A stretch of DNA of 64,000 bases from IMG/VR virus record IMGVR_UViG_3300027963_000071, positions 2,909-66,908 of that record; one strand, 5' to 3'. The notes beneath the pieces were generated by a model. That model did not search any database. It was not told the origin of the DNA and was given only the letters and a program-made list of their open reading frames with translations. Below are positions 1 through 64,000 of the stretch, piece after piece. Within the stretch, counting starts at the first letter, position 1. Every line of letters begins with the position of its first letter. The translations under genes were made by a program, and so were the position numbers. The stretch comes from a virus.

Positions 1-1
1 A

Positions 2-541
2 ACCCACACAGACGGCAGCAATCATTTTATCTATACAAGATTCCTAGTTCCTTATTTGATGTCTTGGACAGGCAGTGCTATATTCATAGATGGCGATATG
101 ATTGTGCGTGGGGATATAGCAGAGCTGTGGGCATTGAGAGAAATGGATAAGGACGTCATGGTAGTTAAGCATGACTATAAAACTAAAATGAAAGAAAAAT
201 ATCTTGGTTCAAAAAACGAAGATTACCCTCGCAAAAATTGGTCAAGTGTTATTTTATGGAACTGCAACAGCTATCCCAATCGCAAATTAACTCCTGAATA
301 TGTTATGAATGCCACTGGTGCGGAATTACATAGATTCTCGTGGATTGACGATGCACGAATAGGTGAACTGCCCAAAGAATGGAATTGGTTACCAGACGAA
401 TATGGTCCAAACCCGGCTGCCAAGTTGCTACACTATACACTCGGCACACCTTGCTTTCACGAGTTTGCTAATACTCCTATGGGTGACGAATGGCACCGTG
501 AAAGAATTCTTACAGAATATTGTCAACAAAGAGATATATGA
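2..541 (+). CDS. Glycosyltransferase (GT-A/GT8-like), 5'-truncated by window
   Basis: Frame open from base 2 (THTDGSNHFIYTRFLVPYLM...); FIDGDM DxD motif, NWSSVILWN, WNWL, LHYTLGTP. Confidence 0.75.
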   Translation, partial: THTDGSNHFIYTRFLVPYLMSWTGSAIFIDGDMIVRGDIAELWALREMDKDVMVVKHDYKTKMKEKYLGSKNEDYPRKNWSSVILWNCNSYPNRKLTPEYVMNATGAELHRFSWIDDARIGELPKEWNWLPDEYGPNPAAKLLHYTLGTPCFHEFANTPMGDEWHRERILTEYCQQRDI

Positions 542-1359
542 ACAATTGGATTTTCTTAAGTAAGAATGGCGAAGATCCTTACATTAATATGTTTGCCACA
601 GGAACCGGAGGCAGAGTAATTCGTACAGAGGATTTTAATTACGAAGACAGTCAAGATCCTATTGTAATGCGTGGAATTCTCAAACATAAAATAATGGAAA
701 AGTGTCTTGCTGATAAAAGAGATTTTTATTTTATCGATACTGGATACTTAGGCAATCAACGTACTAAAGAAAATCCAAACGGTTGGAAATATTATCATAG
801 AATTGTAAAAAACGATATCCAACACAATGAAATTATACCACGTCCGGCCGATAGATTTGAAAGACTAAATCTTCCTGTGTACAAATGGAAAAAAGGTGGA
901 CGCAATATTTTAATTGCCAAACCTGATGACAAACCTATGAAACACTACAGGATAGATTTAGACCAGTGGCTCGAAGAAACTATAGCTGAAATTAAAAAAC
1001 ACACCGATAGACCTATTGTTGTGAGGGAGCGAGTTAAGAGCAGAACAGAGCGTGTTGTTAATAAAAGTCTCAAAGAAGCATTAGGAGAAAATGTTTTTGC
1101 ATTAGTAACTTTTAATAGTAATGCAGCCACCGAAGCAATTATGTACGGGTATCCAGCGTTTACTCTAGCACCTAGTCATGCTGCTAAACCAGTATCTCTA
1201 CAGGATCTATCAAAAATAGAAACACCATATTATCCAGAAGAAGATAAAGTACGTGCATGGTTACACCACCTTGCCTATTGTCAATACCATGTTAATGAAC
1301 TACGAGACGGGTCAGCAAAAAGGATGTTAGATGAAACATATAATAACCCCTCAAGATAA
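538..1359 (+). CDS. Capsule-synthesis-like (GT-B-type) putative glycosyltransferase
   Basis: ATGA overlap with the upstream stop; TDRPIVVRER and TFNSNAATEAIMYGYP motifs shared with 2670..3605 and 7713..8546. Confidence 0.55.
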   Translation: MNNWIFLSKNGEDPYINMFATGTGGRVIRTEDFNYEDSQDPIVMRGILKHKIMEKCLADKRDFYFIDTGYLGNQRTKENPNGWKYYHRIVKNDIQHNEIIPRPADRFERLNLPVYKWKKGGRNILIAKPDDKPMKHYRIDLDQWLEETIAEIKKHTDRPIVVRERVKSRTERVVNKSLKEALGENVFALVTFNSNAATEAIMYGYPAFTLAPSHAAKPVSLQDLSKIETPYYPEEDKVRAWLHHLAYCQYHVNELRDGSAKRMLDETYNNPSR

Positions 1360-2005
1360 TTTTTTCTCTATTCTTTCGGAAAACAATAATATTTTATCTT
1401 TCGGAAAAGAATCAAGAGATATTGCAGTATCCTATGTTACTAATTTCAATGAAGTAATTGATATCGGAGCTCATGTAGGAATAAGTGTATTAGATTGGTC
1501 AGATAAGTTTAAAATGGTATACGCATTTGAACCAATGTTAGATCATTATAAGTGTTTAGAAACAAATACCGAAAATCTTAACAATGTTAAATTATTCAAT
1601 TGTGCAATTAGTGACGAAGAAAAAACAATGTACGGTGCGTATAGGACCAGTAAAAATTCTGGAAGTTTTCAAATTTTAGATTCGGTATATCAACAACCTA
1701 AGAAAAAAACGCCAAGACAAATATATGAAATAGAATCTAAAAGATTAGATAATTTTGAATTTTTAAACGTTGGATTAATTAAAATTGATGTCGAGGGTTG
1801 GGAGTTAGAAGTGTTGAAAGGGGCAGTTAATACCATCAACAAATTCAAACCTGTGCTGCTAGTAGAGTTCACCGGCGGCAGTTCGAAAAAAAGTCTGCAT
1901 CGATATGATGTAGAAGAATATTATAAATTAATAGAATTTTTAGGATATATTCCAGTATCACAATCCGGAGATGATACAATATATGTCCACAAGGAACTTA
2001 AATGA
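1331..2005 (+). CDS. FkbM-family SAM methyltransferase
   Basis: IDIGAHVG, YAFEP, IKIDVEGWELEVLKGA. Confidence 0.85.
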   Translation: MKHIITPQDNFFSILSENNNILSFGKESRDIAVSYVTNFNEVIDIGAHVGISVLDWSDKFKMVYAFEPMLDHYKCLETNTENLNNVKLFNCAISDEEKTMYGAYRTSKNSGSFQILDSVYQQPKKKTPRQIYEIESKRLDNFEFLNVGLIKIDVEGWELEVLKGAVNTINKFKPVLLVEFTGGSSKKSLHRYDVEEYYKLIEFLGYIPVSQSGDDTIYVHKELK

Positions 2006-2673
2006 AATTACACTTTATTACCAGTCTATCAAAAGAATATTGGGAAACCGTTGCAAAGAAATGTATACTTACTTGGAATCTTCCAGGAAAAGTTACGGTA
2101 TTCATCGATCAACAATTTGGAGACTTAGATTGGGCCGATGAAATCCCATTTCACAAACATCTACTATACGTACCGCCATTAAAAGTAGACGAATTCACAC
2201 CTACAGCAAAAGTTAGAAAGTTTTGGGGCAAAGCCTGCGCACAGATAGTGGCTGTTAGAAATAGGGAAGAAGATGAAAGAATCATTTGGTTAGATAGCGA
2301 TATAGAACAAATAGCTCCAGCACCAGAACAACTTTTTATAGATGAATTCGATGCTCCTATAGAAATGATGCATAGCGGTGACGGACAAGATTGTTGGGAA
2401 AGTGGCTTGGTTATATTCAATCAACAAAATGGTAAACTAAATCAATTTATGAAAAATTATGACATGAATTGGAACGATGAAGTATTACTTGCCGAATTAT
2501 GGAAGCCGTATGATGCACAAGTTATGGGATATACAGCCAGTCATAAAGGATACCAAAATCTATGTGCAGTTCCCTGCAAAAACGAAAGTGCCCTGCTAAA
2601 CACCAGATTCGGGACTATTTTTAAACATTGGATTAACAAAGAGAATAAAGAGATATTAAAAAATAAAGTATGA
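2002..2673 (+). CDS. Putative glycosyltransferase (GT-A)
   Basis: IIWLDSD DxD motif, ESGLVIFN; resembles 6478..7281. Confidence 0.55.
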   Translation: MKLHFITSLSKEYWETVAKKCILTWNLPGKVTVFIDQQFGDLDWADEIPFHKHLLYVPPLKVDEFTPTAKVRKFWGKACAQIVAVRNREEDERIIWLDSDIEQIAPAPEQLFIDEFDAPIEMMHSGDGQDCWESGLVIFNQQNGKLNQFMKNYDMNWNDEVLLAELWKPYDAQVMGYTASHKGYQNLCAVPCKNESALLNTRFGTIFKHWINKENKEILKNKV

Positions 2674-3605
2674 AGACCATAGCTGTTTATCATTCCTCTG
2701 TACCAAATGCTAAGAGTCAAGAAAAAATTGACATCCTAAGAAACTTTTCTGCTGGTGCAAAAACTGTTGGAGAAAATGTATTAGATATCTACGATAACAT
2801 AATACACACCGCAGATGTAGGAATTATTCAAGGTTGGTTAGGCCCAGGAACTCCGTCTAGTACTCATTTACAATTGAGAAACAATGTTATAAATCACCAA
2901 TTACAACAACAAAGATATGTTGTAGCTGTAGACAGCAATTTGTTTTTATACGCTGATACATCTAATCCAATGCACTATCTAAGATACAGTTTTAATGGTG
3001 TTTTTCCTAATACAGGAATATATTGTGATACAGAAATTGATCCAACTAGATGGCAAAAGATCAGTCGTAATTTAAATTTAAATTTAAAAAATTATAGAAC
3101 CAATGGTGATCACATTTTAATCTGTCTACAACGTAATGGTGGATGGAGTATGGGAAATACCGATGTACAAGACTGGGCAATTCAAACTATTGATACCCTA
3201 AGACAACATACAGACAGGCCATTTATAATAAGGGCTCATCCCGGAGATAAAGCAGCACGTGAATATTTAGATCCACGTAATCCTAAATGTAAAATTAAAT
3301 TTTCTAAACGTGTACGACTTAGTACTGAGGCAAACTTAGTTGATGATTTAAAAGGTTGTTGGGCAGCAGTTAATTATAACTCAAGTCCAGTAGTCGGCGC
3401 CGCAATGGAAGGATATCCTATTTTTGTAATGGACACCACAAAGAGTCAATGTGCTGAAATTGCCAATACTGACTTATCACAAATAGAAAACCCACTAATG
3501 CCGGACAGACAACAGTGGGTTGAAAGATTAAGCATGTTTCACTGGAACTTTGGTGAATTAAAATCTGGCGAATGTTGGCGCCATATGAAAAAATTTATTT
3601 CTTGA
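2670..3605 (+). CDS. Capsule-synthesis-like putative glycosyltransferase
   Basis: TDRPFIIRAHP, NYNSSPVVGAAMEGYP. Confidence 0.55.
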   Translation: MKTIAVYHSSVPNAKSQEKIDILRNFSAGAKTVGENVLDIYDNIIHTADVGIIQGWLGPGTPSSTHLQLRNNVINHQLQQQRYVVAVDSNLFLYADTSNPMHYLRYSFNGVFPNTGIYCDTEIDPTRWQKISRNLNLNLKNYRTNGDHILICLQRNGGWSMGNTDVQDWAIQTIDTLRQHTDRPFIIRAHPGDKAAREYLDPRNPKCKIKFSKRVRLSTEANLVDDLKGCWAAVNYNSSPVVGAAMEGYPIFVMDTTKSQCAEIANTDLSQIENPLMPDRQQWVERLSMFHWNFGELKSGECWRHMKKFIS

Positions 3606-4128
3606 TCTGAACAATAACATCATCTGGTCTATTTTTATTGTCTCTCATATCAAAAATTTGAACAGACGGATGTAAACTTAGAAACGCTTCTCTAGAAGAA
3701 TCAAGGTCTCGAATATCTTCAATAATATAAATCCCGCCTACATTTAATTTAGGAAATAATAAATTAAATGATTTAATTTGATGTTTAAAGACATGTGATC
3801 CGTCGTCGATAATAACATCAAACCCGTCGAGATTTTTAAATGTATCAGGATCAGTAGCATCGCCCTCAATCATTTGACATCCTGTATTAACATTAGGGAC
3901 TTTAATATCAACGCCTACTATTTCAGCTTGTAGAAAATACTCTTTCCACATCATTAGAGAATGGCCTTGGTTAATGCCAATCTCTAAAACTTTAAGAGCA
4001 GTGGTCCTATATGGTGCAAGAGCTGTGTCATAGTACTCATCAATATAACTATGCACCGTTCCTTTATCTCCACCGGCTACTGGAGATTCGGTACAATACT
4101 TGTTATAAATTTCTTGTAATGTCTTCAT
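3595..4128 (-). CDS. Class I SAM-dependent (sugar O-)methyltransferase
   Basis: DKGTVHSY, VLEIGI, DVIIDDGSH, GGIYIIED. Confidence 0.8.
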   Translation of the reverse strand: MKTLQEIYNKYCTESPVAGGDKGTVHSYIDEYYDTALAPYRTTALKVLEIGINQGHSLMMWKEYFLQAEIVGVDIKVPNVNTGCQMIEGDATDPDTFKNLDGFDVIIDDGSHVFKHQIKSFNLLFPKLNVGGIYIIEDIRDLDSSREAFLSLHPSVQIFDMRDNKNRPDDVIVQIKK

Positions 4129-5129
4129 TACATTAACCTATCTTTCCACGTGGCTGGGGTTTTTTCATTAATAATTTCTAGCTTATATCTATAATTAAAC
4201 GGATGAGGACCGCGATTACGAATATAATTAGCAGTTTCGTGAATACTCTGCTCTAGTGTTGCTTTTGTTTCATATCCTAAGACTGTTCTTGCTTTATCAG
4301 CAGTACAACTGGCATGTTTAACTTCACGTGGACGATCTGGCATGTGAATCGCTTCGCCTTCGAACCCACACTCTTTCATAACAAGTGCTGCCATGTCCTT
4401 AACAGTAATAGTGCCTTCGTCTGGCCCAATATTAATTGTTTGATATACTATAGTAGGATCCAATGCTAATTTTTCTAAACACTGAATACAGTCTCCCACG
4501 TAACTAAAACACCGAGTTTGCAATCCGTCGCCATAAATTATCGGTGGGTTGCCTTGTAATACACGATTAATCATAATGCTCATTACATTACGGAACGGGT
4601 CATCGTAACACTGACGAGGTCCGACAATATTATGTGGAATAGCAATGTTCCATTCCATTCCGTGTGTTTCACAAAGCATTTTTAAAACATCTTCTGATGC
4701 TACTTTAGCAACTGCATATGGATCTTCAGGAGCCGGTGGATAGTCTTCATGGAACGGAGCTACTTGATTTCCATAACGTGCCATACTTGAACAAAATACA
4801 AATCGTTTAACTTTGTTTTGTATTGCAGCACTGATTGTAGACACACTTGCTTCAAAAATATTACGTGTAATAAAACTTGGACTGAATACACTTAGCCCTT
4901 CATGCGCTGTGGCTGCGGCATGAATAACGATATCGGTACCAGCCATTACGGCTGATAGTTTTTCATTATCGCAACAGTCCATTTCATAAAAATGCACACC
5001 TGCTGGAACATTGTCTCGATACCCACCAATTAAATTATCATTACCCGATACTTCGTGTCCTAACTCGATCATTCTATCTGCAAGATGGCTTCCTAAAAAC
5101 CCTGCAACACCTGTAATAAAAATTTTCAT
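4128..5129 (-). CDS. NAD-dependent nucleotide-sugar epimerase/dehydratase
   Basis: GVAGFLGS Rossmann motif, YAVAK catalytic YxxxK, GDGLQTRCFSYV. Confidence 0.9.
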   Translation of the reverse strand: MKIFITGVAGFLGSHLADRMIELGHEVSGNDNLIGGYRDNVPAGVHFYEMDCCDNEKLSAVMAGTDIVIHAAATAHEGLSVFSPSFITRNIFEASVSTISAAIQNKVKRFVFCSSMARYGNQVAPFHEDYPPAPEDPYAVAKVASEDVLKMLCETHGMEWNIAIPHNIVGPRQCYDDPFRNVMSIMINRVLQGNPPIIYGDGLQTRCFSYVGDCIQCLEKLALDPTIVYQTINIGPDEGTITVKDMAALVMKECGFEGEAIHMPDRPREVKHASCTADKARTVLGYETKATLEQSIHETANYIRNRGPHPFNYRYKLEIINEKTPATWKDRLM

Positions 5130-5798
5130 TTACTGTCCTTTATAATTCTGAATAAATTGTTTTAATGCATCAGCATCAGCATTTTTATGTCGTTCACTGT
5201 TTTCCCAAATCCACGTGTCTCGTTCTAACAGCCATGTTTTTTGATATCTTCTCATAGTATCGTCACCAACGCTGGTTATTATGGGCATTATGAAATGAGG
5301 CAAGTGACAATACCGACCGATAGATTTTGCAACATCTCTGCACCAATGGTCAACATAATGTAGATGAAAGTGCGGTGGCACAAAATATCCTAATGTGTTT
5401 ATCCAATTTCGATGTAAGAAAAAATGAGGGCACTTGCTGTTTCCTAAATTTTCTGCTTTCGGTGCTACTATTGCTATCTTGTCGGGGAATTTATCAAACA
5501 CTTCGATAATAACTGGACCCCATAGCGGAGTATGGACCTGTGCATCGTCTCCCATTAAAAAGATAATATCATATTTGGCTTTCTTTGCCAACATGTTCCA
5601 AGAATATCCAGGACTTCTGTCCGGGCCAATTTCGTAGTGTACTGGGTTTAATCTTTTAATGTATTCGGGTAATGCCGGATCGTCATCATTGAGATAGATT
5701 AAAATTTCAATATCACATCCTGGATTATCTAGAAGAGATTTGATCATTCTTTCTGCCAATTCTGGTCTTCCCCTACTAGGGCATACTACGCTAATCAT
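5130..5798 (-). CDS. GT2-family glycosyltransferase
   Basis: ISVVCPSRGR N-terminus, WNMLAKKAKYDIIFLMGDD. Confidence 0.75.
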   Translation of the reverse strand: MISVVCPSRGRPELAERMIKSLLDNPGCDIEILIYLNDDDPALPEYIKRLNPVHYEIGPDRSPGYSWNMLAKKAKYDIIFLMGDDAQVHTPLWGPVIIEVFDKFPDKIAIVAPKAENLGNSKCPHFFLHRNWINTLGYFVPPHFHLHYVDHWCRDVAKSIGRYCHLPHFIMPIITSVGDDTMRRYQKTWLLERDTWIWENSERHKNADADALKQFIQNYKGQ

Positions 5799-6487
5799 AA
5801 TTTATATGTGTCCCAATTAAATTTACCTCTGGTCAAACTTACCTTGCCATCTTTTTTGGTTAATGCCATCCCCATAACGTAGTTGTGTATTTGTATTCTA
5901 ACATGATGTTGGTTAATTGCATTGTCTGCGGGAAGATATGTTTTGTTGTATATATCTAATAATTTCTTAGCAGTATGCGGCTTAACAGCATATCCGCAAC
6001 AGCCGGGCATAGAACTTTGATAGTAGTCGGCGGCATGCGGCTCTCCAACTGGACTGTCAAAATAATGCCTATATTTTTCTGTCTTGCTAGGATGTCCTAA
6101 TGCCAATACTAACACATCATCCCAGTCTATAGGAAGATAGTTTCTAACTAACACTATGTCGTCTTCCCATATAGCAATGGGTTCGTTAAGTTCTACACAT
6201 TTTTTCCATAATCTATAATGACTGTAAAAACAACCTTGCTCCCCAAGACCTAACTGTATAGAAGGATCCAATGGGTTGATAATTCCATCTGCCGGTGGCC
6301 CTTTGATGCCCCAGGGGTGTAGTGTCCTACCTTCTTGTTTTATAATAGCCGCAGCATCGTTGCCGTATGTGCCTTCAAATAATTCAACTGGTTGACCGTA
6401 TGCTTCTAATTGAGTTTTTAAATTTGTAGCAGTCTTTAACGATGCTTCAATTTTTGATAAGCAGATAATAAAATTTTTCATCGCCAA
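5795..6487 (-). CDS. GT25-family glycosyltransferase
   Basis: FIICL N-terminus, GEQGCFYSHYRLWKKC, IWEDD, GYAVKP...PAD. Confidence 0.8.
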   Translation of the reverse strand: MAMKNFIICLSKIEASLKTATNLKTQLEAYGQPVELFEGTYGNDAAAIIKQEGRTLHPWGIKGPPADGIINPLDPSIQLGLGEQGCFYSHYRLWKKCVELNEPIAIWEDDIVLVRNYLPIDWDDVLVLALGHPSKTEKYRHYFDSPVGEPHAADYYQSSMPGCCGYAVKPHTAKKLLDIYNKTYLPADNAINQHHVRIQIHNYVMGMALTKKDGKVSLTRGKFNWDTYKL

Positions 6488-7281
6488 TACGCTTCCTTTC
6501 TGCGAACCTTTAAGTCTTGTTGTTTACTACGACCAAGATTTTTTCTATCACCTTTAAGATGATCTAGCCAGCCACCCCATTCACTGTTAATCAGTGGATG
6601 TCCTTCGCCTGTGATCAAATGACTACTCCAGTCGAGTTCATATAGACTAACTGTTTTTCTAACAGCATCGAATACAAAACTATCGTGCCATTCTGCTAAA
6701 GTAAAAATTCCTGTTTCTGCGTCATCATAAAAATGTTGAAAATTTTCTAAAAACATTTTAGTTCGTAGACTACGAAGATTCATAGCATACAGTCCACATT
6801 CACTAAATTTGCCTTTACGTCCAAGGAAACATAAATCTCGATCCGCTGGACAAAGACGCTTTACATCTTCTATTCCTATTGGGCTATGACAAATCGTGTC
6901 TGCATCCATCCATAACAGAATATCAGCATCTGTGGTTTTAGCACAATGAAATATAGCATACACTTTATGAGCAAATCGCACAGCATCCCATTTAAAACCT
7001 TTGCCAGCATCTTTACGCTGACTTCTTACAGGGTCTTGGCTAACATCGCCGTTTGCTTTAGGCACACCTTTCCATTTTTCCTTAAACGCCATTAACTCTG
7101 GAATTTCCTCCAATCTAAATAATGTCACATGGTTATGATTTTTAATTGCAGGATTGCATGCCTCTGGATAAATGTGTAAGGTGACTTCTTCTGGCCACAT
7201 TTCACAAAAAGTATCAATCATACGTTGGCCATATTTTTTTAGGCCAGCTTCATTGAATGTTGTAACTACTGCAATTTTCAT
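6478..7281 (-). CDS. Putative glycosyltransferase (GT-A)
   Basis: RFAHKVYAI, LWMDAD, EWHDSFVFD, DHLKG. Confidence 0.65.
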   Translation of the reverse strand: MKIAVVTTFNEAGLKKYGQRMIDTFCEMWPEEVTLHIYPEACNPAIKNHNHVTLFRLEEIPELMAFKEKWKGVPKANGDVSQDPVRSQRKDAGKGFKWDAVRFAHKVYAIFHCAKTTDADILLWMDADTICHSPIGIEDVKRLCPADRDLCFLGRKGKFSECGLYAMNLRSLRTKMFLENFQHFYDDAETGIFTLAEWHDSFVFDAVRKTVSLYELDWSSHLITGEGHPLINSEWGGWLDHLKGDRKNLGRSKQQDLKVRRKEAYWR

Positions 7282-7685
7282 CGTCTAGGTTTCCATAATT
7301 GGGAATCTTTAAAAATTTCCACCACTTCATAATTTCTTTTATTAAAAAATTTAGCATACTGTGTGGGAATAAACTCGGGGGTACCTACATAAATTAATAA
7401 TTTATGTTTCCTTATAATTTCATCAATTGTGCCAAGATGTTCAAATTGATCTTCATCAATAAACACGGCACCGATATACGGCAAAGGATCAGTATCATTA
7501 AATTCTTTTCTATAAACAATATTCTTTTTTCGAATCTCATCAACTCCGTTTGACAATACAAACACAGTTTTAAAAATTTCAATTAGCTCATCAAAATGAC
7601 CATAGCCTCTTCCCAACACCACACAACACTGCGTATCTTTTACATTTTTGGTAATCTTTTTTATAAACTTGGTCATAATAATCAT
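7278..7685 (-). CDS. Hypothetical protein
   Basis: ORF coupled to the downstream gene, preceded by TATAAATA on the minus strand near 7697-7704. Confidence 0.6.
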   Translation of the reverse strand: MIIMTKFIKKITKNVKDTQCCVVLGRGYGHFDELIEIFKTVFVLSNGVDEIRKKNIVYRKEFNDTDPLPYIGAVFIDEDQFEHLGTIDEIIRKHKLLIYVGTPEFIPTQYAKFFNKRNYEVVEIFKDSQLWKPRR

Positions 7686-7712
7686 TAAATACTCTGTTAT
7701 TTATAACTTCCT

Positions 7713-8546
7713 ATGCGCTTCAGACTCTACCGTGAATATGGTGCATTAAACAGTGCGCCCGTTTTTAATGCCTTTGAACAGGGAATAAAATCTCTTGGGC
7801 ATGAGATCGTTCAAAACCACGAAGAAGTTGCGGTGATATGGTCAGTTTTATGGGCAGGAAGAATGCGTCCAAACAAAGATGTATATCGTCGATGCAAAGA
7901 AAATAATATCCCTGTAGTGATTATTGAAGTGGGAAATTTGTTGAGAGGAAGGTCTTGGAGGATCTGTCTTGACAACATCAACGGACTTGGAACATTTGGC
8001 AATGACCATGATCTCGACCCAAAAAGAACAGAAAAATTAGGCATTAGACTGCGACCAGAGAACACTAATAGAAAATCAGAAATTCTAATCGCATCGCAAC
8101 ACCAAAGCAGCCTGCAGTGGGAGGGTATGCCTACTATGGCACAGTGGGTTGAACGTATCGTGGCAAAACTAAAAGATTACACTGATAGAAAAATCATAAT
8201 TCGTCCCCACCCCAGATGCACATTTTCTTTAAATTTAAACAATTCTATAATAGAATATCCAAAAATTATTCAAGGCAGTTACGACGACTTTGATATAGAC
8301 TACGGTTATCATTGTGTGATAAATCACAATAGTGGTCCTGCTGTGCAAGCATCAATACACGGTGTTCCTGTAATTTGCGACTCTAGTAGTTTAGCTGCTG
8401 AACTCAGTAACAAGATCGAAAATATCGAATCAGTGACTGTTCCAAACAGAAATGAGTGGTTTTTAAAACTTTGTCATACCGAATGGACATTAGACGAAAT
8501 ATCACAAGGTATACCATTACGCAGATTACTTACAAAAATCTCTTGA
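7713..8546 (+). CDS. Capsule-synthesis-like putative glycosyltransferase
   Basis: TDRKIIIRPHP, NHNSGPAVQASIHGVPV. Confidence 0.55.
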   Translation: MRFRLYREYGALNSAPVFNAFEQGIKSLGHEIVQNHEEVAVIWSVLWAGRMRPNKDVYRRCKENNIPVVIIEVGNLLRGRSWRICLDNINGLGTFGNDHDLDPKRTEKLGIRLRPENTNRKSEILIASQHQSSLQWEGMPTMAQWVERIVAKLKDYTDRKIIIRPHPRCTFSLNLNNSIIEYPKIIQGSYDDFDIDYGYHCVINHNSGPAVQASIHGVPVICDSSSLAAELSNKIENIESVTVPNRNEWFLKLCHTEWTLDEISQGIPLRRLLTKIS

Positions 8547-8571
8547 CTTCTCCAACCCAGTAAGCTATAAT
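8543..8571 (+). promoter_or_regulatory. Sigma70-type promoter giving a leaderless transcript
   Basis: TTGACT-17-TATAAT, ATG 6 nt downstream at 8578. Confidence 0.75.
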
Positions 8572-8577
8572 TTATGT

Positions 8578-9756
8578 ATGGCATCATCTGTTTATATAGA
8601 AGACATTTTTGTAGAATTTGCTGAGTATGTTGATAGTAACAAAATATCAATCAACCCTCAAGACGTCGGTGCGATTCATAGTTTCTATAATCATATAACA
8701 AATAATTCTGCATTAACACAGAGCCAAGGCAATTTGTTAATTAAATTTTTGCACAAATATCAACCACAGGCAATACGTATTCACTTTGATTATTCTATCT
8801 TTTTAGCGGATCCACAATGGCGGATGCCGTTTAGATTTCTTGACCTTAGCAAGAGAGTATGGGCAGAGAACGATGAAGAAAAAGTAACGTGGGTCTGTTT
8901 AAAATTTCCTTACCAATTAAAAAAAGAATTTGACGATGAATTTGGAGATAACACAATTCATTCGATATGGGATTCAGAGCGTAGGGTTAGAAAACTAATT
9001 CTGTACAGATATAATCTTATACATGTCTATGAATTTGCAATAAAACACAATTTTGAAATCGACGATACGTTCATGATTGCTGTGGGAGATGTTGAAGAGA
9101 TTTGGCAAAATCAAGACGATATCGTACCGACAAGTGATTTGATTGCCGATTGGATTACCTTGTTTAACAACAGCGAAGAAACCGAAGATTGGTGGAAAGA
9201 ACACAAAACAGGTTGTTATGAAAATGACCTGCTATTGGCAAAAAGCATGGGGTATCCATATGCTGGAAAACCTCACAGTACAATAGAAAAAATAGCTGCT
9301 TCAAAAGAAAATGTTTTTTGGTTGAAAGACACTGTTGAATTTTTAAACATCTGCAATCAGGTACAGGGAAAGATCTGTATATTGCTAGACAGAGCAGGAA
9401 AATCGTTAGATTGGTTAGAACAGTTTGATCTTGCATTGGTACAATCATCTCTCCCAAGAGACACAGTTAGGGTATGTTTTAGAGCAGACAAAGAACAAGG
9501 CCCAGAACTTAATCAATGGATTAAAGATCACGGATTCGGTGGAAAAATTGATGGCGCCAAAGTATTAATTTTTAATCACAAGCCAGCTAAATGGTTGTTT
9601 AAAGAACAAGAAAGTGTTAAAATAATAGCAAGTAACAATATATATTCACCAACAAACACAATATCAAGAGATTGGTTCAACAGCCATCCTTGTGTAATTT
9701 ATATTGGTGATATAAAACCAACAATGTCAAAGGATCAGAAAATTGTCGAGTTGTAA
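8578..9756 (+). CDS. Hypothetical protein, first gene of the replication module
   Basis: 392-aa ORF overlapping the helicase start. Confidence 0.7.
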   Translation: MASSVYIEDIFVEFAEYVDSNKISINPQDVGAIHSFYNHITNNSALTQSQGNLLIKFLHKYQPQAIRIHFDYSIFLADPQWRMPFRFLDLSKRVWAENDEEKVTWVCLKFPYQLKKEFDDEFGDNTIHSIWDSERRVRKLILYRYNLIHVYEFAIKHNFEIDDTFMIAVGDVEEIWQNQDDIVPTSDLIADWITLFNNSEETEDWWKEHKTGCYENDLLLAKSMGYPYAGKPHSTIEKIAASKENVFWLKDTVEFLNICNQVQGKICILLDRAGKSLDWLEQFDLALVQSSLPRDTVRVCFRADKEQGPELNQWIKDHGFGGKIDGAKVLIFNHKPAKWLFKEQESVKIIASNNIYSPTNTISRDWFNSHPCVIYIGDIKPTMSKDQKIVEL

Positions 9757-11197
9757 ACTCATTATAAGAGATGAAGTTAATATCAAGATTGATGGTCTTG
9801 CTGTAGAGACAAGACGAAAAATTGTCAACAAATTAAAGTTTGATCTTCCCTATGCACGTCATATGCCAGCATACAAGCTAGGTCGTTGGGACGGAACTAA
9901 AACATACTTTGGCATTGGCGGTACTGGTTATCTTGCACACTTAGATGTTATATTGCCTATCATAGAAAATGATGGATATGAAATAGAAGTAGAAGATCTT
10001 AGGACGCATACTACATTTAAGTTTGAACCAGTTACTGAAAATTATTGGGCAGATAAAGGCAAGACGTGGCCCAAAGGACATCCTGCGGCTGGACAGCCTA
10101 TCGTACTGCGTGACTATCAATATGACGTTGTAAACAAGTTTTTAGAAAATCCTCAAAGTCTACAAGAGGTAGCAACAGGTGCAGGTAAAACCATTACTAC
10201 TGCTACGTTAAGTCACTTATGTGAGCCGTATGGACGCACAATGGTCATTGTGCCTAACAAGAGTCTTGTGGTACAAACCGAAGAAGATTATATCAATTTG
10301 GGGTTGGATGTTGGAGTGTACTTTGGCGATCGTAAAGAATTAGGACGAAAGCACACTATCTGTACTTGGCAAAGTTTGAATGTGCTGGATAAGAAAAGTT
10401 ATGACGAGGATGTAATGTCGTTGGCCGAATTTGCCGAAGGTGTTAATGCAATCATCATTGACGAAGTGCATCAAGCCAAAGCAGAAGTATTGACAAAATT
10501 GCTAACTCAGAATTTTAAAAACTGTTCTATACGTTGGGGACTGACTGGGACTGTGCCTAAAGAAGCGTGGGAGTTTCAAGGTATACTTGCCAGTATCGGA
10601 CCAGTTATTAATCAGGTATCAGCACACGATCTACAAGAAAAAGGTGTGTTGGCTCAACTGCAAATTAATATTTTGCAGACAAACGAAATTGAAGTTTTTA
10701 AAAGTTTTGCAGACGAATATGCATTTTTAGTCACAGACGATTCTAGGATCACTTGGATGGCTAACCAAATTAAATCGTTAGCATTAAGTGGAAATACTCT
10801 TGTATTAATCAATAGAATTGACACCGGAAACAAATTAATTGAACGTATCCCTGAAGCAGTATTTGTCAGTGGTGGTATGAAACTAGACGACAGGAAAGAA
10901 GAATATGATGAAATTAAAACGAGCGATGGCAAGATTATTGTGGCGACTTACGGTGTGGCCTCTGTTGGTATTAATATCCCAAGGATTTTTAATCTGGTTC
11001 TTATTGAACCCGGAAAGAGCTTTGTCCGCGTTATACAAAGCATTGGGCGAGGCATTAGAAAAGCAGAAGACAAAGACCATGTAGAGATTTGGGATATTAC
11101 AAGTCAATGCAAGTATAGTAAAAGACATTTAACAGAACGCAAAAAGTTTTACAAGGATGCAAAGTATCCTTTCACAGTAACTAAGGTAAACATATGA
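9743..11197 (+). CDS. uvsW: UvsW-like SF2 DNA helicase
   Basis: LRDYQ, ATGAGKT, DEVH, GLTGT, QSIGRGIR. Confidence 0.85.
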   Translation: MSSCKLIIRDEVNIKIDGLAVETRRKIVNKLKFDLPYARHMPAYKLGRWDGTKTYFGIGGTGYLAHLDVILPIIENDGYEIEVEDLRTHTTFKFEPVTENYWADKGKTWPKGHPAAGQPIVLRDYQYDVVNKFLENPQSLQEVATGAGKTITTATLSHLCEPYGRTMVIVPNKSLVVQTEEDYINLGLDVGVYFGDRKELGRKHTICTWQSLNVLDKKSYDEDVMSLAEFAEGVNAIIIDEVHQAKAEVLTKLLTQNFKNCSIRWGLTGTVPKEAWEFQGILASIGPVINQVSAHDLQEKGVLAQLQINILQTNEIEVFKSFADEYAFLVTDDSRITWMANQIKSLALSGNTLVLINRIDTGNKLIERIPEAVFVSGGMKLDDRKEEYDEIKTSDGKIIVATYGVASVGINIPRIFNLVLIEPGKSFVRVIQSIGRGIRKAEDKDHVEIWDITSQCKYSKRHLTERKKFYKDAKYPFTVTKVNI

Positions 11198-11700
11198 AAA
11201 TTTTAACATTGAATAACACTTCGTTTGATCTAAACGAACTGCCAGACGAGGTGGATGAAGATACAAGATTTAGTGTATTAGACAACAGCAATCCAGCAGA
11301 ACCAGATTTCTTTTTTATGCCGCTGATATTTTTAGAGTCATTTAACAGTCCTGCAATACTATTGAAGATTGGCGGGTACGAAGTACAAATGCCTTTAGAT
11401 TGGTGCATGATTGTTGGCGACAAGGACTGTGGACTTGATCCAGAAGTGTTACCATTAACTTCAATTAATGAACGTGGGTTTGACGCATTTATTTTTAATC
11501 CTATCAAAGGATTCAAACCAGAATACATGAGCATCGAAATCATTAATATTTTTCAAGATGTTAAATGGTACTTTCCTAAAATGAAAAACGGGCAATTACT
11601 AACAGTTCCATTGCATGATGAGTTTAATCCTCCGTGTGCTTATTTTGTAAAAGAAGTTAGTCGTCAGAGTGAAGTACTACAGTTACATAAGGTTCTTTAA
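11194..11700 (+). CDS. Hypothetical phage protein
   Basis: 168-aa coupled ORF. Confidence 0.65.
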   Translation: MKILTLNNTSFDLNELPDEVDEDTRFSVLDNSNPAEPDFFFMPLIFLESFNSPAILLKIGGYEVQMPLDWCMIVGDKDCGLDPEVLPLTSINERGFDAFIFNPIKGFKPEYMSIEIINIFQDVKWYFPKMKNGQLLTVPLHDEFNPPCAYFVKEVSRQSEVLQLHKVL

Positions 11701-11702
11701 TT

Positions 11703-12059
11703 ATGAAAGCAGGAAAAATCTGGGGTGTTACAAAACTATTCGAAGCCAACGGTGTTTTAGAGTTTCATCGAATTGAAGCCAACGCCGGTGGTGTATGTAG
11801 TAAGCATAAACACAAATACAAATGGAATGGCTTCTTTGTTGAAAAAGGAGAAATGATAATTCGTGTTTGGAAAAATAATTATGACTTGGTTGACGAAACC
11901 TTGTTAACAGCTGGCGAGTACACTAAAGTTGCTCCTGGCGAATATCATCAGTTTGAAGCAGTTACAGACTGCGTTGCCTTTGAATTGTATTGGGCAGAAT
12001 TTGACCACGATGATATCGAAAGAGATACTGTGGGATATAATAAAGATGGGCAATCTTAA
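11703..12059 (+). CDS. Cupin-domain protein (sugar isomerase-like)
   Basis: GKIWG, SKHKHKYK, PGEYHQF. Confidence 0.7.
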   Translation: MKAGKIWGVTKLFEANGVLEFHRIEANAGGVCSKHKHKYKWNGFFVEKGEMIIRVWKNNYDLVDETLLTAGEYTKVAPGEYHQFEAVTDCVAFELYWAEFDHDDIERDTVGYNKDGQS

Positions 12060-12333
12060 ACCTGGCGCAACATACATATACGAAAGAAATGGCGAGGAAG
12101 TTTATGCTCGCGAATTTGGTGAGACTGAACGTAAACTAATTGGATACAAATATGAAATGGAAGACAAGCCGGATCCTCGAACCGATGACGGTCGTCCGTT
12201 GCATGAACATATGAAAGAAAACCAGTTGTGGGGCGAAATTCGCCGGGCGGCCAAAACAAATAGTGCTTTACACGAAGCACTAGAACGTGCTATACTAATA
12301 TATCACTTGAGCAAAGACCATGGGACAAAATAA
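12046..12333 (+). CDS. Hypothetical protein
   Basis: Likely start MGNLKPGATYIYER, overlapping the cupin stop. Confidence 0.6.
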   Translation: MGNLKPGATYIYERNGEEVYAREFGETERKLIGYKYEMEDKPDPRTDDGRPLHEHMKENQLWGEIRRAAKTNSALHEALERAILIYHLSKDHGTK

Positions 12334-12799
12334 ACACGTAGACCTTTTCAAAGACATGATACCTGCTGTTGACATGGGTATTAAAGAACTTTGGGATGCA
12401 ACAACAGAAGACGGCCGTAAAGAGATCAAAGGTGATTTCTGGAATCTTAATCGATATATCAGCAATGTTAAATCTAACAATAGAGAATTGCAAGAGCATT
12501 TTGTGTTAACCACAAACGAATATTATAATAAGAACTGGAACGAAATTCAGAAGCATCCAAAGTTAGTTTGGCAGACATTATGTTTGTGCAGTCACGAGAG
12601 TAAGAAGACATTCTTTCACGAATGGATTCCTCTTAAAAAGCAAAAAAACAAAAAAGAAGAATTTTTAGCAGAACTATTTCCTAACACAAAACTCAATGAC
12701 ATCACTACACTTGCAGCCATTACCACAGACAAAGAAATTAAAAAGTACTGCGAAGACCTTGGTTGGGATAAGAAAAAAGTTAATGAAATTAGATTTTAA
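12320..12799 (+). CDS. Possible clamp-loader small subunit (T4 gp62-like)
   Basis: FWNLNRYIS...NEYYN...HEWI pattern and replication context; weak resemblance only. Confidence 0.4.
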   Translation: MGQNKHVDLFKDMIPAVDMGIKELWDATTEDGRKEIKGDFWNLNRYISNVKSNNRELQEHFVLTTNEYYNKNWNEIQKHPKLVWQTLCLCSHESKKTFFHEWIPLKKQKNKKEEFLAELFPNTKLNDITTLAAITTDKEIKKYCEDLGWDKKKVNEIRF

Positions 12800-13466
12800 A
12801 TGTGAATACTGCGGCAAAGAATTTGCCAAAGAAAAAACGTTAGTTGTTCATGTATGTGAACAAAAGCGTCGACACATGAGTAAAAACGAAAGACATGTTC
12901 AGGCAGGCTTACTCACCTTCCAACGCTTTTACGAAGTATCGCAAAAGTCTACAACGCCAAAAACATTTGATGATTTTGCAACAAGTTCATTTTATAATGC
13001 CATGGTAAAGTTTGGCAGTTTTATGATTAATACTGCGCCTATATATCCAGAAATGTTTATAGACTATGTTATAAAAAGCGGTGTTAAATTAGATCATTGG
13101 TGTCGTGATGAGTTATATGATCAGTATATCAGCGAGATGATTAAGAAAGAGCCTGCAGACGGAGCCATACAGCGTACAATTAAAACTATGATGGAATGGG
13201 GTGATTCTAACTCTGCACAGTGGGAACATTACTTTCAATATGTTAATTTAAATCGTGCTACACATGACATTAAAGAGGGTTTAGTAAGTCCGTGGATATT
13301 GTTAAATAGCAAGTCAGGAAAAGAAATGCTACAACGTATGAATGACGAGCAATTAGAAATCGTTGGTCCTATTATCGACCCGCAGTTTTGGTTACGTAGA
13401 TTTAAAGCACTACCAGCAGATCACGAGTTAGTTAAAGAAGTCATCAAGGAGGCGAAGATACTGTAA
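12783..13466 (+). CDS. Hypothetical protein with N-terminal zinc finger
   Basis: CEYCGKEFAKEKTLVVHVC. Confidence 0.65.
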   Translation: MKLDFKCEYCGKEFAKEKTLVVHVCEQKRRHMSKNERHVQAGLLTFQRFYEVSQKSTTPKTFDDFATSSFYNAMVKFGSFMINTAPIYPEMFIDYVIKSGVKLDHWCRDELYDQYISEMIKKEPADGAIQRTIKTMMEWGDSNSAQWEHYFQYVNLNRATHDIKEGLVSPWILLNSKSGKEMLQRMNDEQLEIVGPIIDPQFWLRRFKALPADHELVKEVIKEAKIL

Positions 13467-13690
13467 TGCCAAAAAGACCAGAACCTATTATTGAAGAAGA
13501 AGAATTGAAAGAAAACGAAGAGTTTATTTCAAGAGATGACATTGATATAGAAGTAGTAGTAGCAGAAGAATCAAACGATGTGTATGTAAAATTTTCAGGA
13601 TTTAACGATGATGAAGATGCTGAAGAATACGCACAATTCTTAGCAGAAACATTACCGTTATTATTATTTGAAAGCACAAGGTTACATTAA
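13466..13690 (+). CDS. Small acidic hypothetical protein
   Basis: TAATG coupling on both sides, E/D-rich. Confidence 0.6.
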   Translation: MPKRPEPIIEEEELKENEEFISRDDIDIEVVVAEESNDVYVKFSGFNDDEDAEEYAQFLAETLPLLLFESTRLH

Positions 13691-14268
13691 TGCCAGATAT
13701 TGACATAGACTTTTTAGACAGAGACCAATCACTAAAATTATTCAAACATATAGGCGCAAGCAGATATGATGAAGATAAATTGGTTAAGCATAACACAGGT
13801 GTATATTTCCATGATGTTCCTGTAAATGCAGTCACAGGTCTATGTGCAGTACCTTACGAAACAGCAGAAGATCGCGGATATTTTAAAGTAGATTTTTTAA
13901 ATGTCAGCTTGTACAAAGGTGTTAGAGATGAAGCACATCTCATTCAACTGATGGAGATTGAACCACTATGGGACCTGTTGGAGCAAGACGATTTCACGAA
14001 TTTATTGTTTCACATAAACGGGTATGGAGGCTTGTTACGCAAGCTGAAGCCGAAGAGTATATTAGAACTGGCCGCGTGCCTTGCCTTGATACGCCCAGGC
14101 AAGCGACATTTACAAGAGAAGACTTGGAACGATATTATGGACCAGATATGGGTGAAACCAGCGAATGGTGATTACCATTTTAAGAAGAGTCATGCAATAG
14201 CCTATGCAACTGCTATTGTTGTACAGATGAATCTAATCTGTGAAGGTATTAGCTACGAGTATAATTAA
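13690..14268 (+). CDS. Miniature DNA polymerase III alpha (DnaE/PolC-like) catalytic-domain protein
   Basis: PDIDIDF, KHNTGV, FKVDFL, ALIRPG, FKKSHAIAYA: family C polymerase motifs in order. Confidence 0.8.
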   Translation: MPDIDIDFLDRDQSLKLFKHIGASRYDEDKLVKHNTGVYFHDVPVNAVTGLCAVPYETAEDRGYFKVDFLNVSLYKGVRDEAHLIQLMEIEPLWDLLEQDDFTNLLFHINGYGGLLRKLKPKSILELAACLALIRPGKRHLQEKTWNDIMDQIWVKPANGDYHFKKSHAIAYATAIVVQMNLICEGISYEYN

Positions 14269-14636
14269 GAAGTTTTTCTTACCAACGTAATGCTCTTACG
14301 TTTGATGCGTTTTACAATGATATCATTTAGGCTTGTACACGGCCCAAATAACACTTTAACGTCTTTTGTGCTGAAATTTCGGATAGCATATCTATATGGT
14401 AGTATTTCTCTAAGTAAGAAAATATTGATAGGAATTTGTCTATTTGACTCCCACCACCATGCTTCCCCGAGCTCTAAAAATCGTGTTTTTTCTTCATCAG
14501 TTTTTATAGCAGTATAGTCGTATAAACTAGTTACCTGAGCATCTTGGTTGATAATTATACCCACATACTCGTGCTCAACATGGTTGATTACACTGATGAA
14601 TGGGAAGTTTTGTTGTAAGTTTTCAGTTATGCGCAT
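14265..14636 (-). CDS. Hypothetical phage protein
   Basis: 123-aa ORF with WWWESNRQIPINIFL. Confidence 0.65.
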   Translation of the reverse strand: MRITENLQQNFPFISVINHVEHEYVGIIINQDAQVTSLYDYTAIKTDEEKTRFLELGEAWWWESNRQIPINIFLLREILPYRYAIRNFSTKDVKVLFGPCTSLNDIIVKRIKRKSITLVRKTS

Positions 14637-14665
14637 TGATAAATATTATAAAGGTCCGCTAATGT

Positions 14666-15511
14666 ATGCAAAGTAATTCAGTGTATTTATATCCAAATAA
14701 AATTGACGCATATACTAACCCCTTGGATTCCCTAACCGCTGAGAGGTATCGTAGAGTGTATAATCGAAACTTAAAAATCTATCGTAGTGTTGATAACCGC
14801 ATCGACCTACAACTTCGTAATTCTGATCAAAAATCATTAAGCATCAGTAGCTCAGCCGTGATATTTAACATTATTGGTAGAGAGGATAACCAATTACTGG
14901 TCCAAAAAGAATTTACACTAATTCCTAATGACTCTGCTAGAAAAATCAAAGGTAGAGCATACGTGACCTTAACTGCATCAGACTTAGAAGGATTAGAGGA
15001 AGGCAGTTACAGTTATAGTATTCTTCAAGAAGAACGAGAAAATTTAGATTCAACAGGATATCAAGTAACATCACGAACACCACTATATGTTGACAGTCAA
15101 TATGGTGTTGTAGGAACTATCGACGTATCTGGTGATGCTTTAGGCAGCGTAATTAACAGTCTAGTTGTGAACAAATTTTCATATGTTAATCCGTTCACAG
15201 CAGGTGAAACAACACCAAAGTACTATATCAGTAGTATTATAGATGCACAACCAACATTAGGAACAGCCCAAAGCGTTCATACATTCCAAATGTATTTTAA
15301 CAACTATAGCGGAAGTATATCTATCGAGGGAAGTCTAGATGATCAAGGAGCTTCACCATCTAAATGGACAACAGTACTATCTCCTGTTGATCTTACAGCT
15401 CAAACCAATCCAGTCTATAAAAATATTGTAGGAAAATACAATTGGTTTAGAATCAAGCATATTCCATCCACAATAAACACAGGAACCGTTGACAAGATAC
15501 TTTATAGATAG
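14666..15511 (+). CDS. Putative virion structural protein
   Basis: Beta-rich S/T/G composition; ATAAATA late-type motif upstream at 14639. Confidence 0.5.
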   Translation: MQSNSVYLYPNKIDAYTNPLDSLTAERYRRVYNRNLKIYRSVDNRIDLQLRNSDQKSLSISSSAVIFNIIGREDNQLLVQKEFTLIPNDSARKIKGRAYVTLTASDLEGLEEGSYSYSILQEERENLDSTGYQVTSRTPLYVDSQYGVVGTIDVSGDALGSVINSLVVNKFSYVNPFTAGETTPKYYISSIIDAQPTLGTAQSVHTFQMYFNNYSGSISIEGSLDDQGASPSKWTTVLSPVDLTAQTNPVYKNIVGKYNWFRIKHIPSTINTGTVDKILYR

Positions 15512-15517
15512 TATACT
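15489..15517 (+). promoter_or_regulatory. Sigma70-type promoter for primase (leaderless)
   Basis: TTGACA-17-TATACT, ATG at 15524. Confidence 0.75.
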
Positions 15518-15523
15518 TGTTAC

Positions 15524-16534
15524 ATGACTCTTGTAGTTGATAAATTCCGAACACTAATACCAGCACGAGCTAAATCAAGTCCATCGGGCTGGACTAGCTT
15601 TAATTCTCCCTGTTGTCACCATCGCGGGCATAGCCAAGACACACGAAAACGTGGTGGCTTAAGATTTGATCAAGGTGTTATATTCAATTGTTTTAACTGC
15701 AAATATACTGCAAGTTGGCAACCTGGCCGCCCAATATCAGAGAAATTTAAATCATTATGTAGATGGATGGGAGCCAATGACGATGATATTAAATTATTAG
15801 TATTTGAAGCACTTAAGACAGAGTCCGAGGACTACGAGCCCGAAGCACAAGTTGCCAAAGTTGAATTTGAAGACAAAGAGTTGCCAGAAGGCTCGCTGTC
15901 TATTAGTGAATGGGTTAACTCTGCTTATCTTCCGGATATCTCGGAAGACATTGGACCTGTAATAGACTATGTCATAAGCCGAGGATATGATCCGTTCGAT
16001 GGAAACTTCTATTGGAGTCCTAGCGCCGGATATGAAAATAGAGTGATTATTCCTTTCCGTTACCAACATAGGATAGTAGGCAGTACTGCACGAAAAGTAG
16101 TAGATGGAAGGCCTAAATATCTATCAGATCAACATCCTCATTTTGTTTTCAATACTGATGCACAAAAAGAAAATCAAAAATACATATTTGTAGTAGAAGG
16201 ACCGTTTGATGCACTTAGCGTTGGTGGTGTAGCTTTACTAACTAATGATATCGCAGATCAGCAGGCAAGAATCATAAATGGTCTAGGCAGTGAAATCATT
16301 GTAATTCCAGACCAAGACGAGGCTGGATTAAATTTGATTAAAAAAGCCATGCATTATAATTGGAGTGTAGCATTTCCCACGTGGGATGACAATGTTAAAG
16401 ACGTAGCAGACGCAGTTCAAAAATATGGTAAATTATTTGTAATAGTCGATGCTATCAAAACCGCCGTTAGTGGTGATATAAAACTTACTATGGCTTTACG
16501 TAAACTGGAGAACAAACTTGAAAAAAATACTTGA
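15524..16534 (+). CDS. DNA primase (T4 gp61-like)
   Basis: N-terminal Zn motif (PCC...CFNC), TOPRIM VVEGPFDA, PDQD, KDVAD. Confidence 0.85.
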   Translation: MTLVVDKFRTLIPARAKSSPSGWTSFNSPCCHHRGHSQDTRKRGGLRFDQGVIFNCFNCKYTASWQPGRPISEKFKSLCRWMGANDDDIKLLVFEALKTESEDYEPEAQVAKVEFEDKELPEGSLSISEWVNSAYLPDISEDIGPVIDYVISRGYDPFDGNFYWSPSAGYENRVIIPFRYQHRIVGSTARKVVDGRPKYLSDQHPHFVFNTDAQKENQKYIFVVEGPFDALSVGGVALLTNDIADQQARIINGLGSEIIVIPDQDEAGLNLIKKAMHYNWSVAFPTWDDNVKDVADAVQKYGKLFVIVDAIKTAVSGDIKLTMALRKLENKLEKNT

Positions 16535-16631
16535 TTTTATTCTGTACCCTTACAGAAAATACAAAGAAAATAAAGAATGGAAAAAGCGTTTAGCAGAACT
16601 CCGCAAACGCGATCCGTTCATTTACAAATGA
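16518..16631 (+). CDS. 37-aa basic peptide not in the ORF track (…KRLAELRKRDPFIYK)
   Basis: GGAG RBS at 16507, TTG start, TGA overlapping the carbamoyltransferase ATG. Confidence 0.55.
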   Translation: MKKILDFILYPYRKYKENKEWKKRLAELRKRDPFIYK

Positions 16632-17596
16632 TTACCTGGGGGATAAACGCTCTTAATCACGATGCTAGTATTGCCGTTGTGATTGACGGACAGTTAAAAT
16701 TTTGGGAACGTAGCAGCAAATATTCTGGTATTCCGGGTGATGATAAAATACATTCTGGATTGTTCAGTGATGCAATTAATGCCAGTGGTTATCGTGGGCC
16801 GGACAATATTGTTTGGTACGAGCGTCCTTGGTTAAAGAAACTTAGACAATTCCGTGCCGGGCAGTATCATTGGGCATTTGATATGGATGAACTGCCTAGT
16901 CGATATTTAAAATCAATTGCATTAGGTTATCCGAGAATATCGTATATGCCTCATCATCTAAGTCATGCAGCCGCAGGATTTTTAACATCTCCATTTGATG
17001 AAGCCGCAGTTGTAGTATTAGATGCTATGGGCGAATGGGAGTCTGCAAGCATATGGCACGGTAAAGGCACAGACTTAAAAAAAGTGTGGAGCCGTAGTTA
17101 TCCTACTAGTTTAGGATTGTTCTATTCAGCATTCACAGATTTAATAGGGTTGAAACCGTTGGGCGAGGAGCATATTCTTCAACAGTACAGTAGCAAAGGG
17201 AATTACCACCGCTATCGTATTGAAGTTGAAAGTTATTGGAATTCAAATTGGACATTATCTGAAAATTTACACAAAGGTGTACGCTCGTGGAAGGATCCTA
17301 TTGTCACTGATCAAGATAGATATGACATTGCGGCCGCAGTACAATACGTATTTGAAAACCAAGCAATGCAGGTAATGAACACTGCTAAACATCTAACAGG
17401 TAGTGAGAATTTAGTTTATATGGGGGGATGTGCTATGAATAGCAAATTCAATCAAGAATTAGACTCTAGTTGGAATGGCATTTGGAGTTTGCCTATACCC
17501 GGTGATGCCAGCAGTACTATTGGTGCAGCATTATACTATCAAAAGAAAAGAATTAAGTGGCGTGGGCCTCTTGCAAATTATGTCAAGATCAAGTAA
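16628..17596 (+). CDS. Carbamoyltransferase N-terminal domain (NodU/CmcH/TobZ Kae1-like)
   Basis: WGINALNHDAS, HHLSHAAAGF, VLDAMGE, SLGLFYS, GGCAMN, PGDASSTIGAA; no C-terminal domain. Confidence 0.85.
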   Translation: MITWGINALNHDASIAVVIDGQLKFWERSSKYSGIPGDDKIHSGLFSDAINASGYRGPDNIVWYERPWLKKLRQFRAGQYHWAFDMDELPSRYLKSIALGYPRISYMPHHLSHAAAGFLTSPFDEAAVVVLDAMGEWESASIWHGKGTDLKKVWSRSYPTSLGLFYSAFTDLIGLKPLGEEHILQQYSSKGNYHRYRIEVESYWNSNWTLSENLHKGVRSWKDPIVTDQDRYDIAAAVQYVFENQAMQVMNTAKHLTGSENLVYMGGCAMNSKFNQELDSSWNGIWSLPIPGDASSTIGAALYYQKKRIKWRGPLANYVKIK

Positions 17597-17605
17597 AATA
17601 TAAGT

Positions 17606-18220
17606 ATGTTCACTGAAAAGAAATATGTTTGCGGAAATCAATGGCTCATAGATACAGAGTATCCTGCCTATGAAGAATTGTTACCATTTTTAAATATTGA
17701 AGACAAGTACGAATACAGTCGAGAAACCACTGCATTTGGTGCAAGGCAATTTCCATTATGGACCGATCAAGATTTGGCAATGGTTTACAAATCTAAAGAA
17801 CATCGTGATTTTACTCCACTGGATGGTTGGGATAAAGTGCTTGAAAAAACAGTAGCATGGACACAGGCCAAAGTATTACAGTATAGATTTTTTCATAAAC
17901 TACAACCTGCTATTTCTTGGTATATAACCTACGAAGAAGGCGGATGGCAAGGTATGCATACACATGATGAAAATTCAATTACACAAATCATTTACCTCGA
18001 TCCAACACCACACGTTACTCCGGACTCGCCAGCAAAGGCTGCTGGGTATGGTGCTATGTATGCTATGATGGCAAGTAAAGACAAACACAAATATGTAACA
18101 GTAAACGGATTTCCGGGTAGATGTATAATAATGCCAGGCAATATATATCACGGGGTATATCCGGTAAAATCCGTTCCAAGAAGGACAGTAGTCATAGACT
18201 ACATATATAAAAGACAATGA
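17606..18220 (+). CDS. 2OG-Fe(II) oxygenase-like protein
   Basis: MHTHD ... YHGVYP ... RRTVVID. Confidence 0.6.
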   Translation: MFTEKKYVCGNQWLIDTEYPAYEELLPFLNIEDKYEYSRETTAFGARQFPLWTDQDLAMVYKSKEHRDFTPLDGWDKVLEKTVAWTQAKVLQYRFFHKLQPAISWYITYEEGGWQGMHTHDENSITQIIYLDPTPHVTPDSPAKAAGYGAMYAMMASKDKHKYVTVNGFPGRCIIMPGNIYHGVYPVKSVPRRTVVIDYIYKRQ

Positions 18221-19632
18221 TAAAAACATACGATTACGAAGTACAGAAATTATATCTTGAGATAATGCTGTCAGATGCCGAAACATTTGTACGCTGTCAA
18301 GGTATTTTTGATCACAGCCTGTTTGATCGCAAACTGCAAGATGCGGCAGAGTTTATGAATGCTTATGCTAAAGAGTATAATGTATTACCGGACTACAATA
18401 TGGTTAATGCAACTTGCAGAACAGAGTTTGTAAAACCAGAAGACCTCAAAGATGGACATATGGATTGGTTCATGGATGAGTTTGAAAAGTTTACACAACA
18501 TAAAGCTCTTGAACGTGCAATCATACAATCAGCAGATTTATTAGAAAAGCATGACTACGGTGCAGTAGAAGTGTTAATCAAAGAAGCGGTGCAAATTGGC
18601 CTTGCTCGCGATATGGGCACTGACTATTTTGCTGATCCTCGTGGACGACTGTTGGGAATTAAAGATAAGAATGGACAGGTAAGCACAGGGTGGCCAAGTA
18701 TGGATCGTAGACTATTTGGAGGAATGAATCGTGGAGAGCTTAATATTTTTGCAGGTGGTTCCGGAGCAGGTAAATCTTTATTTCTTGCTAACTTGGGAGT
18801 CAATTGGGCATTGCAAGGACTTAATGTTGTTTATCTAACATTAGAACTTTCAGAAGCATTGGTTAGTATGCGTATTGATGCAATGCTCACAGGAGTTGCA
18901 ACTAAAGACATTTTTAAAGATCTAGACGACATCGAAATGAAAGTCAAGATGATTGGCAAGAAGGCTGGTATGTTACAGGTCAAGTATATGCCTAGTGGTA
19001 AGACTGCCAACGATATCCGTGCATATTTGAAAGAGTATGAAATCAAAGTAGGCAAGAAAGTAGACGTGTTGCTAGTTGACTATTTGGACTTGTTGATGCC
19101 AGTTAGCAAGAAGATTAGTCCAGCGGACTTGTTTATCAAAGACAAGTATGTGTCAGAAGAACTGCGTAATCTAGCAGTGGAAAAGAACTGTGTGTTTGTA
19201 ACTGCGGCACAATTGAACCGTGGTGCTGTTGAAGAAGTAGAGTTTGATCACAGTCACATTTCAGGTGGATTGAGTAAGATTCAAACAGCAGACAACGTGT
19301 TTGGTATCTTTACAAGTCGTGCTATGCGTGAGCGTGGACGTTATCAAATCCAGTTAATGAAGACACGTAGTTCAAGCGGTGTTGGCATGAAGATTGATCT
19401 AGAGTTTAATCTAGAATCATTAAAGATTAGCGATCTTCCAGAAGACGAGCAAGAGAATAGCGGAGCAACAAGCCGTGGTGCTAGTTCAATCATCGACAGT
19501 ATCAAACGAAAAACAGAGGTAGCACAGCGTGAAGAACCAACAGAAGGTGTACCTGTAGGAAAAGTTCGAGCACACGTCGAATCGACAAAATTAAGAGAAA
19601 TCTTAAACAGTATGGGCGGCGATGAAGAATAA
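18217..19632 (+). CDS. Replicative DNA helicase (T4 gp41/DnaB family)
   Basis: GGSGAGKS Walker A, LVDYLDL, TAAQLNR, KTRSS. Confidence 0.9.
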   Translation: MIKTYDYEVQKLYLEIMLSDAETFVRCQGIFDHSLFDRKLQDAAEFMNAYAKEYNVLPDYNMVNATCRTEFVKPEDLKDGHMDWFMDEFEKFTQHKALERAIIQSADLLEKHDYGAVEVLIKEAVQIGLARDMGTDYFADPRGRLLGIKDKNGQVSTGWPSMDRRLFGGMNRGELNIFAGGSGAGKSLFLANLGVNWALQGLNVVYLTLELSEALVSMRIDAMLTGVATKDIFKDLDDIEMKVKMIGKKAGMLQVKYMPSGKTANDIRAYLKEYEIKVGKKVDVLLVDYLDLLMPVSKKISPADLFIKDKYVSEELRNLAVEKNCVFVTAAQLNRGAVEEVEFDHSHISGGLSKIQTADNVFGIFTSRAMRERGRYQIQLMKTRSSSGVGMKIDLEFNLESLKISDLPEDEQENSGATSRGASSIIDSIKRKTEVAQREEPTEGVPVGKVRAHVESTKLREILNSMGGDEE

Positions 19633-19858
19633 AGTAGTTGAGCTGTTAAAGTGGTTGCCCGAAGAAAGCGAATACATCGAAATAAATTGGCCCAAAGTAC
19701 ACAAAACCATAGGGTTAGAACACACCAACTGGTTAATAAATCAACCCAAAGAAAAGTGTCAGCTAGTGCTGTTACGTAACGACATGTATTGTCGCCTGGC
19801 TGCAGAATTTTATGATAAAGAGACTTTAATCAATTATCATTTAATGTGGGCTAAATAA
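19622..19858 (+). CDS. Hypothetical protein
   Basis: Coupled 78-aa ORF. Confidence 0.55.
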   Translation: MKNKVVELLKWLPEESEYIEINWPKVHKTIGLEHTNWLINQPKEKCQLVLLRNDMYCRLAAEFYDKETLINYHLMWAK

Positions 19859-19861
19859 TGG

Positions 19862-20257
19862 ATGCGAGCAAAAGAGTTTATCAACGAAAATTGGACTGGC
19901 AAAAGCCACGGAAAACCCGGAAAAGTACGTAGTCGTCAAGCGGCTGCAATGCCAGGGGCATTTGTTCAACGACAGCTAAGAAATACCGATACTTACATGC
20001 AGTATCGATACGCTATTGCGGTAGCAGCAGCTCGTGCCAATAGAGATCACGGCGTTCCGTTTGAACAAGAATCAGCCTGGGCTGAAAACCTAGCACAGGT
20101 AATGTATGCCCCCGAAGACGAAGAAACCATTATGTTAGCTTCTAAATTAATGGGGGTTACTCCATCGAGAATCACAGACAACGCCAGTAGAGAACCCGAC
20201 TCTACAAACAGAGCAAGCCCTGTAGCAAAATCAAAAAGAAACAAATACGGAGTGTAA
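19862..20257 (+). CDS. Hypothetical protein, possibly head-packaged
   Basis: MRAKEFINE leader; TAAATA just upstream. Confidence 0.55.
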   Translation: MRAKEFINENWTGKSHGKPGKVRSRQAAAMPGAFVQRQLRNTDTYMQYRYAIAVAAARANRDHGVPFEQESAWAENLAQVMYAPEDEETIMLASKLMGVTPSRITDNASREPDSTNRASPVAKSKRNKYGV

Positions 20258-20258
20258 T

Positions 20259-20966
20259 GTGAAGTTACGTGAGTTTACAGAAACACCCCTAGTCACAGTC
20301 AATCGTAGATTAAATCCTAAGATTTGGAATGGTGATTCACTAGATCCAGAAGTAAGACAAAAACTCAAAGAAATTGCCGATGCATTTCAAGAGTTCATCG
20401 GTGTTGATTTAAACATCGTTGATTACACAATCACAGGGTCTAATGCCAACTATACTTGGACCAGCCATTCGGATCTAGATCTTCACATTATTGTTGCAGG
20501 ACTACCAAGTGACGAAGCTCGCGAACTGTTCAATGCCAAAAAGGCACTCTGGGGTGAGCAACATAACATCACAGTAAAAGGCCTTCCAGTTGAGTGTTAT
20601 GTACAAGGCGAAGATGAACCGCATCATTCAACAGGTGTGTATTCTATAGTAGATGATGCTTGGGTTTCAGAACCTAAAAAAATCAAACCAAAGATTAATG
20701 ATTCAGCAGTCAATGCTAAAAAAGAATCTGCCATTCACGATATTGAAACAGCATTTTTATCTAACGATCTCAATAAGTTGCGCTCAGTAAAAGAGAAAAT
20801 AACCAACATGAGAAAAGCTGGATTAGAACGTGCAGGTGAATGGAGTGTTGAGAATCTTGTATTCAAAATTCTGCGCAATCTAGGATTGATAGATAAGATT
20901 ACAGAAAAGATCCGTGAACTAGAAGATCAAGAACTTAGCCTAGAGCAGGCTAATGCTATCGATTAA
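20259..20966 (+). CDS. Pol-beta-superfamily nucleotidyltransferase
   Basis: TGSNANY...SDLDLH (GS-x-DxD), VECY. Confidence 0.7.
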   Translation: MKLREFTETPLVTVNRRLNPKIWNGDSLDPEVRQKLKEIADAFQEFIGVDLNIVDYTITGSNANYTWTSHSDLDLHIIVAGLPSDEARELFNAKKALWGEQHNITVKGLPVECYVQGEDEPHHSTGVYSIVDDAWVSEPKKIKPKINDSAVNAKKESAIHDIETAFLSNDLNKLRSVKEKITNMRKAGLERAGEWSVENLVFKILRNLGLIDKITEKIRELEDQELSLEQANAID

Positions 20967-21544
20967 TGTTTTTTATTGACTAGATAAGTTGAATTAAAAC
21001 TTACAGTAATTCTAGAGTCAGTTTTATTATTCACAGTGTCGTGTTCTAACCAACTGGGAAATATCACCATCATTCCTGTTACACAAGGAAATTCAAACCA
21101 CATTTGATTTAGCGGGCTGTCTCTTTCGATGTGTTCAAACATACGTAGATGATTCAACGGATTGTACAATCTCAACGGAACACTACCGGGATCTGCGTGT
21201 AGATATAATGCTCCTGAAACCACACTACATTCATGACGGTGTCTTTCAACTCGATGCCCTTGTCCTATCTTATTAAACCAAGAATTTGAAATCGCCACTG
21301 GCTCTAATCCTAGTTCACCTGTATATTGATCAACAGCACCCTGTATTCTACTGCGAATGCCTTTTAATAGCATGTTGTCTAGCAATCGTCCGTGTCCGTG
21401 AACATAACTGCTTTCTGCACCGCTGACTAGTCCATGTGGTGCTGTCTTTTGTCGTTCACATATATCTCGCAACAATTGAAATTCTGGATCTTGTGAAAAG
21501 TCATGTTGAAAAACCAGTGTGGGAAATAATGAAATTCTGTTCAT
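20963..21544 (-). CDS. 2OG-Fe(II) oxygenase (TIGR02466-like)
   Basis: SWFN, HRHE, VSGALY, FPSWLEH, RITVSFN. Confidence 0.8.
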   Translation of the reverse strand: MNRISLFPTLVFQHDFSQDPEFQLLRDICERQKTAPHGLVSGAESSYVHGHGRLLDNMLLKGIRSRIQGAVDQYTGELGLEPVAISNSWFNKIGQGHRVERHRHECSVVSGALYLHADPGSVPLRLYNPLNHLRMFEHIERDSPLNQMWFEFPCVTGMMVIFPSWLEHDTVNNKTDSRITVSFNSTYLVNKKH

Positions 21545-22380
21545 ATAAGATTTACTCGTTTACTCCAAGGCATAACTGTTTTACGTCCTTGTGCTTTAAT
21601 TTTTCTATTGTATTCGCAGACTTCAGCGCATAATTCTCTAGCACAAAATTCTAAATCGTCTAGGGTATTTTCTTTTAATAGTCCTGCAACAAATCCTGTG
21701 GTTAAATCCAATTGACTGTCGTTGGTTAATGCAGCCACAACTTTGTCTGCCATAATCTTATGATTGGTTAGACATAGATGATTGTATCGTGCATCAATGC
21801 CGCCAGGCCAAAAACTTTGATCATGTTTATCAAGATCACGAGGATCAAACTCAATGGCCTGTGTGTCGTCCATGAGAATTCCTTTGGCCCAATTGAGTTC
21901 TGAAAAATGTTCTCCCTGTGCAACATCTTGATCAAAACATTTTATCATCAATGGACGTTTTAGACCTTTCTTTAACACTTGATAGGCAATGTAACTCAAG
22001 CGATTATTAACATGTACGATATCTAAACTAGGACGTTGGATATATCGTATGTAATGTTCGATGGCCTTGCTCTGTTCTCGACTGCACCAGCGATCTAGAT
22101 CAATAACATACGGATGGCTTAGTCTTGGCTGTTCTTCAAAGAACCAAAATCTACTGGGGTGTGTTAATGCCACTATGACATAGTCATCTTCGGAGATTTC
22201 ACTGTCTAACCAAGTCTGTAGTTTTTGCCAGCACCAATCTTGCGCAGTTCCCATTTCTGACGGGTTGATCAACTCTAGGCCCATCTGTTCAGCAACCATC
22301 ATAGGCCATACTGCTGTAGGATCATTGGGTTTAGGAGGTGCTACAAAACTGTCACCTATAACATACAGTCGTGCCATCAC
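21541..22380 (-). CDS. SGNH/GDSL-like protein, paralog 1
   Basis: VIGDSF, LTHPSRFW, DARYNHL. Confidence 0.6.
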   Translation of the reverse strand: MMARLYVIGDSFVAPPKPNDPTAVWPMMVAEQMGLELINPSEMGTAQDWCWQKLQTWLDSEISEDDYVIVALTHPSRFWFFEEQPRLSHPYVIDLDRWCSREQSKAIEHYIRYIQRPSLDIVHVNNRLSYIAYQVLKKGLKRPLMIKCFDQDVAQGEHFSELNWAKGILMDDTQAIEFDPRDLDKHDQSFWPGGIDARYNHLCLTNHKIMADKVVAALTNDSQLDLTTGFVAGLLKENTLDDLEFCARELCAEVCEYNRKIKAQGRKTVMPWSKRVNLI

Positions 22381-23282
22381 GGATTCCTTATGCTCTTGTT
22401 TGGAGTTATTCCAGCACGTTTAAGCCAAGGCAATATGGGTTTGTAATATGGTTTTTTCAACTGTGTAGTTCTGTACTTCAGTGCGCTCATATCCAACTGC
22501 TGTTGACAAAATTCTAGATCGTTGACAGCATCATCAGTTAACAGTCCACGATGAAATCCATCAGTGATGTTCAACTGGGTTTGATGGAATAGGCTGGCAG
22601 ACACACGATCACTTAGAATCTCATGATTGCTTAGACACATGTGATTATACCGACAGTCGATGCCCTGCCAATAGCCATTGTTTTCTTCACGTACTGGATC
22701 GGCAAATTCCCAATACTGTATATCTTCAAATAGACTGCCCTGGCTTATCAGCAGTTCATCAGACTGTTCAAACTCTAACAGCAACTGATCAAAACCTTTG
22801 ATGACCAAAGGTTTTCGCAGACCCTGTTTTAAAACCTGATAACTGAGCCAACCCATTCTGTTGTTCAAGTGTATGGCATCTAGACTGGGTCGTTGTATGT
22901 GCTTGATGAACAGCTCTATGGCACGACATTCTTCCGGACTGCAATATCTGTCCAAGTCTATGATGTTGCTGTTTGACATACCAGGATCGCGTTCTAAGTA
23001 CCAAAACCTACTGGCATGTGTAAGAGCCACGATGAGATAGTCTTGGTCAGTGATAACTCCGTCGGCGATCCAGGCCTGTAGTGTCTGCCACATGTAGTCT
23101 TGGCTAACACCCATCATTGAACTGTTGACCAATAGCACAGGCTCTTGATGCAGAGCTGCTAACTTTTGAGCAGTGGCTCGAGTCCAGGTCATCGTAGTAT
23201 CTGACGACATGGGGCTTACAGAAAAACTGTCGCCAATTACAAATAGTTTTCTAGATTCTGGTAATGATAATCTGTCGGTCAT
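22377..23282 (-). CDS. SGNH/GDSL-like protein, paralog 2
   Basis: VIGDSF, LTHASRFW, DCRYNHM; start placed at the ATGA overlap. Confidence 0.6.
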   Translation of the reverse strand: MTDRLSLPESRKLFVIGDSFSVSPMSSDTTMTWTRATAQKLAALHQEPVLLVNSSMMGVSQDYMWQTLQAWIADGVITDQDYLIVALTHASRFWYLERDPGMSNSNIIDLDRYCSPEECRAIELFIKHIQRPSLDAIHLNNRMGWLSYQVLKQGLRKPLVIKGFDQLLLEFEQSDELLISQGSLFEDIQYWEFADPVREENNGYWQGIDCRYNHMCLSNHEILSDRVSASLFHQTQLNITDGFHRGLLTDDAVNDLEFCQQQLDMSALKYRTTQLKKPYYKPILPWLKRAGITPNKSIRNP

Positions 23283-24157
23283 TGTTTTATTGTAGCAGAG
23301 CGTAGCCAACTTGTCAAGTTTCGTTTCAATGCTTTGGTGTCTTTCTTCTGTTGCATCAGAGCCATCATTTCCAAATTCAGTTCTTCGGCGCAGAATTTGG
23401 CATCGCTCATCACTTGATCATCGAATATGTTTTCAATAAATTCTGGCTGTGTAAGATCCAACACCCTGTCGTTTTTCAAACTGTCGGCGATCAAAGCAGC
23501 CAATATCTTGTGATTGCTCAGGGTCAAATGATTGTATCTAGGATCAAACCCAGCAAAATACTCTGTAGTGGTGTTGTCTGTTCTTGTTTCTTCAGGGAAT
23601 TCTCGATTCTGTAGATCGTAAAGATTTCCCTGGGCAATGTTCAGCCCCTTGTAGACCTCAGCATCGTATAGATCAAATTCAAATGCTTTGATAACCAATG
23701 GACGACGAATACCCCATTGATGTGTGGCCATGGCCAACCAGCCCAAGCGACTCAACTGCTGAATGGTGTCCAATCTAGGACGCTGTATTTCTTTCATGTA
23801 CAGCCGTATTGCCTGGCTCTGAGCCTCGGTGATGTGATCATCGAGATCTATGGTGTAATGCCCATTGCTGAGATCAGGTTTTGAGTCAACGTACCAATAC
23901 CTATTGGGATGTGTCAGCACCACAATCACATAGTCCTCGGGCTGTATCAGACCCTCGTGAAGCCAACGCTGTAGATACATCCAACAGTAGTCTTGGCTGA
24001 CTCCGTGCCAACTTTCATTTACTATTTTGACTGTGGTGCCCGTGTCGACGGTCAACAGTGCGGCAACCAATTCAGGCCAAATTCTAGGACGATCAATTGT
24101 TGTTCGAGGTTGACTGAAGCTGTCGCCAATGATCCATAGGGTGGGTTCTTTGTTCAT
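23279..24157 (-). CDS. SGNH/GDSL-like protein, paralog 3
   Basis: IIGDSF, LTHPNRYW, DPRYNHL. Confidence 0.6.
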   Translation of the reverse strand: MNKEPTLWIIGDSFSQPRTTIDRPRIWPELVAALLTVDTGTTVKIVNESWHGVSQDYCWMYLQRWLHEGLIQPEDYVIVVLTHPNRYWYVDSKPDLSNGHYTIDLDDHITEAQSQAIRLYMKEIQRPRLDTIQQLSRLGWLAMATHQWGIRRPLVIKAFEFDLYDAEVYKGLNIAQGNLYDLQNREFPEETRTDNTTTEYFAGFDPRYNHLTLSNHKILAALIADSLKNDRVLDLTQPEFIENIFDDQVMSDAKFCAEELNLEMMALMQQKKDTKALKRNLTSWLRSATIKQ

Positions 24158-24247
24158 AGCAATACTTATCGTAAACAGCTAGTTTAATGATTTTTCTTGA
24201 CAAGATATAAATATGCGTATATAATATTATAAAAGGAACTGCACGAA

Positions 24248-24685
24248 ATGCTAGAGAAAATCACAGAACTCACCGACGAACTATTGACCTTGCTCAAAGA
24301 CGATCCCGTTCGCCCTGAAATCCCTGCTGATTTCCGAGTGGATAAAAATTCCAGAGTCTATGTGCTCAAAGATGATGCCACTGGCCAACCTCTGGCAGTG
24401 ACCTGCGTGAAATTCCTTGAAGGTATTCCTTCCAGTGTGCAGGAACTGGCTGATGTTTGTGTACACAGTACCACTGCGGTGTTTTATACCATTTGGAGTT
24501 ATGCTGCGGGTTCAGGTCGCAGCTTGATCACAGCGGCCCAAGAAGATATCAAACAGACAGAACCTGAAGTCAAGACCTTCGTGACACTGAGTCCAAAAAC
24601 AGAAATGGCTCGACGTTTTCATCACAAAAACGGAGCCACTACCTATAGAGAAAATGCTGATTCAGTGAACTACGAGTATCACTGA
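24248..24685 (+). CDS. Conserved-looking phage protein, possible GNAT-like fold
   Basis: FYTIWSYAAGSGRSLI...TLSPKTEMARRFH. Confidence 0.45.
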   Translation: MLEKITELTDELLTLLKDDPVRPEIPADFRVDKNSRVYVLKDDATGQPLAVTCVKFLEGIPSSVQELADVCVHSTTAVFYTIWSYAAGSGRSLITAAQEDIKQTEPEVKTFVTLSPKTEMARRFHHKNGATTYRENADSVNYEYH

Positions 24686-24897
24686 CTGCGAACCAGTTCG
24701 CTGCCTGGGCGATTGCCCACTGTGTATTCTTCTACTTCTGCTGTCCACAATGTGGTGTTGGTTTGAGCGCACTGCTTCTGTGCCAACTGTTCAGCTAACA
24801 GCCAAGCAGTTCTAAGATCAGTTACCACAGCGCCAGAGAGATCCTGTTGCTGTACACGAGTAGTTCCCAAACGGGCCATGATTTTGTATGCTTTCAT
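24679..24897 (-). CDS. Hypothetical protein
   Basis: 72 aa; GATAAATA late-type motif just upstream. Confidence 0.55.
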   Translation of the reverse strand: MKAYKIMARLGTTRVQQQDLSGAVVTDLRTAWLLAEQLAQKQCAQTNTTLWTAEVEEYTVGNRPGSELVRSQ

Positions 24898-24909
24898 ACA
24901 GTTATTTAT

Positions 24910-24963
24910 CGGGCAGCGTAATTTTGAGCGCGAAGCGTAAAACGTTTTTTTTACACGAAGTGT
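24910..24963 (+). repeat. Left arm of long-range inverted element, with GAA-loop hairpins
   Basis: CGGGCAGC-N10-GCGCGAAGCG-TAAAA, then ACAC-GAA-GTGT. Confidence 0.7.
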
Positions 24964-24977
24964 TAGCGCAGATTTTT

Positions 24978-25202
24978 TTAGTCGAATAAAGTGCGCACTA
25001 TTCTCGACTGTTCAGGATACTTGATCAACCATATGTCAGCGTAGAGACTGTTGTTAAACAGCAACCACCAGTCTGTAGGCACTGCCGCATTATACAGTTC
25101 AGTGTGTGCATAGCTACGAGGCCAATAACTGACCGCACGATTCCACCCTTGTAGTAAAGCGATCTGCGGTCGTTGAAACTGTTCTAGATACACTATAAGC
25201 AT
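24978..25202 (-). CDS. Hypothetical protein
   Basis: 74 aa; TAAATA upstream. Confidence 0.5.
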   Translation of the reverse strand: MLIVYLEQFQRPQIALLQGWNRAVSYWPRSYAHTELYNAAVPTDWWLLFNNSLYADIWLIKYPEQSRIVRTLFD

Positions 25203-25216
25203 ATCTAGTATTTAAG

Positions 25217-25801
25217 TTATTCGGGTAAGATACTGTAGTTAAAGGTCAATACATAGCGTTCTTCATGCTGTGTAGGACTTGTGCTAGAATGAAAGTGTGC
25301 GCCGTCAAAATCAGCCCAAAGATTAGCTTCGGGTGTGACACGCTCTGCTTCTGTATAAGTCTTAGGAACAGGATCGGGACGTGCATAGTCAGTGCGTTCA
25401 TTATAAACTATAGTATCACCGTCTGTAGGCATAACATAGTAAAGACCTGTACGATGTACAACACCTTGATCCACATGCGGGCTGTGTACCACTGGATAGG
25501 GTGTACGAGTGCAAAAACCGTAGCGTACACGATATACAGTATCCAGCTTCTGCCCCTGAGCATCTAATGCTGCCATTAATATATGAAAAGCGTTTTCCCA
25601 TAATGGACTTATAGGACCTACATCTGGCCCGTATATGGTATGACTGAACGATCCACGGTATTCTGCAATGTTGTCAAGATCCATATCACCCGCTGTAATG
25701 GGCATATAGAACCAATGGACGCCTAGATCAGCAAAACGTTGTACAACATAGCTTTGATGTGTATGTTTGAGTAAATTGGGTATTCGAGTGACTATAGACA
25801 T
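25217..25801 (-). CDS. 2OG-Fe(II) oxygenase-like protein
   Basis: PHVD, DGDT, FHSSTSP, RYVLTFN. Confidence 0.7.
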   Translation of the reverse strand: MSIVTRIPNLLKHTHQSYVVQRFADLGVHWFYMPITAGDMDLDNIAEYRGSFSHTIYGPDVGPISPLWENAFHILMAALDAQGQKLDTVYRVRYGFCTRTPYPVVHSPHVDQGVVHRTGLYYVMPTDGDTIVYNERTDYARPDPVPKTYTEAERVTPEANLWADFDGAHFHSSTSPTQHEERYVLTFNYSILPE

Positions 25802-25872
25802 AAGTGTATGATAAAGAATCCTATTAATAATATAACGACTACAATATAAGCTGGTCTCATACAGTAATTATG

Positions 25873-26103
25873 TTAGCAGTCAGCATCACCTATCGGTTCT
25901 GGATCTTGAACAGGATGACAGTGTTCAGCCCAGCGTAGAGCAAAGTCTGTGTAGAGTGGTGCGCCTAATGGGACCCAAAAGCGTGTGCGATTGAGATGTA
26001 TTTCATACAGTATGTTATGGTGTTGTATCCACTCAAGTACACCTACTGCATGAGCAGATTGATTGAGCACTGCATATTGCGCATGATTGGCCGGGTGTGT
26101 CAT
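25873..26103 (-). CDS. Hypothetical protein
   Basis: ATGA-coupled to 26100..26288. Confidence 0.55.
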   Translation of the reverse strand: MTHPANHAQYAVLNQSAHAVGVLEWIQHHNILYEIHLNRTRFWVPLGAPLYTDFALRWAEHCHPVQDPEPIGDADC

Positions 26104-26288
26104 ACTATTCCGGGACGAAACTCAATACAGTAAGCGCATATGGCTAGTACAACACATAAGACAATCCAAGCCCATTTGCTGATTGGACCTTCTACATCCT
26201 GTACACGATAATAGGCATCAAAGTCCGGATCATAGCGATACTGTTTACCACGTATTACTTCAATTTGATTATATTGATCATTGTTCAT
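26100..26288 (-). CDS. Small membrane protein
   Basis: C-terminal hydrophobic helix WAWIVLCVVLAICAY. Confidence 0.55.
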   Translation of the reverse strand: MNNDQYNQIEVIRGKQYRYDPDFDAYYRVQDVEGPISKWAWIVLCVVLAICAYCIEFRPGIV

Positions 26289-26653
26289 AGTAGTCTATCC
26301 GTTATACCAGTAATTAGTGGATCTTTCGATCCGTTTGCATTGATCCTGGCAATGTCTGATATGGCTGTTTCCAGTAGTTCTAATCGTTGTTGCTGTGTGT
26401 AGAATCGTTCTCGTAGAGAAGTTGCTTGTAATAAGCTGAGGATTTTACTGAGAATAATGGGGATCCAAGTGTGTGTCATACTTGTATATATAGCGACCAA
26501 ATGGGTCCTGCAGGTTAAAAAATCTGCTGCGTAAAAAATTTGGGTGGAGTACTTACAGATTCTGGGTGGTGAATTTAGACCACTAGCCGCTAAAATAGCT
26601 AGTACACACTAACATACACTATACCGGTCGGCCCCATACCGACCACCACCACC

Positions 26654-26878
26654 TCACCTCAGATGGTTGGTCCATGACCAGTACCGGAGATTCTCTGGGC
26701 TCATTCCCATCAACACACCTTCGTAGGCTGCGTAGGATATAGCCTTGAACTCACCGGCTTCCCACTTTGATCTAAAGGGATCTTTATTCAAGCGTCCAGC
26801 CTGCTGTTTAGCCGTGCGCTCTAGTTTATAGTAACGCTCTGCACGTCCGCTTGCTGTGTTGTATACGATGTATCCCAT
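26654..26878 (-). CDS. Hypothetical early protein
   Basis: AAAGGT RBS; YIVYNT..G...RYYK resembles 43631..43894. Confidence 0.55.
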   Translation of the reverse strand: MGYIVYNTASGRAERYYKLERTAKQQAGRLNKDPFRSKWEAGEFKAISYAAYEGVLMGMSPENLRYWSWTNHLR

Positions 26879-27061
26879 GCTACCTTTACTGCTGTGTTAC
26901 TCTAGTTACATCTAGGACTCTGATGTGGCTTACACTCTCTGCTCATACCACAGCACACATCATGGCTGCTGTTGTTGGGGATCTGATCCATGCCAATGCC
27001 CACACCGCCCTTGGGGTCCCAGGGTGCATCACGGCGATCCCCTAGTAGGCTACACGCTGCG

Positions 27062-27310
27062 TTAGCGCAGCATAGCAAGGCTAATACAGTCAGCCGCAGC
27101 GTCCTTGTATTCATCTAGTGCTCCTTCTTGTTCTAATGACTCTACCAATGCTATGTGCATAAGGCTACGGGCATCACAGCGATCCTTGTGCTGAGCTAGA
27201 CTATCCACTACTAGGTTAGCCTGCTCTAGACTGTCGCACATCCAAAGCACATCCATTATGGCCTTCTGCTTCTTTGTCAAGCCTTCGATGCGTATCATGT
27301 TATCGCTCAT
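27062..27310 (-). CDS. Hypothetical early protein
   Basis: 82 aa, coupled. Confidence 0.55.
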   Translation of the reverse strand: MSDNMIRIEGLTKKQKAIMDVLWMCDSLEQANLVVDSLAQHKDRCDARSLMHIALVESLEQEGALDEYKDAAADCISLAMLR

Positions 27311-27488
27311 CGTAGTAGGCCGCGCCCTTCAAGCCCAGGCTCCCGCACAGCATTGTGAGCAGTCCCACTATGGCGAACAGCATACAGCCCAACAGTTGCT
27401 CGTCGGCTGCTACTTCAATACCGCCCACTGCGCCCATTGTCATAATCAAACCTACGATCAGTACGAACATTGATTGCTTTGAAGTCAT
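27300..27488 (-). CDS. Small two-TM membrane protein
   Basis: Two hydrophobic helices; promoter at 27521-27549. Confidence 0.6.
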   Translation of the reverse strand: MTSKQSMFVLIVGLIMTMGAVGGIEVAADEQLLGCMLFAIVGLLTMLCGSLGLKGAAYYDER

Positions 27489-27545
27489 TTGCTTTCCTTT
27501 GTGTGTTTGTGTATGTGTTAATTATACTACCGTTTAGCCCGAATG

Positions 27546-27722
27546 TCAAGCAGTTTCTCGCTGTGCTTGCTTGACCAATTCGTGTGCCAAGTTCAGTGCC
27601 ATCATAGCTGCGACCATAGCGATCATGCGTTCCTGTCCCGAGAACTTCATGATCTGATCTTCCAGGGCCTGCATGGATTCTGGTGTGGCAAAGAAGTTGT
27701 TCTTTTGGATTGGGTTCTTCAT
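27546..27722 (-). CDS. 58-aa hypothetical protein (MKNPIQKNNFF...), not in the ORF track
   Basis: Own promoter and AGGA RBS; its TGA lies within the next TTGACA. Confidence 0.6.
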   Translation of the reverse strand: MKNPIQKNNFFATPESMQALEDQIMKFSGQERMIAMVAAMMALNLAHELVKQAQRETA

Positions 27723-27761
27723 GTGGGTTCCTGTTTGTTTGTGTATGTGTGTATTATATGC

Positions 27762-28055
27762 TCAAACGCCCAAACTGTCAACCAATAACCCTGCACTGTC
27801 TAGGTACTTTAGCTGTGTGTCTGCGGGCTGTTGCCAGAAGCGATCACCCTGCTTGACGGCCTCTATGACCCGAACGTGAATCTCGGGATAGGCCGCTACG
27901 ATTCTGCTGAATCGATTGTAGATCTCTTGCTGTTGCTCTTGGGTCAAACCATACTCGCTGCGTGTGCTGCGTACCTGGAAGGCCAATTGGTTGATCAAGT
28001 GATCGAGATCCTGGGTGGGCTGAGTCGTGCCCGATTTCAGTGTGTCAAAGGTCAT
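27762..28055 (-). CDS. Hypothetical early protein
   Basis: AGGAGCGA RBS. Confidence 0.6.
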   Translation of the reverse strand: MTFDTLKSGTTQPTQDLDHLINQLAFQVRSTRSEYGLTQEQQQEIYNRFSRIVAAYPEIHVRVIEAVKQGDRFWQQPADTQLKYLDSAGLLVDSLGV

Positions 28056-28074
28056 GTTCGCTCCTTGTTGCTGT

Positions 28075-28390
28075 TAGGCGGGGATGTTTGATAGAAATAA
28101 CAGTTTTGAACCTGCCCTACCGTGCCGTCCACGGACTTGTCTATCAACCACATTACACTCCAACTTGATCCGGCGTGCCTCGCCCTTTCGGGTCTGCTTT
28201 CGTGTTGCCTAGCAGTGCCAGTCCGTCAACTGGGAATCCACTAACTAGACAACCTACCGGAGTTGGTAACCCCTTATCTCATTACGCTTAGGCCGGGTCT
28301 CCAAACCCGCTTCGTATCCCTTGGCTACAACCCTTTTTGCATCACTGCGTGGGTTCTTGCATTTGAGGATCACCTTGCTTTCTAACTTGT
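28075..28390 (-). ncRNA. Candidate structured ncRNA or long leader (~310 nt)
   Basis: TTGACA-17-TACAAT promoter at 28395-28423, no ORF of 60 aa or more, several complementary helices. Confidence 0.55.
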
Positions 28391-28419
28391 CTCTATTGTA
28401 ACACCATTCGTCCAAACTG

Positions 28420-28650
28420 TCAACCTAGTGCTTTCAATAACCCTACAACACACAGGACTATTGCCACTCCATTTATAATCATCTGCGGCTTGTTCACCAC
28501 GCGATAACTCCAAGTAAAGAAGCACAGGGCACCTACCAAAGCCACTGCATTACGCAGGTTGTCATAGCCTGGAAAGAAGTTGCTTACGACATACATCGCT
28601 AGGATGAATGCTGTTCCTGTCCACTGTATTGCGTCATTTGTTTTGTTCAT
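28420..28650 (-). CDS. Small three-TM membrane protein (leaderless)
   Basis: MNKTNDAIQWTG start 6 nt after the -10 box; hydrophobic helices. Confidence 0.6.
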   Translation of the reverse strand: MNKTNDAIQWTGTAFILAMYVVSNFFPGYDNLRNAVALVGALCFFTWSYRVVNKPQMIINGVAIVLCVVGLLKALG

Positions 28651-28681
28651 GTGTGTATTATAACGCACTCTGTCCAAAATG

Positions 28682-28927
28682 TCAACCAATTTCCTGTTGT
28701 ATTTTAGCCACACCGTGTGCGAACTCATGTTGTGCCAAACGGTTGTGTCCCTGGATGGCTCGTTCCCGGGTAGGATACCGAGCAACCACGTTGCTTCTAC
28801 CGTTGCTGTAGAACAAGCAGGTTTCATACTGGTCCCCAGCAACAGCAGCCGAGTTCAACTTGACGGTTGATATCTCTACATCGCCAATGACGTTCAAGCT
28901 GATCTGTTTGGGCATAACGAAGTTCAT
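28682..28927 (-). CDS. Hypothetical early protein
   Basis: ISTV...YETCLF...RY. Confidence 0.55.
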   Translation of the reverse strand: MNFVMPKQISLNVIGDVEISTVKLNSAAVAGDQYETCLFYSNGRSNVVARYPTRERAIQGHNRLAQHEFAHGVAKIQQEIG

Positions 28928-29238
28928 GCTAGTTCTCCTAGTTCGATTGTGGGTTCTGGATAGCGGATCTCTCCGTCGTATTCCAGCTGGCTGCGTTCAA
29001 ACCAGCTGAGGTAATCGTCTGCTTCCACGTGGAAACCGATGATGGCAGTTGTGAAGTATTCATCATCGCGTTCGATCTGGCTGCGTACCATGTCTACGAT
29101 CTCTGAGGCATCTGCCCCGGCAGGAACATTTGTGATTTTATACGAGGATCCACCTTTGGCCTTCCAACGATAGGTACCGTCGAAACCTGTGTGGGCCGCG
29201 TAGTTCTCGTGATCCTGTGTGTCGATTACTATGATCAT
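28924..29238 (-). CDS. Hypothetical early protein
   Basis: TQDHENYAAH...WKAKGGS; GGAGCGA RBS. Confidence 0.65.
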   Translation of the reverse strand: MIIVIDTQDHENYAAHTGFDGTYRWKAKGGSSYKITNVPAGADASEIVDMVRSQIERDDEYFTTAIIGFHVEADDYLSWFERSQLEYDGEIRYPEPTIELGELA

Positions 29239-29301
29239 TGTCGCTCCTGTTATCTAACTATGTGCATAGTATAACAGGCATTAGCCAATTTGTCAACCAA
29301 T

Positions 29302-29691
29302 TTATGCGTTGTTTTTCTGCAACAGTTCAGCACCGTTGTTCTCGGATATCACCAGGCGAACATCTCGCATTCTGCTGGCGATAGATTTGACTAGATCATC
29401 CTGGTTAGCACCTTGCCCTAGGAACTCTTCAGTGTCTGTGCGGTAGGCAAACAGAACTCCCTGATGGCGCTCAACACGGATCTCAAGCACTGCCTTGGGC
29501 GGCTCTGCAGTGATGTCTGCGGGATTGATGCCATGGCGGATCATCACGTTCTTCAGTTGATCGGGCGTGATGTCCAATTCCTTCATCAGTTCGCTGAAGC
29601 TGATACGCATCCAGATGCTGACCAGCTTGCCTCCCACAAAGACTCCAAGGATGAAGATCAGGAGACCTTCTAAGAATGATTGTATGTCCAT
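29302..29691 (-). CDS. Membrane-anchored hypothetical protein
   Basis: N-terminal TM helix; TAAATA upstream. Confidence 0.6.
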   Translation of the reverse strand: MDIQSFLEGLLIFILGVFVGGKLVSIWMRISFSELMKELDITPDQLKNVMIRHGINPADITAEPPKAVLEIRVERHQGVLFAYRTDTEEFLGQGANQDDLVKSIASRMRDVRLVISENNGAELLQKNNA

Positions 29692-29710
29692 GTTGTTATT
29701 TAATTAATTC

Positions 29711-29968
29711 TTATTCGTATTCGTAAAATGTTACCGCTGGATCAAGTTGCTTCAACTCACGTGCGGCTGTGGTAAGTTGGCGATAGCGTTGCTTTACGGC
29801 ACTACGGCTCAGCTCACCATCACAGGTAAGGTTCTCTGGGCTTAGTTCGTTGTCGATCATCTCTGCGATACGCTGACGATCCTGTGCTGTGTCTAGGCTC
29901 ATTGCTGGGGAACCAAAGATGGCATTCCAGCGGTTCTTCTGATCTAGATAGGTGTTGAGGTTTTTCAT
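29711..29968 (-). CDS. Hypothetical early protein
   Basis: LSPENLTCDGE; promoter and GGAGCGA RBS. Confidence 0.65.
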   Translation of the reverse strand: MKNLNTYLDQKNRWNAIFGSPAMSLDTAQDRQRIAEMIDNELSPENLTCDGELSRSAVKQRYRQLTTAARELKQLDPAVTFYEYE

Positions 29969-30073
29969 TGTCGCTCCTAACTGTTAATATGTATATATTA
30001 TAGCATCTTTTGGCGAAGTTGTCAACCGCTGGACAGCGGGGCCAGTGTGGCATTTGCGCCACACCTTGTGCGT

Positions 30074-30451
30074 TTACAACTCCATGCTCGCCATGCCGTC
30101 CTCTTGCATGCCCTGCTCTGTAAACATAACCTCTGTACCTAACAGTGTGCTAATCGCATCTGCAAAGCCCGTGTCTGTATACAGTCTCCAGCTGTCCTCA
30201 TACTCTGTGTCGCCGTTAACATTGTAGCACACTGTAATGTGTATGCTACTGTCGCCGTCCAATTCGTCCCACCATTGCTCGTGTATGTGTATGCTTGTAA
30301 CTGTAACTGCCTCTAGCTCGCAGTCCCATATACTGTCACCTGCAAGTTGCACCTCTACGTTGCAGTCGTATGTTGTGCTAATGCTGTCTTCGCTAGTGTC
30401 TGTACCTGCTAGTGTCAGTTTGTCGCTAACATTAAATTGTGTTGCTTGCAT
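30074..30451 (-). CDS. Acidic proline-free early protein
   Basis: 125 aa, D/E-rich, GGAGAG RBS. Confidence 0.65.
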   Translation of the reverse strand: MQATQFNVSDKLTLAGTDTSEDSISTTYDCNVEVQLAGDSIWDCELEAVTVTSIHIHEQWWDELDGDSSIHITVCYNVNGDTEYEDSWRLYTDTGFADAISTLLGTEVMFTEQGMQEDGMASMEL

Positions 30452-30608
30452 ATTGCTCTCCTACTAATTCCCAACCGTTTAACTCCGTAGCACACACGTC
30501 GTCTGCGTTAACTTCTATCTCGTCCGCCGCAACGTCTGCCGCCTCTTGTGTATCTGCATCTACGTGCAAATAAAATGTTTGTGTTTGCTTGTATACAAAT
30601 GTTGCCAT
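30432..30608 (-). CDS. 58-aa acidic protein (MATFVYKQTQTF...), not in the ORF track
   Basis: TAGGAG RBS; no Pro. Confidence 0.6.
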   Translation of the reverse strand: MATFVYKQTQTFYLHVDADTQEAADVAADEIEVNADDVCATELNGWELVGEQYASNTI

Positions 30609-30617
30609 GTTGTGCTC

Positions 30618-30773
30618 CTAATCTACGTAATATTCTACAGTTTGTGTTAGTGTGCTAAGTGCACCTTCTACTTCCGCAAAACAACTTAGCTGTGCAAGTT
30701 GCTCGCCGTCTAGTGTTGCCTCTAACAGCATTTCCTCTACTTCCGCTAGCTTTGCAAGTATTGCGTCTCTCAT
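30618..30773 (-). CDS. 51-aa acidic helical protein (MRDAILAKLAEVEEM...), not in the ORF track
   Basis: AAGGGA RBS; no Pro. Confidence 0.6.
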   Translation of the reverse strand: MRDAILAKLAEVEEMLLEATLDGEQLAQLSCFAEVEGALSTLTQTVEYYVD

Positions 30774-30783
30774 TGTGTGTCCC

Positions 30784-30945
30784 TTATGCTACTGCTTTGT
30801 AAACTGTTACTGTAGTGTCTGCAAAATCTGCATGTGCATTGTAAAACGCTTGTGCTCGTGCAATAGCGTCTTCTGCGCTAGTTGCTTTTACTACGCACAA
30901 ATCTTCTATGTTGTCGTAGCGCAAATAAACTGTGTATTTCTGCAT
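30784..30945 (-). CDS. 53-aa protein (MQKYTVYLRYDN...)
   Basis: AAAGGA RBS, own promoter; no Pro. Confidence 0.6.
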   Translation of the reverse strand: MQKYTVYLRYDNIEDLCVVKATSAEDAIARAQAFYNAHADFADTTVTVYKAVA

Positions 30946-31019
30946 TGTGTTTCCTTTACTGCTTAAAAACGTATTATAGCACACTTGCATCCAAAATGCA
31001 AGTGTTGTGCTAATAACCC

Positions 31020-31286
31020 TTACGCTAAGTCTGCTTTTACACGTACATACTGTCCGCCAAATGTGTATGTTGCAAAGTTGCTTGCAACACCTGTGCGTGT
31101 TACTTCGTTTGCACAAGTAGCACGTAAGTAGTTTGCTAACGTGTCCGCCGCCTGTGCATCTCTAAAACAAAATACTACTGTACGTCTTTTGCTTGCTTTG
31201 TTTTTAGTTGTCCTGTCCGTATAACTTGCGCTTACGCTAGTTACGTTACGTGCTAATGCACGTATTTGCTTTGTGTTAAACAACAT
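31020..31286 (-). CDS. 88-aa basic protein (MLFNTKQIRA...)
   Basis: AAGGAG RBS, own promoter; no Pro. Confidence 0.6.
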   Translation of the reverse strand: MLFNTKQIRALARNVTSVSASYTDRTTKNKASKRRTVVFCFRDAQAADTLANYLRATCANEVTRTGVASNFATYTFGGQYVRVKADLA

Positions 31287-31366
31287 ACTGCTCCTTTTAC
31301 TGCTTAAAAAACAATTATAGCACACAATTGCATTTTGGGCAAATTATGTGCTAATACTGTACTAAA

Positions 31367-31618
31367 TTACTCTACTATTACAATGTTGTTTGTGCGCAAC
31401 ATCTTTTGTGCTGTTATAATTGTGCGTTGCACCTCTGCATCTATGTTATCTGCAAGCAAATCTCCGCTTACATAGTTACATTGCTTTTGTACAGGAAAAC
31501 GCATTTTATAGTTAGTACCTACTAACTCTTTGTGTACGTTAAATGCAATTTGCATTTTGTAGGAATTAAGTTTTTTATTGTAAACTAGTTTTGCGTATGC
31601 TATGCACTGTGTTAACAT
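31367..31618 (-). CDS. Hypothetical early protein
   Basis: AAAGGA RBS; promoter at 31648-31676. Confidence 0.6.
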   Translation of the reverse strand: MLTQCIAYAKLVYNKKLNSYKMQIAFNVHKELVGTNYKMRFPVQKQCNYVSGDLLADNIDAEVQRTIITAQKMLRTNNIVIVE

Positions 31619-31678
31619 TGTGTGTCCTTTTGTGTGTGTAAGCATGTATTATAACGCACTTTGTCCAAAATGTCAACC

Positions 31679-31708
31679 AAAAAAAAAGACCCTACGTAAT
31701 GTAGGGCC
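31679..31708 (-). terminator. Intrinsic terminator, overlapping an ACCC-N11-GGG operator-like site
   Basis: GGCCCTAC-ATTAC-GTAGGGTC followed by a T run. Confidence 0.65.
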
Positions 31709-31738
31709 TTTCAAAGCCTAGATTCGGGAGCGAACCGT

Positions 31739-32044
31739 TTAGGCTGTTACAGCAGCCTTCACTGGAGCTGCTTGTTTAACCACGGGCGCAGCCTCGGGGT
31801 TTTTCTTGGCTACGTAAGCAATTGCGTCTGCAACAGCTTTGCGGCCTTTGGCGTAATCAACGTCAACAAGGTGTTGAGCAATCTCGCCCTTAGTCATTTC
31901 ACGTGGAAGATCAATGAGATCCACGTCCTGGTGACCGTTCTTGGCCAGGATCTTGATGCGCATTGCATCGTTGGCGAAACGGATCTTAGTTTTACCGCTA
32001 AGTGTACTAACGCCTGCTACGCTAAATTTCTTTTCAGTTGCCAT
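31739..32044 (-). CDS. Basic hypothetical protein
   Basis: FSVAGVS...KIRFAND; GAGG RBS. Confidence 0.65.
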   Translation of the reverse strand: MATEKKFSVAGVSTLSGKTKIRFANDAMRIKILAKNGHQDVDLIDLPREMTKGEIAQHLVDVDYAKGRKAVADAIAYVAKKNPEAAPVVKQAAPVKAAVTA

Positions 32045-32132
32045 TTGTGTTACCTCTTTCTGTGTGTGTTTAAGTTAGCTGCACTAGCAGCATGTTATTA
32101 TTGTAGCATCAAACTACCAAATCGTCAACCAT

Positions 32133-32330
32133 TCATTTGTCCAAATTCATTGGTATCACTTGAATGGTTACCGACTCCTTCTCGTCCAGGGCAACGATGA
32201 ACTCGTCGTCATAGACCAGATCCTGCATACTCAAGTCAATCAGTTCCTCGACTCGAGTCAAATTGGGTGTACCCTCTCCCGCACAGGTAACCCTAAACGT
32301 GTATACATATTCTCTAGTCATTGTTAACAT
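32133..32330 (-). CDS. Hypothetical protein
   Basis: GAGG RBS, coupled. Confidence 0.5.
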   Translation of the reverse strand: MLTMTREYVYTFRVTCAGEGTPNLTRVEELIDLSMQDLVYDDEFIVALDEKESVTIQVIPMNLDK

Positions 32331-32625
32331 ACCTCTTGGTAAACCGATCCTTTGCCAACAGCAGTGTGGTCATTGCTACATCACGGGCATAGATCGAACC
32401 ATACTCATCCCAACCCCAAATCGGCACTTCACGACCTAGAGCCACAAACGCAGTTGCTTCTGATTCTCTACAGCCCGGACCGTAGTTAGCCCACATCCAG
32501 TTGCGATACTCTAAGAAGTTCATTTGCCAGTCTGTGGCCGTCTTGAACCCTTCGGGATCCGTTCTGTGGGTCCAATGGCCCCAGCCATTGAACCTACGAT
32601 CCAGCTTCTTTAGAGTCTGCCTCAT
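32314..32625 (-). CDS. Trp-rich hypothetical protein
   Basis: ATGA coupling. Confidence 0.55.
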   Translation of the reverse strand: MRQTLKKLDRRFNGWGHWTHRTDPEGFKTATDWQMNFLEYRNWMWANYGPGCRESEATAFVALGREVPIWGWDEYGSIYARDVAMTTLLLAKDRFTKRYVNND

Positions 32626-33251
32626 TCTGAAACCAAACCCAACTTCTTGTTCTGCTCAACGCCATCTTTGATCCACTCAGTGAGCTCTTCTTCTTGCTCA
32701 GCCTCGTATTCAGCCATGCATTCTGAGATACCAAAAGCCTCGTCAAGTTCTACGGGCAAGTCCTGTTCTACCTGCGATGAATTCATACCCTCTAGGTTGT
32801 AGTATTCATCATTGCCTTCTTCCCAAACACCGCAGTAGGCCATGCCGGGTTCGTAATACATTGCGCCTACAGTAAAGCCCATTGCAGTCAACTTCTCGTA
32901 GGCCGCGATCGGAGGGCTCCATGCTGAGTCGAAGTAGGTGTGTAGCATCTTGCCATCCGGATGCACATCAGTTGTGCTATCAGCACCCACATCCCACTTG
33001 GTGCCCCACTCGTTGACCTGATAGTCATACCAGTTGCCATAACCGTATTTCTCTACATTCTCAGCAGTCTTACGCTCGAGTTCTGCCTGCTCAACAGGAT
33101 CACCAACGGATCCCGCGACTATCTGCAGATCCTTCGGCACTGGAATAAACTCACTCAGGAACTCTCCACGCTCAAGGGCCTCAGCGGCTCGCTTGATCAT
33201 TGCAGGGTCTTCGTGTTGCAGTGTTAAGTTGTTGTTGCACCAATTTGGCAT
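32622..33251 (-). CDS. YubB/DUF1281-like ferredoxin-fold protein
   Basis: MPNWCNNNL, WGTKWD, FDSAWSPP, YYEPG. Confidence 0.7.
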   Translation of the reverse strand: MPNWCNNNLTLQHEDPAMIKRAAEALERGEFLSEFIPVPKDLQIVAGSVGDPVEQAELERKTAENVEKYGYGNWYDYQVNEWGTKWDVGADSTTDVHPDGKMLHTYFDSAWSPPIAAYEKLTAMGFTVGAMYYEPGMAYCGVWEEGNDEYYNLEGMNSSQVEQDLPVELDEAFGISECMAEYEAEQEEELTEWIKDGVEQNKKLGLVSE

Positions 33252-33306
33252 AGTTCGCTCCTATGTGTTGTTAATATGTTTATTATACAGTCATTTGGAC
33301 AAAAAG

Positions 33307-33624
33307 TCAACCATGTTCTGCCAAGTGTTTGCAGGTACCTCGATAAGTGTATCCTGGGCAAGAGCAGGTTTTTGCGTCTGGGTCGACTGTGTAGACTTGA
33401 CCCTTAGAACCAGTGATTGTGATTGCATTTGATTTACTTTCTTTAAATGGATTTGGTTTAACTGCTTCAAACTGTCTGCCTCGCTTGTCGAAGCCTTTGA
33501 TTCCCTTCTTGAAGTAGATGGGACTCCGTGTGCCAGCCTTAATGTAGGCTACCAGTGTTGTCCCATCTAGGAGATAGACATGAGGGTGAAACTGTCCCCC
33601 AGTGGTTTCTCTCAACGCTTCCAT
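33307..33624 (-). CDS. SWIM zinc-finger protein
   Basis: YTV...CSCPGYTYRGTCKH. Confidence 0.75.
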   Translation of the reverse strand: MEALRETTGGQFHPHVYLLDGTTLVAYIKAGTRSPIYFKKGIKGFDKRGRQFEAVKPNPFKESKSNAITITGSKGQVYTVDPDAKTCSCPGYTYRGTCKHLAEHG

Positions 33625-33872
33625 CAGGAGTAATCCTTACGATCGCCGTAGAGTTCGTTGTAGGTGTATCCTGCTTGATACTCTGCTACTTCTTCAGCAG
33701 TCAGCGACTCAACACGGGCACCACTGTTGCCACCCACACCACCATAGTGCGGATCACGTGATCGACCGTAGTATGAATCGGCACTGCCACGATCAAACAG
33801 GCAACCGTGTTGCTTACGGTCCCACTGCCATCCCTTAAGGATCTTTAAAACTCTTTCTTGTTCTTCAATCAT
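33624..33872 (-). CDS. Hypothetical early protein
   Basis: FDRGSADSYYGR. Confidence 0.6.
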   Translation of the reverse strand: MIEEQERVLKILKGWQWDRKQHGCLFDRGSADSYYGRSRDPHYGGVGGNSGARVESLTAEEVAEYQAGYTYNELYGDRKDYS

Positions 33873-33910
33873 CTTCGCTCCTAACTATTCACTATACCTA
33901 TAGTATAACA

Positions 33911-34153
33911 TCAAACATCCAAACTGTCAACCGATTTGTAGTCTTTAACCATGACGTATAAAGGGTCAATACATTCCTTGCTTTCCACCACGTAGTTGTC
34001 ATCGTACCAATCGAGGAACTCTAGATCCGGGCCCTCAGCTTCGCAGTTGCCGGCTTTCTCTATGGCTTCTTCTTCGGTGTCAGCTTCGACCCAATAGGTT
34101 TCACACGTGATGCTTCTTCGGTATAGTTCGAATTTGAATTTCGGCATGAACAT
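33911..34153 (-). CDS. Acidic hypothetical early protein
   Basis: VEADTEEEAIEKA motif. Confidence 0.6.
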   Translation of the reverse strand: MFMPKFKFELYRRSITCETYWVEADTEEEAIEKAGNCEAEGPDLEFLDWYDDNYVVESKECIDPLYVMVKDYKSVDSLDV

Positions 34154-34219
34154 TCCTTATTGTCTATACCCATAGTATAGCACCAAAATGTCAAGTTGTC
34201 AATCGGTTTGGAAAAGACC

Positions 34220-34546
34220 CTACGAACGTCTGGGTTTTAGTAGAGCTGAAGCTTCTTTGCGTAGCCTGCCCGCTTCCTTATACATCGCGTCTGCTGTTTC
34301 CTTCATGACGTCGGAACGTGCTCGTGCCAGTTTGCCACCCCCGAACTCTCGCTCAACGTAGTAGCGGATCAAGCTATGCTGGATCATAGTAGGTAGATCC
34401 ATACCATGATCCTCTGGGCAGATAAAACGGACAGGGCTCATGCCCCATCCGCCGTATTCTAGAAACTCTGCATAATATCTACGGTGATCCTTATTGCTAG
34501 GATCAAATGCCACTAACGGACGTGCTAGATATTCCAGTTTGCTCAT
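34220..34546 (-). CDS. Hypothetical protein
   Basis: FDPSNKDHRRYY; TATAAATA just upstream. Confidence 0.6.
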   Translation of the reverse strand: MSKLEYLARPLVAFDPSNKDHRRYYAEFLEYGGWGMSPVRFICPEDHGMDLPTMIQHSLIRYYVEREFGGGKLARARSDVMKETADAMYKEAGRLRKEASALLKPRRS

Positions 34547-34547
34547 A

Positions 34548-34724
34548 TCAACTATTTATAGTCCCGTGTGGGCTGTATTCATCGCCCTCGTCGACATGTG
34601 TGTCTTGGAGCCAATCGTATACCAAGCTCAATGGAATGCCCAAGTTGCGAGCGATAGATGTAGGATGCTCACCTTCGATATACAGTTGCTCGATATCGTA
34701 TGCTACTTCTTTCAACATGCTCAT
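34548..34724 (-). CDS. Small helix-turn-helix protein, not in the ORF track
   Basis: LYIEGEHPTSIARNLGIPLSLVYDWL HTH pattern; ATGA-coupled to a 42-aa membrane ORF at 34721..34849. Confidence 0.6.
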   Translation of the reverse strand: MSMLKEVAYDIEQLYIEGEHPTSIARNLGIPLSLVYDWLQDTHVDEGDEYSPHGTINS

Positions 34725-35236
34725 CGCGCAATCTCCACAGATTTCTCTTTAACAGTGTCAACACCCTTGTCTAGCATACGTGCGATTCCAGAGAACCCCA
34801 CAGTTGCTAACACAAGCCCAAAGATTGTACCAAAGATAAATGCTCTCATGATTACTCCTCGAAGTTAGGTTGAGGTTGATTACGAAGGGCTCGTTTGTAC
34901 TTCCACATCGCGTACATCGTTTGAGGAATGCCAAGACGCCAAGCCCACATAACGTCCATGACAATCATACCTGCTAAGAATACTAAGATCATTTCCATAA
35001 CCGCTCCTATCTCTGTTAGTGTAAGTGTATTATAGCACCAATCTATCTAGATGTCAAGACCTAGATATACGCATACGTGTAGCAGCGGGGCCTAATAGCA
35101 GAGTGTGGCTTTTTAGCCACACCCCCTGGCACTCCTGTATAGGTGGGCACAGAGTTGGCACCGCGCATGGTTTTCTCTGTATTAAGGCTGTATCCTAGGA
35201 CAGTAAAGTTTTCCGCCAACAGCCACCCGTAGAACA

Positions 35237-36454
35237 TTAAGCCACTTCTTTCTCGTAGATAACAGTTTCGCCGAACGGTGCTTTGGCTTCTGTGTTACCT
35301 TTAACGATAAAGATTGTATCGCAGTAGTCCTCGTCACCCCAACTACCACATGGGTAGCCGTCTGTGAACATAATGAACTTCTTAGGAGTAATGCCGTTCT
35401 CTTTCATAAACTCCCAATTGGCTTCAAAGTCTGTGCCACCACCACCCTGAGGTTCATAGTCCATCAAGTCTTCACTGTTGTCATGTGTGATCTCTTGATG
35501 ATTGTAAATGGCTGTGTCAAAGCACCACAAGTTGATCTTGAAGTCTTCGTATTGATCCATAATGCCTTTGATCTCACCTAAGAAGGTTGAAGCATCCTCT
35601 TCGCCAATACTACCTGACATATCAATACCAATGCCTACGTCAATTGTAGTTGCTTCCTTCATGCCTGGAAGGATTGCGCCACAGTGAGCACTCTTACGAT
35701 TGAAACGCTGGAAGGAGAAGTCATTACGCACAATGCTCTGGATCTCTTGACGAACCAATTGACGCCAATCCATCTTAGGCTCTGTCATGTCTTTGATCAT
35801 ACGCTGGATTCCTGCAGGAACTTTGCCAGCACCAGCCGCCGCGGCACTTTGCACCATAGCCTGTTTGATCTCGTCACGGATAGCCTGTGCTTCTTCTTTA
35901 GTAAGGCTAGGCTTACCGCCGCTACCTTTGCCGTCTTTGCCTTCCTTGTCGCCAGCACCGGCACCTTCTTCTTCGTTAATGTGCTCGTCCAACAAGTCGC
36001 CCAGTTGCTGAAGCAGTTGTGGCATAGAGATCTTTTCTGCTTTCTCATACAATTGATCGTAGATCTCTTCCCAAGCCAAGCCGCGATATTTGTTATCTAA
36101 ACAGATCTTAACTTCAGTGATCTTCTCACCAATGCGTTCGTCTACAAGGATCTGGTTCACAGCGTAGTCTTGTGCTATGTTGCTGAGCTGACGATCGCGT
36201 GATCCAACACGACCAAAGTGATCAAAGATGCAGTGACATATCTCATGCCCAAAGAGGAACTCTAGTTTCTTTGTGCTGAGCTTCTTAACGAACTCTGTAT
36301 TGTAATAGAAGTCACGACCGTTAGTTGCCGCAGTAGGGCACCAGTCGTCTGCTTGGACTAAACGCATACGGGTTGCCATGTTGCCAAAGAACGGTGCTTT
36401 GAGCAATAAGCCGATACGGGCAGTTGTTAGTTTTTCTACGATTGGATCATTCAT
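35237..36454 (-). CDS. DUF2201-type putative metallopeptidase plus VWA-like domain
   Basis: PTAATNG, HEICH (HExxH), DMSGS MIDAS, GGGGTDF, FTDG. Confidence 0.85.
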   Translation of the reverse strand: MNDPIVEKLTTARIGLLLKAPFFGNMATRMRLVQADDWCPTAATNGRDFYYNTEFVKKLSTKKLEFLFGHEICHCIFDHFGRVGSRDRQLSNIAQDYAVNQILVDERIGEKITEVKICLDNKYRGLAWEEIYDQLYEKAEKISMPQLLQQLGDLLDEHINEEEGAGAGDKEGKDGKGSGGKPSLTKEEAQAIRDEIKQAMVQSAAAAGAGKVPAGIQRMIKDMTEPKMDWRQLVRQEIQSIVRNDFSFQRFNRKSAHCGAILPGMKEATTIDVGIGIDMSGSIGEEDASTFLGEIKGIMDQYEDFKINLWCFDTAIYNHQEITHDNSEDLMDYEPQGGGGTDFEANWEFMKENGITPKKFIMFTDGYPCGSWGDEDYCDTIFIVKGNTEAKAPFGETVIYEKEVA

Positions 36455-36567
36455 TGTTCGCTCTCCTTAGTATGTGTATATTATAGCATCGTTCTACACA
36501 TCTGTCAACCAAAAAAGGTGGACGGGCAAGCCCTGAGAAGCCCCCCGCCCGTGCTATGTTAGAGGTC

Positions 36568-37653
36568 TTAATTCTCCATAGCAGTCAAAACATACTTACC
36601 AAAACGCTTGTGGAACTCGCTAAACGACTCCATCTTAGTTGCGTCCAGTGGCAAGTCATAGTTGGTAAGTGCTGTCTTAGCACCCATCACAACCAACTCA
36701 GTTGGGAAATTATCCATCATGTAGCGGAAGAATTTGTCAGCCATAGCATCCCAACCTTTGGCTTTCTTCTCTGCACGGTCCTTCAACTCATAGCACAAAG
36801 AGACTGTCAATGAATACATCGCTGACACTTCTTTGATCTGCAGGTCCTTGACCTTACCGTCGAGGATGTCCTCTGCCTTAGGCAGTTTACCTGCAATCTT
36901 GCGGTGAGCCATAAACTTAACGCTCAAACCATCACCAATCGCACCAGCGATCAAGTTGTGCAGGGTATCCTGATCAGTGTCGTCATCTTTGAGCAAATCG
37001 CTAACGAACACCCAAGAGCGTGGAGTTGCAAATGCCTTTGAAGAACCCTTAGGGTCAAAGTCATACAAGTCCTGCTTGGCGAAGCCTACATAACCCACAA
37101 CCTCTGGATGCACCTTGTTAAGGGTAGCCCAGTCCTGGAAGTCGTCAAAGTCTACTTTGGCTTCCAAGTGGATGAAGCGGTTAGCCAGTGGGCTAGGCAT
37201 ACGGTATGTCACGCCACGGTCACCTTCGCGGTTACCTGCCGCGATGATGTCAACACCCTTAGGCAAACTGTATGTGCCAACTCGACGATTAAGCACCAAC
37301 TGATATGCCGCGGCTTGAACAGCCGGAGGAGCAGAGTTCAATTCATCCAAGAAGATGATTGCAGTAGACTCTGGGTCTGTAGGCAGTTCTGCTGGAGGAG
37401 CCCACACCATCTTGCCCATGTCACTGTTGTAATAAGGAATACCTTTAATGTCTGTAGGTTCCCACAGGGCTAGTCGAACGTCAACGACTTCGCGTCCTGC
37501 GTCATCGCCAATCTGTTTGACGATATCACTCTTGCCAATGCCTGGAGGGCCCCAAAGGAACACAGGACGGCGTGTGGTTAGTGCTTTGCGGATTGCTTTC
37601 TTAGCGGCTTTTGGGCCAACTAGACGAATGCTTTGATCTGTGTTTTTTGCCAT
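36568..37653 (-). CDS. MoxR-like AAA+ ATPase
   Basis: GPPGIGKS, FLDELN, AAGNR, LANRF, TPRSW. Confidence 0.85.
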   Translation of the reverse strand: MAKNTDQSIRLVGPKAAKKAIRKALTTRRPVFLWGPPGIGKSDIVKQIGDDAGREVVDVRLALWEPTDIKGIPYYNSDMGKMVWAPPAELPTDPESTAIIFLDELNSAPPAVQAAAYQLVLNRRVGTYSLPKGVDIIAAGNREGDRGVTYRMPSPLANRFIHLEAKVDFDDFQDWATLNKVHPEVVGYVGFAKQDLYDFDPKGSSKAFATPRSWVFVSDLLKDDDTDQDTLHNLIAGAIGDGLSVKFMAHRKIAGKLPKAEDILDGKVKDLQIKEVSAMYSLTVSLCYELKDRAEKKAKGWDAMADKFFRYMMDNFPTELVVMGAKTALTNYDLPLDATKMESFSEFHKRFGKYVLTAMEN

Positions 37654-37730
37654 TTTAAGACCTCTTTAAGTTTACGGGTTAAACAATTACTTTCTCAGTA
37701 TCATAAGTATAACACCAAATTGCTTTGCTG

Positions 37731-38360
37731 TCAACCGGTAGTTTTCACAAAGTTTAATTGTGTTGTATTATTGCCACGCTGGGCTTTTACTTTGCCCTTG
37801 ATTCCCACACGGCCCTCTAACGCTGTTCCGAACCAGAAGTCCACGAACGAATCCCCTAGCTTGGCAGTGATACGGAACTTGTTGTAGTCCTTACTGTAGA
37901 AGCTCTTGATCACTTCGATCTCTCCCTGGACGCGATCTCCTACAGCAGCACTCAGTTGGGTGGAGCTACGGATCTCGCTGTCTAGCTCCTTACGGCTTTC
38001 TTCTCGCAGCATAGCAGCTGGCAAGCAGCTGATGATGGCAAAGTCCAGCATGTCGCGCCCTGTGAACTCGTCCTTTTGGGCGATACGCAGTGCCTGACGC
38101 TCGAAGTCGTTGATCTTCCCGGACAGTTCCTTCAGCAGCAGGCCGTTGAAGTAATGACGGATCTCTTGTCCCTGGGTGATGTCTGCTGCTGTTGCAGCTG
38201 AGAAGTTGCCCTCGCGTAGCCAACCTTTGACTAGGGTCTTGTTGGCTGTTCGCAGGACTGTTACCATATCTTCTGCGAACTGAGCGTCTTTGAAGTAGCC
38301 ACCGTTGATACGATCTGCGGCTACGGCTAAACCCCATACCTGTTCTGCTGTGAATTGCAT
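37731..38360 (-). CDS. Hypothetical protein with possible C-terminal OB fold
   Basis: VGDRV...IKGKVK...TQLNFVK. Confidence 0.55.
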   Translation of the reverse strand: MQFTAEQVWGLAVAADRINGGYFKDAQFAEDMVTVLRTANKTLVKGWLREGNFSAATAADITQGQEIRHYFNGLLLKELSGKINDFERQALRIAQKDEFTGRDMLDFAIISCLPAAMLREESRKELDSEIRSSTQLSAAVGDRVQGEIEVIKSFYSKDYNKFRITAKLGDSFVDFWFGTALEGRVGIKGKVKAQRGNNTTQLNFVKTTG

Positions 38361-38438
38361 TCTCGCTCCTAATCTCTTAGTATGTGTCTATTATAACACT
38401 ATGTATCCAATTTGTCAACCAGGGAGTGCCGGCCAAGA

Positions 38439-38466
38439 AAAAAGGTGTTGTATTTCTACAACACCC
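38439..38466 (-). terminator. Intrinsic terminator, also a class A operator palindrome
   Basis: GGTGTTGT-AGAAAT-ACAACACC followed by a T run. Confidence 0.65.
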
Positions 38467-38516
38467 TCAAAAGACTCCCCGGGAGCGAATCGGCTTGTCT
38501 GTTTGAAACGGTTACT

Positions 38517-38798
38517 TTAGATTGTTTCTAAAGTGAAACCAGCTGCCTTAGCCTTGTAACCAAGTGCAACGATTTCGCGTGATGGCTTGCCCATTACGTA
38601 TTCGGTAACAGTCACACCATTGCCAGCCTTGCGGTTGTTGGCATAAACAGCGTAACCATGTTGACGGATACGTGAAGCTTCAGCGGCCAAGTTACCTACG
38701 CCGAATTGCTTAGTGGCTTGGCTCTGTGTTAGAGAAGCGCCATTGTAAAGTGCATTAAACACTTTGAAAGTTTTTGTATTTTTAGAAATACGTTTCAT
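38517..38798 (-). CDS. Winged-helix DNA-binding protein
   Basis: GASLTQSQATKQFGVGNLAAEASRIRQHGY. Confidence 0.6.
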   Translation of the reverse strand: MKRISKNTKTFKVFNALYNGASLTQSQATKQFGVGNLAAEASRIRQHGYAVYANNRKAGNGVTVTEYVMGKPSREIVALGYKAKAAGFTLETI

Positions 38799-38892
38799 TT
38801 GCCTTTTTCCTTTATTGTTATAGCTGAAGTTCATCAGCATTTTATTAGTATAAAGCCTTACCATTACCCTTGTCAAATCGCATATTACCGAT

Positions 38893-39093
38893 TTAACTCT
38901 TTTTGGAAATCTTAACCGGGCTACGAATAAACGTGCCCAAGATCAAGGTTGCCGCCCATGTCCAGAAGGTGTAGTCGATTGCGCACACCGATCCAAACAG
39001 AGTATTCCAGGCCCAAATTACAAAGAACGGTCCCGCAATTACTAAAATCAATACCAACACTGCCGCTATCGCGACACCCAAAGTCTTAAACAT
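38893..39093 (-). CDS. Small membrane protein
   Basis: Two hydrophobic helices. Confidence 0.6.
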   Translation of the reverse strand: MFKTLGVAIAAVLVLILVIAGPFFVIWAWNTLFGSVCAIDYTFWTWAATLILGTFIRSPVKISKKS

Positions 39094-39340
39094 TTACGTC
39101 CTCCACGTCCGCCTCTTGTTCGGCGATTAGTTTGTGCAGTTCGAGTTCTGCCAACTCTTTCTCTATCAGCTTCTCCATACGCTTGGCACCCGTGTTGCTG
39201 GATCCCTTACGATACATCTGATGATAGTGTTCAGCACAGTAGCTCTTGCCCTCTATGCTCTTTTGGCCGCAGAATGTATACGGCCACTCCTTCTGTTCAG
39301 CACCAATGTATTGGCACTCCTTGATTGGACCGTCGTACAT
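39086..39340 (-). CDS. GcrA C-terminal-like protein
   Basis: CQYIG...FCG...GKSYCAEH...MY matches the GcrA Cys/His pattern; TAATG coupling. Confidence 0.6.
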   Translation of the reverse strand: MYDGPIKECQYIGAEQKEWPYTFCGQKSIEGKSYCAEHYHQMYRKGSSNTGAKRMEKLIEKELAELELHKLIAEQEADVEDVNV

Positions 39341-40413
39341 TACACACCTCTCTTCATAACAGTTACTTCTGCCATAGATTTCCAATTAGCACTGAAGCTC
39401 TTACGCAAGTCTGCTACCTTCAGTACCGTACGCAAGCTGAGCTCACGCATCTTAGCACGATTCTCTACAATGTAGTCTACAACTTCATCGCGCTGTACAT
39501 CCTCAAGCTCGTATGAGTCCAACATGCCGTCTTCAACGATCTGCTTGATACGGAGCACCTTCTCACGATCTGTGTCCATTTGCAAGTCGATATAGTGACA
39601 GCGTGACTCTAGTGCCGCCAAGTGATCCTGCAGTTTCTTACTACGCACATTCTCAAACTTGATGTTGGTGATAAAGATAGCACCTGCTTTGAATTCGAAG
39701 CGATCTGGCACTCCTTCGCTTCGCAGTACACGACTGTCCGTGTTCCACGAAATGGTACGCTTCTTGCTACTGTCCAAAGCCGCTTTAAGAATGTTCAGCG
39801 ACAAGTCATCTAACAGCACTGAGTCACAGTCATCGAACACGATAACATTGCCCTTCTCGCTGTATTGATAGAGCTTGCTGTACAAGCCAATCGCGGACAT
39901 TGCGCCCTTGACAACTTCATACTTGGGTTTACGCTGACCCATTACGTCAAACAGATCGTCTTTGCTTAGTACTTCTTCAACACCAAAGCTCTTGCCCACG
40001 CCTGGGGGCCCTGTGACAATCATAGCACGAACAGTACCAGCTTTCACAGCCTTAGTCATCTCTGTTAACACGGCAAAACGGTTGCGAGTACGCTCGATGA
40101 TCTCTTCATCCGTTTCGTGCGCTACAACAGCGTCTGACACTTTGATCTGTTCCAAACTCTTTTCTCCTACGGGTGAGGCACTGACGTCCCCTGCCACGAC
40201 CACGTAGCTCTGTGCGCTAATGCATTTGATACGGATCTTGCGATCAGGGATACCTGAGCTACTAGGGTTAGCAGTTGAGCCGTCAACAGTAACATAGCCA
40301 CCGTTAACACCCTCTTTGAAACCTTCTACTAGTTCAAAACGGATACCGCTCATAGACACGTCTTGTCCGCGAACTTTGTAAGTACCCTCTGCTATTTCGA
40401 TAATTGCTGGCAT
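39340..40413 (-). CDS. P-loop AAA-type ATPase
   Basis: GPPGVGKS, VFDDCD, FITN, ESRC; start MPAIIE after GGAGCGA. Confidence 0.8.
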   Translation of the reverse strand: MPAIIEIAEGTYKVRGQDVSMSGIRFELVEGFKEGVNGGYVTVDGSTANPSSSGIPDRKIRIKCISAQSYVVVAGDVSASPVGEKSLEQIKVSDAVVAHETDEEIIERTRNRFAVLTEMTKAVKAGTVRAMIVTGPPGVGKSFGVEEVLSKDDLFDVMGQRKPKYEVVKGAMSAIGLYSKLYQYSEKGNVIVFDDCDSVLLDDLSLNILKAALDSSKKRTISWNTDSRVLRSEGVPDRFEFKAGAIFITNIKFENVRSKKLQDHLAALESRCHYIDLQMDTDREKVLRIKQIVEDGMLDSYELEDVQRDEVVDYIVENRAKMRELSLRTVLKVADLRKSFSANWKSMAEVTVMKRGV

Positions 40414-40499
40414 TGTTTTCGCTCCAATGTTTGTTAGTAAGTCTCTATTATGCACTCAAACAAGGGCTTTGTCAACCCCTGTTTTGGCCCTGTTGTTAT

Positions 40500-40970
40500 T
40501 CAGCCACGGCCAACAGCTTGGCCTTCTGTAAGATCAACTTCAAACTGTTCCTTCTCAGGGTTGCAGTAGTCCAGGAACTCGATCACGTTACCGTCGAACA
40601 GAGTCTCGTTGGTGTCATCCATCGTAAGCCCAAACATGTTGAAGCCGCGATTGGTAACACGTACACGGAGCTCATTCTCACGTTCGTAGACGTGATACTC
40701 GTAGTCCTGCCCGCACTCAGTGTCTGTTACAGGGTGGATGTAGAACCCGCCGGGGGTCTGTTTGAAGTTAGCGATCATCTGTGCTGCCAAGCAGCCCATG
40801 CCGTTGAATACTGTTTCGTTCTTGCCACTCAAACCGTTTACCAGCTTGCCCTGTGTAAGGAACTCCGCTAGCTCTTGTCCGTGTCCGCTGGGGTAGCCGT
40901 CGTATTGACGGTACATGTTGATGATGGGCGTTTCGCCATCGTATACAAAAGTAAGTGCTCTGGTACCCAT
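40500..40970 (-). CDS. Conserved-looking hypothetical early protein
   Basis: MGTRALT...YRQYDGYP. Confidence 0.65.
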   Translation of the reverse strand: MGTRALTFVYDGETPIINMYRQYDGYPSGHGQELAEFLTQGKLVNGLSGKNETVFNGMGCLAAQMIANFKQTPGGFYIHPVTDTECGQDYEYHVYERENELRVRVTNRGFNMFGLTMDDTNETLFDGNVIEFLDYCNPEKEQFEVDLTEGQAVGRG

Positions 40971-41041
40971 AGTCGTCGCTCCTATTAAGTGTGTGTAAGC
41001 CTAGATTATAACACGGGCCGGAGCCCGTGTCAACCTCTTTT

Positions 41042-41395
41042 TTAAATACCCTGGAAAGCAGTAAGGGCTTGTTGTGCATCTGCATCCAACATAGCAGAGT
41101 CCTCAGCTCGTTGGCGCTCTTGTGCTACTGTAGTCTTGTAAGCCTCTAGCTCTGCAGACTTTGCTTCCATAGCAGGCCACTCAACGTCTGTAGGGTTAAG
41201 GTAAGGACCAGTGTAGTCCCGCTTTTCCTCTTTAAGGGTGATCTCTCCGGACGCAATGCCTTCAAACACCATGCCCCATGTAGGCTGTTGCGGACGGCCA
41301 GTAGGACCAAATAGTGCTACAGCCTTGGCCTCAACCTTGGCCTGTGCAATTTCGTTAAGACGACGTACAAAATACTCTCTCTGTGCTTGTTCCAT
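41042..41395 (-). CDS. Hypothetical early protein
   Basis: GGAGCGA RBS before MEQAQRE. Confidence 0.6.
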   Translation of the reverse strand: MEQAQREYFVRRLNEIAQAKVEAKAVALFGPTGRPQQPTWGMVFEGIASGEITLKEEKRDYTGPYLNPTDVEWPAMEAKSAELEAYKTTVAQERQRAEDSAMLDADAQQALTAFQGI

Positions 41396-41434
41396 GCTTC
41401 GCTCCATGTTGTTAAGTAAGTGTATATTATATGC

Positions 41435-41824
41435 TCAAACTGTCACGTTGTCAACCGGTATTTTAGATAACCCTTCAAGTATCTGGGTTACTCGCTTTTT
41501 GGCGTCCTCGATGGTCTCACTGATCATGTCCTCAGCGACTCCATCCCGCAAGACTTCTGCAGCATCCTCGTAGACAAAGCCCCCTACATAGTTAACAGCC
41601 AGTTCCACGTCCTCGTACATGGCGCGGACCCTGAGCATGAAGTAGTCCAGCTTGCCCGAGTCAATGTCACGTGCCATCTGCTGAACATCGTAGTAGGGCA
41701 GGCCCGTGTCTGGGTCTAGGCCGGTGTCGAACAGGTCCTCTAGGGGCAAGTCTTCCCAGGTCTTGTCTACGATGATGTCAAAGCCTGCTCGCGTGTATTC
41801 TGCCAGTGTGTCATAATAGCGCAT
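41435..41824 (-). CDS. Acidic hypothetical early protein
   Basis: GAGGAG RBS. Confidence 0.6.
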   Translation of the reverse strand: MRYYDTLAEYTRAGFDIIVDKTWEDLPLEDLFDTGLDPDTGLPYYDVQQMARDIDSGKLDYFMLRVRAMYEDVELAVNYVGGFVYEDAAEVLRDGVAEDMISETIEDAKKRVTQILEGLSKIPVDNVTV

Positions 41825-41825
41825 G

Positions 41826-42149
41826 TCAATCTCCTCGTGTGTCAGTGTTAAGTGCGGGTTTGAACTGTCTGCGCAGTTCTACTTCTCGGCGATGTGCTGC
41901 CGCTTTACCACGTACCATTTCTACGGCACGTATGTCTATGGCCAGCTTGTCGTCCAGTGTACGCAGGTATTGGCACAACAGCCAATCTTTGGCTTCTGTT
42001 TTGGCACGATAGAAGTGCTTGGCAGCACGGCTACGCAGGCTCTTTAGTACTGTTGATTCGGTTTTGGCAGTAACGCCGATGTAGGACCCTTGGGGTGTGA
42101 CGATCTCATATATGATATGATTACGATCTACTCTGGGTTTACGTGACAT
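41826..42149 (-). CDS. GIY-YIG-like small protein
   Basis: IIYEI...SYIGVT, R..H, E...R...P.LN. Confidence 0.55.
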   Translation of the reverse strand: MSRKPRVDRNHIIYEIVTPQGSYIGVTAKTESTVLKSLRSRAAKHFYRAKTEAKDWLLCQYLRTLDDKLAIDIRAVEMVRGKAAAHRREVELRRQFKPALNTDTRGD

Positions 42150-42315
42150 TGTTCGCTCCAATCTCTTACTATGCATATAGTATAACACCGATTGGGCCCG
42201 ATGTCAACCGTTATTTTGGTGCAAAAAAGCCACAGTTTGGCGATCCGCTGCGGCACTCTCCTTCCTGGATCGACCCTACTGCGGCTAGGGTTGTTCGCTG
42301 TTCACGAACGTGTTG

Positions 42316-42393
42316 TGGTGGGCCCTCCCAGAGTCGAACTGGGCACCAATGGATTATGAGTCCACTGCTCTAACCAACATGAGCTAAGGGCCC
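42316..42393 (-). tRNA. tRNA with CAU anticodon, most likely tRNA-Ile2 (lysidine type)
   Basis: GGGCCCTTAGCTCA...GGTTAGAGCA-GTGGA-CTCATAA-TCCAT...GTTCGA...GGGCCCACCA; cloverleaf with encoded CCA, resembles bacterial ileX. Confidence 0.9.
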
Positions 42394-42405
42394 GTATCGA
42401 TGCTG

Positions 42406-42699
42406 CTAGGCCAGCCCCGTGCCCTTGAGTGGATGCCCCTTGTCCTGTGCTGCTGCGCTGTTGTTCTGATCACGTGTCCATGTGCTGCTGAACTGATCGG
42501 GGTCTATAGCTGTGTCAGCAGCTGATTCCAATGCTGCAAAGAACCGTTCCATCTCCTCTGGTCCAATCTGATCCGCATCTGGACGAAACCCTGATTGATC
42601 CTCGGGTATACGTACGATCTCTTCAGCTGAGAAATCCCACTCCCACCCACGTGGCGGTGCATAAGCTGCTGCACGACTTTTAAAGTTTGTAATCTTCAT
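42406..42699 (-). CDS. Hypothetical protein
   Basis: 97 aa, coupled. Confidence 0.5.
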   Translation of the reverse strand: MKITNFKSRAAAYAPPRGWEWDFSAEEIVRIPEDQSGFRPDADQIGPEEMERFFAALESAADTAIDPDQFSSTWTRDQNNSAAAQDKGHPLKGTGLA

Positions 42700-42949
42700 C
42701 TACTTGATCCTCTAGGCTCTTCTGTAATACCATCTTGTACAAGGGTTCCATCCGCTTCTGGAACACATGCTGCGCACCACTTTCGCTGGCACGATCCAAA
42801 TCATAATCAGAAGGAAAGTGTCGCAGCAGACTTAATGCTCGCTGCCGGATCTCCCGAGGTACACGTGGAGTAGCTGCTGCACTGCAGAGATCCTGTAAGA
42901 ACTGCTGTGTTTGTACAACAGCACGATAGCGTTCATCTGGTAATGTCAT
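42680..42949 (-). CDS. Hypothetical protein (MTLPDERYRAV)
   Basis: GAGGA RBS; TPRVP..IR..A..LLRHFP. Confidence 0.6.
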   Translation of the reverse strand: MTLPDERYRAVVQTQQFLQDLCSAAATPRVPREIRQRALSLLRHFPSDYDLDRASESGAQHVFQKRMEPLYKMVLQKSLEDQVDEDYKL

Positions 42950-43026
42950 AGGGTCCTCTCTTGACTGTGATAATCTTCGCTTCTTAAGCATGTAGTTATT
43001 ATACAGTCAAACTTTGATAATGTCAA

Positions 43027-43645
43027 GCAGCGGGGCCTATGTTAGTCGTGATAAATTTTGGATGATTTAGAATGGGATCTAAAGTAAACTCAGTATCTTG
43101 TACACTGTATAAGGGATCACTCTTATACTGTACTACTGTATAGTAACCCGCGGGTGTATACTGTCGAGTACATAGTACAGTGTATAAGACTCTTGTGGCT
43201 TCATCAACGGAGATCATGTATATATTTACGCAGCGGGGCCACCGTTTGATCACCGTATACGCACTGGTATATGGTTGATCACGGTACTTTTATTGTAGAT
43301 CATTGTGGAAGAAACCCTGAATCCGAACCGTTTGAGCAGAGTAGAGATAGATTTGATATAATAAAAAATTATTAAGAACGGTGGAATGACTGGCTATGCT
43401 CAAATGGTCACACAATTCTACACAATTCCACACTTTATTGCACTTTCTACTACTGTGTCGCGTACCAATACCACAGCAGCGGGGCCTATACGCAGGGTGC
43501 ATACTCTATCACTGACAGTAAATCACACTTTACCACGCAAAACCACACTTACTGAGCCTGTTCTCTACAGAAAATCCAGCGTAATCCTACAGTAAATCAC
43601 ACTATGCACATCATATACGTATGCGCACAATCACGCAGCGGGGCC
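43027..43645. repeat. Cluster of GCAGCGGGGCC and other short direct repeats
   Basis: GCAGCGGGGCC at 43027, 43230, 43476, 43635; ACAGTAAATCACACT at 43515 and 43589. Confidence 0.8.
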
Positions 43646-43894
43646 TATAGTTAAGTCCATTTGTTCTACTGTATCTTCTACTATGCAGTATGTTCCCGTC
43701 ACCACTGTGCCGTCCGGCAGAAGATACTGTTCTACTTCACAGTTGTCGTATAGCTCTACTCGTTCTATTCTGTTATCAAAGCCCAAATGCGAGTTACGAG
43801 CATGTTGGGCGATTCGTGCGCCAGCACGAGTCTTATAGTAGCGCAGTCTTTCACCTGTATCTTTGTGTACTATGTAGTATACTGTCAGTAGCAT
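43631..43894 (-). CDS. Hypothetical protein
   Basis: GAGGA RBS; YYIVHKDTGERLRYYKT. Confidence 0.55.
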   Translation of the reverse strand: MLLTVYYIVHKDTGERLRYYKTRAGARIAQHARNSHLGFDNRIERVELYDNCEVEQYLLPDGTVVTGTYCIVEDTVEQMDLTIGPAA

Positions 43895-44119
43895 ATATAA
43901 TCCTCTAGGGCTCGCGCAGCGTTCTTAGTCATATCAACTCGCTATATAGTATACCAGCGATCATACCCAATCCAAAGCACAGGGCACACATCACTAACAG
44001 TAGCACACAGTAATAGAGTTCATCCATTACAATGATTTCTACTATGCGTTTTGTGTCTTTGTCCATATCGATATTTACACGCTTTTGAATACATACTAGT
44101 ATAAGACTCCGGGGGCGCC

Positions 44120-44338
44120 ATGTTAGAATCTTACATAACACTATACTGTATTACCTACGATCCATATCGCTGTAGAGTTGATCCAGAACGAGTTTGGACA
44201 CTGGTACAGAGCGCAGGAGGATCATGTCATGCAGGTGCCGCTGGCCATTTGGACTTTTATGTACCTGAGGCCGTTGCCAGCCTAGTCATGTTAATGGATT
44301 CGGGACTACGCATAGCGCACAAGAAGAGCTACATATAA
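44120..44338 (+). CDS. Hypothetical protein
   Basis: 72-aa ORF. Confidence 0.45.
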   Translation: MLESYITLYCITYDPYRCRVDPERVWTLVQSAGGSCHAGAAGHLDFYVPEAVASLVMLMDSGLRIAHKKSYI

Positions 44339-44373
44339 TATACGCAGATAATTATTGGAATTTGCTTGAAAAT

Positions 44374-44406
44374 TTTTGCGCTTCGCGCAGCTCTTCGAGC
44401 TGCCCG
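44374..44406 (-). repeat. Right arm of long-range inverted element, with GAA-loop hairpins
   Basis: Minus strand CGGGCAGC-N10-GCGCGAAGCG-CAAAA; hairpins GCAGCTC-GAA-GAGCTGC and GCGC-GAA-GCGC. Confidence 0.7.
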
Positions 44407-44434
44407 TGAATTATCCTCGCTATCCAAACGAGCC

Positions 44435-44442
44435 TATAAATA
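44435..44442 (+). promoter_or_regulatory. T4-type late promoter
   Basis: TATAAATA 6 nt before the ATG at 44449. Confidence 0.7.
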
Positions 44443-44448
44443 CACTAT

Positions 44449-45180
44449 ATGATCACATTCAGTCTAGATCTACTACAACAATTAACTCTTGCAGCCCCTG
44501 GAGTCAGTTTCACTGCGGTACAACAACAGCTACACATAAAGTATCTGCCAGAAGAAGTAACAGTACCCAGTGTGCCTGTCGTGGAGTCGCCACAGACCAT
44601 TGCCAGCTTGCGCATAGGCTCTACTCAGTACACTAACAGTCGTGCTTGGAACTCAGCTTGGCTAGCTCAGTTTGAATTGAACATACAGGCGGGAATAGCT
44701 CGGCGACAAACACGTTATAACACTATCACTGCGGATCTAGCACATGTGGTCACAGCCGCTGGTGATGCACTGGTCTCTGCCACTCTACAGCCTGTTATTA
44801 CCCCCACAGGGCAGGACACTACTACTATTATAGAACTGGCTCCGCAACGTGGTGAGCAGGGTGAACCTGGCCCGGGTGTTATAGACTTGTCAGTGAATGA
44901 ACTGGGCAATCTAATAGTAACCTACGAGGATCAGCATACCAGTGATGCAGGCTATGTGATAGGACCCCCACCCGTGATCACTGTGGGCTCTACCAGCACA
45001 GTCAACTATGGTGTGGGCTCTAGTGTGTCTGTATCTAACCCTAGCCCAGGCACATATAACTTGGCGTTTACTGTAGAGCGCAGTGACCCCCAGAACCCTA
45101 CACTGGTTGGAGTAGGTACCCTTAACGGACAACGCATAGCCACTGAGCCTCAGGTGTTTGCACTAGGACTAGCATTCTAA
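44449..45180 (+). CDS. Putative structural protein with short collagen-like segment
   Basis: GEQGEPGPG; T/V/S-rich; late promoter. Confidence 0.55.
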   Translation: MITFSLDLLQQLTLAAPGVSFTAVQQQLHIKYLPEEVTVPSVPVVESPQTIASLRIGSTQYTNSRAWNSAWLAQFELNIQAGIARRQTRYNTITADLAHVVTAAGDALVSATLQPVITPTGQDTTTIIELAPQRGEQGEPGPGVIDLSVNELGNLIVTYEDQHTSDAGYVIGPPPVITVGSTSTVNYGVGSSVSVSNPSPGTYNLAFTVERSDPQNPTLVGVGTLNGQRIATEPQVFALGLAF

Positions 45181-45181
45181 T

Positions 45182-45580
45182 ATGAAATCATTAATACAGT
45201 ATAAGCCACAGTTTAACCCCACCCTAGGTACATTGGACTTTCGTACCCTAGGCACATTCAACATCAACCGGCTCTACGGAGTTATCAACGTCACACGCAA
45301 TGCTATACTGTATGCACCAGGTGCTATAGGCTATGGAGTCACTGCTGTCAATCGTGGGGTAGTGACCCTGGAAGTGGCCACTGCTAGCCATAGTGCTACT
45401 GATGTGATCAATGTCTATTATGAAATGGATCTAGCACAGGATGTCACAGCACAAGAACTGCAATTTCAAATACTCACAGAGCTTAAGGTAATGAATCAAA
45501 TACTGGCTCAAGGGCTAAATATTGATAACAGAGACGTAGACAATCTACGTGCAGAATACACAAAAAATAATATCAGCTAG
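45182..45580 (+). CDS. Putative structural protein
   Basis: In the late operon. Confidence 0.5.
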   Translation: MKSLIQYKPQFNPTLGTLDFRTLGTFNINRLYGVINVTRNAILYAPGAIGYGVTAVNRGVVTLEVATASHSATDVINVYYEMDLAQDVTAQELQFQILTELKVMNQILAQGLNIDNRDVDNLRAEYTKNNIS

Positions 45581-45591
45581 GAGAGCATGAA

Positions 45592-46281
45592 ATGATTATT
45601 CAAGGACAAGTGGGCCCACAATCGGGTAATACATCGCTGGGAGCTGGCACGAATCCTAGTATGCGTCAAGGACAGTTAGGCGAAGTTATCGTATCAGAAC
45701 TACATGGTCTTTACTATGAGCAGACCTATCGTGGCAACCTATTCAGCACTGGGCAAACAGCTCCGGCAGCACTGACTTCTACCAATCAAATTGGTACATT
45801 AACAGCTTCATGTACTCCTATACTGGGCCTATGGAATCCTATAAACAACACCAACAACGTGGTCCTGCTCAAGGCTAACCTACAGGTAATGGCCAACAAC
45901 TTAACCTCAGGTGCTGCTCCAGGCGCATTTGTTTGGGCAGTCAGTGTTAACAATTCAGGTATTACCACAGGTGGTGCACCTTGGAACCGTAAGAGTCTAA
46001 CACAACAGGGCAGTCAGGTCAAAACATTCACTGGAACAACAGCACTAACTGGGCTGACCAATAACCTAGTGGTAATGGAAACAGCAGACTTCAACACCAT
46101 GGGTGCTGTTACCTATACCACTTTAGGTTCAACTACACTACAGCCCAGCGTTGGCGGCATCCAGTTGTTTGAGGGTGGTTTGATTGTGCCACCAGGTGGC
46201 GTAATTGCACTGTTAAACACCACAACAGCCACAGCATTCTCAGTAGCAGGCAAACTGCTTTGGGAAGAAGTTCCACTGTAA
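45592..46281 (+). CDS. Putative virion structural protein
   Basis: G/T/N-rich beta composition, ends WEEVPL. Confidence 0.55.
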   Translation: MIIQGQVGPQSGNTSLGAGTNPSMRQGQLGEVIVSELHGLYYEQTYRGNLFSTGQTAPAALTSTNQIGTLTASCTPILGLWNPINNTNNVVLLKANLQVMANNLTSGAAPGAFVWAVSVNNSGITTGGAPWNRKSLTQQGSQVKTFTGTTALTGLTNNLVVMETADFNTMGAVTYTTLGSTTLQPSVGGIQLFEGGLIVPPGGVIALLNTTTATAFSVAGKLLWEEVPL

Positions 46282-46323
46282 TCAGGTTCAACGCAGTCAC
46301 AGCCGCTGTGCATTAAATAGTGC

Positions 46324-46908
46324 ATGGCGGTTTTTTATGACAACAATTTCATCAGGGTGATTGACAACGCTGTGAGCTCGGAACTCTGCGAGCAGATCAT
46401 CGCAGAGTTCAAGCGTGATCACACACTGCATCACCACGACGGGGATCGTTACATAGAGCTAGAAACTTATGATCAACGAGGGCAGGGCAAATGGAACCCC
46501 AAACTAGAAGCCAGAGCTAGACGTTGGAACCCACTGACAGACAGCATAGCCCAAACAGTGGTGGAAATGACAACCGATTATCGAGCTCGTTGGGACCCTT
46601 ACCTAATGACTCCGCAGGTATGGTCTATGGAAGGCATACGAGTCAAGAGCTATGAGCCCAACGTACACGAATTTAGGCTGCATGTAGATCAGGGCAATCG
46701 TGACAACGCCTGTAGATTTATAGCCTGTTTGATCTATCTCAATAACAACGAAGCTGGTACAGAGTTTCCACAGGAACAGTTTACCGTTTCAGCTGAACAA
46801 GGGCGCATGGTACTGTTTCCACCCAATTGGCAGTTCCCACATAGAGGGCTGATGCCCACAATAAACACTAAGTACATTTTGAGTACATACTTACACTTTA
46901 AGGATTGA
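46324..46908 (+). CDS. 2OG-Fe(II) oxygenase (prolyl-hydroxylase-like)
   Basis: HVD, IYLN, GTEF, FPP.W.FPHRG, KYILS. Confidence 0.8.
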   Translation: MAVFYDNNFIRVIDNAVSSELCEQIIAEFKRDHTLHHHDGDRYIELETYDQRGQGKWNPKLEARARRWNPLTDSIAQTVVEMTTDYRARWDPYLMTPQVWSMEGIRVKSYEPNVHEFRLHVDQGNRDNACRFIACLIYLNNNEAGTEFPQEQFTVSAEQGRMVLFPPNWQFPHRGLMPTINTKYILSTYLHFKD

Positions 46909-46910
46909 TT

Positions 46911-47489
46911 ATGCCCGCAATGGATTTTTTCGCAGTACCCGTTTTAGTATTAGATTTTGAAGATAGAGAGCTTGCTGACATTCAAGCAGAGATCACAAAG
47001 AATTTACCCAATATATTGAATTCGTCAATGGCAGCACCCTGGGGTGATAACGTCAGCACAACCTTCAAGCCGGGCAGAAATCAAGACATCATGAGCTTTG
47101 TGTTAGAAAACACTGCCAAGGGCATTGTCAGAGCCACAGTGGAATATCTAGGTGAAATCGGCTATCAGGGCTTGGATCTAAGACTAAAAGACAGTTGGTT
47201 CACTTGGTACAAGAAGGGCGGTTTCCAGTTTGATCACCTCAACGCAGAAGCTAGGGTATGTGGAGTTTACTATTATCAGACCAACGGAGAAGACGGAGCC
47301 CTACGTTTTAACAATCCCAATCATGCATCAGCATTAGGTATGTTTCCATACGATGGTCAGACCATGCCTGTACAATACATTCCACCAAAAGTAGGGCGCA
47401 TGGTGTTATGGCCTGCATGGCTAAGCCATCGTATTGAACCCAACTGCACAGATAACGAAAGCATCTCGCTTAATTTCACACTGCATTAA
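46911..47489 (+). CDS. 2OG-Fe(II) oxygenase (TIGR02466-like)
   Basis: SWF, DHLN, GVYY, WPAWLSH, ISLNF. Confidence 0.7.
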   Translation: MPAMDFFAVPVLVLDFEDRELADIQAEITKNLPNILNSSMAAPWGDNVSTTFKPGRNQDIMSFVLENTAKGIVRATVEYLGEIGYQGLDLRLKDSWFTWYKKGGFQFDHLNAEARVCGVYYYQTNGEDGALRFNNPNHASALGMFPYDGQTMPVQYIPPKVGRMVLWPAWLSHRIEPNCTDNESISLNFTLH

Positions 47490-47515
47490 TTTCCTGCTGC
47501 GAGAGTAAATACTTG

Positions 47516-47905
47516 ATGCGTCGATTACTTGCTATCATAACATTAATATCGTTAACAGGTTGTGCTTCAATAGCCAACATGATTCCCAGCTTTTGGGACG
47601 ATAATCAATCAGCTAAAATTGTTGATGTTAGACTAAAGACTGACATGATCAATTGCGAACAGGCTCAGTTGCCCCAGGCACAACAGCTACAGTCAGACCT
47701 ACGTTGGTTTGAACTGTACAGTGAAAGCAAGGGAGGACGCCAACAAGATGTACAGAAAATTATTGCACCCATGCAGGAGTCAGTTGCTGATTGGGTAAAG
47801 CGTAGCACTGAAGGACAGGGTTCTAAAGGCTACTGCGAAATCAAAAAGAAACTATTACAAACTCAGGCTAAGTCAGCGGCTTCAGCCATATTGGGGAGAT
47901 TCTAA
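47516..47905 (+). CDS. Lipoprotein
   Basis: Signal peptide with LTGC lipobox. Confidence 0.7.
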   Translation: MRRLLAIITLISLTGCASIANMIPSFWDDNQSAKIVDVRLKTDMINCEQAQLPQAQQLQSDLRWFELYSESKGGRQQDVQKIIAPMQESVADWVKRSTEGQGSKGYCEIKKKLLQTQAKSAASAILGRF

Positions 47906-48138
47906 TGTTAGACGATTTACGTAACATTGCAGGATGTGGACGTCCTTGGGCAGCTGAACGTGCGGCCTTTGCTGTGCAGATTACTGAGCAATATAATGCA
48001 GGCGGTATTACTCGTCCAGAGTACGAAGAACTATGTAGAGACCTAGTTCGTATGGATAGACTAGATGAAGAAGCAGACGACCTAGAATTAAAAACAGCGT
48101 TGGTTACTGCTATCTATGCTGTAGCACAATTGAGTTAA
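47905..48138 (+). CDS. Hypothetical protein
   Basis: TAATG coupling. Confidence 0.55.
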   Translation: MLDDLRNIAGCGRPWAAERAAFAVQITEQYNAGGITRPEYEELCRDLVRMDRLDEEADDLELKTALVTAIYAVAQLS

Positions 48139-48141
48139 ACT

Positions 48142-48672
48142 ATGAAAATATCAGAAATCATTACCGAAAACATATTCACAACAGACTATCACAAGGTCAT
48201 GCAGGCCGTTGCTGAACTGTATAAAAACCATTACGATATCAACGTATGGGAAAACGGTGAAGCTCATGATGAGGCTGCTAAAGTATTATTAAAAGTACAT
48301 CCAACAGATGAAGAGCTAGACTTTATTATCAGCAACAGTCAACTGCCAGAACGCTTTCTCGAACTTGACTTTCCAATCAACGACGACCTGATGTTTAACG
48401 GCAGTTCCGCAACTGACAGCGACCTAGACGAAATGGGTGATAAGGGATTAGATGAAAGTGTTGTAGATGAAGAACCGGCCAGTAGAGATCTTTGCACATC
48501 AGGAAAACCAGATAGTGCATTAGGTGCTAGTCAATTGGCATCATGTAAAAGTCAAGGCTATCGCAGCCGTGAAGGTGGCAAGAGTCACAAGGTAGGTTCA
48601 GAAAGAGTCAAAGTCCGCGGCAAGAAAATCAAGGGCAAAAAATACGGCGGCCCATTACCAGACTGGTCATGA
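48142..48672 (+). CDS. Hypothetical protein, possibly head-packaged
   Basis: MKISEIITE leader; acidic middle, basic C-terminus. Confidence 0.55.
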   Translation: MKISEIITENIFTTDYHKVMQAVAELYKNHYDINVWENGEAHDEAAKVLLKVHPTDEELDFIISNSQLPERFLELDFPINDDLMFNGSSATDSDLDEMGDKGLDESVVDEEPASRDLCTSGKPDSALGASQLASCKSQGYRSREGGKSHKVGSERVKVRGKKIKGKKYGGPLPDWS

Positions 48673-49220
48673 CACCAAAAAGCTCGGACCTTTTAATCGC
48701 TCCGCCTAGGATTCCAGATCCTAGATTTAAAAAATCTGTCTTAATGCTCACACATGATCATAAAGGCGGCAGCTTTGCTCTTTGTGTTAATCGTCCAACA
48801 GAGCACACACTACAAGATATCATTTCCGAATTAGGTATTGATACCAACTTAAACTTTCCGTTATATTGGGGCGGCCCTGTAAGTCCAAACACTGTTTGGA
48901 TGTTACACGATGCAGGGTGGAGTTGCGAACATACAGTACCAGTTGATGACGAGTGGGCCATGACATCAAACGTAGAAATGTTTAGAGACCTAGCCAATGG
49001 CAATTTTCCTAAACACTTTAGATTGATGCTAGGCTATTGCAGTTGGGGTAAGAATCAACTACAAAGTGAGATAGATGGTATGCCGCCCTGGAACCATAAC
49101 AACAGTTGGCTATTGGCAGAGAACCTAGGGCCAGAATGGCTGTTCGAACAGCCAGTTGAATTGATTTGGGACAATGCTACAACGCTCAGCAGCCATCAGG
49201 CTGTGAGCAGTTGGCTATAA
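48669..49220 (+). CDS. YqgE/AlgH family protein
   Basis: LLIAPP..DPRF..SV, VNRP, GGPV, LGYCSWG..QL..EI. Confidence 0.85.
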   Translation: MTPKSSDLLIAPPRIPDPRFKKSVLMLTHDHKGGSFALCVNRPTEHTLQDIISELGIDTNLNFPLYWGGPVSPNTVWMLHDAGWSCEHTVPVDDEWAMTSNVEMFRDLANGNFPKHFRLMLGYCSWGKNQLQSEIDGMPPWNHNNSWLLAENLGPEWLFEQPVELIWDNATTLSSHQAVSSWL

Positions 49221-49223
49221 TCC

Positions 49224-50543
49224 TTAGATCTTTTCGCCCTTTTTAAATCCACGAAAACGTAAGAATCGAGGAAAGCGCAGGCTATATGTGCCGTCTTGAT
49301 TTTGTGAAACAGCATCGGCACGTACTTCTACAACCTGCCCAATGACATCATTATTTGACTCCCAATACTCAGCACGATCAGCATCAGTAAAACCGGAGCC
49401 AACGTTGACGACAATGCGTTTATTATCGTCGACACCTTCACAGACCAATGCACCAAGTTTTCCAACGTTTCTTCCAGTGCCCTCTTCAACTGCTGTGACT
49501 TCCAAAGACACTTCAATAAAAGGCTTTTGCTTAAGCCAGCTAGTTGATCTCTTACACTCATATTTTGCCTCTGGGTCCTTAATCATAATGCCTTCAAAAC
49601 CAGCATTAACCATTTCCTTGTTGTAGTCTTTAAATTCTATTTCATCAGTGAACACATCTAGATTAAATTCCTTTTGTGGAATAATATCAATATGACCCAT
49701 TTGTTCAAATAGATTTTTAAATGAACGCAACAGATTAGAACGTCGACGTTGTGCCATCACACTCTGGCCAGCTTTAAACTCTACCAGTGGCACAATGTCG
49801 AACAACATTAAACGGGCATCTTGTGCCTGTACGTTATCCTTACGATGAACCTGCTTCATAAGGTCGTTAAATGAATTGCTAACTACCTCACCGTCCAAAA
49901 TATAACTACGTCCCAGCTCATCAATGTTGGCTAGGATACCGTCTGTAATATGGCTGAAGTTTTCTAATACTTTACCGTTACGAGTATACTGTACAACAGT
50001 TCTAGATTCAAAATCTACAACAGTGATACAACGAACACCGTCTAGTTTAGGCTCAACTAGTTTAACACCTGTAATCTTGCTTTCGTGATTAGCACCGTCG
50101 TGGGCCAGTTGTACATCAAACACAGGAACAGCGTACTGTGGTTTCTTGGCTTTCTTTGCAACAGTGTTAACTGTCTTTTCGCTAAAGCCTGCTCGCATGT
50201 CTTTGATAAGAATACGGCGATACCAATCGTTCCATTGAGGCTTAGTTGCTACACCCATTGCTAGATTAATAGCATCACGTGCGGCGTGTCCTGTTAGTTT
50301 ACGTCGATACAGCGCATCAGCTAACTGTAAGAAGTTAGGCCAAGACAATCCCTGTCCACCTTCCTCTTCTTTAATAGGAACCTGCTTAACACCAAAGGTA
50401 TAGAGTTTATCTAAAGCCATGCGCAGCCCCTCAAAAAACTCATCAAGCTCTTCATCCATCGCTTTGGCAAGGATGTCTTCTTTGGCAAGTCGTGAGTTAT
50501 CTGCTTCTAGACTTTGAATAATTACTTCTGGTTGTGTACGCAT
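49224..50543 (-). CDS. ATP-dependent DNA ligase
   Basis: EPKLDGVR, LDGE, EGIMIK, WLKQK, VGSGF, SLRFPRF; promoter TTGACT-17-TATACT at 50574-50602. Confidence 0.92.
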   Translation of the reverse strand: MRTQPEVIIQSLEADNSRLAKEDILAKAMDEELDEFFEGLRMALDKLYTFGVKQVPIKEEEGGQGLSWPNFLQLADALYRRKLTGHAARDAINLAMGVATKPQWNDWYRRILIKDMRAGFSEKTVNTVAKKAKKPQYAVPVFDVQLAHDGANHESKITGVKLVEPKLDGVRCITVVDFESRTVVQYTRNGKVLENFSHITDGILANIDELGRSYILDGEVVSNSFNDLMKQVHRKDNVQAQDARLMLFDIVPLVEFKAGQSVMAQRRRSNLLRSFKNLFEQMGHIDIIPQKEFNLDVFTDEIEFKDYNKEMVNAGFEGIMIKDPEAKYECKRSTSWLKQKPFIEVSLEVTAVEEGTGRNVGKLGALVCEGVDDNKRIVVNVGSGFTDADRAEYWESNNDVIGQVVEVRADAVSQNQDGTYSLRFPRFLRFRGFKKGEKI

Positions 50544-50605
50544 ACGTGGCTCCTAATCGTTTACTATAACAATAGTATAGCATCATTTGGTAGAAAAGTC
50601 AAGAA

Positions 50606-51505
50606 CTATTCTTCAGTGAACAATTCGGTAAATGTGCTAGAAGTAACGGTTTCTACATTATTTGGATCATACAGATCTGTTCGTTCTGCAGGAATCATAA
50701 AACGATCCATCATCTTTTTAACATAACACCAATCTTTACCACGAACTACTCCGTCCGCAGTTGTAATAACATAGTTACGAGTATTAAAGAAATCCATTAA
50801 GTCCTGTATGGTTTTACCAAATGCACGAGGTTGTGTTTCAACACACTCGACCTGTACGATTGGGCGATTAGTAGCAATAGTATTGGTTGCACCTTCTAAC
50901 ACATTAAGTTCATAACCTTCTACGTCAATCTTGATAATGTCAACATCTGTAAAGTTATAGCTGTCTAATGTAAGTTGTGGAACACTAACACGCTGATAGC
51001 CTGTGTTTACTTTAACAGCCTTGCCGGTAACAGTTTGATAGCCGTCGTTACTTACACGATTGTGTCCGTCGTTCTTTTTAATGTGCATTTCAACGGTGCT
51101 TGCGACAGGACCTAACGCCACATTGTATGTTTGTATTTTGCCCGACACAGCAAGACTTGCCCATGTGCCGTCTGGCTGCTTCCACCAACCGTTATTAGGA
51201 TCTTGGTGATTAATGTTAAGAGCAATGTTGTCTAGTGCTACTTGATATGTACTTGGCACGGGTTCAAAGCCGTGTACCTCTTGAGCAAAGGTTGCATACT
51301 CCCAAGTGTTCATACCAATGTTCATACCAATATCTAGTATCTTGCGTGGACTAGGACATAGTTCGCGAAGATGTAAAAGGTTTTGCTTTTGGTAAGGTCC
51401 TGCTTGTAGTCGCTGAGTATAGAAGCTGTCGCTATCCCATACCCACATCTGTCTGCCTATTTTGTTTGTGATTAATATTTTTTGTGTTTGAGCCTGTACG
51501 GTCAT
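50606..51505 (-). CDS. FkbM-family SAM methyltransferase
   Basis: LDIGMNIG, GFEP, IKIDVEGYELNVLEGA. Confidence 0.85.
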   Translation of the reverse strand: MTVQAQTQKILITNKIGRQMWVWDSDSFYTQRLQAGPYQKQNLLHLRELCPSPRKILDIGMNIGMNTWEYATFAQEVHGFEPVPSTYQVALDNIALNINHQDPNNGWWKQPDGTWASLAVSGKIQTYNVALGPVASTVEMHIKKNDGHNRVSNDGYQTVTGKAVKVNTGYQRVSVPQLTLDSYNFTDVDIIKIDVEGYELNVLEGATNTIATNRPIVQVECVETQPRAFGKTIQDLMDFFNTRNYVITTADGVVRGKDWCYVKKMMDRFMIPAERTDLYDPNNVETVTSSTFTELFTEE

Positions 51506-51564
51506 AGAATTCTCCTTGTGCTAATACTTATGGTCTCCGATCAAAAAGTCTGGCAAAAGTGGCC

Positions 51565-52110
51565 TTAAATATCCCAAACTTGGAATAGACTTTCTTCGGT
51601 TGAATTACAGAATGGTATCATACCATACTTGGCTTCATATGCACCCATAAGCTGATCTTCAAGCTCATCAAACTTATCAGTAAACCAAAATGCTACTTCA
51701 ACATCATCCCAGGTTGTTAATCCTTTTTCTAAACGCAGTTCGCGATATTTGGCAAAGTTCTCTGTAGTTCCTACGCCCTTGTTCCATTTGTCAGTGCCGT
51801 CTAGTTTGACACCGTGCTTCCAAATACGATCATAGATGTCTTTGCCCTTGCCAATATAAAAACCCTGTGGAAACACCGAGTCACGTAGAATGTAAATGCC
51901 AGGCTGTCCTTCTTTGAGCGGGCAGGGACGTTGCTCTAGAGTTTCAGTTAACGGCAGTTTGGCAAAGGTGGCCGTTGGTCCGTATTTTTTATTACGCAAG
52001 CGCCAGCCATTGTCTGAGTGTGTTCGTTCTTTTGAACTACGATCTTGTTCGTAATGTTCAAAGACATCACCTACAAATTTATAAAACTTAGTACGATTTA
52101 CTTTCGCCAT
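51565..52110 (-). CDS. GIY-YIG-like nuclease
   Basis: PGIYIL...FYIGKG..IYDRIWKH, E...P.CN. Confidence 0.6.
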   Translation of the reverse strand: MAKVNRTKFYKFVGDVFEHYEQDRSSKERTHSDNGWRLRNKKYGPTATFAKLPLTETLEQRPCPLKEGQPGIYILRDSVFPQGFYIGKGKDIYDRIWKHGVKLDGTDKWNKGVGTTENFAKYRELRLEKGLTTWDDVEVAFWFTDKFDELEDQLMGAYEAKYGMIPFCNSTEESLFQVWDI

Positions 52111-52490
52111 TCTTCACCGCCTATCTTAAAGTTAACATCATCTTGCTTAATTGGAAATTCAAAATCCAACGGAGCAATGTGGAATCGCCATCCTTGTATT
52201 TCACTATTCACTACTGTGATAAGATTATCGATCGTGATATCGGTGATCCATTCAGACTCACCTAGCCTGTCACTTTCGATTTCCCATTTGTATTGTTCTT
52301 TTAACACACGTTCAAGTCTTTCTATTTGCTTTGACGGGCCTTCCCATACATAATCAAAACAAGCACGATGACTCTTGGCACTGTAAGAACATTGATAGAC
52401 TCCAAGTCGCATCTTTGGGTTGCTGGTGATGCCTACTTTAACATCACCAGAACCCATCGGGTCTTTAAATGCGTATAACCATTTGGCCAT
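52098..52490 (-). CDS. T5orf172/GIY-YIG-like protein
   Basis: LYAF...VKVGITSNPKMRL...Q, ESEWI. Confidence 0.6.
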   Translation of the reverse strand: MAKWLYAFKDPMGSGDVKVGITSNPKMRLGVYQCSYSAKSHRACFDYVWEGPSKQIERLERVLKEQYKWEIESDRLGESEWITDITIDNLITVVNSEIQGWRFHIAPLDFEFPIKQDDVNFKIGGEEWRK

Positions 52491-53707
52491 TACACACTCC
52501 AAACATAATCAGAAGTTGGAAGCACAGCTAATCGTCCACAGCTTTGATTATAAAGATTAATAAGACCGTTCATTACAATTGCAGTATCGTTCTTAAGCAG
52601 TTGGCCACGTCCAAGATTGTTTATGATTGCATCATTATAACTTTTCTTAATCTCTTCTTGTGCTGTCTCTGGATCACCATATCTAGCAGTGATAATGTTT
52701 TCAAGCTCTGTGTCAAACTGTGCATCAATAACATAGTTTCCAGAATTGAATGCTTGATAGAGATAACTCATTGGGCGGAACATCTCCAACACCAACGGTG
52801 CTTTAGGCCATACCCTGCGGTGAAACTCTAGAGCATGTTGCCAAAACACTCCGTTACTTGGCAATCCATTGCCTAGCAATAGGTCATAACATTCTTCACC
52901 TGAATTAATCTGTGTCCAAGAACCCGGAGTCTTTGCTTTTCGGTTAACTACACAGTTGGTTGTTTGAATGATTCGATTCATTTTTACTGCTTTGGCATCT
53001 AGTGTATTAAGCAGAATCATAAACTTGTCATAATGCTCAAGTCCACGCTTGTTTGTACTGTTGATACGAATCATGTTTCGTCCAGCAATCCAACAGCCGT
53101 ACTTGATACGACCTTCTTCATCATCGGCAAATCCTGCAGATGTTATAGTTGCGGAATCAACTTTATCAACATCAATATACCAAACAGGAAATTGTGTGTA
53201 GCCTGCGAGTTTTAAAACTTGCATGGTATGGTGACCGTCCCAGATACAGTAATATACTTTTCCTTGCCAAGTAAATTTGATAGCACAGGGTATAATGACT
53301 GCTGAGTGGTCAAAGTCTTTTAGAATTTTTGCAATGTGTCTTGGGGATACATCGCGTTGAAAAACAGAATATAGATAAACTTGATCCCAAGTAATATAAT
53401 CCATCTTTGGTCCTGCACCTGGAACGTTTGGAGGGCTCCAAACATTTCCAAACAACGGATCATATTTTGAATTTATCCGTGTGGTATAATTTGGTCCTAG
53501 CACTGCAACAATCAATTCATGAATGTCGTTTGCAGGGATAATATCATGCATGTGAGCATAATTTTGCGACATAGTTCGCAGGTCGATATAGTCTGATTCA
53601 GCATCAAACTTAATGCTAAATTGAGCTAGAGCTTTTTTAATAGCTATTTTTGGATTCCAGCTTGATTGCTGTTTTTGAGCCAATAAGGCTGTTGTGTTAT
53701 GTTTCAT
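52490..53707 (-). CDS. ParB/Srx-like N-terminal domain protein
   Basis: FQRDV...I..DFD...P...IWDGHHT. Confidence 0.55.
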   Translation of the reverse strand: MKHNTTALLAQKQQSSWNPKIAIKKALAQFSIKFDAESDYIDLRTMSQNYAHMHDIIPANDIHELIVAVLGPNYTTRINSKYDPLFGNVWSPPNVPGAGPKMDYITWDQVYLYSVFQRDVSPRHIAKILKDFDHSAVIIPCAIKFTWQGKVYYCIWDGHHTMQVLKLAGYTQFPVWYIDVDKVDSATITSAGFADDEEGRIKYGCWIAGRNMIRINSTNKRGLEHYDKFMILLNTLDAKAVKMNRIIQTTNCVVNRKAKTPGSWTQINSGEECYDLLLGNGLPSNGVFWQHALEFHRRVWPKAPLVLEMFRPMSYLYQAFNSGNYVIDAQFDTELENIITARYGDPETAQEEIKKSYNDAIINNLGRGQLLKNDTAIVMNGLINLYNQSCGRLAVLPTSDYVWSV

Positions 53708-53772
53708 TGTCTTGTCCTTGTTAAACAAATTGTGTGCTCTGCATACTCCAACCGTTTCTGCGCACTGTATAA

Positions 53773-53801
53773 AGTATAACAGGACCCGAAGGTCCTGTCA
53801 A
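53773..53801 (-). promoter_or_regulatory. Sigma70 promoter with a palindrome across the spacer
   Basis: TTGACA-17-TATACT containing ACAGGACC-TTCG-GGTCCTGT. Confidence 0.7.
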
Positions 53802-53818
53802 GTGGTATTTTGGATTGG

Positions 53819-54328
53819 TTAACCCAAATAGTCTGCCCAGCTAGGGTGAGCCATAGTATATCCACGCTGTCTACGCTTGTCTACAAGTTCCCAATAGTCT
53901 GGTTTGTAAGGCACACGCACAGGTTTCATTTTGGTATGATTGGCCTTACGATAGTTACAGGGCTTGCAAGCAGTTGCTAAATTGACCCATGTGCTTTTAC
54001 CGCCTTGACTAACTGGCTGTACATGATCCAACGTGGCGGTTTGATCTGTAACTGCTATGCCACAAAATTGGCAAGCATAATGATCACGTAGAAAAATATT
54101 GCGTTTGGTTAATCGAACAGTGGCTTTTGGTTTTTGGTATTCTTTAAGCATGATAACCGCTGGCACACGAGTTTCCCAACGAGCAGAGCGCACAATCCAA
54201 TCATCGTACCAACTCATTACTGATACTTTGTCCAAGACGATATAACGAATGGCTTCTTGCCAATCTACTATGCTTAACGGTAATAGAGTTGCAGGCTGTG
54301 CGTCTGCATTTAGAACTAGGGTTGTCAT
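53819..54328 (-). CDS. HNH endonuclease
   Basis: LVLNAD, RNIFLRD..CQFCG, TLDHV.P.S.GG, CKPCN..K. Confidence 0.88.
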   Translation of the reverse strand: MTTLVLNADAQPATLLPLSIVDWQEAIRYIVLDKVSVMSWYDDWIVRSARWETRVPAVIMLKEYQKPKATVRLTKRNIFLRDHYACQFCGIAVTDQTATLDHVQPVSQGGKSTWVNLATACKPCNYRKANHTKMKPVRVPYKPDYWELVDKRRQRGYTMAHPSWADYLG

Positions 54329-54456
54329 GATGTGAATCTTAAACAAGTATTTACAAAAATACCATTATAGGCTCAGTTTACTTGAAACGCAAGACTCTTT
54401 ACAATAATTATTAAAGAGTGTACACTTAATAAGTTAATCAACAAAAAGGATCGAAA

Positions 54457-55044
54457 ATGAGTTTAGTACCAATGGTAATTGAGTCAACCAGCAAAGGCGA
54501 ACGAGCCTACGACATTTACAGTCGCTTGCTTAAAGAACGTGTAGTAATGCTCAATGGAGAAGTAGAAGACCATATGGCCAATTTGGTTGTTGCCCAATTG
54601 CTGTTCTTGGAAAGCGAAAACCCAGACAAGGATATCAGTCTATTCATTAACAGCCCAGGCGGCGTAGTAACAGCCGGCATGAGCATCTACGATACAATGC
54701 AGTTTATCAAATGTGATGTGGCAACTTATGTTATGGGACAGGCTTGCTCGATGGGCAGTCTACTAGCACAAGCAGGTGCTCCAGGCAAACGTTTTATGTT
54801 GCCCAATGCTCGTCACATGATCCATCAGCCAAGCGGCGGTGCTCGTGGACAAGCAACTGATATTCAAATTCAAGCACGTGAGATTCAAAAGATGAAAGAA
54901 TCTCTAACAAAGATATATGCTAAACACAACAGCAAGGGTAAGACATACGATCAACTGATAGCAGACATGGAACGTGATTTCTTTATGTCAGCCGAAGAAG
55001 CTCTTGAATATGGATTAGTTGATAAGGTTATTGACAAACGATGA
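54457..55044 (+). CDS. clpP: Clp protease proteolytic subunit
   Basis: [38 protein letters not shown]. Confidence 0.95.
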
Positions 55045-55763
55045 CAGCAAGGTTTTTTGCTTTTGGCTGTAGTTATACTGCGTTTGCGTGGCCCACGTGG
55101 AGTGACTTTGTTGGATTAAAGTTTCCAGGCAAATATCATAACTACGGCAGAAGTGGAGCAGCCAACAACTTTATATTTCATCATTTTGTTGAGATGCACG
55201 AGCGTCATCAGTTTACCAAAGACGATTTAATTATCATTCAGTGGACTGAAATGATGAGGGAAGCGAGATATCTAAATGGCATGTGGCATACCAATGGTAG
55301 CATTGCAAAAAGTTATCCCAAAGAATACATCAAACAATATGTAGATCCTAGAGGGTTCCTAATACGTGATCTAACAATGATTGCTGCGATTACTCGCATA
55401 CTAGATAACATTGGCTGTGAATATCATTATCTAAGTTTAAATGATTACGCATTCTCAGAAGATGTGTCGGGATTGTATGCAGAATATCTAAACATAATGA
55501 AGCCCAGCTACCAAACAGTAATTGGAGAATTAAAGTCTAGAACATTGTGTAAACGGATTTTAATAAAAGATCCACATCCAACTCCAGGTGAGCATTATAA
55601 ATTTTTATCACAGGTGTTGCCACAGTGGGCACCCGAAGACGATACTCTAGCAAATGCCTGGGATCAACAATTGGCAGACAGTTGGTACACACATGCAGAG
55701 GGCTGGGAATCAACCTGGCCCGGAATTGATAGAGGGTTTTTAGAAACCTATCCCGGATTATAA
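55041..55763 (+). CDS. SGNH-like protein
   Basis: FGCSYT, WPTW, G..N, DPHP. Confidence 0.55.
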
Positions 55764-56542
55764 TGGCAAAACTTTATACATTAGGGTCTAGCCTTACTAG
55801 ACATTTTTGGCCTACCTGGGCAAATATCCTAGGACGTTCTTACGACGAGTTTGAGAATTGGGGACACGCTGGCATTGGCAATCGTGCATTGTTAGAACGA
55901 TTAAACGAACTGCTGATACATCAAGACCCGGGGCCCGATGATGTTGTGATCGTACAATGGGCGACACCACATAGATTTGATCTACACAAAAAAGACAGTC
56001 CAGAACATCAAGGATGGATACCCAAAGGTGATGTCCGCAAATTGTATCTAAGCTCAGACGCTTGGCTCAAACAGTATTGGAATGAATACAGTTATGTAAT
56101 GCACACAGCAAACTTTATTTCAATTGCTCAACGTCTATTAGAACAACAGGGATGTAAATGGATATTTCTAAGTGCAGACGATCTACGTCAAGACATTGCC
56201 AAGTTTCTCGAGCTTGGTGCATATCTCGAAATATACGACAGCATAGATTGGGCTCCTCCAATGTATGATTGGTTTAACAACAGCGGCTTACCAAAAAAAG
56301 AACTAATACAAAAAGTAGGTTTGGTAACTTCAAAATCTGTAGTAGATGAACACCCAACGCCAATGTCTCATTATCAGTATGTCGACCTTTACTTAAAGGA
56401 TAAATTGAATATAGAGTTAGACAAGATGTGGGCAGAGCAAGCAGAAACAGTATTAGAAACGGCAACACACTACAAAGACATACGCCAATTGTATATAGAT
56501 CAAATGAATTGGGATTGCTATAACTGTATAAAAGGACTATAA
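55763..56542 (+). CDS. SGNH-like protein
   Basis: LGSSLT, WPTW, GIGN, DEHP. Confidence 0.55.
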   Translation: MAKLYTLGSSLTRHFWPTWANILGRSYDEFENWGHAGIGNRALLERLNELLIHQDPGPDDVVIVQWATPHRFDLHKKDSPEHQGWIPKGDVRKLYLSSDAWLKQYWNEYSYVMHTANFISIAQRLLEQQGCKWIFLSADDLRQDIAKFLELGAYLEIYDSIDWAPPMYDWFNNSGLPKKELIQKVGLVTSKSVVDEHPTPMSHYQYVDLYLKDKLNIELDKMWAEQAETVLETATHYKDIRQLYIDQMNWDCYNCIKGL

Positions 56543-56940
56543 TGACACAACGATTACAAGGAAAAGTAGACAAGGGTTGGGGATATGAACTCATATGGGC
56601 AACCAACGACCACTACGCAGGAAAGATTTTGGTATTTGAAAAAGCAGGCGCTAAGTTTAGTATGCACTTCCACAAAGAAAAAGATGAAACGTGGTTTGTC
56701 AACGCAGGAAGTTTTAAGTTAATTTACTGCGATACTAACACAGCTACCTATGTTGAGAAGATACTCAAAGAAGGTGACACTTGGAGGAACCCTCCAATGA
56801 TGCCACATCAGCTGATTGCATTAGAACCCGATTCAATGGTGTTCGAAGTTAGCACAGCAGATTCAGTAGAAGACAATTATAGAATTATTCCAGGAGATAG
56901 TCAAAGTGCAGCCCCCACAGAACCAATCGCAAACACCTAG
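56542..56940 (+). CDS. Cupin (sugar isomerase-like)
   Basis: KGWGYE, SMHFHKEKDETW, PHQL, EVST. Confidence 0.75.
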   Translation: MTQRLQGKVDKGWGYELIWATNDHYAGKILVFEKAGAKFSMHFHKEKDETWFVNAGSFKLIYCDTNTATYVEKILKEGDTWRNPPMMPHQLIALEPDSMVFEVSTADSVEDNYRIIPGDSQSAAPTEPIANT

Positions 56941-57526
56941 AGTCTTTTATAGCGGAGCAGAAAACCTACGATCAAAATGTGTAGTAGGTTTAGATCGTGA
57001 CGGAGTCTTGAATAGAGACCTCGGAACATATTGTTTCCGTCCAGAGGATCTAGATCCTATACCCGGAAGTATGGATGCTGTGGCAAGCCTTAGACGTAAA
57101 GGTTACAAGATAGTAATTATTACAGATCAAGGCGGCATTGAAAAAGGTCTGTTCACACAAGAGGATGTAGACAATACCAACATGCGTCTAATGGAACTGT
57201 TAGGACAGGTAGGCTGTTTGTCCATTGATGCTCTATACTATTCAGCCAGCAGTGACAAGCGAGATCCGTTTGCCAAACCCAATACAGGCATGTTCAAACG
57301 CTGTGAAAAAGAACATAAAGATATCAAGTTTAAAGAAGGTTACTATGTGGGTGACAAGATCAAAGATCTCAAAGCCGCTGTAAATGCAGGAGCCAAACCC
57401 GTATTGGTGCGTACAGGCTACGGATTAGAAACCGAAAAAGAATTGAACAAGTGGACCTATCGTGAACTTAAACGTAGGACTATTATATTTGATGACTTGG
57501 CAGCATTTGTCGACACCCTAGCATGA
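56906..57526 (+). CDS. gmhB: D,D-heptose 1,7-bisphosphate phosphatase (HAD-IIIA)
   Basis: LDRDGVLN, KPNTGM, VGDK..D..A, LVRTGYG. Confidence 0.85.
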   Translation: MQPPQNQSQTPRVFYSGAENLRSKCVVGLDRDGVLNRDLGTYCFRPEDLDPIPGSMDAVASLRRKGYKIVIITDQGGIEKGLFTQEDVDNTNMRLMELLGQVGCLSIDALYYSASSDKRDPFAKPNTGMFKRCEKEHKDIKFKEGYYVGDKIKDLKAAVNAGAKPVLVRTGYGLETEKELNKWTYRELKRRTIIFDDLAAFVDTLA

Positions 57527-57924
57527 AACGAATTGTAGTCAACGGTACCTTTGATATACTACACAGAGGACATATAGAATTACTAAACTATGCAAAAGGT
57601 TTAGGGGATTATCTATTGGTCTGTATAGATAGTGATGCACTGGTCAGCTATAAAAAAGGACAGGATAGGCCCATCAATAATCAATGGGAAAGAATGTTGC
57701 TGTTAAAGAATCTCAAAGCAGTTGACGATGTTTGGATTTTTAACAGCGATATAGAACTAGAAGATCAGTTATGCGAATACAAGCCAAACATCATGGTCAA
57801 AGGCAGCGACTATAGAAACAAGCCCATAGTAGGTGCTGAGTTCTGTATCGAAATTAATTTTTTTGAAAGACTATATGAATACTCAACAACAAAAACAATT
57901 CAAGATATTATTGATAGGGGATGA
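57523..57924 (+). CDS. Heptose-1-phosphate adenylyltransferase (RfaE domain II, HldC-like)
   Basis: NGTFDILHRGH, KGQDRPIN, VKGSDY, STT. Confidence 0.85.
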   Translation: MKRIVVNGTFDILHRGHIELLNYAKGLGDYLLVCIDSDALVSYKKGQDRPINNQWERMLLLKNLKAVDDVWIFNSDIELEDQLCEYKPNIMVKGSDYRNKPIVGAEFCIEINFFERLYEYSTTKTIQDIIDRG

Positions 57925-58639
57925 TTGCATGGATGTGTACCAATACGGTACAGTCGATCGCATCAGTCCAGAGGCTCCTGTACCGGTATTCAAATACAGT
58001 CATCGTCATGAGCGTGGAGGCATGGCTCGAAATGTAAAAGCCAACCTAGAAGAACTAGGATGCAGTGTTGCTTACCTTTGTGGAACAACCAGCGTTAAGA
58101 CAAGACTAATTGATATCCGTAGCAAACAACAGATAGTTAGGATCGACAATGATAACAGAAGCCAGCCATTGTTATTTCCAGACATCGAACACGATCTTAA
58201 TGACTTTGATGCTATTGTGATCAGCGACTACGATAAGGGTTATGTCAACTACGATTTGATTCGCATACTGACAGAAGAGTTCATAGGACCTATCTTTGTT
58301 GATACAAAGAAAACTGACATGCTACAATTAGAAACCTGTATCATTAAAATCAATGCACAGGAGTACAGTAGGTTAACCAGCTTTCCAAGCGAGTACACTG
58401 ATGTTATTGTTACACACGGAGACAAGGGTGCAACGTGGAAGGACAAAAAGTTTCCAGCTAAACCTGTAGAAGTTGCAGATGTATGCGGTGCTGGTGATAC
58501 ATTCCTTGCTGCCTTGTGCTTTCAGCACTTGAACACTAGTGGCGATATGGAACAGTCTATACAGTTTGCCATACAGGCAAGCTCGGTAACTGTACAACAC
58601 CTAGGAGTGTATGCTCCTACCTTAGAGGAAATGGGATGA
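57875..58639 (+). CDS. Heptose-7-phosphate kinase (RfaE domain I, HldA-like, PfkB family)
   Basis: RISPEAPVPV, SDYDKG, DVCGAGDTF. Confidence 0.88.
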   Translation: MNTQQQKQFKILLIGDDCMDVYQYGTVDRISPEAPVPVFKYSHRHERGGMARNVKANLEELGCSVAYLCGTTSVKTRLIDIRSKQQIVRIDNDNRSQPLLFPDIEHDLNDFDAIVISDYDKGYVNYDLIRILTEEFIGPIFVDTKKTDMLQLETCIIKINAQEYSRLTSFPSEYTDVIVTHGDKGATWKDKKFPAKPVEVADVCGAGDTFLAALCFQHLNTSGDMEQSIQFAIQASSVTVQHLGVYAPTLEEMG

Positions 58640-59502
58640 TTGCTTTAACAGGCGCAGGCGGCTTTATCGGCAGCGTGGTATTAGGATATTTAAACAGTCA
58701 AGGTATTGACGATATAGTATTGTTTGATGATTTGCCCACAGGCTCACAGTATAAAAATCTCGTTGGTAAACAATATATTTCTTTACACTCAACAGAAGAG
58801 ATATTCCAAGATCCTAAAGACCTTACCTGCGTAATACATATAGGTGCAGACTCAAGCACACTTACTACTGATTGGGCAAGCCTGTATAAAACCAACGTGC
58901 TTTCTACTCGACGTTGGAATCAATTCTGTACAGACAATAATATTCCTTTTATCTTTACTTCCAGCGCAGCAGTTTATGGTAACGGCAATGGTCCGTTAAA
59001 TCATTATGCATTCAGCAAACAGGTTAGTGAAAGTGAAATACAAGGAGTTGTTCTTAGATTGTTCAATGTGTATGGGCCGAATGAATACCACAAAGGGCGA
59101 ATGGCCAGTACAGTGTATCATTGGTACCAACAGTTAAAAGAAAATAATACCCTTAAGGTATTTGAAAACAGCAATGGTTATCGTAGAGATTTTATTTGGG
59201 TTGAAGATGTTGCTCGAGTAATACATCACTTTGTCAACAACTATCATCCGGGAATATATGATGTAGGCACAGGAGAAAGTGTGTCATTTGAAATCATTGC
59301 CAATTGTGTAATCAACGAGTTTGGCAGCGGAACTAAAGAGTACATCCCTATGCCAGAGGATTTAAAAGCACAGTATCAATTAGATACCCGAGCAGATACC
59401 GCAAGTTTATCAGCAGCCGGCTTTGATACCACTCAACTGTTTGAACCTTGGCAGGGTATTAAAGAATATGTCAAGTATCTAAAGACTAATCAAACTTACT
59501 AA
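58636..59502 (+). CDS. hldD: ADP-L-glycero-D-manno-heptose 6-epimerase
   Basis: [44 protein letters not shown]. Confidence 0.88.
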
Positions 59503-60688
59503 ACGTAGCAGTCAGAGCAGAGATCAAATCTTCAATCATTCCATCATCGTGAAACGGAGTAGGTGCTAGTCGCAATCGTTCTGTTCCCACAGCAACAGTA
59601 GGTGAATTGATAGGTTGAATGTAAATGTTATGTTCATTCAACAGTTCATCGCTGATAGCTTTACATTTCTTAGCTTCACCAACTAGAATAGGTACAATGT
59701 GTGTTGTTGAACATTCCATAACAGGTAGTCCTGCAACAGTTAATCTATGCTTGAGCTTACGAGCACGTTCTTGGTGCTTGTCACGCACTTCATTATGATC
59801 TTTAAGATACTTGACGGCCGCAAGTGCGCCTGCACAACTAACTGGACTCATGCTTGTGGTGAATATAAAACCCGCAGCTACTGAACGGATGGCATCGATG
59901 ACCTCAACATCGGCAGCAATATAGCCACCTTGGACTCCATAGGCTTTCCCTAATGTACCATTGACTATGTCAATACGGGATTGTAGCCCAAGCTCTTCGA
60001 CCTTCCCACCACCGTGGGGACCATAGAGTCCTACCGCATGTACTTCATCGATATATGTAATGGCATCATACTTATCGGCCAGGTCACAAATCTCTTTGAT
60101 ATGCCCTACATCGCCATCCATTGAGTAGACTGATTCAAACACAACGCAAGGAACATTGCCTGTTAATCTTACTGCGGCAAGAGCATCTTCTAGTTGTTGT
60201 AGATTGTTATGTTCAAATATTGTTTTGGGTGCTTTGCTGTGGATCATGCCTACAACAAGACTGTTGTGATTTTCGCTGTCGCTGACAAAATGTATGTTTG
60301 GAATGATCTTGCTCAGAGCGATAAGCGTCCATTCGTTAGCTACATAAGCTGATGAAAATAACAGGGCTTTGGCTTTGTTATGTAGGGTTGCAAGTTCATG
60401 TTCTAGGGCCACATGATAGTGACTGGTGCCACCGATATTGCGAGTACCACCAGATCCTGCGCCTGTCATGTCTAGGGCTGTATGCATGGCATCTAGCACA
60501 ACCTTGTGCTGCCCCATGCCCAAATAGTCGTTTGAACACCAGTTTACAATGTTTTTAATATTGTACGGGCCGTACCAAATAGCTTCTGGAAACTTGCCGC
60601 TTTCTCGTAGGATATCGTTAAAAACACGATATTTGCCGTTGTCTTTGAGTGTTTTAAGTAGGGTGTTAAATGGTTTTTTGTCTATCAT
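59486..60688 (-). CDS. hemA: 5-aminolevulinate synthase
   Basis: [55 protein letters not shown]. Confidence 0.92.
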
Positions 60689-60714
60689 AGTAATGTTATT
60701 TAACCGATAAATAT

Positions 60715-60957
60715 ATGACTATGGATATAATCAAACTGGACGTGCCCCTTTTTATTCGCCTGCTAGAACTGGCCCGCGAAGAAATCAAAGACGATGCTGA
60801 CATCCACGATGTTGCAGAAATTGTAACGAAACTCAGTCAACATGGTGTTGTCGGCATGGACAAATACAACGAAATCGTCCGCTTTATGAGCAAACAGGGC
60901 GACGATTCGGAGTTAGAAAGAATACGCAAACTTAGTGGAATGAACAACAATGACTAA
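60715..60957 (+). CDS. Hypothetical protein
   Basis: [15 protein letters not shown]; GATAAATA upstream. Confidence 0.6.
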
Positions 60958-63900
60958 ACAGACAATCAATACTGGTGCAACACCCAACGACGAACAGGGC
61001 GACAGTTTACGAGGTGCATTTACAAAAATCAATGAAAACTTTACTGAACTGTACACTGCATTGGGAATAAATGCAGACGTTAATTTAAATCTCGGTGCGT
61101 TTGAATTCAACGGCAGTATAATGACTACTACTGATAGTTCAGCTATTGTGATTGATCAGGCAACTACTATTACCAGCAACCTGTCAGTGGGTGGAGACGT
61201 TTTGCCCAGTGTGGCTCTTGGTGGTGATCTAGGCTCATCTGCTAGACCTTGGCGCAGCCTGTATGTGAGCAACAACACAATTTTCTTGGGTGGCACAGCA
61301 TTATCTGTAAACGGTGCAGGTAATCTATTGGTCAACGGCAGTTTAATAACAAGTAGTTATGCTGACTTGTCAGGTAAACCCGCATTAACCGCTGTGGCTA
61401 CCACAGGTGCCTATGCTGACCTAACTGGCAAGCCAACTATCCCTACCAGTTTTAGCAGTTTAGTCAACAGCACACAAACTGTGAGCCTTAGTTCTAGTGG
61501 CGTCTTAACATTGCCGTCAGGACTCACCTTTCGGAAAAATGGCACGCCTTACTCTACTATAACCGCTGATCTTAACAAAGTGTTGCAAATTGAAACACAA
61601 ACTTCTGATGGTGTTAAACAGTGGAGTCTTGGCACAGATGGTAGCTTGACATTCCCCAATGCCACGGTACAGACCACAGCATGGACTGGCAGTGTAAGTA
61701 GTTTGGTCAACGGTACAAAGACAGTGAGCCTTAGCTCGGATGGCACATTGACGCTACCAGCACAGTCAGCTACACTGACCAATGTGAATCAAATTGTCTC
61801 AGCTAAAATCTATCGAGCTGGTGCCAGCACAGATACAGCCACAATACAAACTGCTCTAGAAACTTGGTTGGGGGCTGAGCAGACGTGGATAGATATACGT
61901 ACTGAAGATGCAATAACAAATGCTCCGAGAACAAGACCGTGGGCAGGCATGCCCAGCTACACAGCATATCCATTAGTGGTGGGTTATCAGCCAACTGGCG
62001 GACAATTACCACCGTTAGGGGCTATGGCTCCCACAGCCAAGACCGCAAGCGATCTTTACCTAGCATACAAAGAACTGCAACGCAACATTGACATTGTGGC
62101 AGGCGCCAACACATTCAGTTTTGAGAACACTGGCGCCTTGAGAGTTCCAGGTGTAATCACCAAAAACAATAATCTCCAATTGGTCAGTGTAGGCACAACC
62201 GTCTATCAAGGGTTATCTGATCAAGGATTATCTGTAGAAGTTCGAAACGATCTAACAGCGGCAGTTGTTGCTGACGGAGAGAATGGCAGAGTGTTCGTAA
62301 GAACAGATGATGGAACAACATTACGCACTTGGCAGTTTGATAAAAATGGTAGCTTGACATTCCCCAACAACACAGTACAAACCACAGCCTGGCTTGGCAG
62401 TGTAAGCAGTTTGGTCAACGGCGCAAAAACTGTTAGCCTTGGATCTGATGGCAGTTTAACTGTAGCAGGACCAATTATACTATCAAACAATGGTGAACTA
62501 CGACAAAGTACCACTGCCTATGACGCAGCATTGGCTGTATGGGAAAGTATTCGCGGCGGAGAGATTGCAAGTAGGATTGCTAACGGTCAGGCACTTGTTC
62601 AATATTACCCAATGGTCAACTGGTATCCAACTGGCGCCACTGCTCAAGGCTATATTGACTTCTTGCTAAATGCTTGGACCTTACAAAGTACTCCTGGTGC
62701 AACATTGATTATTCAGCCACCAATGACGTCATCATTCTATGCTCAATTAAGAGCTGTTCTAACTCTTATTCGTGATAGTTATAACGCTAGTACTAAGGCA
62801 GTTTCACTTTCTTCAGCGTACGGTCAGTCTTGGAACTTTGGCACAGATGGCAGTCTAACACTCCCAGGTGATATCCGCAGCGACAGCAACATCAACATTG
62901 ACATCAACCTCGGAGATTCAACTCTGCGCAGATGGCAGTTCGGTGAAGATGGTATATTGACATTACCTAGTGTAGGTAAGATTAATAATGGTGCGTATGA
63001 CTGGACATTTGGATCAACTGGCAACACCACATTTCCAACAGGACTTACGCTAGGGGCACCGAGAGGTGTTGGCACAGTTAACTTTACTGCTGCTGTTGAC
63101 AAAGAGTTTCAGATTGAAACAGGAACTGCCACCAGTGGTAAACTATGGCAGTTTGGTACAGATGGTAGCCTAACACTACCAGGTGATATCAAGAGCAACG
63201 GCAACATCAACATTGACATCAACTTGGCAGATTCAACACTGCGTAGATGGCAGTTTGGTGAAGATGGCAATCTAACATTCCCAGATGGCACTAATCAAGC
63301 CACAGCCTTTCCCGGCGTTTATGCTCAAAGTGGTGCTACTAGTGCTTATGCAACTAAAAGAATTTTACAGTATAATCCGTCAACCAACGTTGTCACCTAT
63401 AGTAACTATATAGATGCGGCAAGCATATACATCACAGGATACAGTTCAGAAATTCACGTTAGTCCTGTTGCGGTTGATGACACTGGCAACGGAACCATTG
63501 GTGATCCAGTTAAAACCATTGCTCGTGCCAAGGTACTCTTAGCCGCGGCATTTGAAACAACAGGTGCTGGCCAAAGAAAGACAATTATCTTACATCCGGG
63601 CAGTTATACAGAAGATGTAACAATTGATACTCAGTACACTGTTTTAACCACACACGAGTTGGTGGGTAAAAGTACAACACTGAGTGGTACATTGACTCTT
63701 ACAACAGGATGTACCATTGATGGTTTAAAGATGACCAATCTTGTTATTTCAGGATCATCAGCAGGAGGTTCGATTGATATTATTGGTTGTACAGTAACAA
63801 CAGCAACTACAAAAACATCAACAGCATATACAAATTTTAGAGGGTGTGATTTATCTTCATCCACAATGAGCATCACTGGTGGCGGCACAACAATACTAAG

Positions 63901-64000
63901 TGGTGGTAATTATTTTACACTTACAGTGAACAATGCGGCCGCTGGAGTTTTAGCCAAAGCAGTTATTAGTATGGGTCCGGTGACACTGACACTAGGAACG
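60950..64000 (+). CDS. Long baseplate-attached tail fibre/spike protein, 3'-truncated, not in the ORF track
   Basis: [35 protein letters not shown] (T4 gp9/gp10-like N-terminal motif); repeated W.FG.DG.LT.P modules; same frame reads ...VISMGPVTLTLGT at the window end. Confidence 0.8.
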   Translation, partial: MTKQTINTGATPNDEQGDSLRGAFTKINENFTELYTALGINADVNLNLGAFEFNGSIMTTTDSSAIVIDQATTITSNLSVGGDVLPSVALGGDLGSSARPWRSLYVSNNTIFLGGTALSVNGAGNLLVNGSLITSSYADLSGKPALTAVATTGAYADLTGKPTIPTSFSSLVNSTQTVSLSSSGVLTLPSGLTFRKNGTPYSTITADLNKVLQIETQTSDGVKQWSLGTDGSLTFPNATVQTTAWTGSVSSLVNGTKTVSLSSDGTLTLPAQSATLTNVNQIVSAKIYRAGASTDTATIQTALETWLGAEQTWIDIRTEDAITNAPRTRPWAGMPSYTAYPLVVGYQPTGGQLPPLGAMAPTAKTASDLYLAYKELQRNIDIVAGANTFSFENTGALRVPGVITKNNNLQLVSVGTTVYQGLSDQGLSVEVRNDLTAAVVADGENGRVFVRTDDGTTLRTWQFDKNGSLTFPNNTVQTTAWLGSVSSLVNGAKTVSLGSDGSLTVAGPIILSNNGELRQSTTAYDAALAVWESIRGGEIASRIANGQALVQYYPMVNWYPTGATAQGYIDFLLNAWTLQSTPGATLIIQPPMTSSFYAQLRAVLTLIRDSYNASTKAVSLSSAYGQSWNFGTDGSLTLPGDIRSDSNINIDINLGDSTLRRWQFGEDGILTLPSVGKINNGAYDWTFGSTGNTTFPTGLTLGAPRGVGTVNFTAAVDKEFQIETGTATSGKLWQFGTDGSLTLPGDIKSNGNINIDINLADSTLRRWQFGEDGNLTFPDGTNQATAFPGVYAQSGATSAYATKRILQYNPSTNVVTYSNYIDAASIYITGYSSEIHVSPVAVDDTGNGTIGDPVKTIARAKVLLAAAFETTGAGQRKTIILHPGSYTEDVTIDTQYTVLTTHELVGKSTTLSGTLTLTTGCTIDGLKMTNLVISGSSAGGSIDIIGCTVTTATTKTSTAYTNFRGCDLSSSTMSITGGGTTILSGGNYFTLTVNNAAAGVLAKAVISMGPVTLTLGT

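Follow-up and report, generated by a model that had tools for sequence, protein, structure and literature searches.

Cis-acting sites that depend on orientation and lie as inverted pairs around a domain, or repeat- and palindrome-rich non-coding DNA placed beside the first-expressed region, are represented by the Ter/Tus fork traps, the nutL and nutR sites of lambda and the injection stop signal of T5. In T4-like phages the promoter-early stem-loops (PeSL), as presented in the available part of the report on them, are cassettes of a stem-loop plus a promoter located in hyperplastic regions (PMC4122927). The motifs are described there as conserved while the surrounding genes turn over, and are proposed as joints for modular shuffling (PMC4122927); PeSL motifs of T4-like phages also appear in the available text of Arbiol et al. 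2010 (PMC2839356). Another related class is that of the mini-hairpin DNAs GCGNAGC/GCGNNAGC, with sites given, in the accessible portion of the source, in the complementary-strand origins of G4, St-1 and alpha3, in ssiA of RSF1010 and in the N4 virion RNA polymerase promoters (PMC13037366).

Here we describe two inverted arrays of small hairpins in a stretch of 64,000 nucleotides (the window) that is part of the genome of an uncultured freshwater jumbo phage (record length 66.9 kb). Between the two arrays lies a minus-strand block rich in near-consensus sigma-70 promoters, which sit in repeated cassettes of families D1-D4, and this early block is the hyperplastic gene region of the jumbo-phage clade (Table 1).

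Organization of the two arrays

A single conserved, strand-polar cis-element of one to three units is present as two copies, one at each edge of the early block and each pointing into it. In each unit a short hairpin, rich in GC and with three mostly purine bases in its loop (usually GAA), is followed by AGCGC(A)-type boxes and then, usually, by an A-run/T-run. The inverted blocks that an earlier note on this DNA had reported are exactly as it described them, the + strand from 24910 reading CGGGCAGC-GTAATTTTGA-GCGCGAAGCG-TAAAA and the - strand from 44406 reading CGGGCAGC-TCGAAGAGCT-GCGCGAAGCG-CAAAA. All four C-GAA-G hairpins, two per end, were located where it had placed them, together with an outward TAAATA motif outside each array, 5-6 nt ahead of an ATG. 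Motif-to-ATG spacings of 4-6 nt are strongly over-represented in a 353-kb relative. A GAATWATC-like box, as read directly from the sequences, is also found outward of the left arrays in relatives.

Table 1. Features of the two arrays, their flanks and the early block (window coordinates)
Feature	Position	Strand	Details
Sigma-70-type promoter	24197..24225	+	perfect 12/12, TTGACA-17-TATAAT; TATAAATA within spacer; drives + gene towards left array
Conserved 145-aa gene, acetyltransferase-like	24248..24685	+	Pfam MCD C-terminal domain, PF05292, E 3.7e-8
Gene B, 72 aa, outward	24679..24897	-	start 5 nt past outward TAAATA motif
Outward late-type promoter motif ATAAATA	24903..24909	-	then ACTGT, then ATG
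Left array, three units	24910..24979	+	forward strand is +; aligned with 17 relatives
Left array, unit 1	24910-24927	+	decayed; holds CGGGCAGC word
Left array, unit 2, hairpin CGC-GAA-GCG	24929-24937	+	then TAAAACG, then T8 (24945-24952)
Left array, unit 3, hairpin ACAC-GAA-GTGT	24953-24963	+	box AGCGCAGA (24965-24972), T7 (24973-24979)
Gene A, 74 aa, last gene of early block	24978..25202	-	stop codon overlaps the array's last T-run
Early block core	27521..43026	-	20 promoters TTGACA-16/18-TATAAT, at least 11/12 positions matched, all on - strand
72-aa gene, real	44120..44338	+	between first - gene of block and right array; amino acid-level conservation in L011
Right array	44369..44406	-	forward strand is -; CGG, two hairpins, then A-run/T-run
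Right array hairpin GCAGCTC-GAA-GAGCTGC	44387-44403	-	read after CGG
Right array hairpin (T)GCGC-GAA-GCGC(A)	44377-44389	-	second hairpin
Right array A-run/T-run AAAAATTTT	44369-44377	-	3' of both hairpins
GAATTATC box	44408..44415	+	outward side of right array; read from sequence
Outward late-type promoter TATAAATA	44435..44442	+	then CACTAT, then ATG (44449)
Outward 243-aa gene past right array	44449..45180	+	unrelated gene in its place in G001

Neither the window nor the 66.9-kb record has CGGGCAGC or GCGCGAAGCG anywhere but at the two arrays. Single blocks are within chance (at least two matches in 18/100 and 26/100 shuffles), the inverted match of 23/33 is ordinary in a window that holds 280 inverted pairs, and the left element has no folding advantage over its shuffles (z about 0 to +1), so that the pair is not proven from the window alone; the right element folds modestly better than shuffles (z -1.8 to -2.9). 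The pair is real because both elements are kept in relatives, with the same positions and orientations.

Conservation in relatives

The search with the conserved gene gave 590 related stretches in viral contigs, of which 80 loci were kept. A forward array is present downstream of the acetyltransferase-like gene in 50 of these 80 loci and a reversed one in none. Matches to a box-plus-T-run regular expression number 98 on the strand of the conserved gene versus 7 on the other, and the C-GAA-G hairpins, found in 16 of the 80 loci, always carry GAA on that gene's strand. At the far edge of the block, each of the nine genomes that carry it has a reversed array just past the block promoter that lies furthest upstream. 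Arrays occur at these two places only in the 353-kb relative (98% complete), and the window's own record likewise contains only two. The elements bracket the early domain, as the earlier note had claimed, with related inverted copies at both edges of the sigma-70-rich block, rather than being scattered over the genome or private to one phage.

The arrays are islands of similarity amid otherwise non-homologous flanks. The gene downstream of the right array varies among lineages, and in G001 array and promoter are kept although that gene has been swapped. A variable number of opposite-strand genes, and from 27 to about 2900 nt, separates the conserved gene from the left array; in three distant lineages the array stands 27-72 nt past the stop codon of the conserved gene. 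The 3' end of gene A (AGTCGAATAAAG...) is kept beside the array in several relatives. Most arrays have a late-type promoter (TAAATA-N5-ATG) directly beside them, firing outward; in G001 the right array sits between divergent late promoters, and in G006 a minus-strand gene directly precedes it. The right arrays of G002 and G006 contain no T-run.

The family-wide shared unit is the set of GNA-loop mini-hairpins, AGCGC(A) boxes and A/T-runs and not CGGGCAGC-N10-GCGCGAAGCG. The CGGGCAGC word is not common to the relatives, its right-hand counterparts being CAGTGCAT in L011 and CATGGCAGC in G001, and at the left array it aligns with the decayed first repeat unit. The loops of the hairpins, read on one strand, obey a purine-N-A rule (GAA, GCA, GGA, GTA, AGA, AAA). 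Each array has two to five direct AGCGC(A) repeats plus one A4-6/T4-9 tract, the boxes being near-invariant in sequence rather than in structure, and only on the forward strand do T-runs follow the hairpins. Many stems are just 2-4 bp and most units fall within 2-5 bp, one hairpin of the right array reaching 7 bp.

The stems covary. Two compensatory pair changes distinguish GCAGCTC/GAGCTGC in the window from GCATGTC/GACATGC in L011, and all 10 distinct variants of the inter-box segment fold as a hairpin. Over 18 aligned arrays 88% of the cells are paired and six of eight pairs have changed on both sides, with a covariation score of 0.309 versus 0.132 in shuffles (0/500 reach 0.309) and at most 0.09 for slid partners. 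This pattern of substitutions indicates that the hairpin structure is under selection. The wobble pairs (two independent G-T cases versus one A-C) do not tell the folding strand apart.

Possible functions of the arrays

Units driven by sigma-70 promoters point at the block from both flanks, namely the acetyltransferase-like gene on the left and a ligase-containing minus-strand unit on the right. Inward-facing minus-strand promoters are located beyond the right array at 50602, 53801 and 53883, and comparable ones are also found beyond the right array in G001-G008. Since these inward units abut opposite late genes at convergent junctions without room for a terminator (24679/24685, overlapping; 49220/49224, separated by 3 nt), their read-through would run antisense across late genes. 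We tentatively favour, at something short of an even chance, the reading that transcription running into the block meets a polar stop at the arrays, which pair with the outward late promoter. They would act as terminator or insulator arrays against RNA polymerase arriving from outside, the read-through meeting them in the orientation in which the U-runs come after the hairpins; array and outward late promoter would together form a terminator-promoter punctuation cassette, which may double as a fixed joint for gene exchange. The polarity of the T-runs fits termination of inward transcription, and in some lineages (the three distant ones at the left array, and G006 at the right) the arrays occupy classical terminator positions. 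On the other side, 17 arrays contain 22 forward T-runs, of which 11 are without a closed RNA structure ending within 3 nt and only two have one abutting, and many stems, at just 2-4 bp, would be weak as RNA. Ordinary terminators occur elsewhere in the clade, with 6-9 bp stems and, in the clearest intergenic cases, tetraloops and an abutting T-run, so a special kind at two places only is hard to explain. The logic is weak at the right-hand edge, where inward read-through would be co-directional with the early genes, so that what would be gained by stopping it is hard to see, and some right arrays (G001) have nothing close by to terminate.

A possible but doubtful alternative is that the replication machinery reads the arrays as single-strand DNA signals, whether for priming, as parts of an origin or as polar signals to the fork. 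Very stable GCGNAGC-type mini-hairpins on the forward strand would then stand beside an easily melted A/T-run, the paired inward layout would be a replication feature of the early region, and the AGCGC repeats could serve a sequence-specific protein much as iterons serve an initiator. The exact DNA mini-hairpin motif is present and would count for little if folded as RNA. Precedents for mini-hairpins are described at the G4 complementary-strand origin and in RSF1010 ssiA (PMC13037366). The purine-N-A rule holds on one strand, the forward strand would be the lagging-strand template for forks from either side, and two loci per 353-kb genome is what is expected of origins and not of terminators. 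The AGCGC(A) repeats plus A/T tract are origin-like, and replication genes lie nearby: on the left, at 5-15 kb, are those for a primase and two helicases, and on the right, at 5 kb, that for a ligase (PHROGs scan, 105 window ORFs of at least 60 aa retained by ORF selection). GC skew, a check that the earlier note had suggested, tracks gene direction, however, and shows no switch at the arrays; elsewhere GCGNAGC is at background (44 forward and 22 reverse in G001, where the reversed-pattern control gives 18 and 19), an unwinding element would be expected to have a longer A/T tract, facing sites 13-23 kb apart match no known origin design, and the wobble pairs do not single out the strand that folds.

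Near-invariance as sequence would rather suit the AGCGC(A) boxes to double-strand binding by a phage or host protein that delimits the early domain, such as one that times the neighbouring late promoters or forms a topological barrier, with the hairpins incidental or binding aids. The GAATWATC-like box outward of both arrays in several lineages, the outward TAAATA promoter adjoining most of them and array positions kept while neighbour genes turn over agree with it. Such binding is nonetheless unlikely, as stem covariation is unexpected for a plain duplex site, three distant lineages have an array without outward late promoter, and no candidate binding protein was found. A role mainly as recombination linkers, punctuation through which related phages could exchange whole early blocks, or the cassettes beside them, by homologous recombination in the manner suggested for PeSL motifs, is compatible with the other readings and would account for the similarity islands between non-homologous flanks, the array-plus-promoter module joined to different downstream genes by lineage and the variable gene content between conserved gene and left array. 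Inside the block, eight of the 12 contig joints listed (of 23) have an end within a repeated promoter cassette. None of the contig joints listed, the lesser part of the total, is at the arrays themselves; this role leaves strand polarity, hairpin covariation and the loop rule unexplained, and is rather improbable. The inversion sites envisaged by the earlier note would make the arrays terminal inverted repeats of an invertible or transposable 19.5-kb segment, for which the geometry of inward-reading inverted repeats is appropriate. That idea is largely refuted and highly improbable: orientation of the block relative to the flanking conserved gene is the same in 9 of 9 genomes, the short arms match at 23/33 only with an outer 8-mer that is not conserved, the 105 retained window ORFs of at least 60 aa yielded neither a recombinase nor a transposase in the PHROGs scan, and the ends show no target-site duplication.

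Comparison with known systems

The arrays bear no sequence likeness to Ter/Tus, nutL/nutR or the T5 stop signal, and the early block, unlike the divergent lambda operons, is transcribed one way only. With mini-hairpin DNA they share the heptamer GCGAAGC and its variants, three-base GNA loops and GC stems of 2-5 bp (up to 7 bp) on one strand, and GCTGC-GGA-GCAGC and GCAGCTC-GAA-GAGCTGC, with a stem of 5-7 bp and a 3-nt loop, have the geometry of the N4 promoters. In contrast to those sites, they belong to a double-stranded jumbo phage with host-type early promoters and also carry boxes and A/T-runs. A role as N4-type hairpin promoters, which the earlier note had mentioned as a known use of such hairpins, is not supported: the early genes have host-type sigma-70 promoters, and the 10 ORFs scanned of the 23 of at least 600 aa in the relative (longest 4575 aa) yielded no virion or T7-like RNA polymerase; a Pfam RNA_pol search gave no match either, but it gave none in any control genome.

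Likeness to intrinsic (Rho-independent) terminators, including tandem ones, lies in the GC-rich hairpins, the T-runs 3' on one strand, the intergenic location and the placement after a strongly promoted gene that reads the same way. In most cases, however, the T-run is missing or stands 4-10 nt off the stem, most stems have 2-5 bp, and the architecture differs from that of the clade's ordinary terminators. Unlike PeSL, the boundary arrays occur only twice per genome, inverted, and combine AGCGC boxes with several hairpins that keep to a fixed loop rule; the adjacent promoter is late-type and fires away from the array, instead of being an early promoter downstream of the stem-loop. It is the block's 20 repeated sigma-70 cassettes, short composite units of stem-loop plus promoter, that resemble the PeSL motifs as the available part of their description gives them (PMC4122927), and families D1-D4 look like true PeSL analogues.

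The inverted pair in the window

The + strand at 24910 reads CGGGCAGC-N10-GCGCGAAGCG-TAAAA and the - strand from 44406 reads CGGGCAGC-N10-GCGCGAAGCG-CAAAA. The paired words are thus equally spaced and inverted, as the earlier note had claimed, and neither CGGGCAGC nor GCGCGAAGCG has another copy in the window or in the 66.9-kb record. The four C-GAA-G hairpins which that note ascribed to the two ends are all present, and so is the outward TAAATA (late-type promoter motif) just outside each element, 5-6 nt upstream of an ATG. Taken alone, the pair is weak evidence, since each word taken singly is within chance, the inverted match (23/33) is ordinary among the 280 inverted pairs of the window, and folding is close to that of shuffled sequence: no better for the left element and modestly better for the right one (nearest-neighbour DNA folding z of ~0 and ~-1.8, with parameters that may lack the mini-hairpin bonus).

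Neither element matched an Rfam family at E up to 1, and GC skew tracks gene direction only, both for the window and for G001 (a related genome of 353 kb, 98% complete). With a small RNA in mind, forward-strand sigma-70 promoters were sought before the arrays by eye and by scan and none was found, the forward strand being that which carries the GAA-type loops and points into the block. No match came from megablast of the two ends in the phage collection, from tblastn with the 243-aa protein or from a search of viral contigs with three flanking proteins. The exact 18-base pattern had eight matches in viral contigs, all of them chance occurrences in GC-rich unrelated sequence. The four sequencing runs compared with the window consist of assembled contigs with thin cover at both ends, and in them the 15 joints listed are skips, with no strand switch at 24.9 or 44.4 kb; the RNA contigs stop short of the arrays, and one X2 contig is collinear with the window across 43345-44600.

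Genome context

The viral contig record has a completeness rating of 16% and was found again in freshwater metagenomes from several studies. Its DnaB-like helicase shares ~50% identity with the helicases of Pseudomonas phage PA5oct and Agrobacterium phage Atu_ph07, which makes the record a jumbo-phage fragment. The genes between the elements are small and lie on the minus strand. This early block contains 20 promoters of the form TTGACA-16/18-TATAAT, matching at no fewer than 11 of 12 positions; every one of them is on the minus strand, the plus strand having none, and they are placed in repeated cassettes. Its G+C is 0.47-0.50 versus 0.35-0.41 in the left flank and the neighbouring replication and modification genes (window 24001-48000 against flanks), and the excess is also seen in G001 at 305-335 kb. 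Primase, helicases and a polymerase fragment are found to the left of the block, and a ligase to the right.

The 145-aa gene upstream of the left array has a perfect sigma-70 promoter, with a late motif, TATAAATA, within its 17-nt spacer (24197-24247); the overlap suggests, from sequence, both early and late expression. At the other edge, alignment with relatives of the right element confirms the + ORF at 44120-44338 as a genuine gene. One CATG (44118-44122) provides the start both of this 72-aa + gene and of the first minus-strand block gene in its longest form; the minus-strand gene may alternatively start at an internal ATG near 44103, and its counterpart in the related locus L011 has its own TAAATA-ACTGT-ATG start. 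Elsewhere the window carries repeated genes (Table) and many 2OG-Fe(II) oxygenase, methyltransferase, glycosyltransferase, carbamoyltransferase and sugar-epimerase genes, a set which suggests hypermodification of DNA or virion. The largest ORF of G001 (180246-193976, -) encodes a virion structural protein of 4575 aa (phrog_10938), one segment of which is baseplate-wedge-like.

Late-type TAAATA motifs 4-6 nt upstream of an ATG occur in the window and genome-wide in G001. There, 46 of 229 TAAATA sites lie at these distances from an ATG (18, 20 and 8 at 4, 5 and 6 nt), and four control hexamers occurring 293-480 times gave 2-18 per distance. Of seven structural genes checked, three have the motif upstream: the tail sheath, a tail fibre and a baseplate gene. 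The spacing of T4-like late promoters was taken as a guide to the transcript start; with it, transcripts would begin at or beside the AUG, giving leaderless late mRNAs without a Shine-Dalgarno sequence.

Positions of the arrays and of neighbouring features (window coordinates unless G001 is named)
Feature	Position	Strand	Remark
Left array	24910-24979	+	
Right array	44369-44406	-	
Heptamer GCGAAGC	24930	+	
Heptamer GCGAAGC	44386	-	
Late-type TAAATA	24903-24897	-	
Late-type TAAATA	34559	-	
Late-type TAAATA	44435-44451	+	
Late-type TAAATA	60707	+	
DnaG-like primase gene	15524-16531		
145-aa gene	24248-24685	+	Pfam MCD acetyltransferase-like domain match; points at left element
Three tandem paralogous genes	21541-24157	-	Repeat period ~863-887 nt; families D9, D12
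Cluster of small repeated genes	61100-63900		Near right end; families D5-D8 and D11
Modification-type genes	1331-7281, 16577-18217, 20963-21544, 46324-47489, 50606-51505, 58636-59502		
Forward array, G001	308.71-308.75 kb		
Reversed array, G001	329.55-329.57 kb		GCAGCTC-TTC-GAGCTGC (identical) and GCTGC-TCC-GCAGC (GGA on other strand)
Third element, G001	308963-308983		In many loci 220-700 nt beyond left array

Conservation of the arrays in related genomes

The family was opened by a fourth flanking protein: the 145-aa gene, used as query against viral contigs, gave 590 related stretches, of which 80 were kept. An array lies downstream of this gene at 27 to ~2900 nt, always on the gene's strand (six of the 80 loci have less than 1 kb downstream, and the view was limited to arrays within 3 kb). 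Its grammar comprises a GC-rich mini-hairpin, AGCGC(A) boxes and an A-run/T-run; the loop is GAA, less often AAA, AGA, GCA, GGA or GTA, and the unit is repeated one to three times, more in a few lineages. Strand polarity is strict. A rule of three features finds a forward array in 50 of the 80 loci and a reversed one in none, C-GAA-G hairpins carry GAA on the gene's strand in 16 loci and the reverse in 0/80, and matches to a box plus T-run expression number 98 on the gene's strand versus 7 on the other. In the window, CGGGCAGCGTAATTTTGA aligns with a decayed first unit (compare CCGGGCGCAGAAATTTTGA in the related locus L063). Among named phages the sole relative of the 145-aa gene is a distant one, in Pelagibacter phage Mosig (33% identity), and no cultured model was found. 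Further downstream of the left array, where the next minus-strand gene ends, there is a recurrent third element of simpler build, (A-run)-N-GCGCAG-TTTTTT, which in three loci matches on both strands and has an A-run and a T-run on its flanks.

Two metagenome contigs in which the gene at 44449 has a counterpart of 78% identity keep the right element. Here the hairpin GCGC-TTC-GCGC is unchanged, the second hairpin passes from GCAGCTC/GAGCTGC to GCATGTC/GACATGC by two compensatory pair changes, and both the GAATTATC box and TATAAATA-N6-ATG persist; CGGGCAGC does not.

G001 is syntenic with the window and carries both arrays, with 26 minus-strand consensus promoters between them. A relaxed motif scan covering the whole of G001 and the window's record gave clusters of four features or more at the two array sites only, in each; taken as a generic motif, the box pattern has other matches in G001, which are inside genes and without hairpins. 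In 8 of 12 genomes (the window, G001-G007) the promoter-dense block has a forward array ahead of its 3' end, and in all nine block-bearing genomes (the window, G001-G008) a reversed element with a GC-rich C-TTC-G hairpin is found just past the most upstream block promoter. The three more distant genomes, scanned for forward arrays, have neither these nor a dense block. Hence the idea that the elements bracket the early region held in relatives, where the inverted pair is kept at the block edges. The stems vary by lineage with complementarity maintained (GCGC, GCCGC/GCGGC, GCTGC/GCAGC, GCAGCTC/GAGCTGC, GCATGTC/GACATGC), and the genes around the arrays change while the arrays persist. Across many uncultured freshwater relatives, both block edges are marked by this small cis-element, whose strand rule is strict.

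Selection on the hairpins

When the flanking boxes alone are used as anchors, the segment between them folds into a hairpin in each of the 10 distinct variants, and one of these has only the two G-C pairs of GCGAAGC. Across 18 aligned arrays, 88% of the cells pair and six of eight pairs vary at both positions. Covariation scores 0.309, versus 0.132 in shuffles (0/500 reach 0.309), and slid partners give at most 0.09; the aligned arrays are related, so that the shuffle count is not a probability, and the slid controls, which retain that relatedness, stay low. Judged from these alignments, the hairpin structure of the arrays is under selection. The arrays are made of the exact mini-hairpin DNA motif, GCGNAGC/GCGNNAGC, with GCGAAGC, GCGCAGC and GCGGTAGC present in relatives. 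Natural sites of this motif named in PMC13037366 are the G4 complementary-strand origin, RSF1010 ssiA and the N4 promoters.

Possible functions of the arrays

The facts to be accounted for are the strict strand polarity, the covarying hairpins with their purine-N-A loop rule, the invariant AGCGC boxes, the presence of only two copies per genome, their inverted placement at the block edges and the outward late promoter beside most of them. An intrinsic terminator, with an RNA stem-loop 0-2 nt before a U-tract, shares with the arrays a position downstream of, and co-oriented with, a transcription unit (50/80 loci at left), and in three distant lineages the array is 27-72 nt past the conserved gene's stop codon; the right array directly follows a minus-strand gene in G006 only. 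The T-runs do not fit: of the 22 forward T-runs, 11 lack a closed RNA structure within 3 nt and just two are abutted by one (0 nt), and the right arrays of G002 and G006 are without a T-run. The clade's ordinary intergenic terminators have stems of 6-9 bp, the clearest ones with a tetraloop and an abutting T-run. By this comparison of sequences the arrays are not ordinary terminators, and the PA5oct terminators in two rows of supplementary table S4 are ordinary and unlike them. Inversion sites, another suggestion of the earlier note, are rejected on the same orientation in 9/9 genomes, the unconserved outer word and the failure to find a recombinase in a PHROGs scan of 105 window ORFs of at least 60 aa; an invertible segment or a transposon with terminal inverted repeats was likewise rejected, as that scan found no recombinase or transposase gene and no target duplication is visible at the ends. 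Promoters of the N4 type, also mentioned there, have a stem of 5-7 bp and a 3-nt purine-centred loop, as do GCAGCTC-GAA-GAGCTGC and, in G001, GCTGC-GGA-GCAGC; many other array units have shorter stems. The early genes have sigma-70 consensus promoters and no RNA polymerase was found in G001, which speaks against this reading. PF00940 (RNA polymerase) was not detected in G001, a weak negative since control genomes were equally silent, and 10 of its 23 ORFs of at least 600 aa, when scanned, gave seven tail, baseplate or virion structural families and no RNA polymerase. The related phage PA5oct relies on host RNA polymerase, according to PMC7318152.

The explanation that we favour, tentatively and with less than even confidence, is that the arrays form a polar stop to transcription arriving from outside. 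Only for polymerases that head into the block do T-runs come after hairpins. Such polymerases could issue from the inward-pointing sigma-70 units on both flanks (promoters at 24197 and at 50602, 53801 and 53883), which abut oppositely oriented late genes with no space for a terminator; a stop would also suit an array directly after a co-oriented gene, as in three distant lineages and G006. In T4, early read-through antisense over late genes produces anti-late RNA. The main rival, possible though doubtful, is that the forward strand acts as single-stranded DNA. It draws on the composition of the arrays, which consist of the exact GCGNAGC/GCGNNAGC motif, and on their copy number, iteron-like boxes, A/T tract and nearby replication genes, all of which would suit an origin-like or priming role; a forward-strand primer would moreover aim outwards at the adjoining late promoter. 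A specific form, which we consider rather unlikely, is that the arrays are strand-specific DNA mini-hairpin signals read by the phage replication machinery at both block edges. Negative supercoiling or unwinding from very heavy early transcription would then extrude GCGNAGC hairpins from the forward strand by the A/T-run, and the sites would serve as paired priming, clamp-loading or origin sites, coupling replication to the adjoining outward late promoters. T4 late promoters require a sliding clamp loaded at an interruption of the non-transcribed strand; the polarity of a forward-strand primer would be exactly that of this interruption. A boundary to which a protein binds as duplex is unlikely, and a recombination linker, which is compatible with the other readings, very improbable.

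Giant phages keep a fast-evolving early takeover block beside conserved replication and late genes, and the arrays are a possible handle on this organisation. If they are a polar stop, they would represent a compact, portable insulator of unusual design. Mini-hairpin signals are known from small single-stranded DNA phages, one plasmid and N4; a role of the forward strand as single-stranded DNA would extend them to jumbo-phage replication or late-gene activation, and signals read by the replication machinery would be the first single-stranded mini-hairpin signals to which a definite role is assigned in a large double-stranded phage. Under either reading, stop or single strand, the arrays could serve as a landmark for locating early regions in metagenomic jumbo-phage contigs.

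Comparison with known systems

In the literature on the mini-hairpin heptamer in phages and on intergenic hairpin motifs of jumbo phages, no such boundary arrays were found described. The closest described system, as set out in PMC4122927, is PeSL, a composite promoter-terminator motif of T4-like phages. PeSL joins a stem-loop to an early sigma-70 promoter and has many repeats in a hyperplastic region, and the boundary arrays were rejected as members, being two per genome and beside a late-type promoter that fires outwards. Throughout the early block (27494-42209) there are ~20 cassettes of GGTTGACA-N17-TATAAT with conserved flanks; the families D1-D4 of these internal cassettes, each a repeated unit with a sigma-70 promoter, have 13, 8, 7 and 6 copies. 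Among the joints listed in metagenome contigs of related phages, 8 of 12 have an end inside a cassette (for instance 27758, 28649, 31648, 33925/36490 and 38380), which fits PeSL-like modular shuffling in a jumbo phage. The internal cassettes resemble PeSL as repeated sigma-70 promoter units in a hyperplastic region, a likeness of the promoter part; the boundary arrays are set apart from it by their copy number, inverted arrangement, loop rule and boxes and by the type of promoter beside them.

What the first reader, a model, noticed from the sequence alone, without database searches (positions are those of the whole stretch)
28075..28423. Promoter-driven ~310-nt structured RNA without an ORF
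Seen: a TTGACA-17-TACAAT promoter fires into an ORF-free stretch in an otherwise gene-dense region. Minus-strand helices: AACCC/GGGTT enclosing GCA-GTGA-TGC; GGGT-TTGGAG-ACCC; long-range CCAACT..CCGG / CCGG..AGTTGG; CCAGT/ACTGG; CCC-GAAA-GGG GNRA loop; CTGCT/AGCAG; TTGATAGA/TCTATCAA. I do not recognise the family. Inference: a novel phage ncRNA (ribozyme, protein decoy or anti-defence RNA) or a riboregulatory leader of 27762..28055.
Basis: partly seen in the sequence, partly recalled or inferred. Interest (0 to 1): 0.72.

Follow-up and report, generated by a model that had tools for sequence, protein, structure and literature searches.

The report
Two new jumbo-phage structured RNAs
The gene-free stretch encodes two conserved, folded non-coding RNAs of an uncultured freshwater jumbo phage, and the larger one belongs to a previously undescribed RNA family that in related phages usually sits inside transfer-RNA gene clusters.

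Summary
A near-consensus sigma-70 promoter (28423..28395, minus strand) fires into about 330 nt with no conserved ORF.

The stretch is two separate RNA genes, not one:
- **Module A** (28374..28291) is an 84-nt fold that starts just after a promoter in nearly every relative with enough upstream sequence.
- **Module B** (28273..28080) is a roughly 190-nt three-way-junction RNA.

Module B evidence:
- A covariance model confirmed it in 170 phage-contig stretches besides the window.
- It is single-copy in 5 of 5 large phage records (112-383 kb).
- It was not confirmed in bacterial genomes.
- It has no Rfam match.
- Family-wide, 88.6% of cells pair, against 34-43% in slid controls.
- 59 of 105 relatives have a flanking tRNA gene, and 51 of those 59 are tRNA-Glu(UUC) or tRNA-Asp(GUC).
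- 48 of 65 relatives close it with a 19-30 bp terminal stem.
- Metatranscriptome contigs cover it in 4 of 4 runs laid.

It is not a leader of the 97-aa gene. The function is unknown. My best guess is a processed, trans-acting stable RNA tied to the phage's tRNA or translation apparatus.

The parts
28395..28423 (-). Sigma-70-type promoter: TTGACA (28423..28418), 17-nt spacer with TG-extended -10, TACAAT (28400..28395). The predicted start near 28388 is inferred.
   Evidence: A promoter stands at the same distance in 32 of 35 distinct module-A loci.
28291..28374 (-). Module A, an 84-nt structured RNA. It has a closing stem GGU/GCC, the helix AUCCU/GGGAU, the helix AACCC/GGGUU enclosing the GCA-GUGA-UGC hairpin, and the hairpin CGGGU-UUGGAG-ACCCG.
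   Evidence: Alignment A6 of 37 sequences: 24 predicted pairs, 6 with compensatory changes and almost no broken pairs. Found in 46 viral stretches. Single copy in G000, G001 and G003. No Rfam match.
28274..28290 (-). Linker between modules A and B. In relatives this position holds the 5' strand of a long P1 stem; here that strand is degenerate.
28080..28273 (-). Module B, a 194-nt three-way-junction RNA (P1 to P8).
   Evidence: Model R1 scores the window copy at 222 bits, E 9e-67. Covariation. RNA-library contigs lie on it in 4 of 4 runs.
28270..28273 (-). P1 5' strand (GGGG), pairing with CCCC at 28083..28080. Only 4 bp here; 19-30 bp in 48 of 65 relatives.
28256..28269 (-). 5' strands of P2 (UUA, invariant) and P3a/P3b (CCAACU, CCGGU). 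The partners are at 28153..28155 (UAA), 28160..28165 and 28170..28174.
   Evidence: P3 pairs are 94-100% paired with 3-5 pair types. A GGUUAAC variant with a compensating G-to-U change fixes the register of P3a. P2 never varies, so it is unproven.
28204..28253 (-). P4, a long irregular hairpin whose tip is CCAGUU-GACG-GACUGG.
   Evidence: Helices 5-7 are 94-95% paired and 13 of 14 pairs show compensatory changes. Tip loop is GACG in at least 47 and GCCG in 35 of 115 sequences.
28198..28203 (-). J4/5, the conserved single strand ACGAAA. Family consensus is (C/U)A-N-GAA-R.
   Evidence: Present in 115 of 115 distinct full-length homologues. The 54 distinct sequences were collected without this motif in the search pattern.
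28177..28197 (-). P5, a variable hairpin (CCC-GAAA-GGG) with a covarying outer G-C pair.
   Evidence: pair 91-129: GC 14, CG 3. Length is variable among relatives.
28084..28156 (-). 3' domain: conserved GUAAUG (28156..28151); P6 (28151..28140 with 28095..28084); P7 hairpin CCGUG-GACGG-CACGG (28134..28120); P8 hairpin GCAG-GUUCAAAA-CUGU (28115..28100), which is subfamily-specific.
   Evidence: P7 is 97.7% paired with 5 of 5 pairs compensatory; P6 is 82-84% paired; the base of P6 switches GUG/CAU to GAC/GUU between subfamilies.
27762..28066 (-). RBS AAGGAG (28066..28061) and the 97-aa ORF (ATG at 28055), with no promoter of its own. It is read through from the RNA promoter but is not conserved as the RNA's neighbour.
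   Evidence: No PHROG family.

Best explanation
The interval holds two independent, single-copy genes for structured non-coding RNAs of an uncultured freshwater jumbo phage. Here they are fused behind one host-type (sigma-70) early promoter.

Module B is the founding window copy of an undescribed family. It is a roughly 190-nt three-way junction: a terminal stem P1, arm I (P2-P3 carrying P4 and P5) and arm II (P6 carrying P7, with or without P8). Junction nucleotides are near-invariant (GGUUAC, UAGG, A-N-GAA-R, GUAAUG), and two hairpins are capped by GACG-type loops.

In relatives it is made either from its own promoter or as one unit of a tRNA operon. It is wedged between tRNA genes and closed by a terminal duplex of about 22 bp, which in tRNA-linked loci even includes the upstream tRNA's UACCA end.

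Inferred, not shown: the precursor is cut out at P1 (by an RNase III-type cut plus tRNA-processing enzymes) to give an abundant stable RNA. This RNA acts in trans, most likely as a scaffold or decoy for a protein of the tRNA or translation sphere.

Module A is a second, promoter-proximal 84-nt RNA of unknown role.

My odds: real new structured RNA family about 0.95; trans-acting processed stable RNA rather than a cis leader about 0.8; protein-binding as the mode of action about 0.4.
For: Shown:
1. Covariation. On a plain MAFFT alignment of 18 sequences, 94.3% of cells pair against 32-38% in slid controls, and 35 of 60 pairs are compensatory against 7-12. On 68 distinct model-aligned sequences, 88.6% pair against 34-43%, with a covariation score of 0.46 against 0.05-0.10. 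The top covarying column pairs in an unbiased scan all fall in model helices.
2. Strand. Invariant or frequent G-U pairs (for example U-G in 65 of 65 sequences) only pair on the minus-strand transcript.
3. Distribution. 87 model matches in 99 sources (the window plus 98 loci; never more than one per source), plus 84 matches covering 78 of 79 newly found loci and 6 of the 20 module-A loci searched.
4. Copy number. One copy in each of 5 of 5 phage records of 112-383 kb, three of them at least 96% complete.
5. Phage-only so far. 0 of 7 pattern hits in 185,579 species genomes were confirmed by the model.
6. No conserved ORF.
7. tRNA context. 59 of 105 loci have a same-strand tRNA gene flanking. 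All 23 upstream tRNAs end exactly 15 nt before the core.
8. P1 has 19-30 pairs in 48 of 65 sequences, median 22.
9. Its own promoter stands 15-35 nt upstream in 26 of 113 loci and 85-190 nt upstream in 57 of 113.
10. Expression hint. RNA-library contigs lie on module B in 4 of 4 runs from 4 studies. In run X20 the summed word depth is 148-679 over 28070..28203 against 0-11 on flanking genes. An identical 224-nt contig in X22 bridges modules A and B.
Against: - The single-sequence fold is not significant (z = -1.2).
- No terminator follows module B in the window, so here the RNA is physically the 5' part of an mRNA.
- The window copy lacks the long P1 stem.
- Contig depths are a poor measure of expression, can sum several related phages, and DNA carry-over is not excluded (the tool's own caveats).
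- Homologues were gathered with sequence patterns, so the 'invariance' of GGUUACC..UAGG and GUAAUG is partly circular. Three pattern-independent hits read GGUUAAC.
- Alignment A4 was fitted to the model and so leans towards its structure.
- P2 never varies, so it has no covariation support.
- No partner protein, processing site or activity has been observed. The mode of action is inference from anatomy and context.
Confidence: 0.6

Rival explanations
1. A trans-acting tRNA dock, working like a T-box. Codon-like triplets each followed by a purine (GAA-R in J4/5; GAC-G, rarely GAU-G, in the P7 loop and often the P4 loop) pair with the anticodons of tRNA-Glu(UUC) and tRNA-Asp(GUC). The RNA would hold, shield or deliver these tRNAs.
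For: 51 of 59 tRNA-adjacent loci are flanked by tRNA-Glu(UUC) or tRNA-Asp(GUC), on either side of the RNA. GAA-R is present in 115 of 115 sequences. The commonest P7 loops found are GACGG (27) and GACGU (23), with AGAUGCG in 5 of 115; GAC and GAU are both Asp codons. That T-box specifiers are a codon followed by a purine is recalled, not tested.
Against: - tRNA adjacency may be inherited gene order.
- P4 loops are also GCCG (35 of 115) and other sequences, with no matching tRNA pattern examined.
- A tetraloop is a poor codon presenter.
- There is no Rfam T-box match.
- 46 of 105 loci have no flanking tRNA.
Confidence: 0.1
2. An RNA-only homo-oligomeric assembly, as reported for the phage tRNA-island RNAs GOLLD and ROOL.
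For: The genomic setting is the same: phage-borne, beside tRNA islands, with conserved ornate structure and no obvious protein partner (passages of PMC12286853 seen).
Against: It is 3-4 times smaller than those RNAs. No self-complementary loop pair was seen; GACG loops are not complementary to each other. There is no Rfam match to GOLLD or ROOL.
Confidence: 0.1
3. A ribozyme, either self-cleaving or RNase-P-like, that helps mature the tRNA array.
For: It is wedged between tRNAs at a fixed 15-nt spacing, and conserved nucleotides sit in junctions rather than in helices.
Against: No match to any Rfam ribozyme or RNase P family at E up to 10. 46 of 105 loci are not next to a tRNA, and 26 of 113 are stand-alone promoter units. 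No pseudoknot signal appeared in the covariation scan.
Confidence: 0.08
4. A cis-acting leader or riboswitch controlling the downstream 97-aa gene (27762..28055).
For: In the window there is no terminator or promoter between the RNA and the RBS/ATG.
Against: The neighbour is not conserved. 0 of 4 homologues of the 97-aa gene have module B directly upstream. Downstream of module B lie tRNAs (55 of 110 loci), new promoters or unrelated genes. The gene is single-copy per genome.
Confidence: 0.03
5. Not an RNA. It could be a DNA-level element (protein-binding site or origin) or a decayed protein gene.
For: The weak single-sequence folding z-score. Short translated similarity between some copies, seen.
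Against: Strand-specific G-U pairing and compensatory changes in 46 of 60 pairs. No conserved reading frame. Coverage by RNA-library contigs.
Confidence: 0.02

Closest known systems
GOLLD and ROOL RNAs (large ornate phage/prophage RNAs near tRNA islands)
   Same: They are phage-encoded, lie in or beside tRNA arrays, have elaborate covariation-supported structure, and have no known function or protein partner (passages of PMC12286853 seen).
   Different: Module B is about 190-230 nt, against roughly 580 to over 800 nt. It has no sequence or structure match to the Rfam models. Oligomerisation is untested. It is found so far only in uncultured freshwater jumbo-phage contigs.
Stable non-tRNA RNAs of the phage T4 tRNA gene cluster (species 1 and 2; recalled from memory, not checked with any tool)
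   Same: They are small stable RNAs co-transcribed and processed with phage tRNAs, with function unknown.
   Different: Sizes and hosts differ. This is a lead only.
Bacterial/phage Y RNAs (YrlA type) with Ro60
   Same: A long terminal stem is formed by the 5' and 3' ends. They are found in phages that also carry tRNA arrays and tmRNA (recalled).
   Different: No TROVE/Ro60 gene in 5 of 5 phage records, while the control genomes rang. No Rfam Y-RNA match. No tRNA-like module was detected by ARAGORN.
T-box riboswitch
   Same: Possible codon-plus-purine triplets and a link to particular tRNAs. The 3' strand of P1 pairs with the upstream tRNA's ACCA end in cis.
   Different: It is not upstream of aminoacyl-tRNA synthetase or amino-acid genes, has no terminator/antiterminator, and has no Rfam match. 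The ACCA pairing is simply part of a sequence-independent 22-bp stem, since other loci pair whatever flank is present.
ncRNA001-004 of Pseudomonas jumbo phage PA5oct, the nearest isolate (DnaB-like helicase 50% identical)
   Same: A jumbo phage that depends on host RNA polymerase, with TTGAC/TATAATA promoters and highly expressed ncRNAs of unknown function (passages of PMC7318152 seen).
   Different: Model R1 finds nothing in PA5oct or in phage Phosso. The ncRNA001 sequence shows none of the family motifs.

Membership tests
Any Rfam 15 family (4227 models) | A covariance-model match at or near the family's gathering score | tested here: not met
   The window at gathering threshold gives only a tRNA at 42319..42393. 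Window 27900..28600 at E up to 10 gives only snoRNA or c4-a1b1 fragments of 11-15 bits. L095 and L008 copies likewise give only the flanking tRNAs and noise. For 12 relatives' loci at gathering threshold, the 150 rows shown are tRNA or tmRNA; 34 lower-scoring rows were not shown.
tRNA / tmRNA | A cloverleaf or tRNA-like domain detectable by ARAGORN or Rfam | tested here: not met
   ARAGORN finds one tRNA-Met elsewhere in the window and nothing at 28056..28423. Relatives carry separate permuted tmRNA genes.
Y RNA / Ro60 RNP | A Ro60 (TROVE) gene in the same genome, with a Y RNA nearby | tested here: not met
   PF05731 gives 0 of 5 phage records, while 2 control genomes rang. A host-encoded Ro60 cannot be tested.
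GOLLD / ROOL | The family's conserved core structure (Rfam model) | tested here: not met
   No match. Only the genomic setting is shared.
GOLLD / ROOL | Homo-oligomeric RNA-only nanocage | not testable with these tools
   This needs native gel, SEC or cryo-EM.
T-box riboswitch | Stem I specifier plus an antiterminator T-box bulge, upstream of an aminoacylation-related gene | tested here: not met
   No Rfam RF00230 match. Downstream genes are tRNAs, promoters or unrelated small ORFs. There is no terminator.
RNase P RNA / known self-cleaving ribozymes | Conserved catalytic core recognised by Rfam models | tested here: not met
   No match at E up to 10. Catalysis itself is not testable here.
Cis-regulatory leader / riboswitch | A conserved association with a particular downstream gene class, plus an expression platform | tested here: not met
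   The downstream neighbour varies. There is no terminator-like site on the RNA strand.
New family proposed here (module B) | P1/P3/P4/P6/P7 architecture with GGUUAC, UAGG, A-N-GAA-R and GUAAUG | tested here: met
   The window copy scores 222 bits against model R1, and every helix is present.

The most novel reading that the evidence does not exclude
Module B is a free-standing, phage-encoded tRNA-docking RNA. It would read the anticodons of tRNA-Glu(UUC) and tRNA-Asp(GUC) with displayed codon-plus-purine triplets: GAA-R in the junction and GAC/GAU-G in hairpin loops. These are the two tRNAs whose genes flank it in 51 of 59 tRNA-adjacent loci. The role could be to shield them from host anticodon nucleases or to marshal them for phage translation. 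That would make it a T-box-like principle used in trans by a virus.
Probability: 0.1. Interest if true: 0.9.

Novelty: new variant of a known kind. Interest (0 to 1): 0.72.

Why it matters
Phage tRNA islands are already known to harbour enigmatic ornate RNAs (GOLLD and ROOL) whose functions remain open. This adds a compact, roughly 190-nt, single-copy family with very clean covariation. It has at least 170 model-confirmed copies in jumbo-phage contigs, a tight link to tRNA-Glu and tRNA-Asp genes, and signs of high abundance in lake metatranscriptomes.

Its small size makes it tractable for structure probing, cryo-EM or crystallography, and pull-downs. It could therefore give the first handle on what non-tRNA RNAs in phage tRNA operons do.

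The second element, module A, is a further unclassified RNA that consistently occupies the first 100 nt or so of an early transcript.

Tried and rejected
- **Single-sequence folding.** z = -1.2, uninformative.
- **DNA similarity to 50,697 GenBank phage records.** No match for the window stretch. Only the tRNA-Glu part matched for a relative.
- **RNAalifold on a mixed MAFFT alignment of 57 sequences.** It recovered only 11 pairs because the subfamilies misalign. I therefore worked by subfamily and with a covariance model.
- **Model R1.** It was built with my typing slip: the 3' strand of P1 and two P6 pairs were shifted by one column. It was used for searching only. All pair counts use the corrected structure.
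- **Y RNA idea.** Rejected, no TROVE gene.
- **Homology to PA5oct ncRNA001.** Rejected.
- **Bacterial or prophage origin.** 7 pattern hits in genome contigs, none confirmed.
- **Pseudoknot search by covariation.** It found nothing beyond the model helices. Apparent extra pairs such as columns 21-273 are subfamily signatures.
- **'Freshwater-1/2' motifs.** I recalled these as possible Rfam relatives, but a paper search found nothing relevant, and the Rfam scans cover this anyway.
- **Paper searches.** Searches found no description of this RNA. PMC10690425 lists 8,495 candidate RNAs of 29-151 nt from IMG/VR, but only in supplements.
- **The search of earlier findings.** It was closed.
- **Metatranscriptome gaps.** Parts of the window stretch without contig cover are not treated as evidence.
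- **Not used.** Complex prediction, structure prediction and protein searches, because there is no protein to test.

Full report
**1. Where the window comes from**

The window is 64 kb of a 66.9-kb IMG/VR viral record that CheckV rates 16% complete, so it is a fragment of a jumbo phage. Its genes include a DnaB-like helicase, an ATP-dependent DNA ligase, an SF2 helicase and a MoxR-AAA/VWA pair. The nearest isolate by the DnaB-like helicase is Pseudomonas jumbo phage PA5oct, at 50% identity.

The minus strand between about 23 and 43 kb is studded with consensus TTGACA-17-TATAAT promoters. There are 26 sites in the window against 1.46 expected, and 23 of them are on the minus strand. This fits an early region read by host RNA polymerase, as reported for PA5oct (passages of PMC7318152).

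**2. The observation**

The promoter at 28423..28395 is real, matching 11 of 12 consensus positions with a TG-extended -10. The 339 nt down to the ATG at 28055 hold only ORFs of 53 aa or fewer.

Folding the single sequence gives nothing special: z = -1.2, and 10 of 100 shuffles fold as well. Rfam gives no family, either at gathering score or at E up to 10. By itself the stretch would therefore be unconvincing. The comparative data decide the matter.

**3. Two modules, not one RNA**

I found relatives through the flanking small proteins. They share different parts of the interval: some have bases 1-227, others have the promoter joined directly to bases 144-349 (alignment A1).

This splits the interval into two parts:
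- Module A, 28374..28291.
- Module B, 28273..28080.

**4. Module B: size of the family**

- A motif pattern taken from A1 found 87 stretches in IMG/VR.
- Covariance model R1 confirmed 87 matches in 99 sources (the window plus 98 loci), never more than one per source.
- It then confirmed 84 more matches. These cover 78 of 79 newly found loci, plus 6 of the 20 loci searched that had been fetched only for module A.
- That gives 118 distinct sequences.
- The model finds exactly one copy in each of 5 of 5 large phage records (112-383 kb, three of them at least 96% complete).
- It finds none in PA5oct or in phage Phosso.
- Seven pattern hits in one-genome-per-species bacterial and archaeal contigs were all rejected by the model.

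**5. Module B: structure**

RNAalifold on a plain MAFFT alignment of the window's subfamily gave P1, P3a/b, P4, P5, P6, P7 and P8. I added P2 by hand.

| Alignment | Cells paired | Slid controls | Other measure |
|---|---|---|---|
| A3, 18 sequences, MAFFT | 94.3% | 32-38% | 35 of 60 pairs compensatory vs 7-12; 0 of 500 shuffles reach the observed values |
| A4, 68 distinct sequences, model-aligned | 88.6% | 34-43% | 885 doubly changed cells vs 113-174; covariation score 0.46 vs 0.05-0.10 |

- A4 leans towards the model because it was fitted to it.
- An unbiased scan for covarying column pairs returned the model's own P3 and P4 pairs at the top, with up to six pair types and 95-100% canonical pairing.
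- Between subfamilies, P3a changes CCAACU/AGUUGG to CCUAGA/UCUAGG to CCUACA/UGUAGG, and the base of P6 changes GUG/CAU to GAC/GUU.
- Frequent or invariant G-U pairs fix the transcript to the window's minus strand.
- No reading frame is conserved.
- P2 (UUA/UAA) never varies, so it is unproven.
- A GGUUAAC variant with a compensating G-to-U change shows that the sixth base belongs to P3a.

Conserved unpaired elements:
- UAGG after P3.
- (C/U)A-N-GAA-R between P4 and P5, present in 115 of 115 sequences.
- GUAAUG at the three-way junction.
- GACG or GCCG tetraloops on P4 (at least 47 and 35 of 115).
- A GACG-containing loop on P7.

**6. Module B: genomic setting**

*Flanking tRNA genes*
- Of 105 distinct loci with both flanks readable, 59 have a same-strand tRNA gene next to the RNA.
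- In 36 of these it is tRNA-Glu(UUC). In 15 more it is tRNA-Asp(GUC). In 8 it is another tRNA.
- All 23 upstream tRNAs end exactly 15 nt before the core.
- Relatives' loci carry dozens of tRNAs, and two of them carry permuted beta-type tmRNA genes.

*Terminal stem*
- The 5' and 3' flanks form a terminal stem of 19-30 pairs in 48 of 65 sequences, median 22.
- The stem forms whatever the flank sequence is: a promoter-proximal leader, a spacer hairpin, or the upstream tRNA's UACCA end.
- The constant length of about two helical turns is what an RNase III processing stem would look like. That is inference.

*Promoters*
- A promoter stands 15-35 nt upstream in 26 of 113 loci and 85-190 nt upstream in 57 of 113.
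- Several loci have the next promoter right after the RNA, or even overlapping it.

*The window copy*
- It is atypical. P1 is reduced to GGGG/CCCC, module A sits where the 5' strand of P1 would be, and there is no terminator before the 97-aa ORF.

**7. Not a leader of the 97-aa gene**

None of the four homologues of that gene has module B directly upstream. The RNA's downstream neighbours vary widely.

**8. Expression**

Six metatranscriptome runs held 15-19% of the sampled words of a 2-kb stretch around the RNA. I laid four of them, from four studies.
- All four have contigs on module B.
- In X20 the summed word depth is 148, 679 and 56 in the three bins over 28070..28270. It is 0-11 on the flanking genes and 0 on 27735..27935.
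- An identical 224-nt contig in X22 spans 28116..28339, joining modules A and B.

The tool warns that contig depth is a poor measure, may sum related organisms, and that DNA can be present in RNA libraries. I read this as a hint of an abundant RNA, not as proof.

**9. Module A**

- A pattern found 46 stretches.
- In 32 of 35 distinct copies, a promoter's -10 element ends 53-59 nt before the anchor, so the fold begins about 10-15 nt after the predicted start.
- It is followed by one of four things: module B (13 of 35, plus two with the GGUUAAC variant); an RBS and the ATG of unrelated genes; another promoter; or array-type spacers.
- Divergent versions head tRNA operons in L095 and L023.
- Of 24 predicted pairs, 6 show compensatory changes and almost none break.
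- Model R2 finds one copy each in G000, G001 and G003 and none in G002 or G004.
- In G001 modules A and B lie 5.7 kb apart, so they are separate genes.
- Its role is open. Candidates are a small RNA, a 5' stabiliser or an antitermination element.

**10. Comparison with known families**

There is no Rfam family for either module in three divergent representatives.
- It is not a tRNA or tmRNA.
- No Ro60 gene is present, so it is not a phage Y-RNA system.
- It does not resemble PA5oct's ncRNAs.

The closest kind is the set of phage tRNA-island RNAs, GOLLD and ROOL. These share the setting and the mystery but are far larger and unrelated in sequence. The recalled T4 species 1 and 2 RNAs are a further analogy that I could not test.

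**11. Mechanism and verdict**

*Shown:* this is a conserved, single-copy, strand-specific structured RNA gene family of jumbo phages. It is frequently part of tRNA operons.

*Inferred:*
- Excision at P1.
- Stability and action in trans.
- A protein partner that recognises the invariant junction and the twin GACG loops.
- A link to tRNA or translation biology.

The boldest reading still allowed is that the GAA-R and GAC-G triplets dock tRNA-Glu and tRNA-Asp. It fits the flanking-gene bias but could equally reflect inherited gene order.

The leader alternative is not.

The supplements of PMC10690425, which may list fragments of these RNAs, could not be read.

Noticed in passing
window 23289..43026, minus strand: There are 21 near-consensus TTGACA-17-TATAAT promoters, many with the same spacer start (TTGACAGTTTGG). 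Almost every small early gene has one of its own.
   Followed up: partly
L011/L020, L075, L081, L155, L165, L196, L216 (3' end of module B): In several relatives the -35 hexamer of the next gene's promoter (TTGACA in AGAUUGACAAUGGUUCC) lies inside the conserved 3' domain of the RNA. RNA gene and promoter therefore overlap.
   Followed up: partly
L093:1476-1864 and L095:11639-12008: Relatives carry permuted (two-piece) betaproteobacterial-type tmRNA genes beside arrays of dozens of tRNAs. This hints that the hosts are Betaproteobacteria.
   Followed up: no
L036, L038, L039, L042, L046, L049, L074 and others, upstream of module B: A recurring spacer (GTTCTTTAAAAA-like) and a hairpin (TATAGTG...CACTATA) separate units of the arrays. 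The hairpin's 3' half doubles as the 5' strand of P1.
   Followed up: no
window 27722/28068: One RNA-library contig (run X20) joins 27722 to 28068, skipping the whole 97-aa ORF. A related phage probably lacks that gene. The shorter side of the joint is only 28 nt, so it is weak.
   Followed up: no
window 42316..42393, minus strand: A single tRNA-Met(CAT) gene with its own promoter. No tRNA array lies within this window.
   Followed up: no
window 35237..37653, minus strand: A MoxR-like AAA+ ATPase sits next to a DUF2201 metallopeptidase/VWA protein, forming a conserved pair in the early region.
   Followed up: no
L113, L123, L133 (downstream of module A): Module A is followed by another conserved ORF-poor stretch (CCTCCGCGACAACATAGATAAACACAC...). 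It may be a further RNA element.
   Followed up: no

What the first reader, a model, noticed from the sequence alone, without database searches (positions are those of the whole stretch)
30050..31687. A 1.3-kb island in which one strand has no GA or GG, forcing five proteins to be proline-free
Seen: from 30050 to 31336 every G on the + strand is followed by C or T. Out to 31687 there are only three exceptions (31337-39 in a -35 box, 31494 at the single Pro codon, 31562). Equivalently, the coding (-) strand has no TC or CC. The flanking DNA has ordinary GA/GG, and the + strand inside the island keeps many TC/CC, so the constraint is strand-specific and sharply bounded. It covers intergenic DNA too. 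The five ORFs (375 aa in total) have no Pro, and only AGY Ser codons are possible. Known: some phages modify bases by context (preQ0 at GA/GGC in phage CAjan; carbamoylated or glycosylated hmC), and some deaminases and DNA ADP-ribosyltransferases are context-specific. Inference: these may be the earliest-expressed genes, kept free of a bulky GR or YC modification so that host RNA polymerase can read them. Alternatively this strand is exposed to a TC/CC-specific host enzyme during entry. The phage's carbamoyltransferase, oxygenases and glycosyltransferases are candidate modifiers. Restriction avoidance alone fits poorly, because GTAC, AGCT, TGCA, GCGC and ACGT remain.
Basis: partly seen in the sequence, partly recalled or inferred. 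Interest (0 to 1): 0.95.

Follow-up and report, generated by a model that had tools for sequence, protein, structure and literature searches.

The report
Phage early genes banning pyrimidine-C
A small block of first-expressed genes in an uncultured giant lake phage is written so that C never follows T or C on the message strand; selection keeps this in many related phages, so something in the infected cell must read that two-letter step, most likely the terminator Rho.

Summary
Window 30050-31337 has no GA or GG on the + strand, a run of 1288 nt. The next longest such run in the 66.9-kb contig is 170 nt. The genes lie on the - strand, so the mRNA and non-template strand lack UC/CC (YC).

This is not chance or codon bias. 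Synonymous resampling of the five proteins expects 56 +/- 7 YC; 0 are observed. C-ending codons are favoured after A/G but absent after T/C.

The block runs from a terminator plus a consensus sigma-70 promoter to a hairpin after the last gene. Every such island in relatives holds one acidic protein family with the motif [ST]E[QW]GMQ. Of 42 gene clusters, 22 have 0 YC and 11 have 2-6. The other 9 have normal YC and form one clade; in 8 of them the domain sits in a long protein.

A 98%-complete 353-kb relative has exactly one island. A 100%-complete relative without the family has none. PA5oct, T4, T5 and T7 have none.

Best reading (0.36): a time-zero cassette whose message evades a YC reader, with the Rho primary binding site as the leading named candidate. 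Rivals are an unknown YC-specific RNA or DNA enzyme, and a modification-free template strand.

This scan noted the same phenomenon on at least nine other windows. I found no paper describing it.

The parts
31684..31712 (-). Intrinsic terminator of the upstream gene (12-bp stem followed by a T run). It holds the last YC before the near-island.
   Evidence: terminator scan; sequence
31648..31676 (-). Promoter P1, TTGACA-17-TATAAT (12 of 12). It is the start of the YC-poor zone.
31367..31618 (-). ORF F, 83 aa. It has two TCC sites: one is the single Pro codon, conserved as F-P in relatives, and the other is a Ser TCC codon.
31314..31342 (-). Promoter P2, TTGCCC-17-TATAAT with a TG extension. The CCC of its -35 box is the only YC in the non-coding DNA.
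31020..31286 (-). ORF E, 88 aa, basic, 0 YC. Look-alikes by eye occur in islands of L017, L083 and L093.
30973..31001 (-). Promoter P3, TTGCAT-17-TATAAT with a TG extension. I read it from the sequence; the scan's threshold missed it.
   Evidence: sequence; not listed
30784..30945 (-). ORF D, 53 aa, 0 YC.
30618..30773 (-). ORF C, 51 aa, acidic, 0 YC. Homologues occur in the islands of L009 and L017.
30432..30608 (-). ORF B, 58 aa, acidic, 0 YC.
30074..30451 (-). ORF A, 125 aa, acidic, 0 YC. It belongs to the [ST]E[QW]GMQ family found in every island. The AF2 model has pLDDT 88, with a beta-sheet plus a helix and no known fold.
30046..30063 (-). 18-nt palindrome/hairpin just after the ORF A stop codon. 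The first CC of the message strand lies in its 3' arm, which marks the end of the island.
30050..31337 (-). The strict YC-free run on the message strand (no GA/GG on the + strand), 1288 nt.

Best explanation
The island is a cassette of immediately expressed small genes, probably counter-defence genes. Purifying selection keeps its sense strand free of the step 5'-pyrimidine-C-3', so that its transcripts cannot be engaged by a host factor that reads YC on single-stranded RNA. The only known factor with exactly this specificity is the primary binding site of termination factor Rho. Each subunit of the Rho hexamer holds a UC or CC dinucleotide, so a message without YC offers no loading site and is transcribed to its end even when ribosomes lag.

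Shown here: the ban, its strand, its bounds at a promoter and a hairpin, its maintenance by selection over deep divergence, and its tie to one gene cassette.

Inferred: That protein may act against the very factor its message evades.
For: (1) The specificity matches. A review states that the Rho PBS clefts bind 5'-YC (PMC12360218, passages). Dierksheide et al. 2026 state that E. coli Rho recognises up to six CC or UC dinucleotides. They also say Rho avoidance shapes coding-strand composition and is a barrier to foreign elements such as bacteriophages (PMC13323073: abstract, sections 7 and 8, passages).

(2) The ban is on the dinucleotide, not on C. In the island, NAC is 61 of 87 NAY codons and NGC is 33 of 55 NGY codons, higher than the 0.40/0.39 of the reference ORFs. 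NTC is 0 of 40 and NCC 1 of 13. A codon ending in T or C is followed by a C-starting codon in 1 of 195 cases, against 58 of 263 after A or G. The same pattern holds in 14 of 14 other island loci.

(3) It is selection rather than protein content. Synonymous resampling gives 55.7 +/- 6.6 YC for the five ORFs (minimum 32 in 5000 trials), against 0 observed.

(4) The footprint follows the transcription unit. The island starts after a terminator at a 12/12 promoter and ends at a hairpin after the last stop codon. I found 52 non-redundant YC-free runs of at least 400 nt in relatives. Of these, 40 have a near-consensus promoter within -120 to +200 of the run start, and in 22 the -35 box starts within -20 to +31 of it.

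(5) The pattern is graded, as expected for a cumulative multi-site reader. Of 42 clusters of the family gene, 22 have 0 YC, 11 have 2-6 and 9 have 10-21. The zero and low states are interspersed on the tree. A conserved Pro keeps its CC.

(6) The phage's genes in general carry a purine bias. The median is 54.8% purine, against about 60% in the island. The paper ties such bias to Rho exposure and quotes 54% for B. subtilis genes.
Against: The host is unknown, so the presence of Rho is not shown. The nearest bacterial homologues of one auxiliary gene are mixed: Pelagibacteraceae 62%, Betaproteobacteria, Bacteroidia and others.

Only one island of about 1-1.6 kb exists per genome: 1 in the 353-kb G001 and 1 in G003. 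The other early genes, behind equally good promoters, have normal YC. A generic need to escape Rho would not single out one cassette.

T4, T5 and T7 infect the host in which Rho's YC preference is best established. They have no such run (maxima 98-146 nt). PA5oct and the complete relative G002 have none either.

Known Rho avoidance appears as C-poor, purine-rich composition, whereas here C is kept and even favoured after purines.

The footprint is equally that of a template strand without GA/GG, so sequence alone cannot tell RNA-level from template-level reading.
Confidence: 0.36

Rival explanations
1. An unidentified host immune enzyme reads YC on single-stranded RNA; it could be an endoribonuclease or an RNA-modifying toxin. 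The cassette encodes its antidote, and the antidote's message carries no target site, so it can still be made after the enzyme is switched on. This is the logic of ACA-less messages under MazF.
For: The ban is tied to the cassette. The island goes with the [ST]E[QW]GMQ family in G001 and G003 and is absent, with the family, from the complete genome G002. It is also absent from PA5oct, T4, T5 and T7, which lack the family. Runs of 900-1570 nt have no site at all, which suits a reader for which one site matters. In the one clade where the domain sits in 281-862-aa proteins, YC is normal. One of these proteins carries a virion-structural domain and another lies next to a terminase gene. There the protein could arrive ready-made and its message would need no protection. 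The island genes use C-ending codons, as highly expressed genes do, wherever the ban allows.
Against: I know of no RNase or RNA-modifying defence enzyme with UC/CC specificity, and my searches found none. The 11 of 42 clusters with 2-6 YC are harder to explain if one site is fatal. The normal-YC forms are a single clade, so they count as only one independent contrast.
Confidence: 0.3
2. This is a template-strand reading. The virion DNA carries a modified G in GA/GG, or a host enzyme damages G in that context. The template strand of the time-critical cassette is kept free of such sites, because lesions or bulky bases block or slow RNA polymerase only on the template strand.
For: The purged step on the template strand is exactly G followed by a purine. 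Phage DpdA enzymes are reported to use GA and GGC (CAjan: PMC7544227, title and abstract in a search listing) or strictly GA (iggy: PMC10484667, abstract in a listing). PA5oct is inferred to carry a modified G in GA and/or GG (PMC12191111, passages). The close relative G001 encodes GTP cyclohydrolase I (3e-41), PTPS (1.5e-14), a weak QueC-like match and 9 radical-SAM matches. In G001 and G002, 6-mer palindromes that contain GR are not avoided (mean O/E 0.98 and 0.93), while those without GR are (0.82 and 0.81). T5 and T7 show the opposite. This is a weak hint that GR sites may be protected. The reading also explains why only one strand matters.
Against: PA5oct has no GR-free or YC-free island in 286,783 nt. 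Its anti-END gene gp52 has normal YC, 45 in 558 nt. G002, with FolE and PTPS, has no island. No TGT/DpdA-family match was found in G000-G003 (0 of 4); this is uninformative, because PA5oct also gives none. All consensus -35 boxes (TTGACA) carry a GA, and about 20 kb of neighbouring early genes have normal template GR, so host polymerase evidently copes with such sites. GGATCC, GGTACC and GGGCCC are avoided despite containing GR. I know of no evidence that 7-deazaguanine derivatives impede RNA polymerase.
Confidence: 0.14
3. This is a mutational footprint. A YC-specific single-strand DNA cytosine deaminase acts on the displaced non-template strand of very heavily transcribed genes and has converted every YC to YT.
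For: TT is over-represented on the message strand (AA on + is 1.54 of expectation). The footprint is transcription-linked and on the non-template strand.
Against: All ORFs are intact and conserved over deep divergence. CT is not enriched (0.72). The conserved Pro codon survives. Neighbouring genes behind equally strong promoters are untouched. A literature search found no anti-phage ssDNA cytosine deaminase.
Confidence: 0.05
4. This is translation or RNA-folding optimisation. Without UC/CC nothing can pair with GA/GG, so Shine-Dalgarno sequences stay open; and proline-free proteins are made faster.
For: Island RNA is slightly less structured: mean MFE is -32.8 kcal/mol per 150 nt, against -37.6 and -39.5 in the flanks.
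Against: The difference is small and goes with lower G+C (43.7% against 48%). The ban also covers intergenic DNA and codon junctions. It overrides the otherwise preferred C-ending Phe and Ile codons (0 of 40). No such optimisation is known to reach zero.
Confidence: 0.04

Closest known systems
Rho avoidance by coding-strand composition (purine bias, Dierksheide et al., Nat Microbiol 2026, PMC13323073) and the 5'-YC specificity of the Rho primary binding site
   Same: Sense-strand composition is shaped so that nascent RNA is a poor Rho substrate. The avoided step UC/CC is the stated Rho ligand. The constraint reaches into codon choice. The paper names bacteriophages as elements facing this barrier.
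   Different: The known case is a genome-wide, mild bias (54% purine) with fewer C. Here a single 1-1.6-kb cassette per genome of about 350 kb has an absolute ban on one dinucleotide class. C is kept and enriched after purines, and proline is lost from the proteins. Rho dependence is untested here.
Cleavage-site-free messages that escape sequence-specific mRNA interferases
   Same: Complete absence of a short RNA word from a message that must stay functional while a sequence-specific factor is active.
   Different: No YC-specific RNase is known. The ACA-less case I recall is largely an engineered system. Here the word is a dinucleotide class, and the ban is natural and conserved.
Motif-specific 7-deazaguanine DNA modification in phages (CAjan GA/GGC, iggy GA; PA5oct inferred GA and/or GG)
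   Same: The same dinucleotide class, G followed by a purine, seen from the template strand. Relatives carry preQ0-pathway-like genes.
   Different: No local avoidance of the motif is reported for those phages in what I read. PA5oct, which I scanned whole, has none. No DpdA was found here. The modification state of these phages is unknown.
Restriction-site avoidance in phage genomes
   Same: Purging of short words under selection by a sequence-reading host factor. These genomes do show it elsewhere: AGCGCT occurs 1 time against 23 expected in G001, and TGCA has O/E 0.09 in G002.
   Different: Restriction avoidance is symmetric and genome-wide. This ban is on one strand, local, and leaves palindromes such as TGCA and ACGT in place.
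Injected anti-defence proteins such as T4 IPI* (from my own knowledge)
   Same: The long marine forms of the family domain look like virion-carried proteins. That would deliver the same domain at time zero without gene expression.
   Different: This is only inferred. It rests on one virion-structural domain match (1 of 7 proteins) and one terminase neighbour. No function is known for the domain.

Membership tests
Rho-avoiding coding sequence | Depletion of the Rho ligand (UC/CC) and no C-over-G excess on the sense strand | tested here: met
   0 YC in 1288 nt; (C-G)/length is -0.068
Rho-avoiding coding sequence | Sense-strand purine excess | tested here: met
   About 60% purine in the island, against a median of 54.8% in 39 ORFs of the contig
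Rho-avoiding coding sequence | Expression becomes Rho-dependent when the pyrimidine signal is restored | not testable with these tools
   Needs a reporter assay with and without Rho
Rho-avoiding coding sequence | The host encodes Rho | not testable with these tools
   Host unknown; homologues of one auxiliary gene are taxonomically mixed
DpdA-type 7-deazaguanine DNA modification | A TGT-family DNA transglycosylase (DpdA) is encoded | tested here: inconclusive
   PF01702 matched 0 of 4 records. The phage PA5oct, inferred to be modified, also gives no match, so absence is uninformative.
DpdA-type 7-deazaguanine DNA modification | preQ0 synthesis genes (FolE, QueD, QueE, QueC) | tested here: inconclusive
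   None in the window's own contig, which is 16% complete. In G001: FolE 3e-41, PTPS 1.5e-14, QueC-like 26 bits, 9 radical-SAM matches.
DpdA-type 7-deazaguanine DNA modification | Modified G present in virion DNA at GA/GG | not testable with these tools
   Needs LC-MS or nanopore signal analysis
Site-free message escaping a sequence-specific RNase | The target word is absent from the whole message | tested here: met
   Transcripts from P2 and P3 to the end hairpin have 0 YC
Site-free message escaping a sequence-specific RNase | A cognate RNase with that specificity exists in the host | not testable with these tools
   Host unknown; no such enzyme found in searches
Restriction-site avoidance | The avoided word is avoided on both strands | tested here: not met
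   The + strand keeps 81 TC and 58 CC while having 0 GA/GG
DarT2-type ssDNA ADP-ribosylation target avoidance (TNTC) | The motif is removed from the strand whose damage would block expression (the template) | tested here: not met
   The template (+) strand keeps normal TC; only the non-template strand is purged. The motif was read in PMC11543638 passages.
First-entering DNA (T5 FST, T7 leading end) | Position at a physical genome end | not testable with these tools
   Contigs are 'linear, no end repeats' by IMG/VR class. T5 and T7 themselves show no YC-free run.

The most novel reading that the evidence does not exclude
The cassette is the antidote to a still undiscovered bacterial immune enzyme. 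That enzyme acts either at pyrimidine-C on RNA or at G-purine on the transcribed DNA strand. The conserved acidic [ST]E[QW]GMQ protein is its inhibitor. Phages deliver the inhibitor either ready-made inside the virion (the long marine forms, which have normal YC) or from a message rewritten to carry no target site at all. The island would then be a sequence fingerprint from which the specificity of an unknown defence system can be read directly.
Probability: 0.3. Interest if true: 0.95.

Novelty: new variant of a known kind. Interest (0 to 1): 0.85.

Why it matters
A complete, strand-specific ban on a class of dinucleotides, strong enough to remove proline from whole proteins and kept over deep divergence, is a very clear selective signal. 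I did not find it described in print.

It would show that phages can defeat termination by sequence alone, and it would give a clean natural substrate for testing how strictly Rho needs YC in vivo.

Either way the experiment is simple and available now: restore YC synonymously and see what breaks. The rule could also be used to design transcripts that resist premature termination.

Tried and rejected
Protein function. Pfam and PHROGs gave no significant family for the six island proteins and four neighbours, nor for ten island proteins of relatives. tblastn of ORF A, of the L083 family member and of a marine family member against 50,697 phage records gave no match. The ESM Atlas gave no usable hit. 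Foldseek against the PDB gave no match at E <= 0.001. VIA-align wide gave a best Z of 5.4, within the noise the tool describes. BFVD gave only unnamed or uncharacterised viral proteins.

Complex prediction of E. coli Rho with the ORF A alignment returned 'no answer' (score 0.00, controls not run). This says nothing either way.

Sequencing runs. Four metatranscriptome runs, held as Logan contigs, were laid on 29000-33000. Contigs cover parts of the flanking genes and of 31010-31679. Bins 30340-30473 and 30608-31009 had no cover. Contigs cannot show expression level, starts or ends, so I draw no conclusion about transcription of the island.

Host inference from the nearest bacterial homologues of the epimerase gene gave a mixed list, so I name no host.

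The TGT/DpdA search was negative but uninformative, because the PA5oct control was also negative.

Palindrome over- and under-representation gave only a weak and internally inconsistent hint about GR protection.

RNA folding energy differs little from the flanks.

I considered and set aside several other ideas:
- CmdT-like GA-specific RNA ADP-ribosylation, because the messages keep GA.
- DarT2 (TNTC), because the wrong strand is purged.
- Primase-site avoidance, tRNA or codon supply, and anti-Shine-Dalgarno avoidance, because none explains junction and intergenic purging.
- Assembly artefact, because the island recurs in many independent contigs.

Supplementary files of the papers were not seen. 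The restriction tables of PMC12191111 might refine the PA5oct motif.
Full report
OBSERVATION

The + strand of window 30050-31337 has no GA and no GG. In 1287 nt about 126 are expected from the rest of the window, and the same strand keeps 81 TC and 58 CC. The run is 1288 nt long. The next longest GA/GG-free run in the window, and in the whole 66,908-nt contig, is 170 nt. No other pair of dinucleotides sharing a first or a second base gives a run longer than 150 nt.

One is the CCC of a -35 box. The others are the single Pro codon and a Ser TCC codon of ORF F.

All genes here lie on the - strand. Stated biologically, the message (non-template) strand has no UC/CC (YC) and the template strand has no G followed by a purine.

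ANATOMY

On the - strand the upstream gene ends in a 12-bp-stem terminator with a T run (31712-31684). It is followed at once by a 12/12 promoter, TTGACA-17-TATAAT (31676-31648). Six small ORFs follow: F 83 aa, E 88, D 53, C 51, B 58 and A 125. There are two further promoters. One is TTGCCC-17-TATAAT at 31342-31314. The other is TTGCAT-17-TATAAT at 31001-30973, which I read from the sequence.

The island ends in the 3' arm of an 18-nt palindrome, about 10 nt after the ORF A stop codon. The next gene has another 12/12 promoter (30025-29997) and ordinary YC. Promoter strength is therefore not what sets the island apart.

None of the six proteins matches Pfam or PHROGs.

NOT CHANCE, NOT CODON BIAS, NOT C-AVOIDANCE

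I resampled synonymous codons for the five YC-free proteins with the contig's own codon usage. This gives 55.7 +/- 6.6 YC, with a minimum of 32 in 5000 trials, against 0 observed. The proteins are shaped too: 1 Pro in 458 aa against 4.3% in 55 reference ORFs, and Ser is AGY in 21 of 22 codons.

C itself is not avoided. After a purine at the second codon position, C-ending codons are more frequent than in the rest of the contig (61/87 and 33/55, against 0.40 and 0.39). After a pyrimidine they vanish (0/40 and 1/13). C-starting codons follow codons ending in T or C in 1 of 195 cases, against 58 of 263 after A or G. The same two-sided pattern holds in 14 of 14 other island loci.

The island genes thus look like highly expressed genes that give up their preferred Phe and Ile codons to obey the ban.

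RELATIVES

ORF A and a neighbouring 209-aa protein retrieved 99 IMG/VR loci. Long YC-free runs on the coding strand recur in them, up to 1568 nt. Allowing rare isolated YC, they reach 2112 nt. They occur in contigs whose proteins are only 20-30% identical to those of the window.

The gene content of the islands varies, but each of the 15 islands I examined contains a member of one acidic family. It has the C-terminal motif ..Y(T/W)(D/E)..F.. [ST]E[QW]GMQ. ORF A is the window's member. The family has 1145 hits at E <= 0.001, none of them named. Its AF2 model is confident (pLDDT 88) but matches no solved fold.

A pattern search for the motif gave 80 more loci. I analysed 73 of them, leaving out 7 evident duplicates. 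They form 42 clusters at 90% nucleotide identity or more:
- 22 clusters have 0 YC in the gene.
- 11 clusters have 2-6 YC (0.5-1.6 per 100 nt).
- 9 clusters have 10-21 YC (4.1-6.0 per 100 nt), which is normal.

All 33 zero or low genes are stand-alone ORFs of 105-143 aa. In 8 of the 9 normal ones the domain is embedded in an acidic protein of 281-862 aa. One of these long proteins lies beside a terminase gene. In 1 of the 7 I scanned, the N-terminus matches a PHROG of virion structural proteins (3e-29).

On a maximum-likelihood tree the 9 normal rows form one group (support 92/94), so this contrast is a single evolutionary event. The zero and low states are interspersed, with 7-8 changes across long branches. 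So the ban is old and actively maintained. It is not a property of the protein fold.

ONE ISLAND PER GENOME, TIED TO THE CASSETTE

The window's contig is only about 16% of a genome. I scanned several whole genomes:
- G001 is a 353,123-nt relative, 98% complete, with ORF A 90% identical. It has exactly one island, 922 nt at 315153-316074 on the - strand. No other comparable run exists for any dinucleotide pair.
- G003 (242,646 nt) has one island of 1568 nt.
- G002 (363,943 nt, 100% complete) lacks the family and has no island; its longest runs are 113-128 nt.
- PA5oct (286,783 nt) has none.
- T7, T4 and T5 have none; their maxima of 98-146 nt are close to the roughly 82-98 nt expected.

WHERE THE ISLANDS START

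I collected 52 non-redundant YC-free runs of at least 400 nt that are not cut by a locus end. Of these, 40 have a near-consensus sigma-70 promoter within -120 to +200 of the run start. In 22 of them the -35 box begins between -20 and +31 of it. In 9 the last YC lies inside the promoter itself. Several islands run on into a following gene with normal YC and no terminator between.

The footprint is therefore that of a transcription unit from its start. It is not that of a DNA segment with its own borders.

WHAT READS IT

Three kinds of reader fit a sense-strand YC or template-strand GR footprint.

(a) A reader of RNA. The Rho primary binding site is the only factor I know with exactly this specificity. 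A review describes 5'-YC-binding PBS clefts (PMC12360218). Dierksheide et al. state that E. coli Rho recognises up to six CC or UC dinucleotides, that Rho avoidance drives purine bias and codon choice, and that this is a barrier for bacteriophages (PMC13323073). The phage's genes in general carry such a bias: a median of 54-58% purine in G000-G003. The graded series of 0, 2-6 and normal YC counts suits a cumulative, multi-site reader.

Against Rho: the ban is confined to one cassette per genome, it is absent from coliphages and from cassette-less relatives, and C is retained.

(b) An unknown YC-specific RNase or RNA-modifying defence enzyme, with the cassette as its antidote. This explains the tie to the cassette. 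It also explains why forms that may be carried in the virion need no ban. But no such enzyme is known, and searches found none.

(c) A template-strand reading: a modified or attacked G in GA/GG. Template-strand lesions block RNA polymerase and non-template ones do not, which would explain the strand asymmetry.

It gains from several points. Phage DpdA motifs are GA/GGC and GA (listing). PA5oct is inferred to have a modified G in GA and/or GG. G001 has preQ0-pathway-like genes. The palindrome statistics give a weak hint.

It loses from others. PA5oct has no island, and its anti-END gene has normal YC. G002 has FolE and PTPS but no island. About 20 kb of neighbouring early genes, and every TTGACA box, carry GR. 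The missing DpdA is uninformative, because PA5oct gives no TGT match either.

I put (a) with Rho at 0.36, (b) at 0.30 and (c) at 0.14. A deaminase footprint gets 0.05 and translation or folding optimisation 0.04; the rest is unassigned. The broader statement is that selection purges a site read on the transcribed unit of a time-zero cassette. I hold that at about 0.85.

NOVELTY

The principle is known: sequence avoidance of a sequence-reading host factor, including Rho avoidance by composition. An absolute, one-strand ban on a dinucleotide class, confined to one cassette and costing the proteins their proline, is not described in the papers I found. I read passages of PMC12360218 and the abstract, sections 7 and 8 and passages of PMC13323073.

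This scan has noted the same phenomenon on at least nine other windows of other genomes. Those follow-ups reached similar candidate lists. I took from them the leads to PMC13323073 and to the PA5oct preprint, and I checked both myself.

New here, as far as those notes show, are:
- the two-sided codon test showing that C is favoured after purines;
- the whole-genome counts (one island with the family, none without it);
- the negative scans of PA5oct, T4, T5 and T7;
- the PA5oct control that makes the missing DpdA uninformative;
- the finding that YC is normal where the domain sits in long proteins that may be virion-borne, in a single clade.

Noticed in passing
L163:4725-5639, L165:2624-5212, L148:4398-5774, L172:2744-4021, L167:4083-5357, L160:4230-5330: In one clade the [ST]E[QW]GMQ domain sits inside very acidic 281-862-aa proteins with normal YC. 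Their ends repeat a short motif of the type L-K-x-L-A-G-(V/I). One lies next to a terminase gene, and one has a virion-structural N-terminal domain. They may be capsid-packaged, injected proteins.
   Followed up: partly
window 30602-31018 (run X20): One RNA-library contig joins 30602 to 31018 with 13 other letters between, skipping ORFs C and D. This is probably a relative with a shorter cassette, which would show modular gene content inside the island.
   Followed up: no
G001, G002, G003 whole records: Some palindromes are avoided very strongly: AGCGCT 1 against 23 expected (G001) and 0 against 29 (G002), GTGCAC 3 against 46 (G001), TGCA O/E 0.09 (G002), CATG absent and GCTAGC 0 against 22 (G003). 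These are classical restriction-site avoidance signatures that differ between relatives.
   Followed up: partly
G003:C1 about 198,000-220,000 and elsewhere: G003 has 23 radical-SAM matches at E <= 0.01 in 243 kb, many of them clustered. G002 has 12 and G001 has 9. This is an unusual load of radical-SAM enzymes for a phage.
   Followed up: no
window 31648-31676, 31314-31342, 30973-31001; first promoters of L009, L027, L050: The island promoters share a spacer pattern: TTTTGG shortly after the -35 box and TGCG(C/T) or TGTGC just before TATAAT. This could be an operator or an extended -10 element specific to this cassette.
   Followed up: no
window 4128-5129 (-): The NAD-dependent epimerase/dehydratase gene is 60-62% identical to genes in two Pelagibacteraceae single-cell genomes and 58-59% identical to Polynucleobacter and Betaproteobacteria MAGs. 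This is not enough to name a host.
   Followed up: partly
window 16577-18220 and 20963-21544: A protein matching only the N-terminal carbamoyltransferase domain (PF02543, 2.9e-32) and two 2OG-Fe(II) oxygenases lie within or next to the primase-helicase gene block. This agrees with another first-stage note; their substrate is unknown.
   Followed up: partly
PA5oct 267253-267563 (L274/L275 region): A 311-nt stretch without GA/GG overlaps a 217-nt stretch without TC/CC. It is poor in both classes, so it is probably low-complexity AT-rich DNA and not an island of the kind described here.
   Followed up: no
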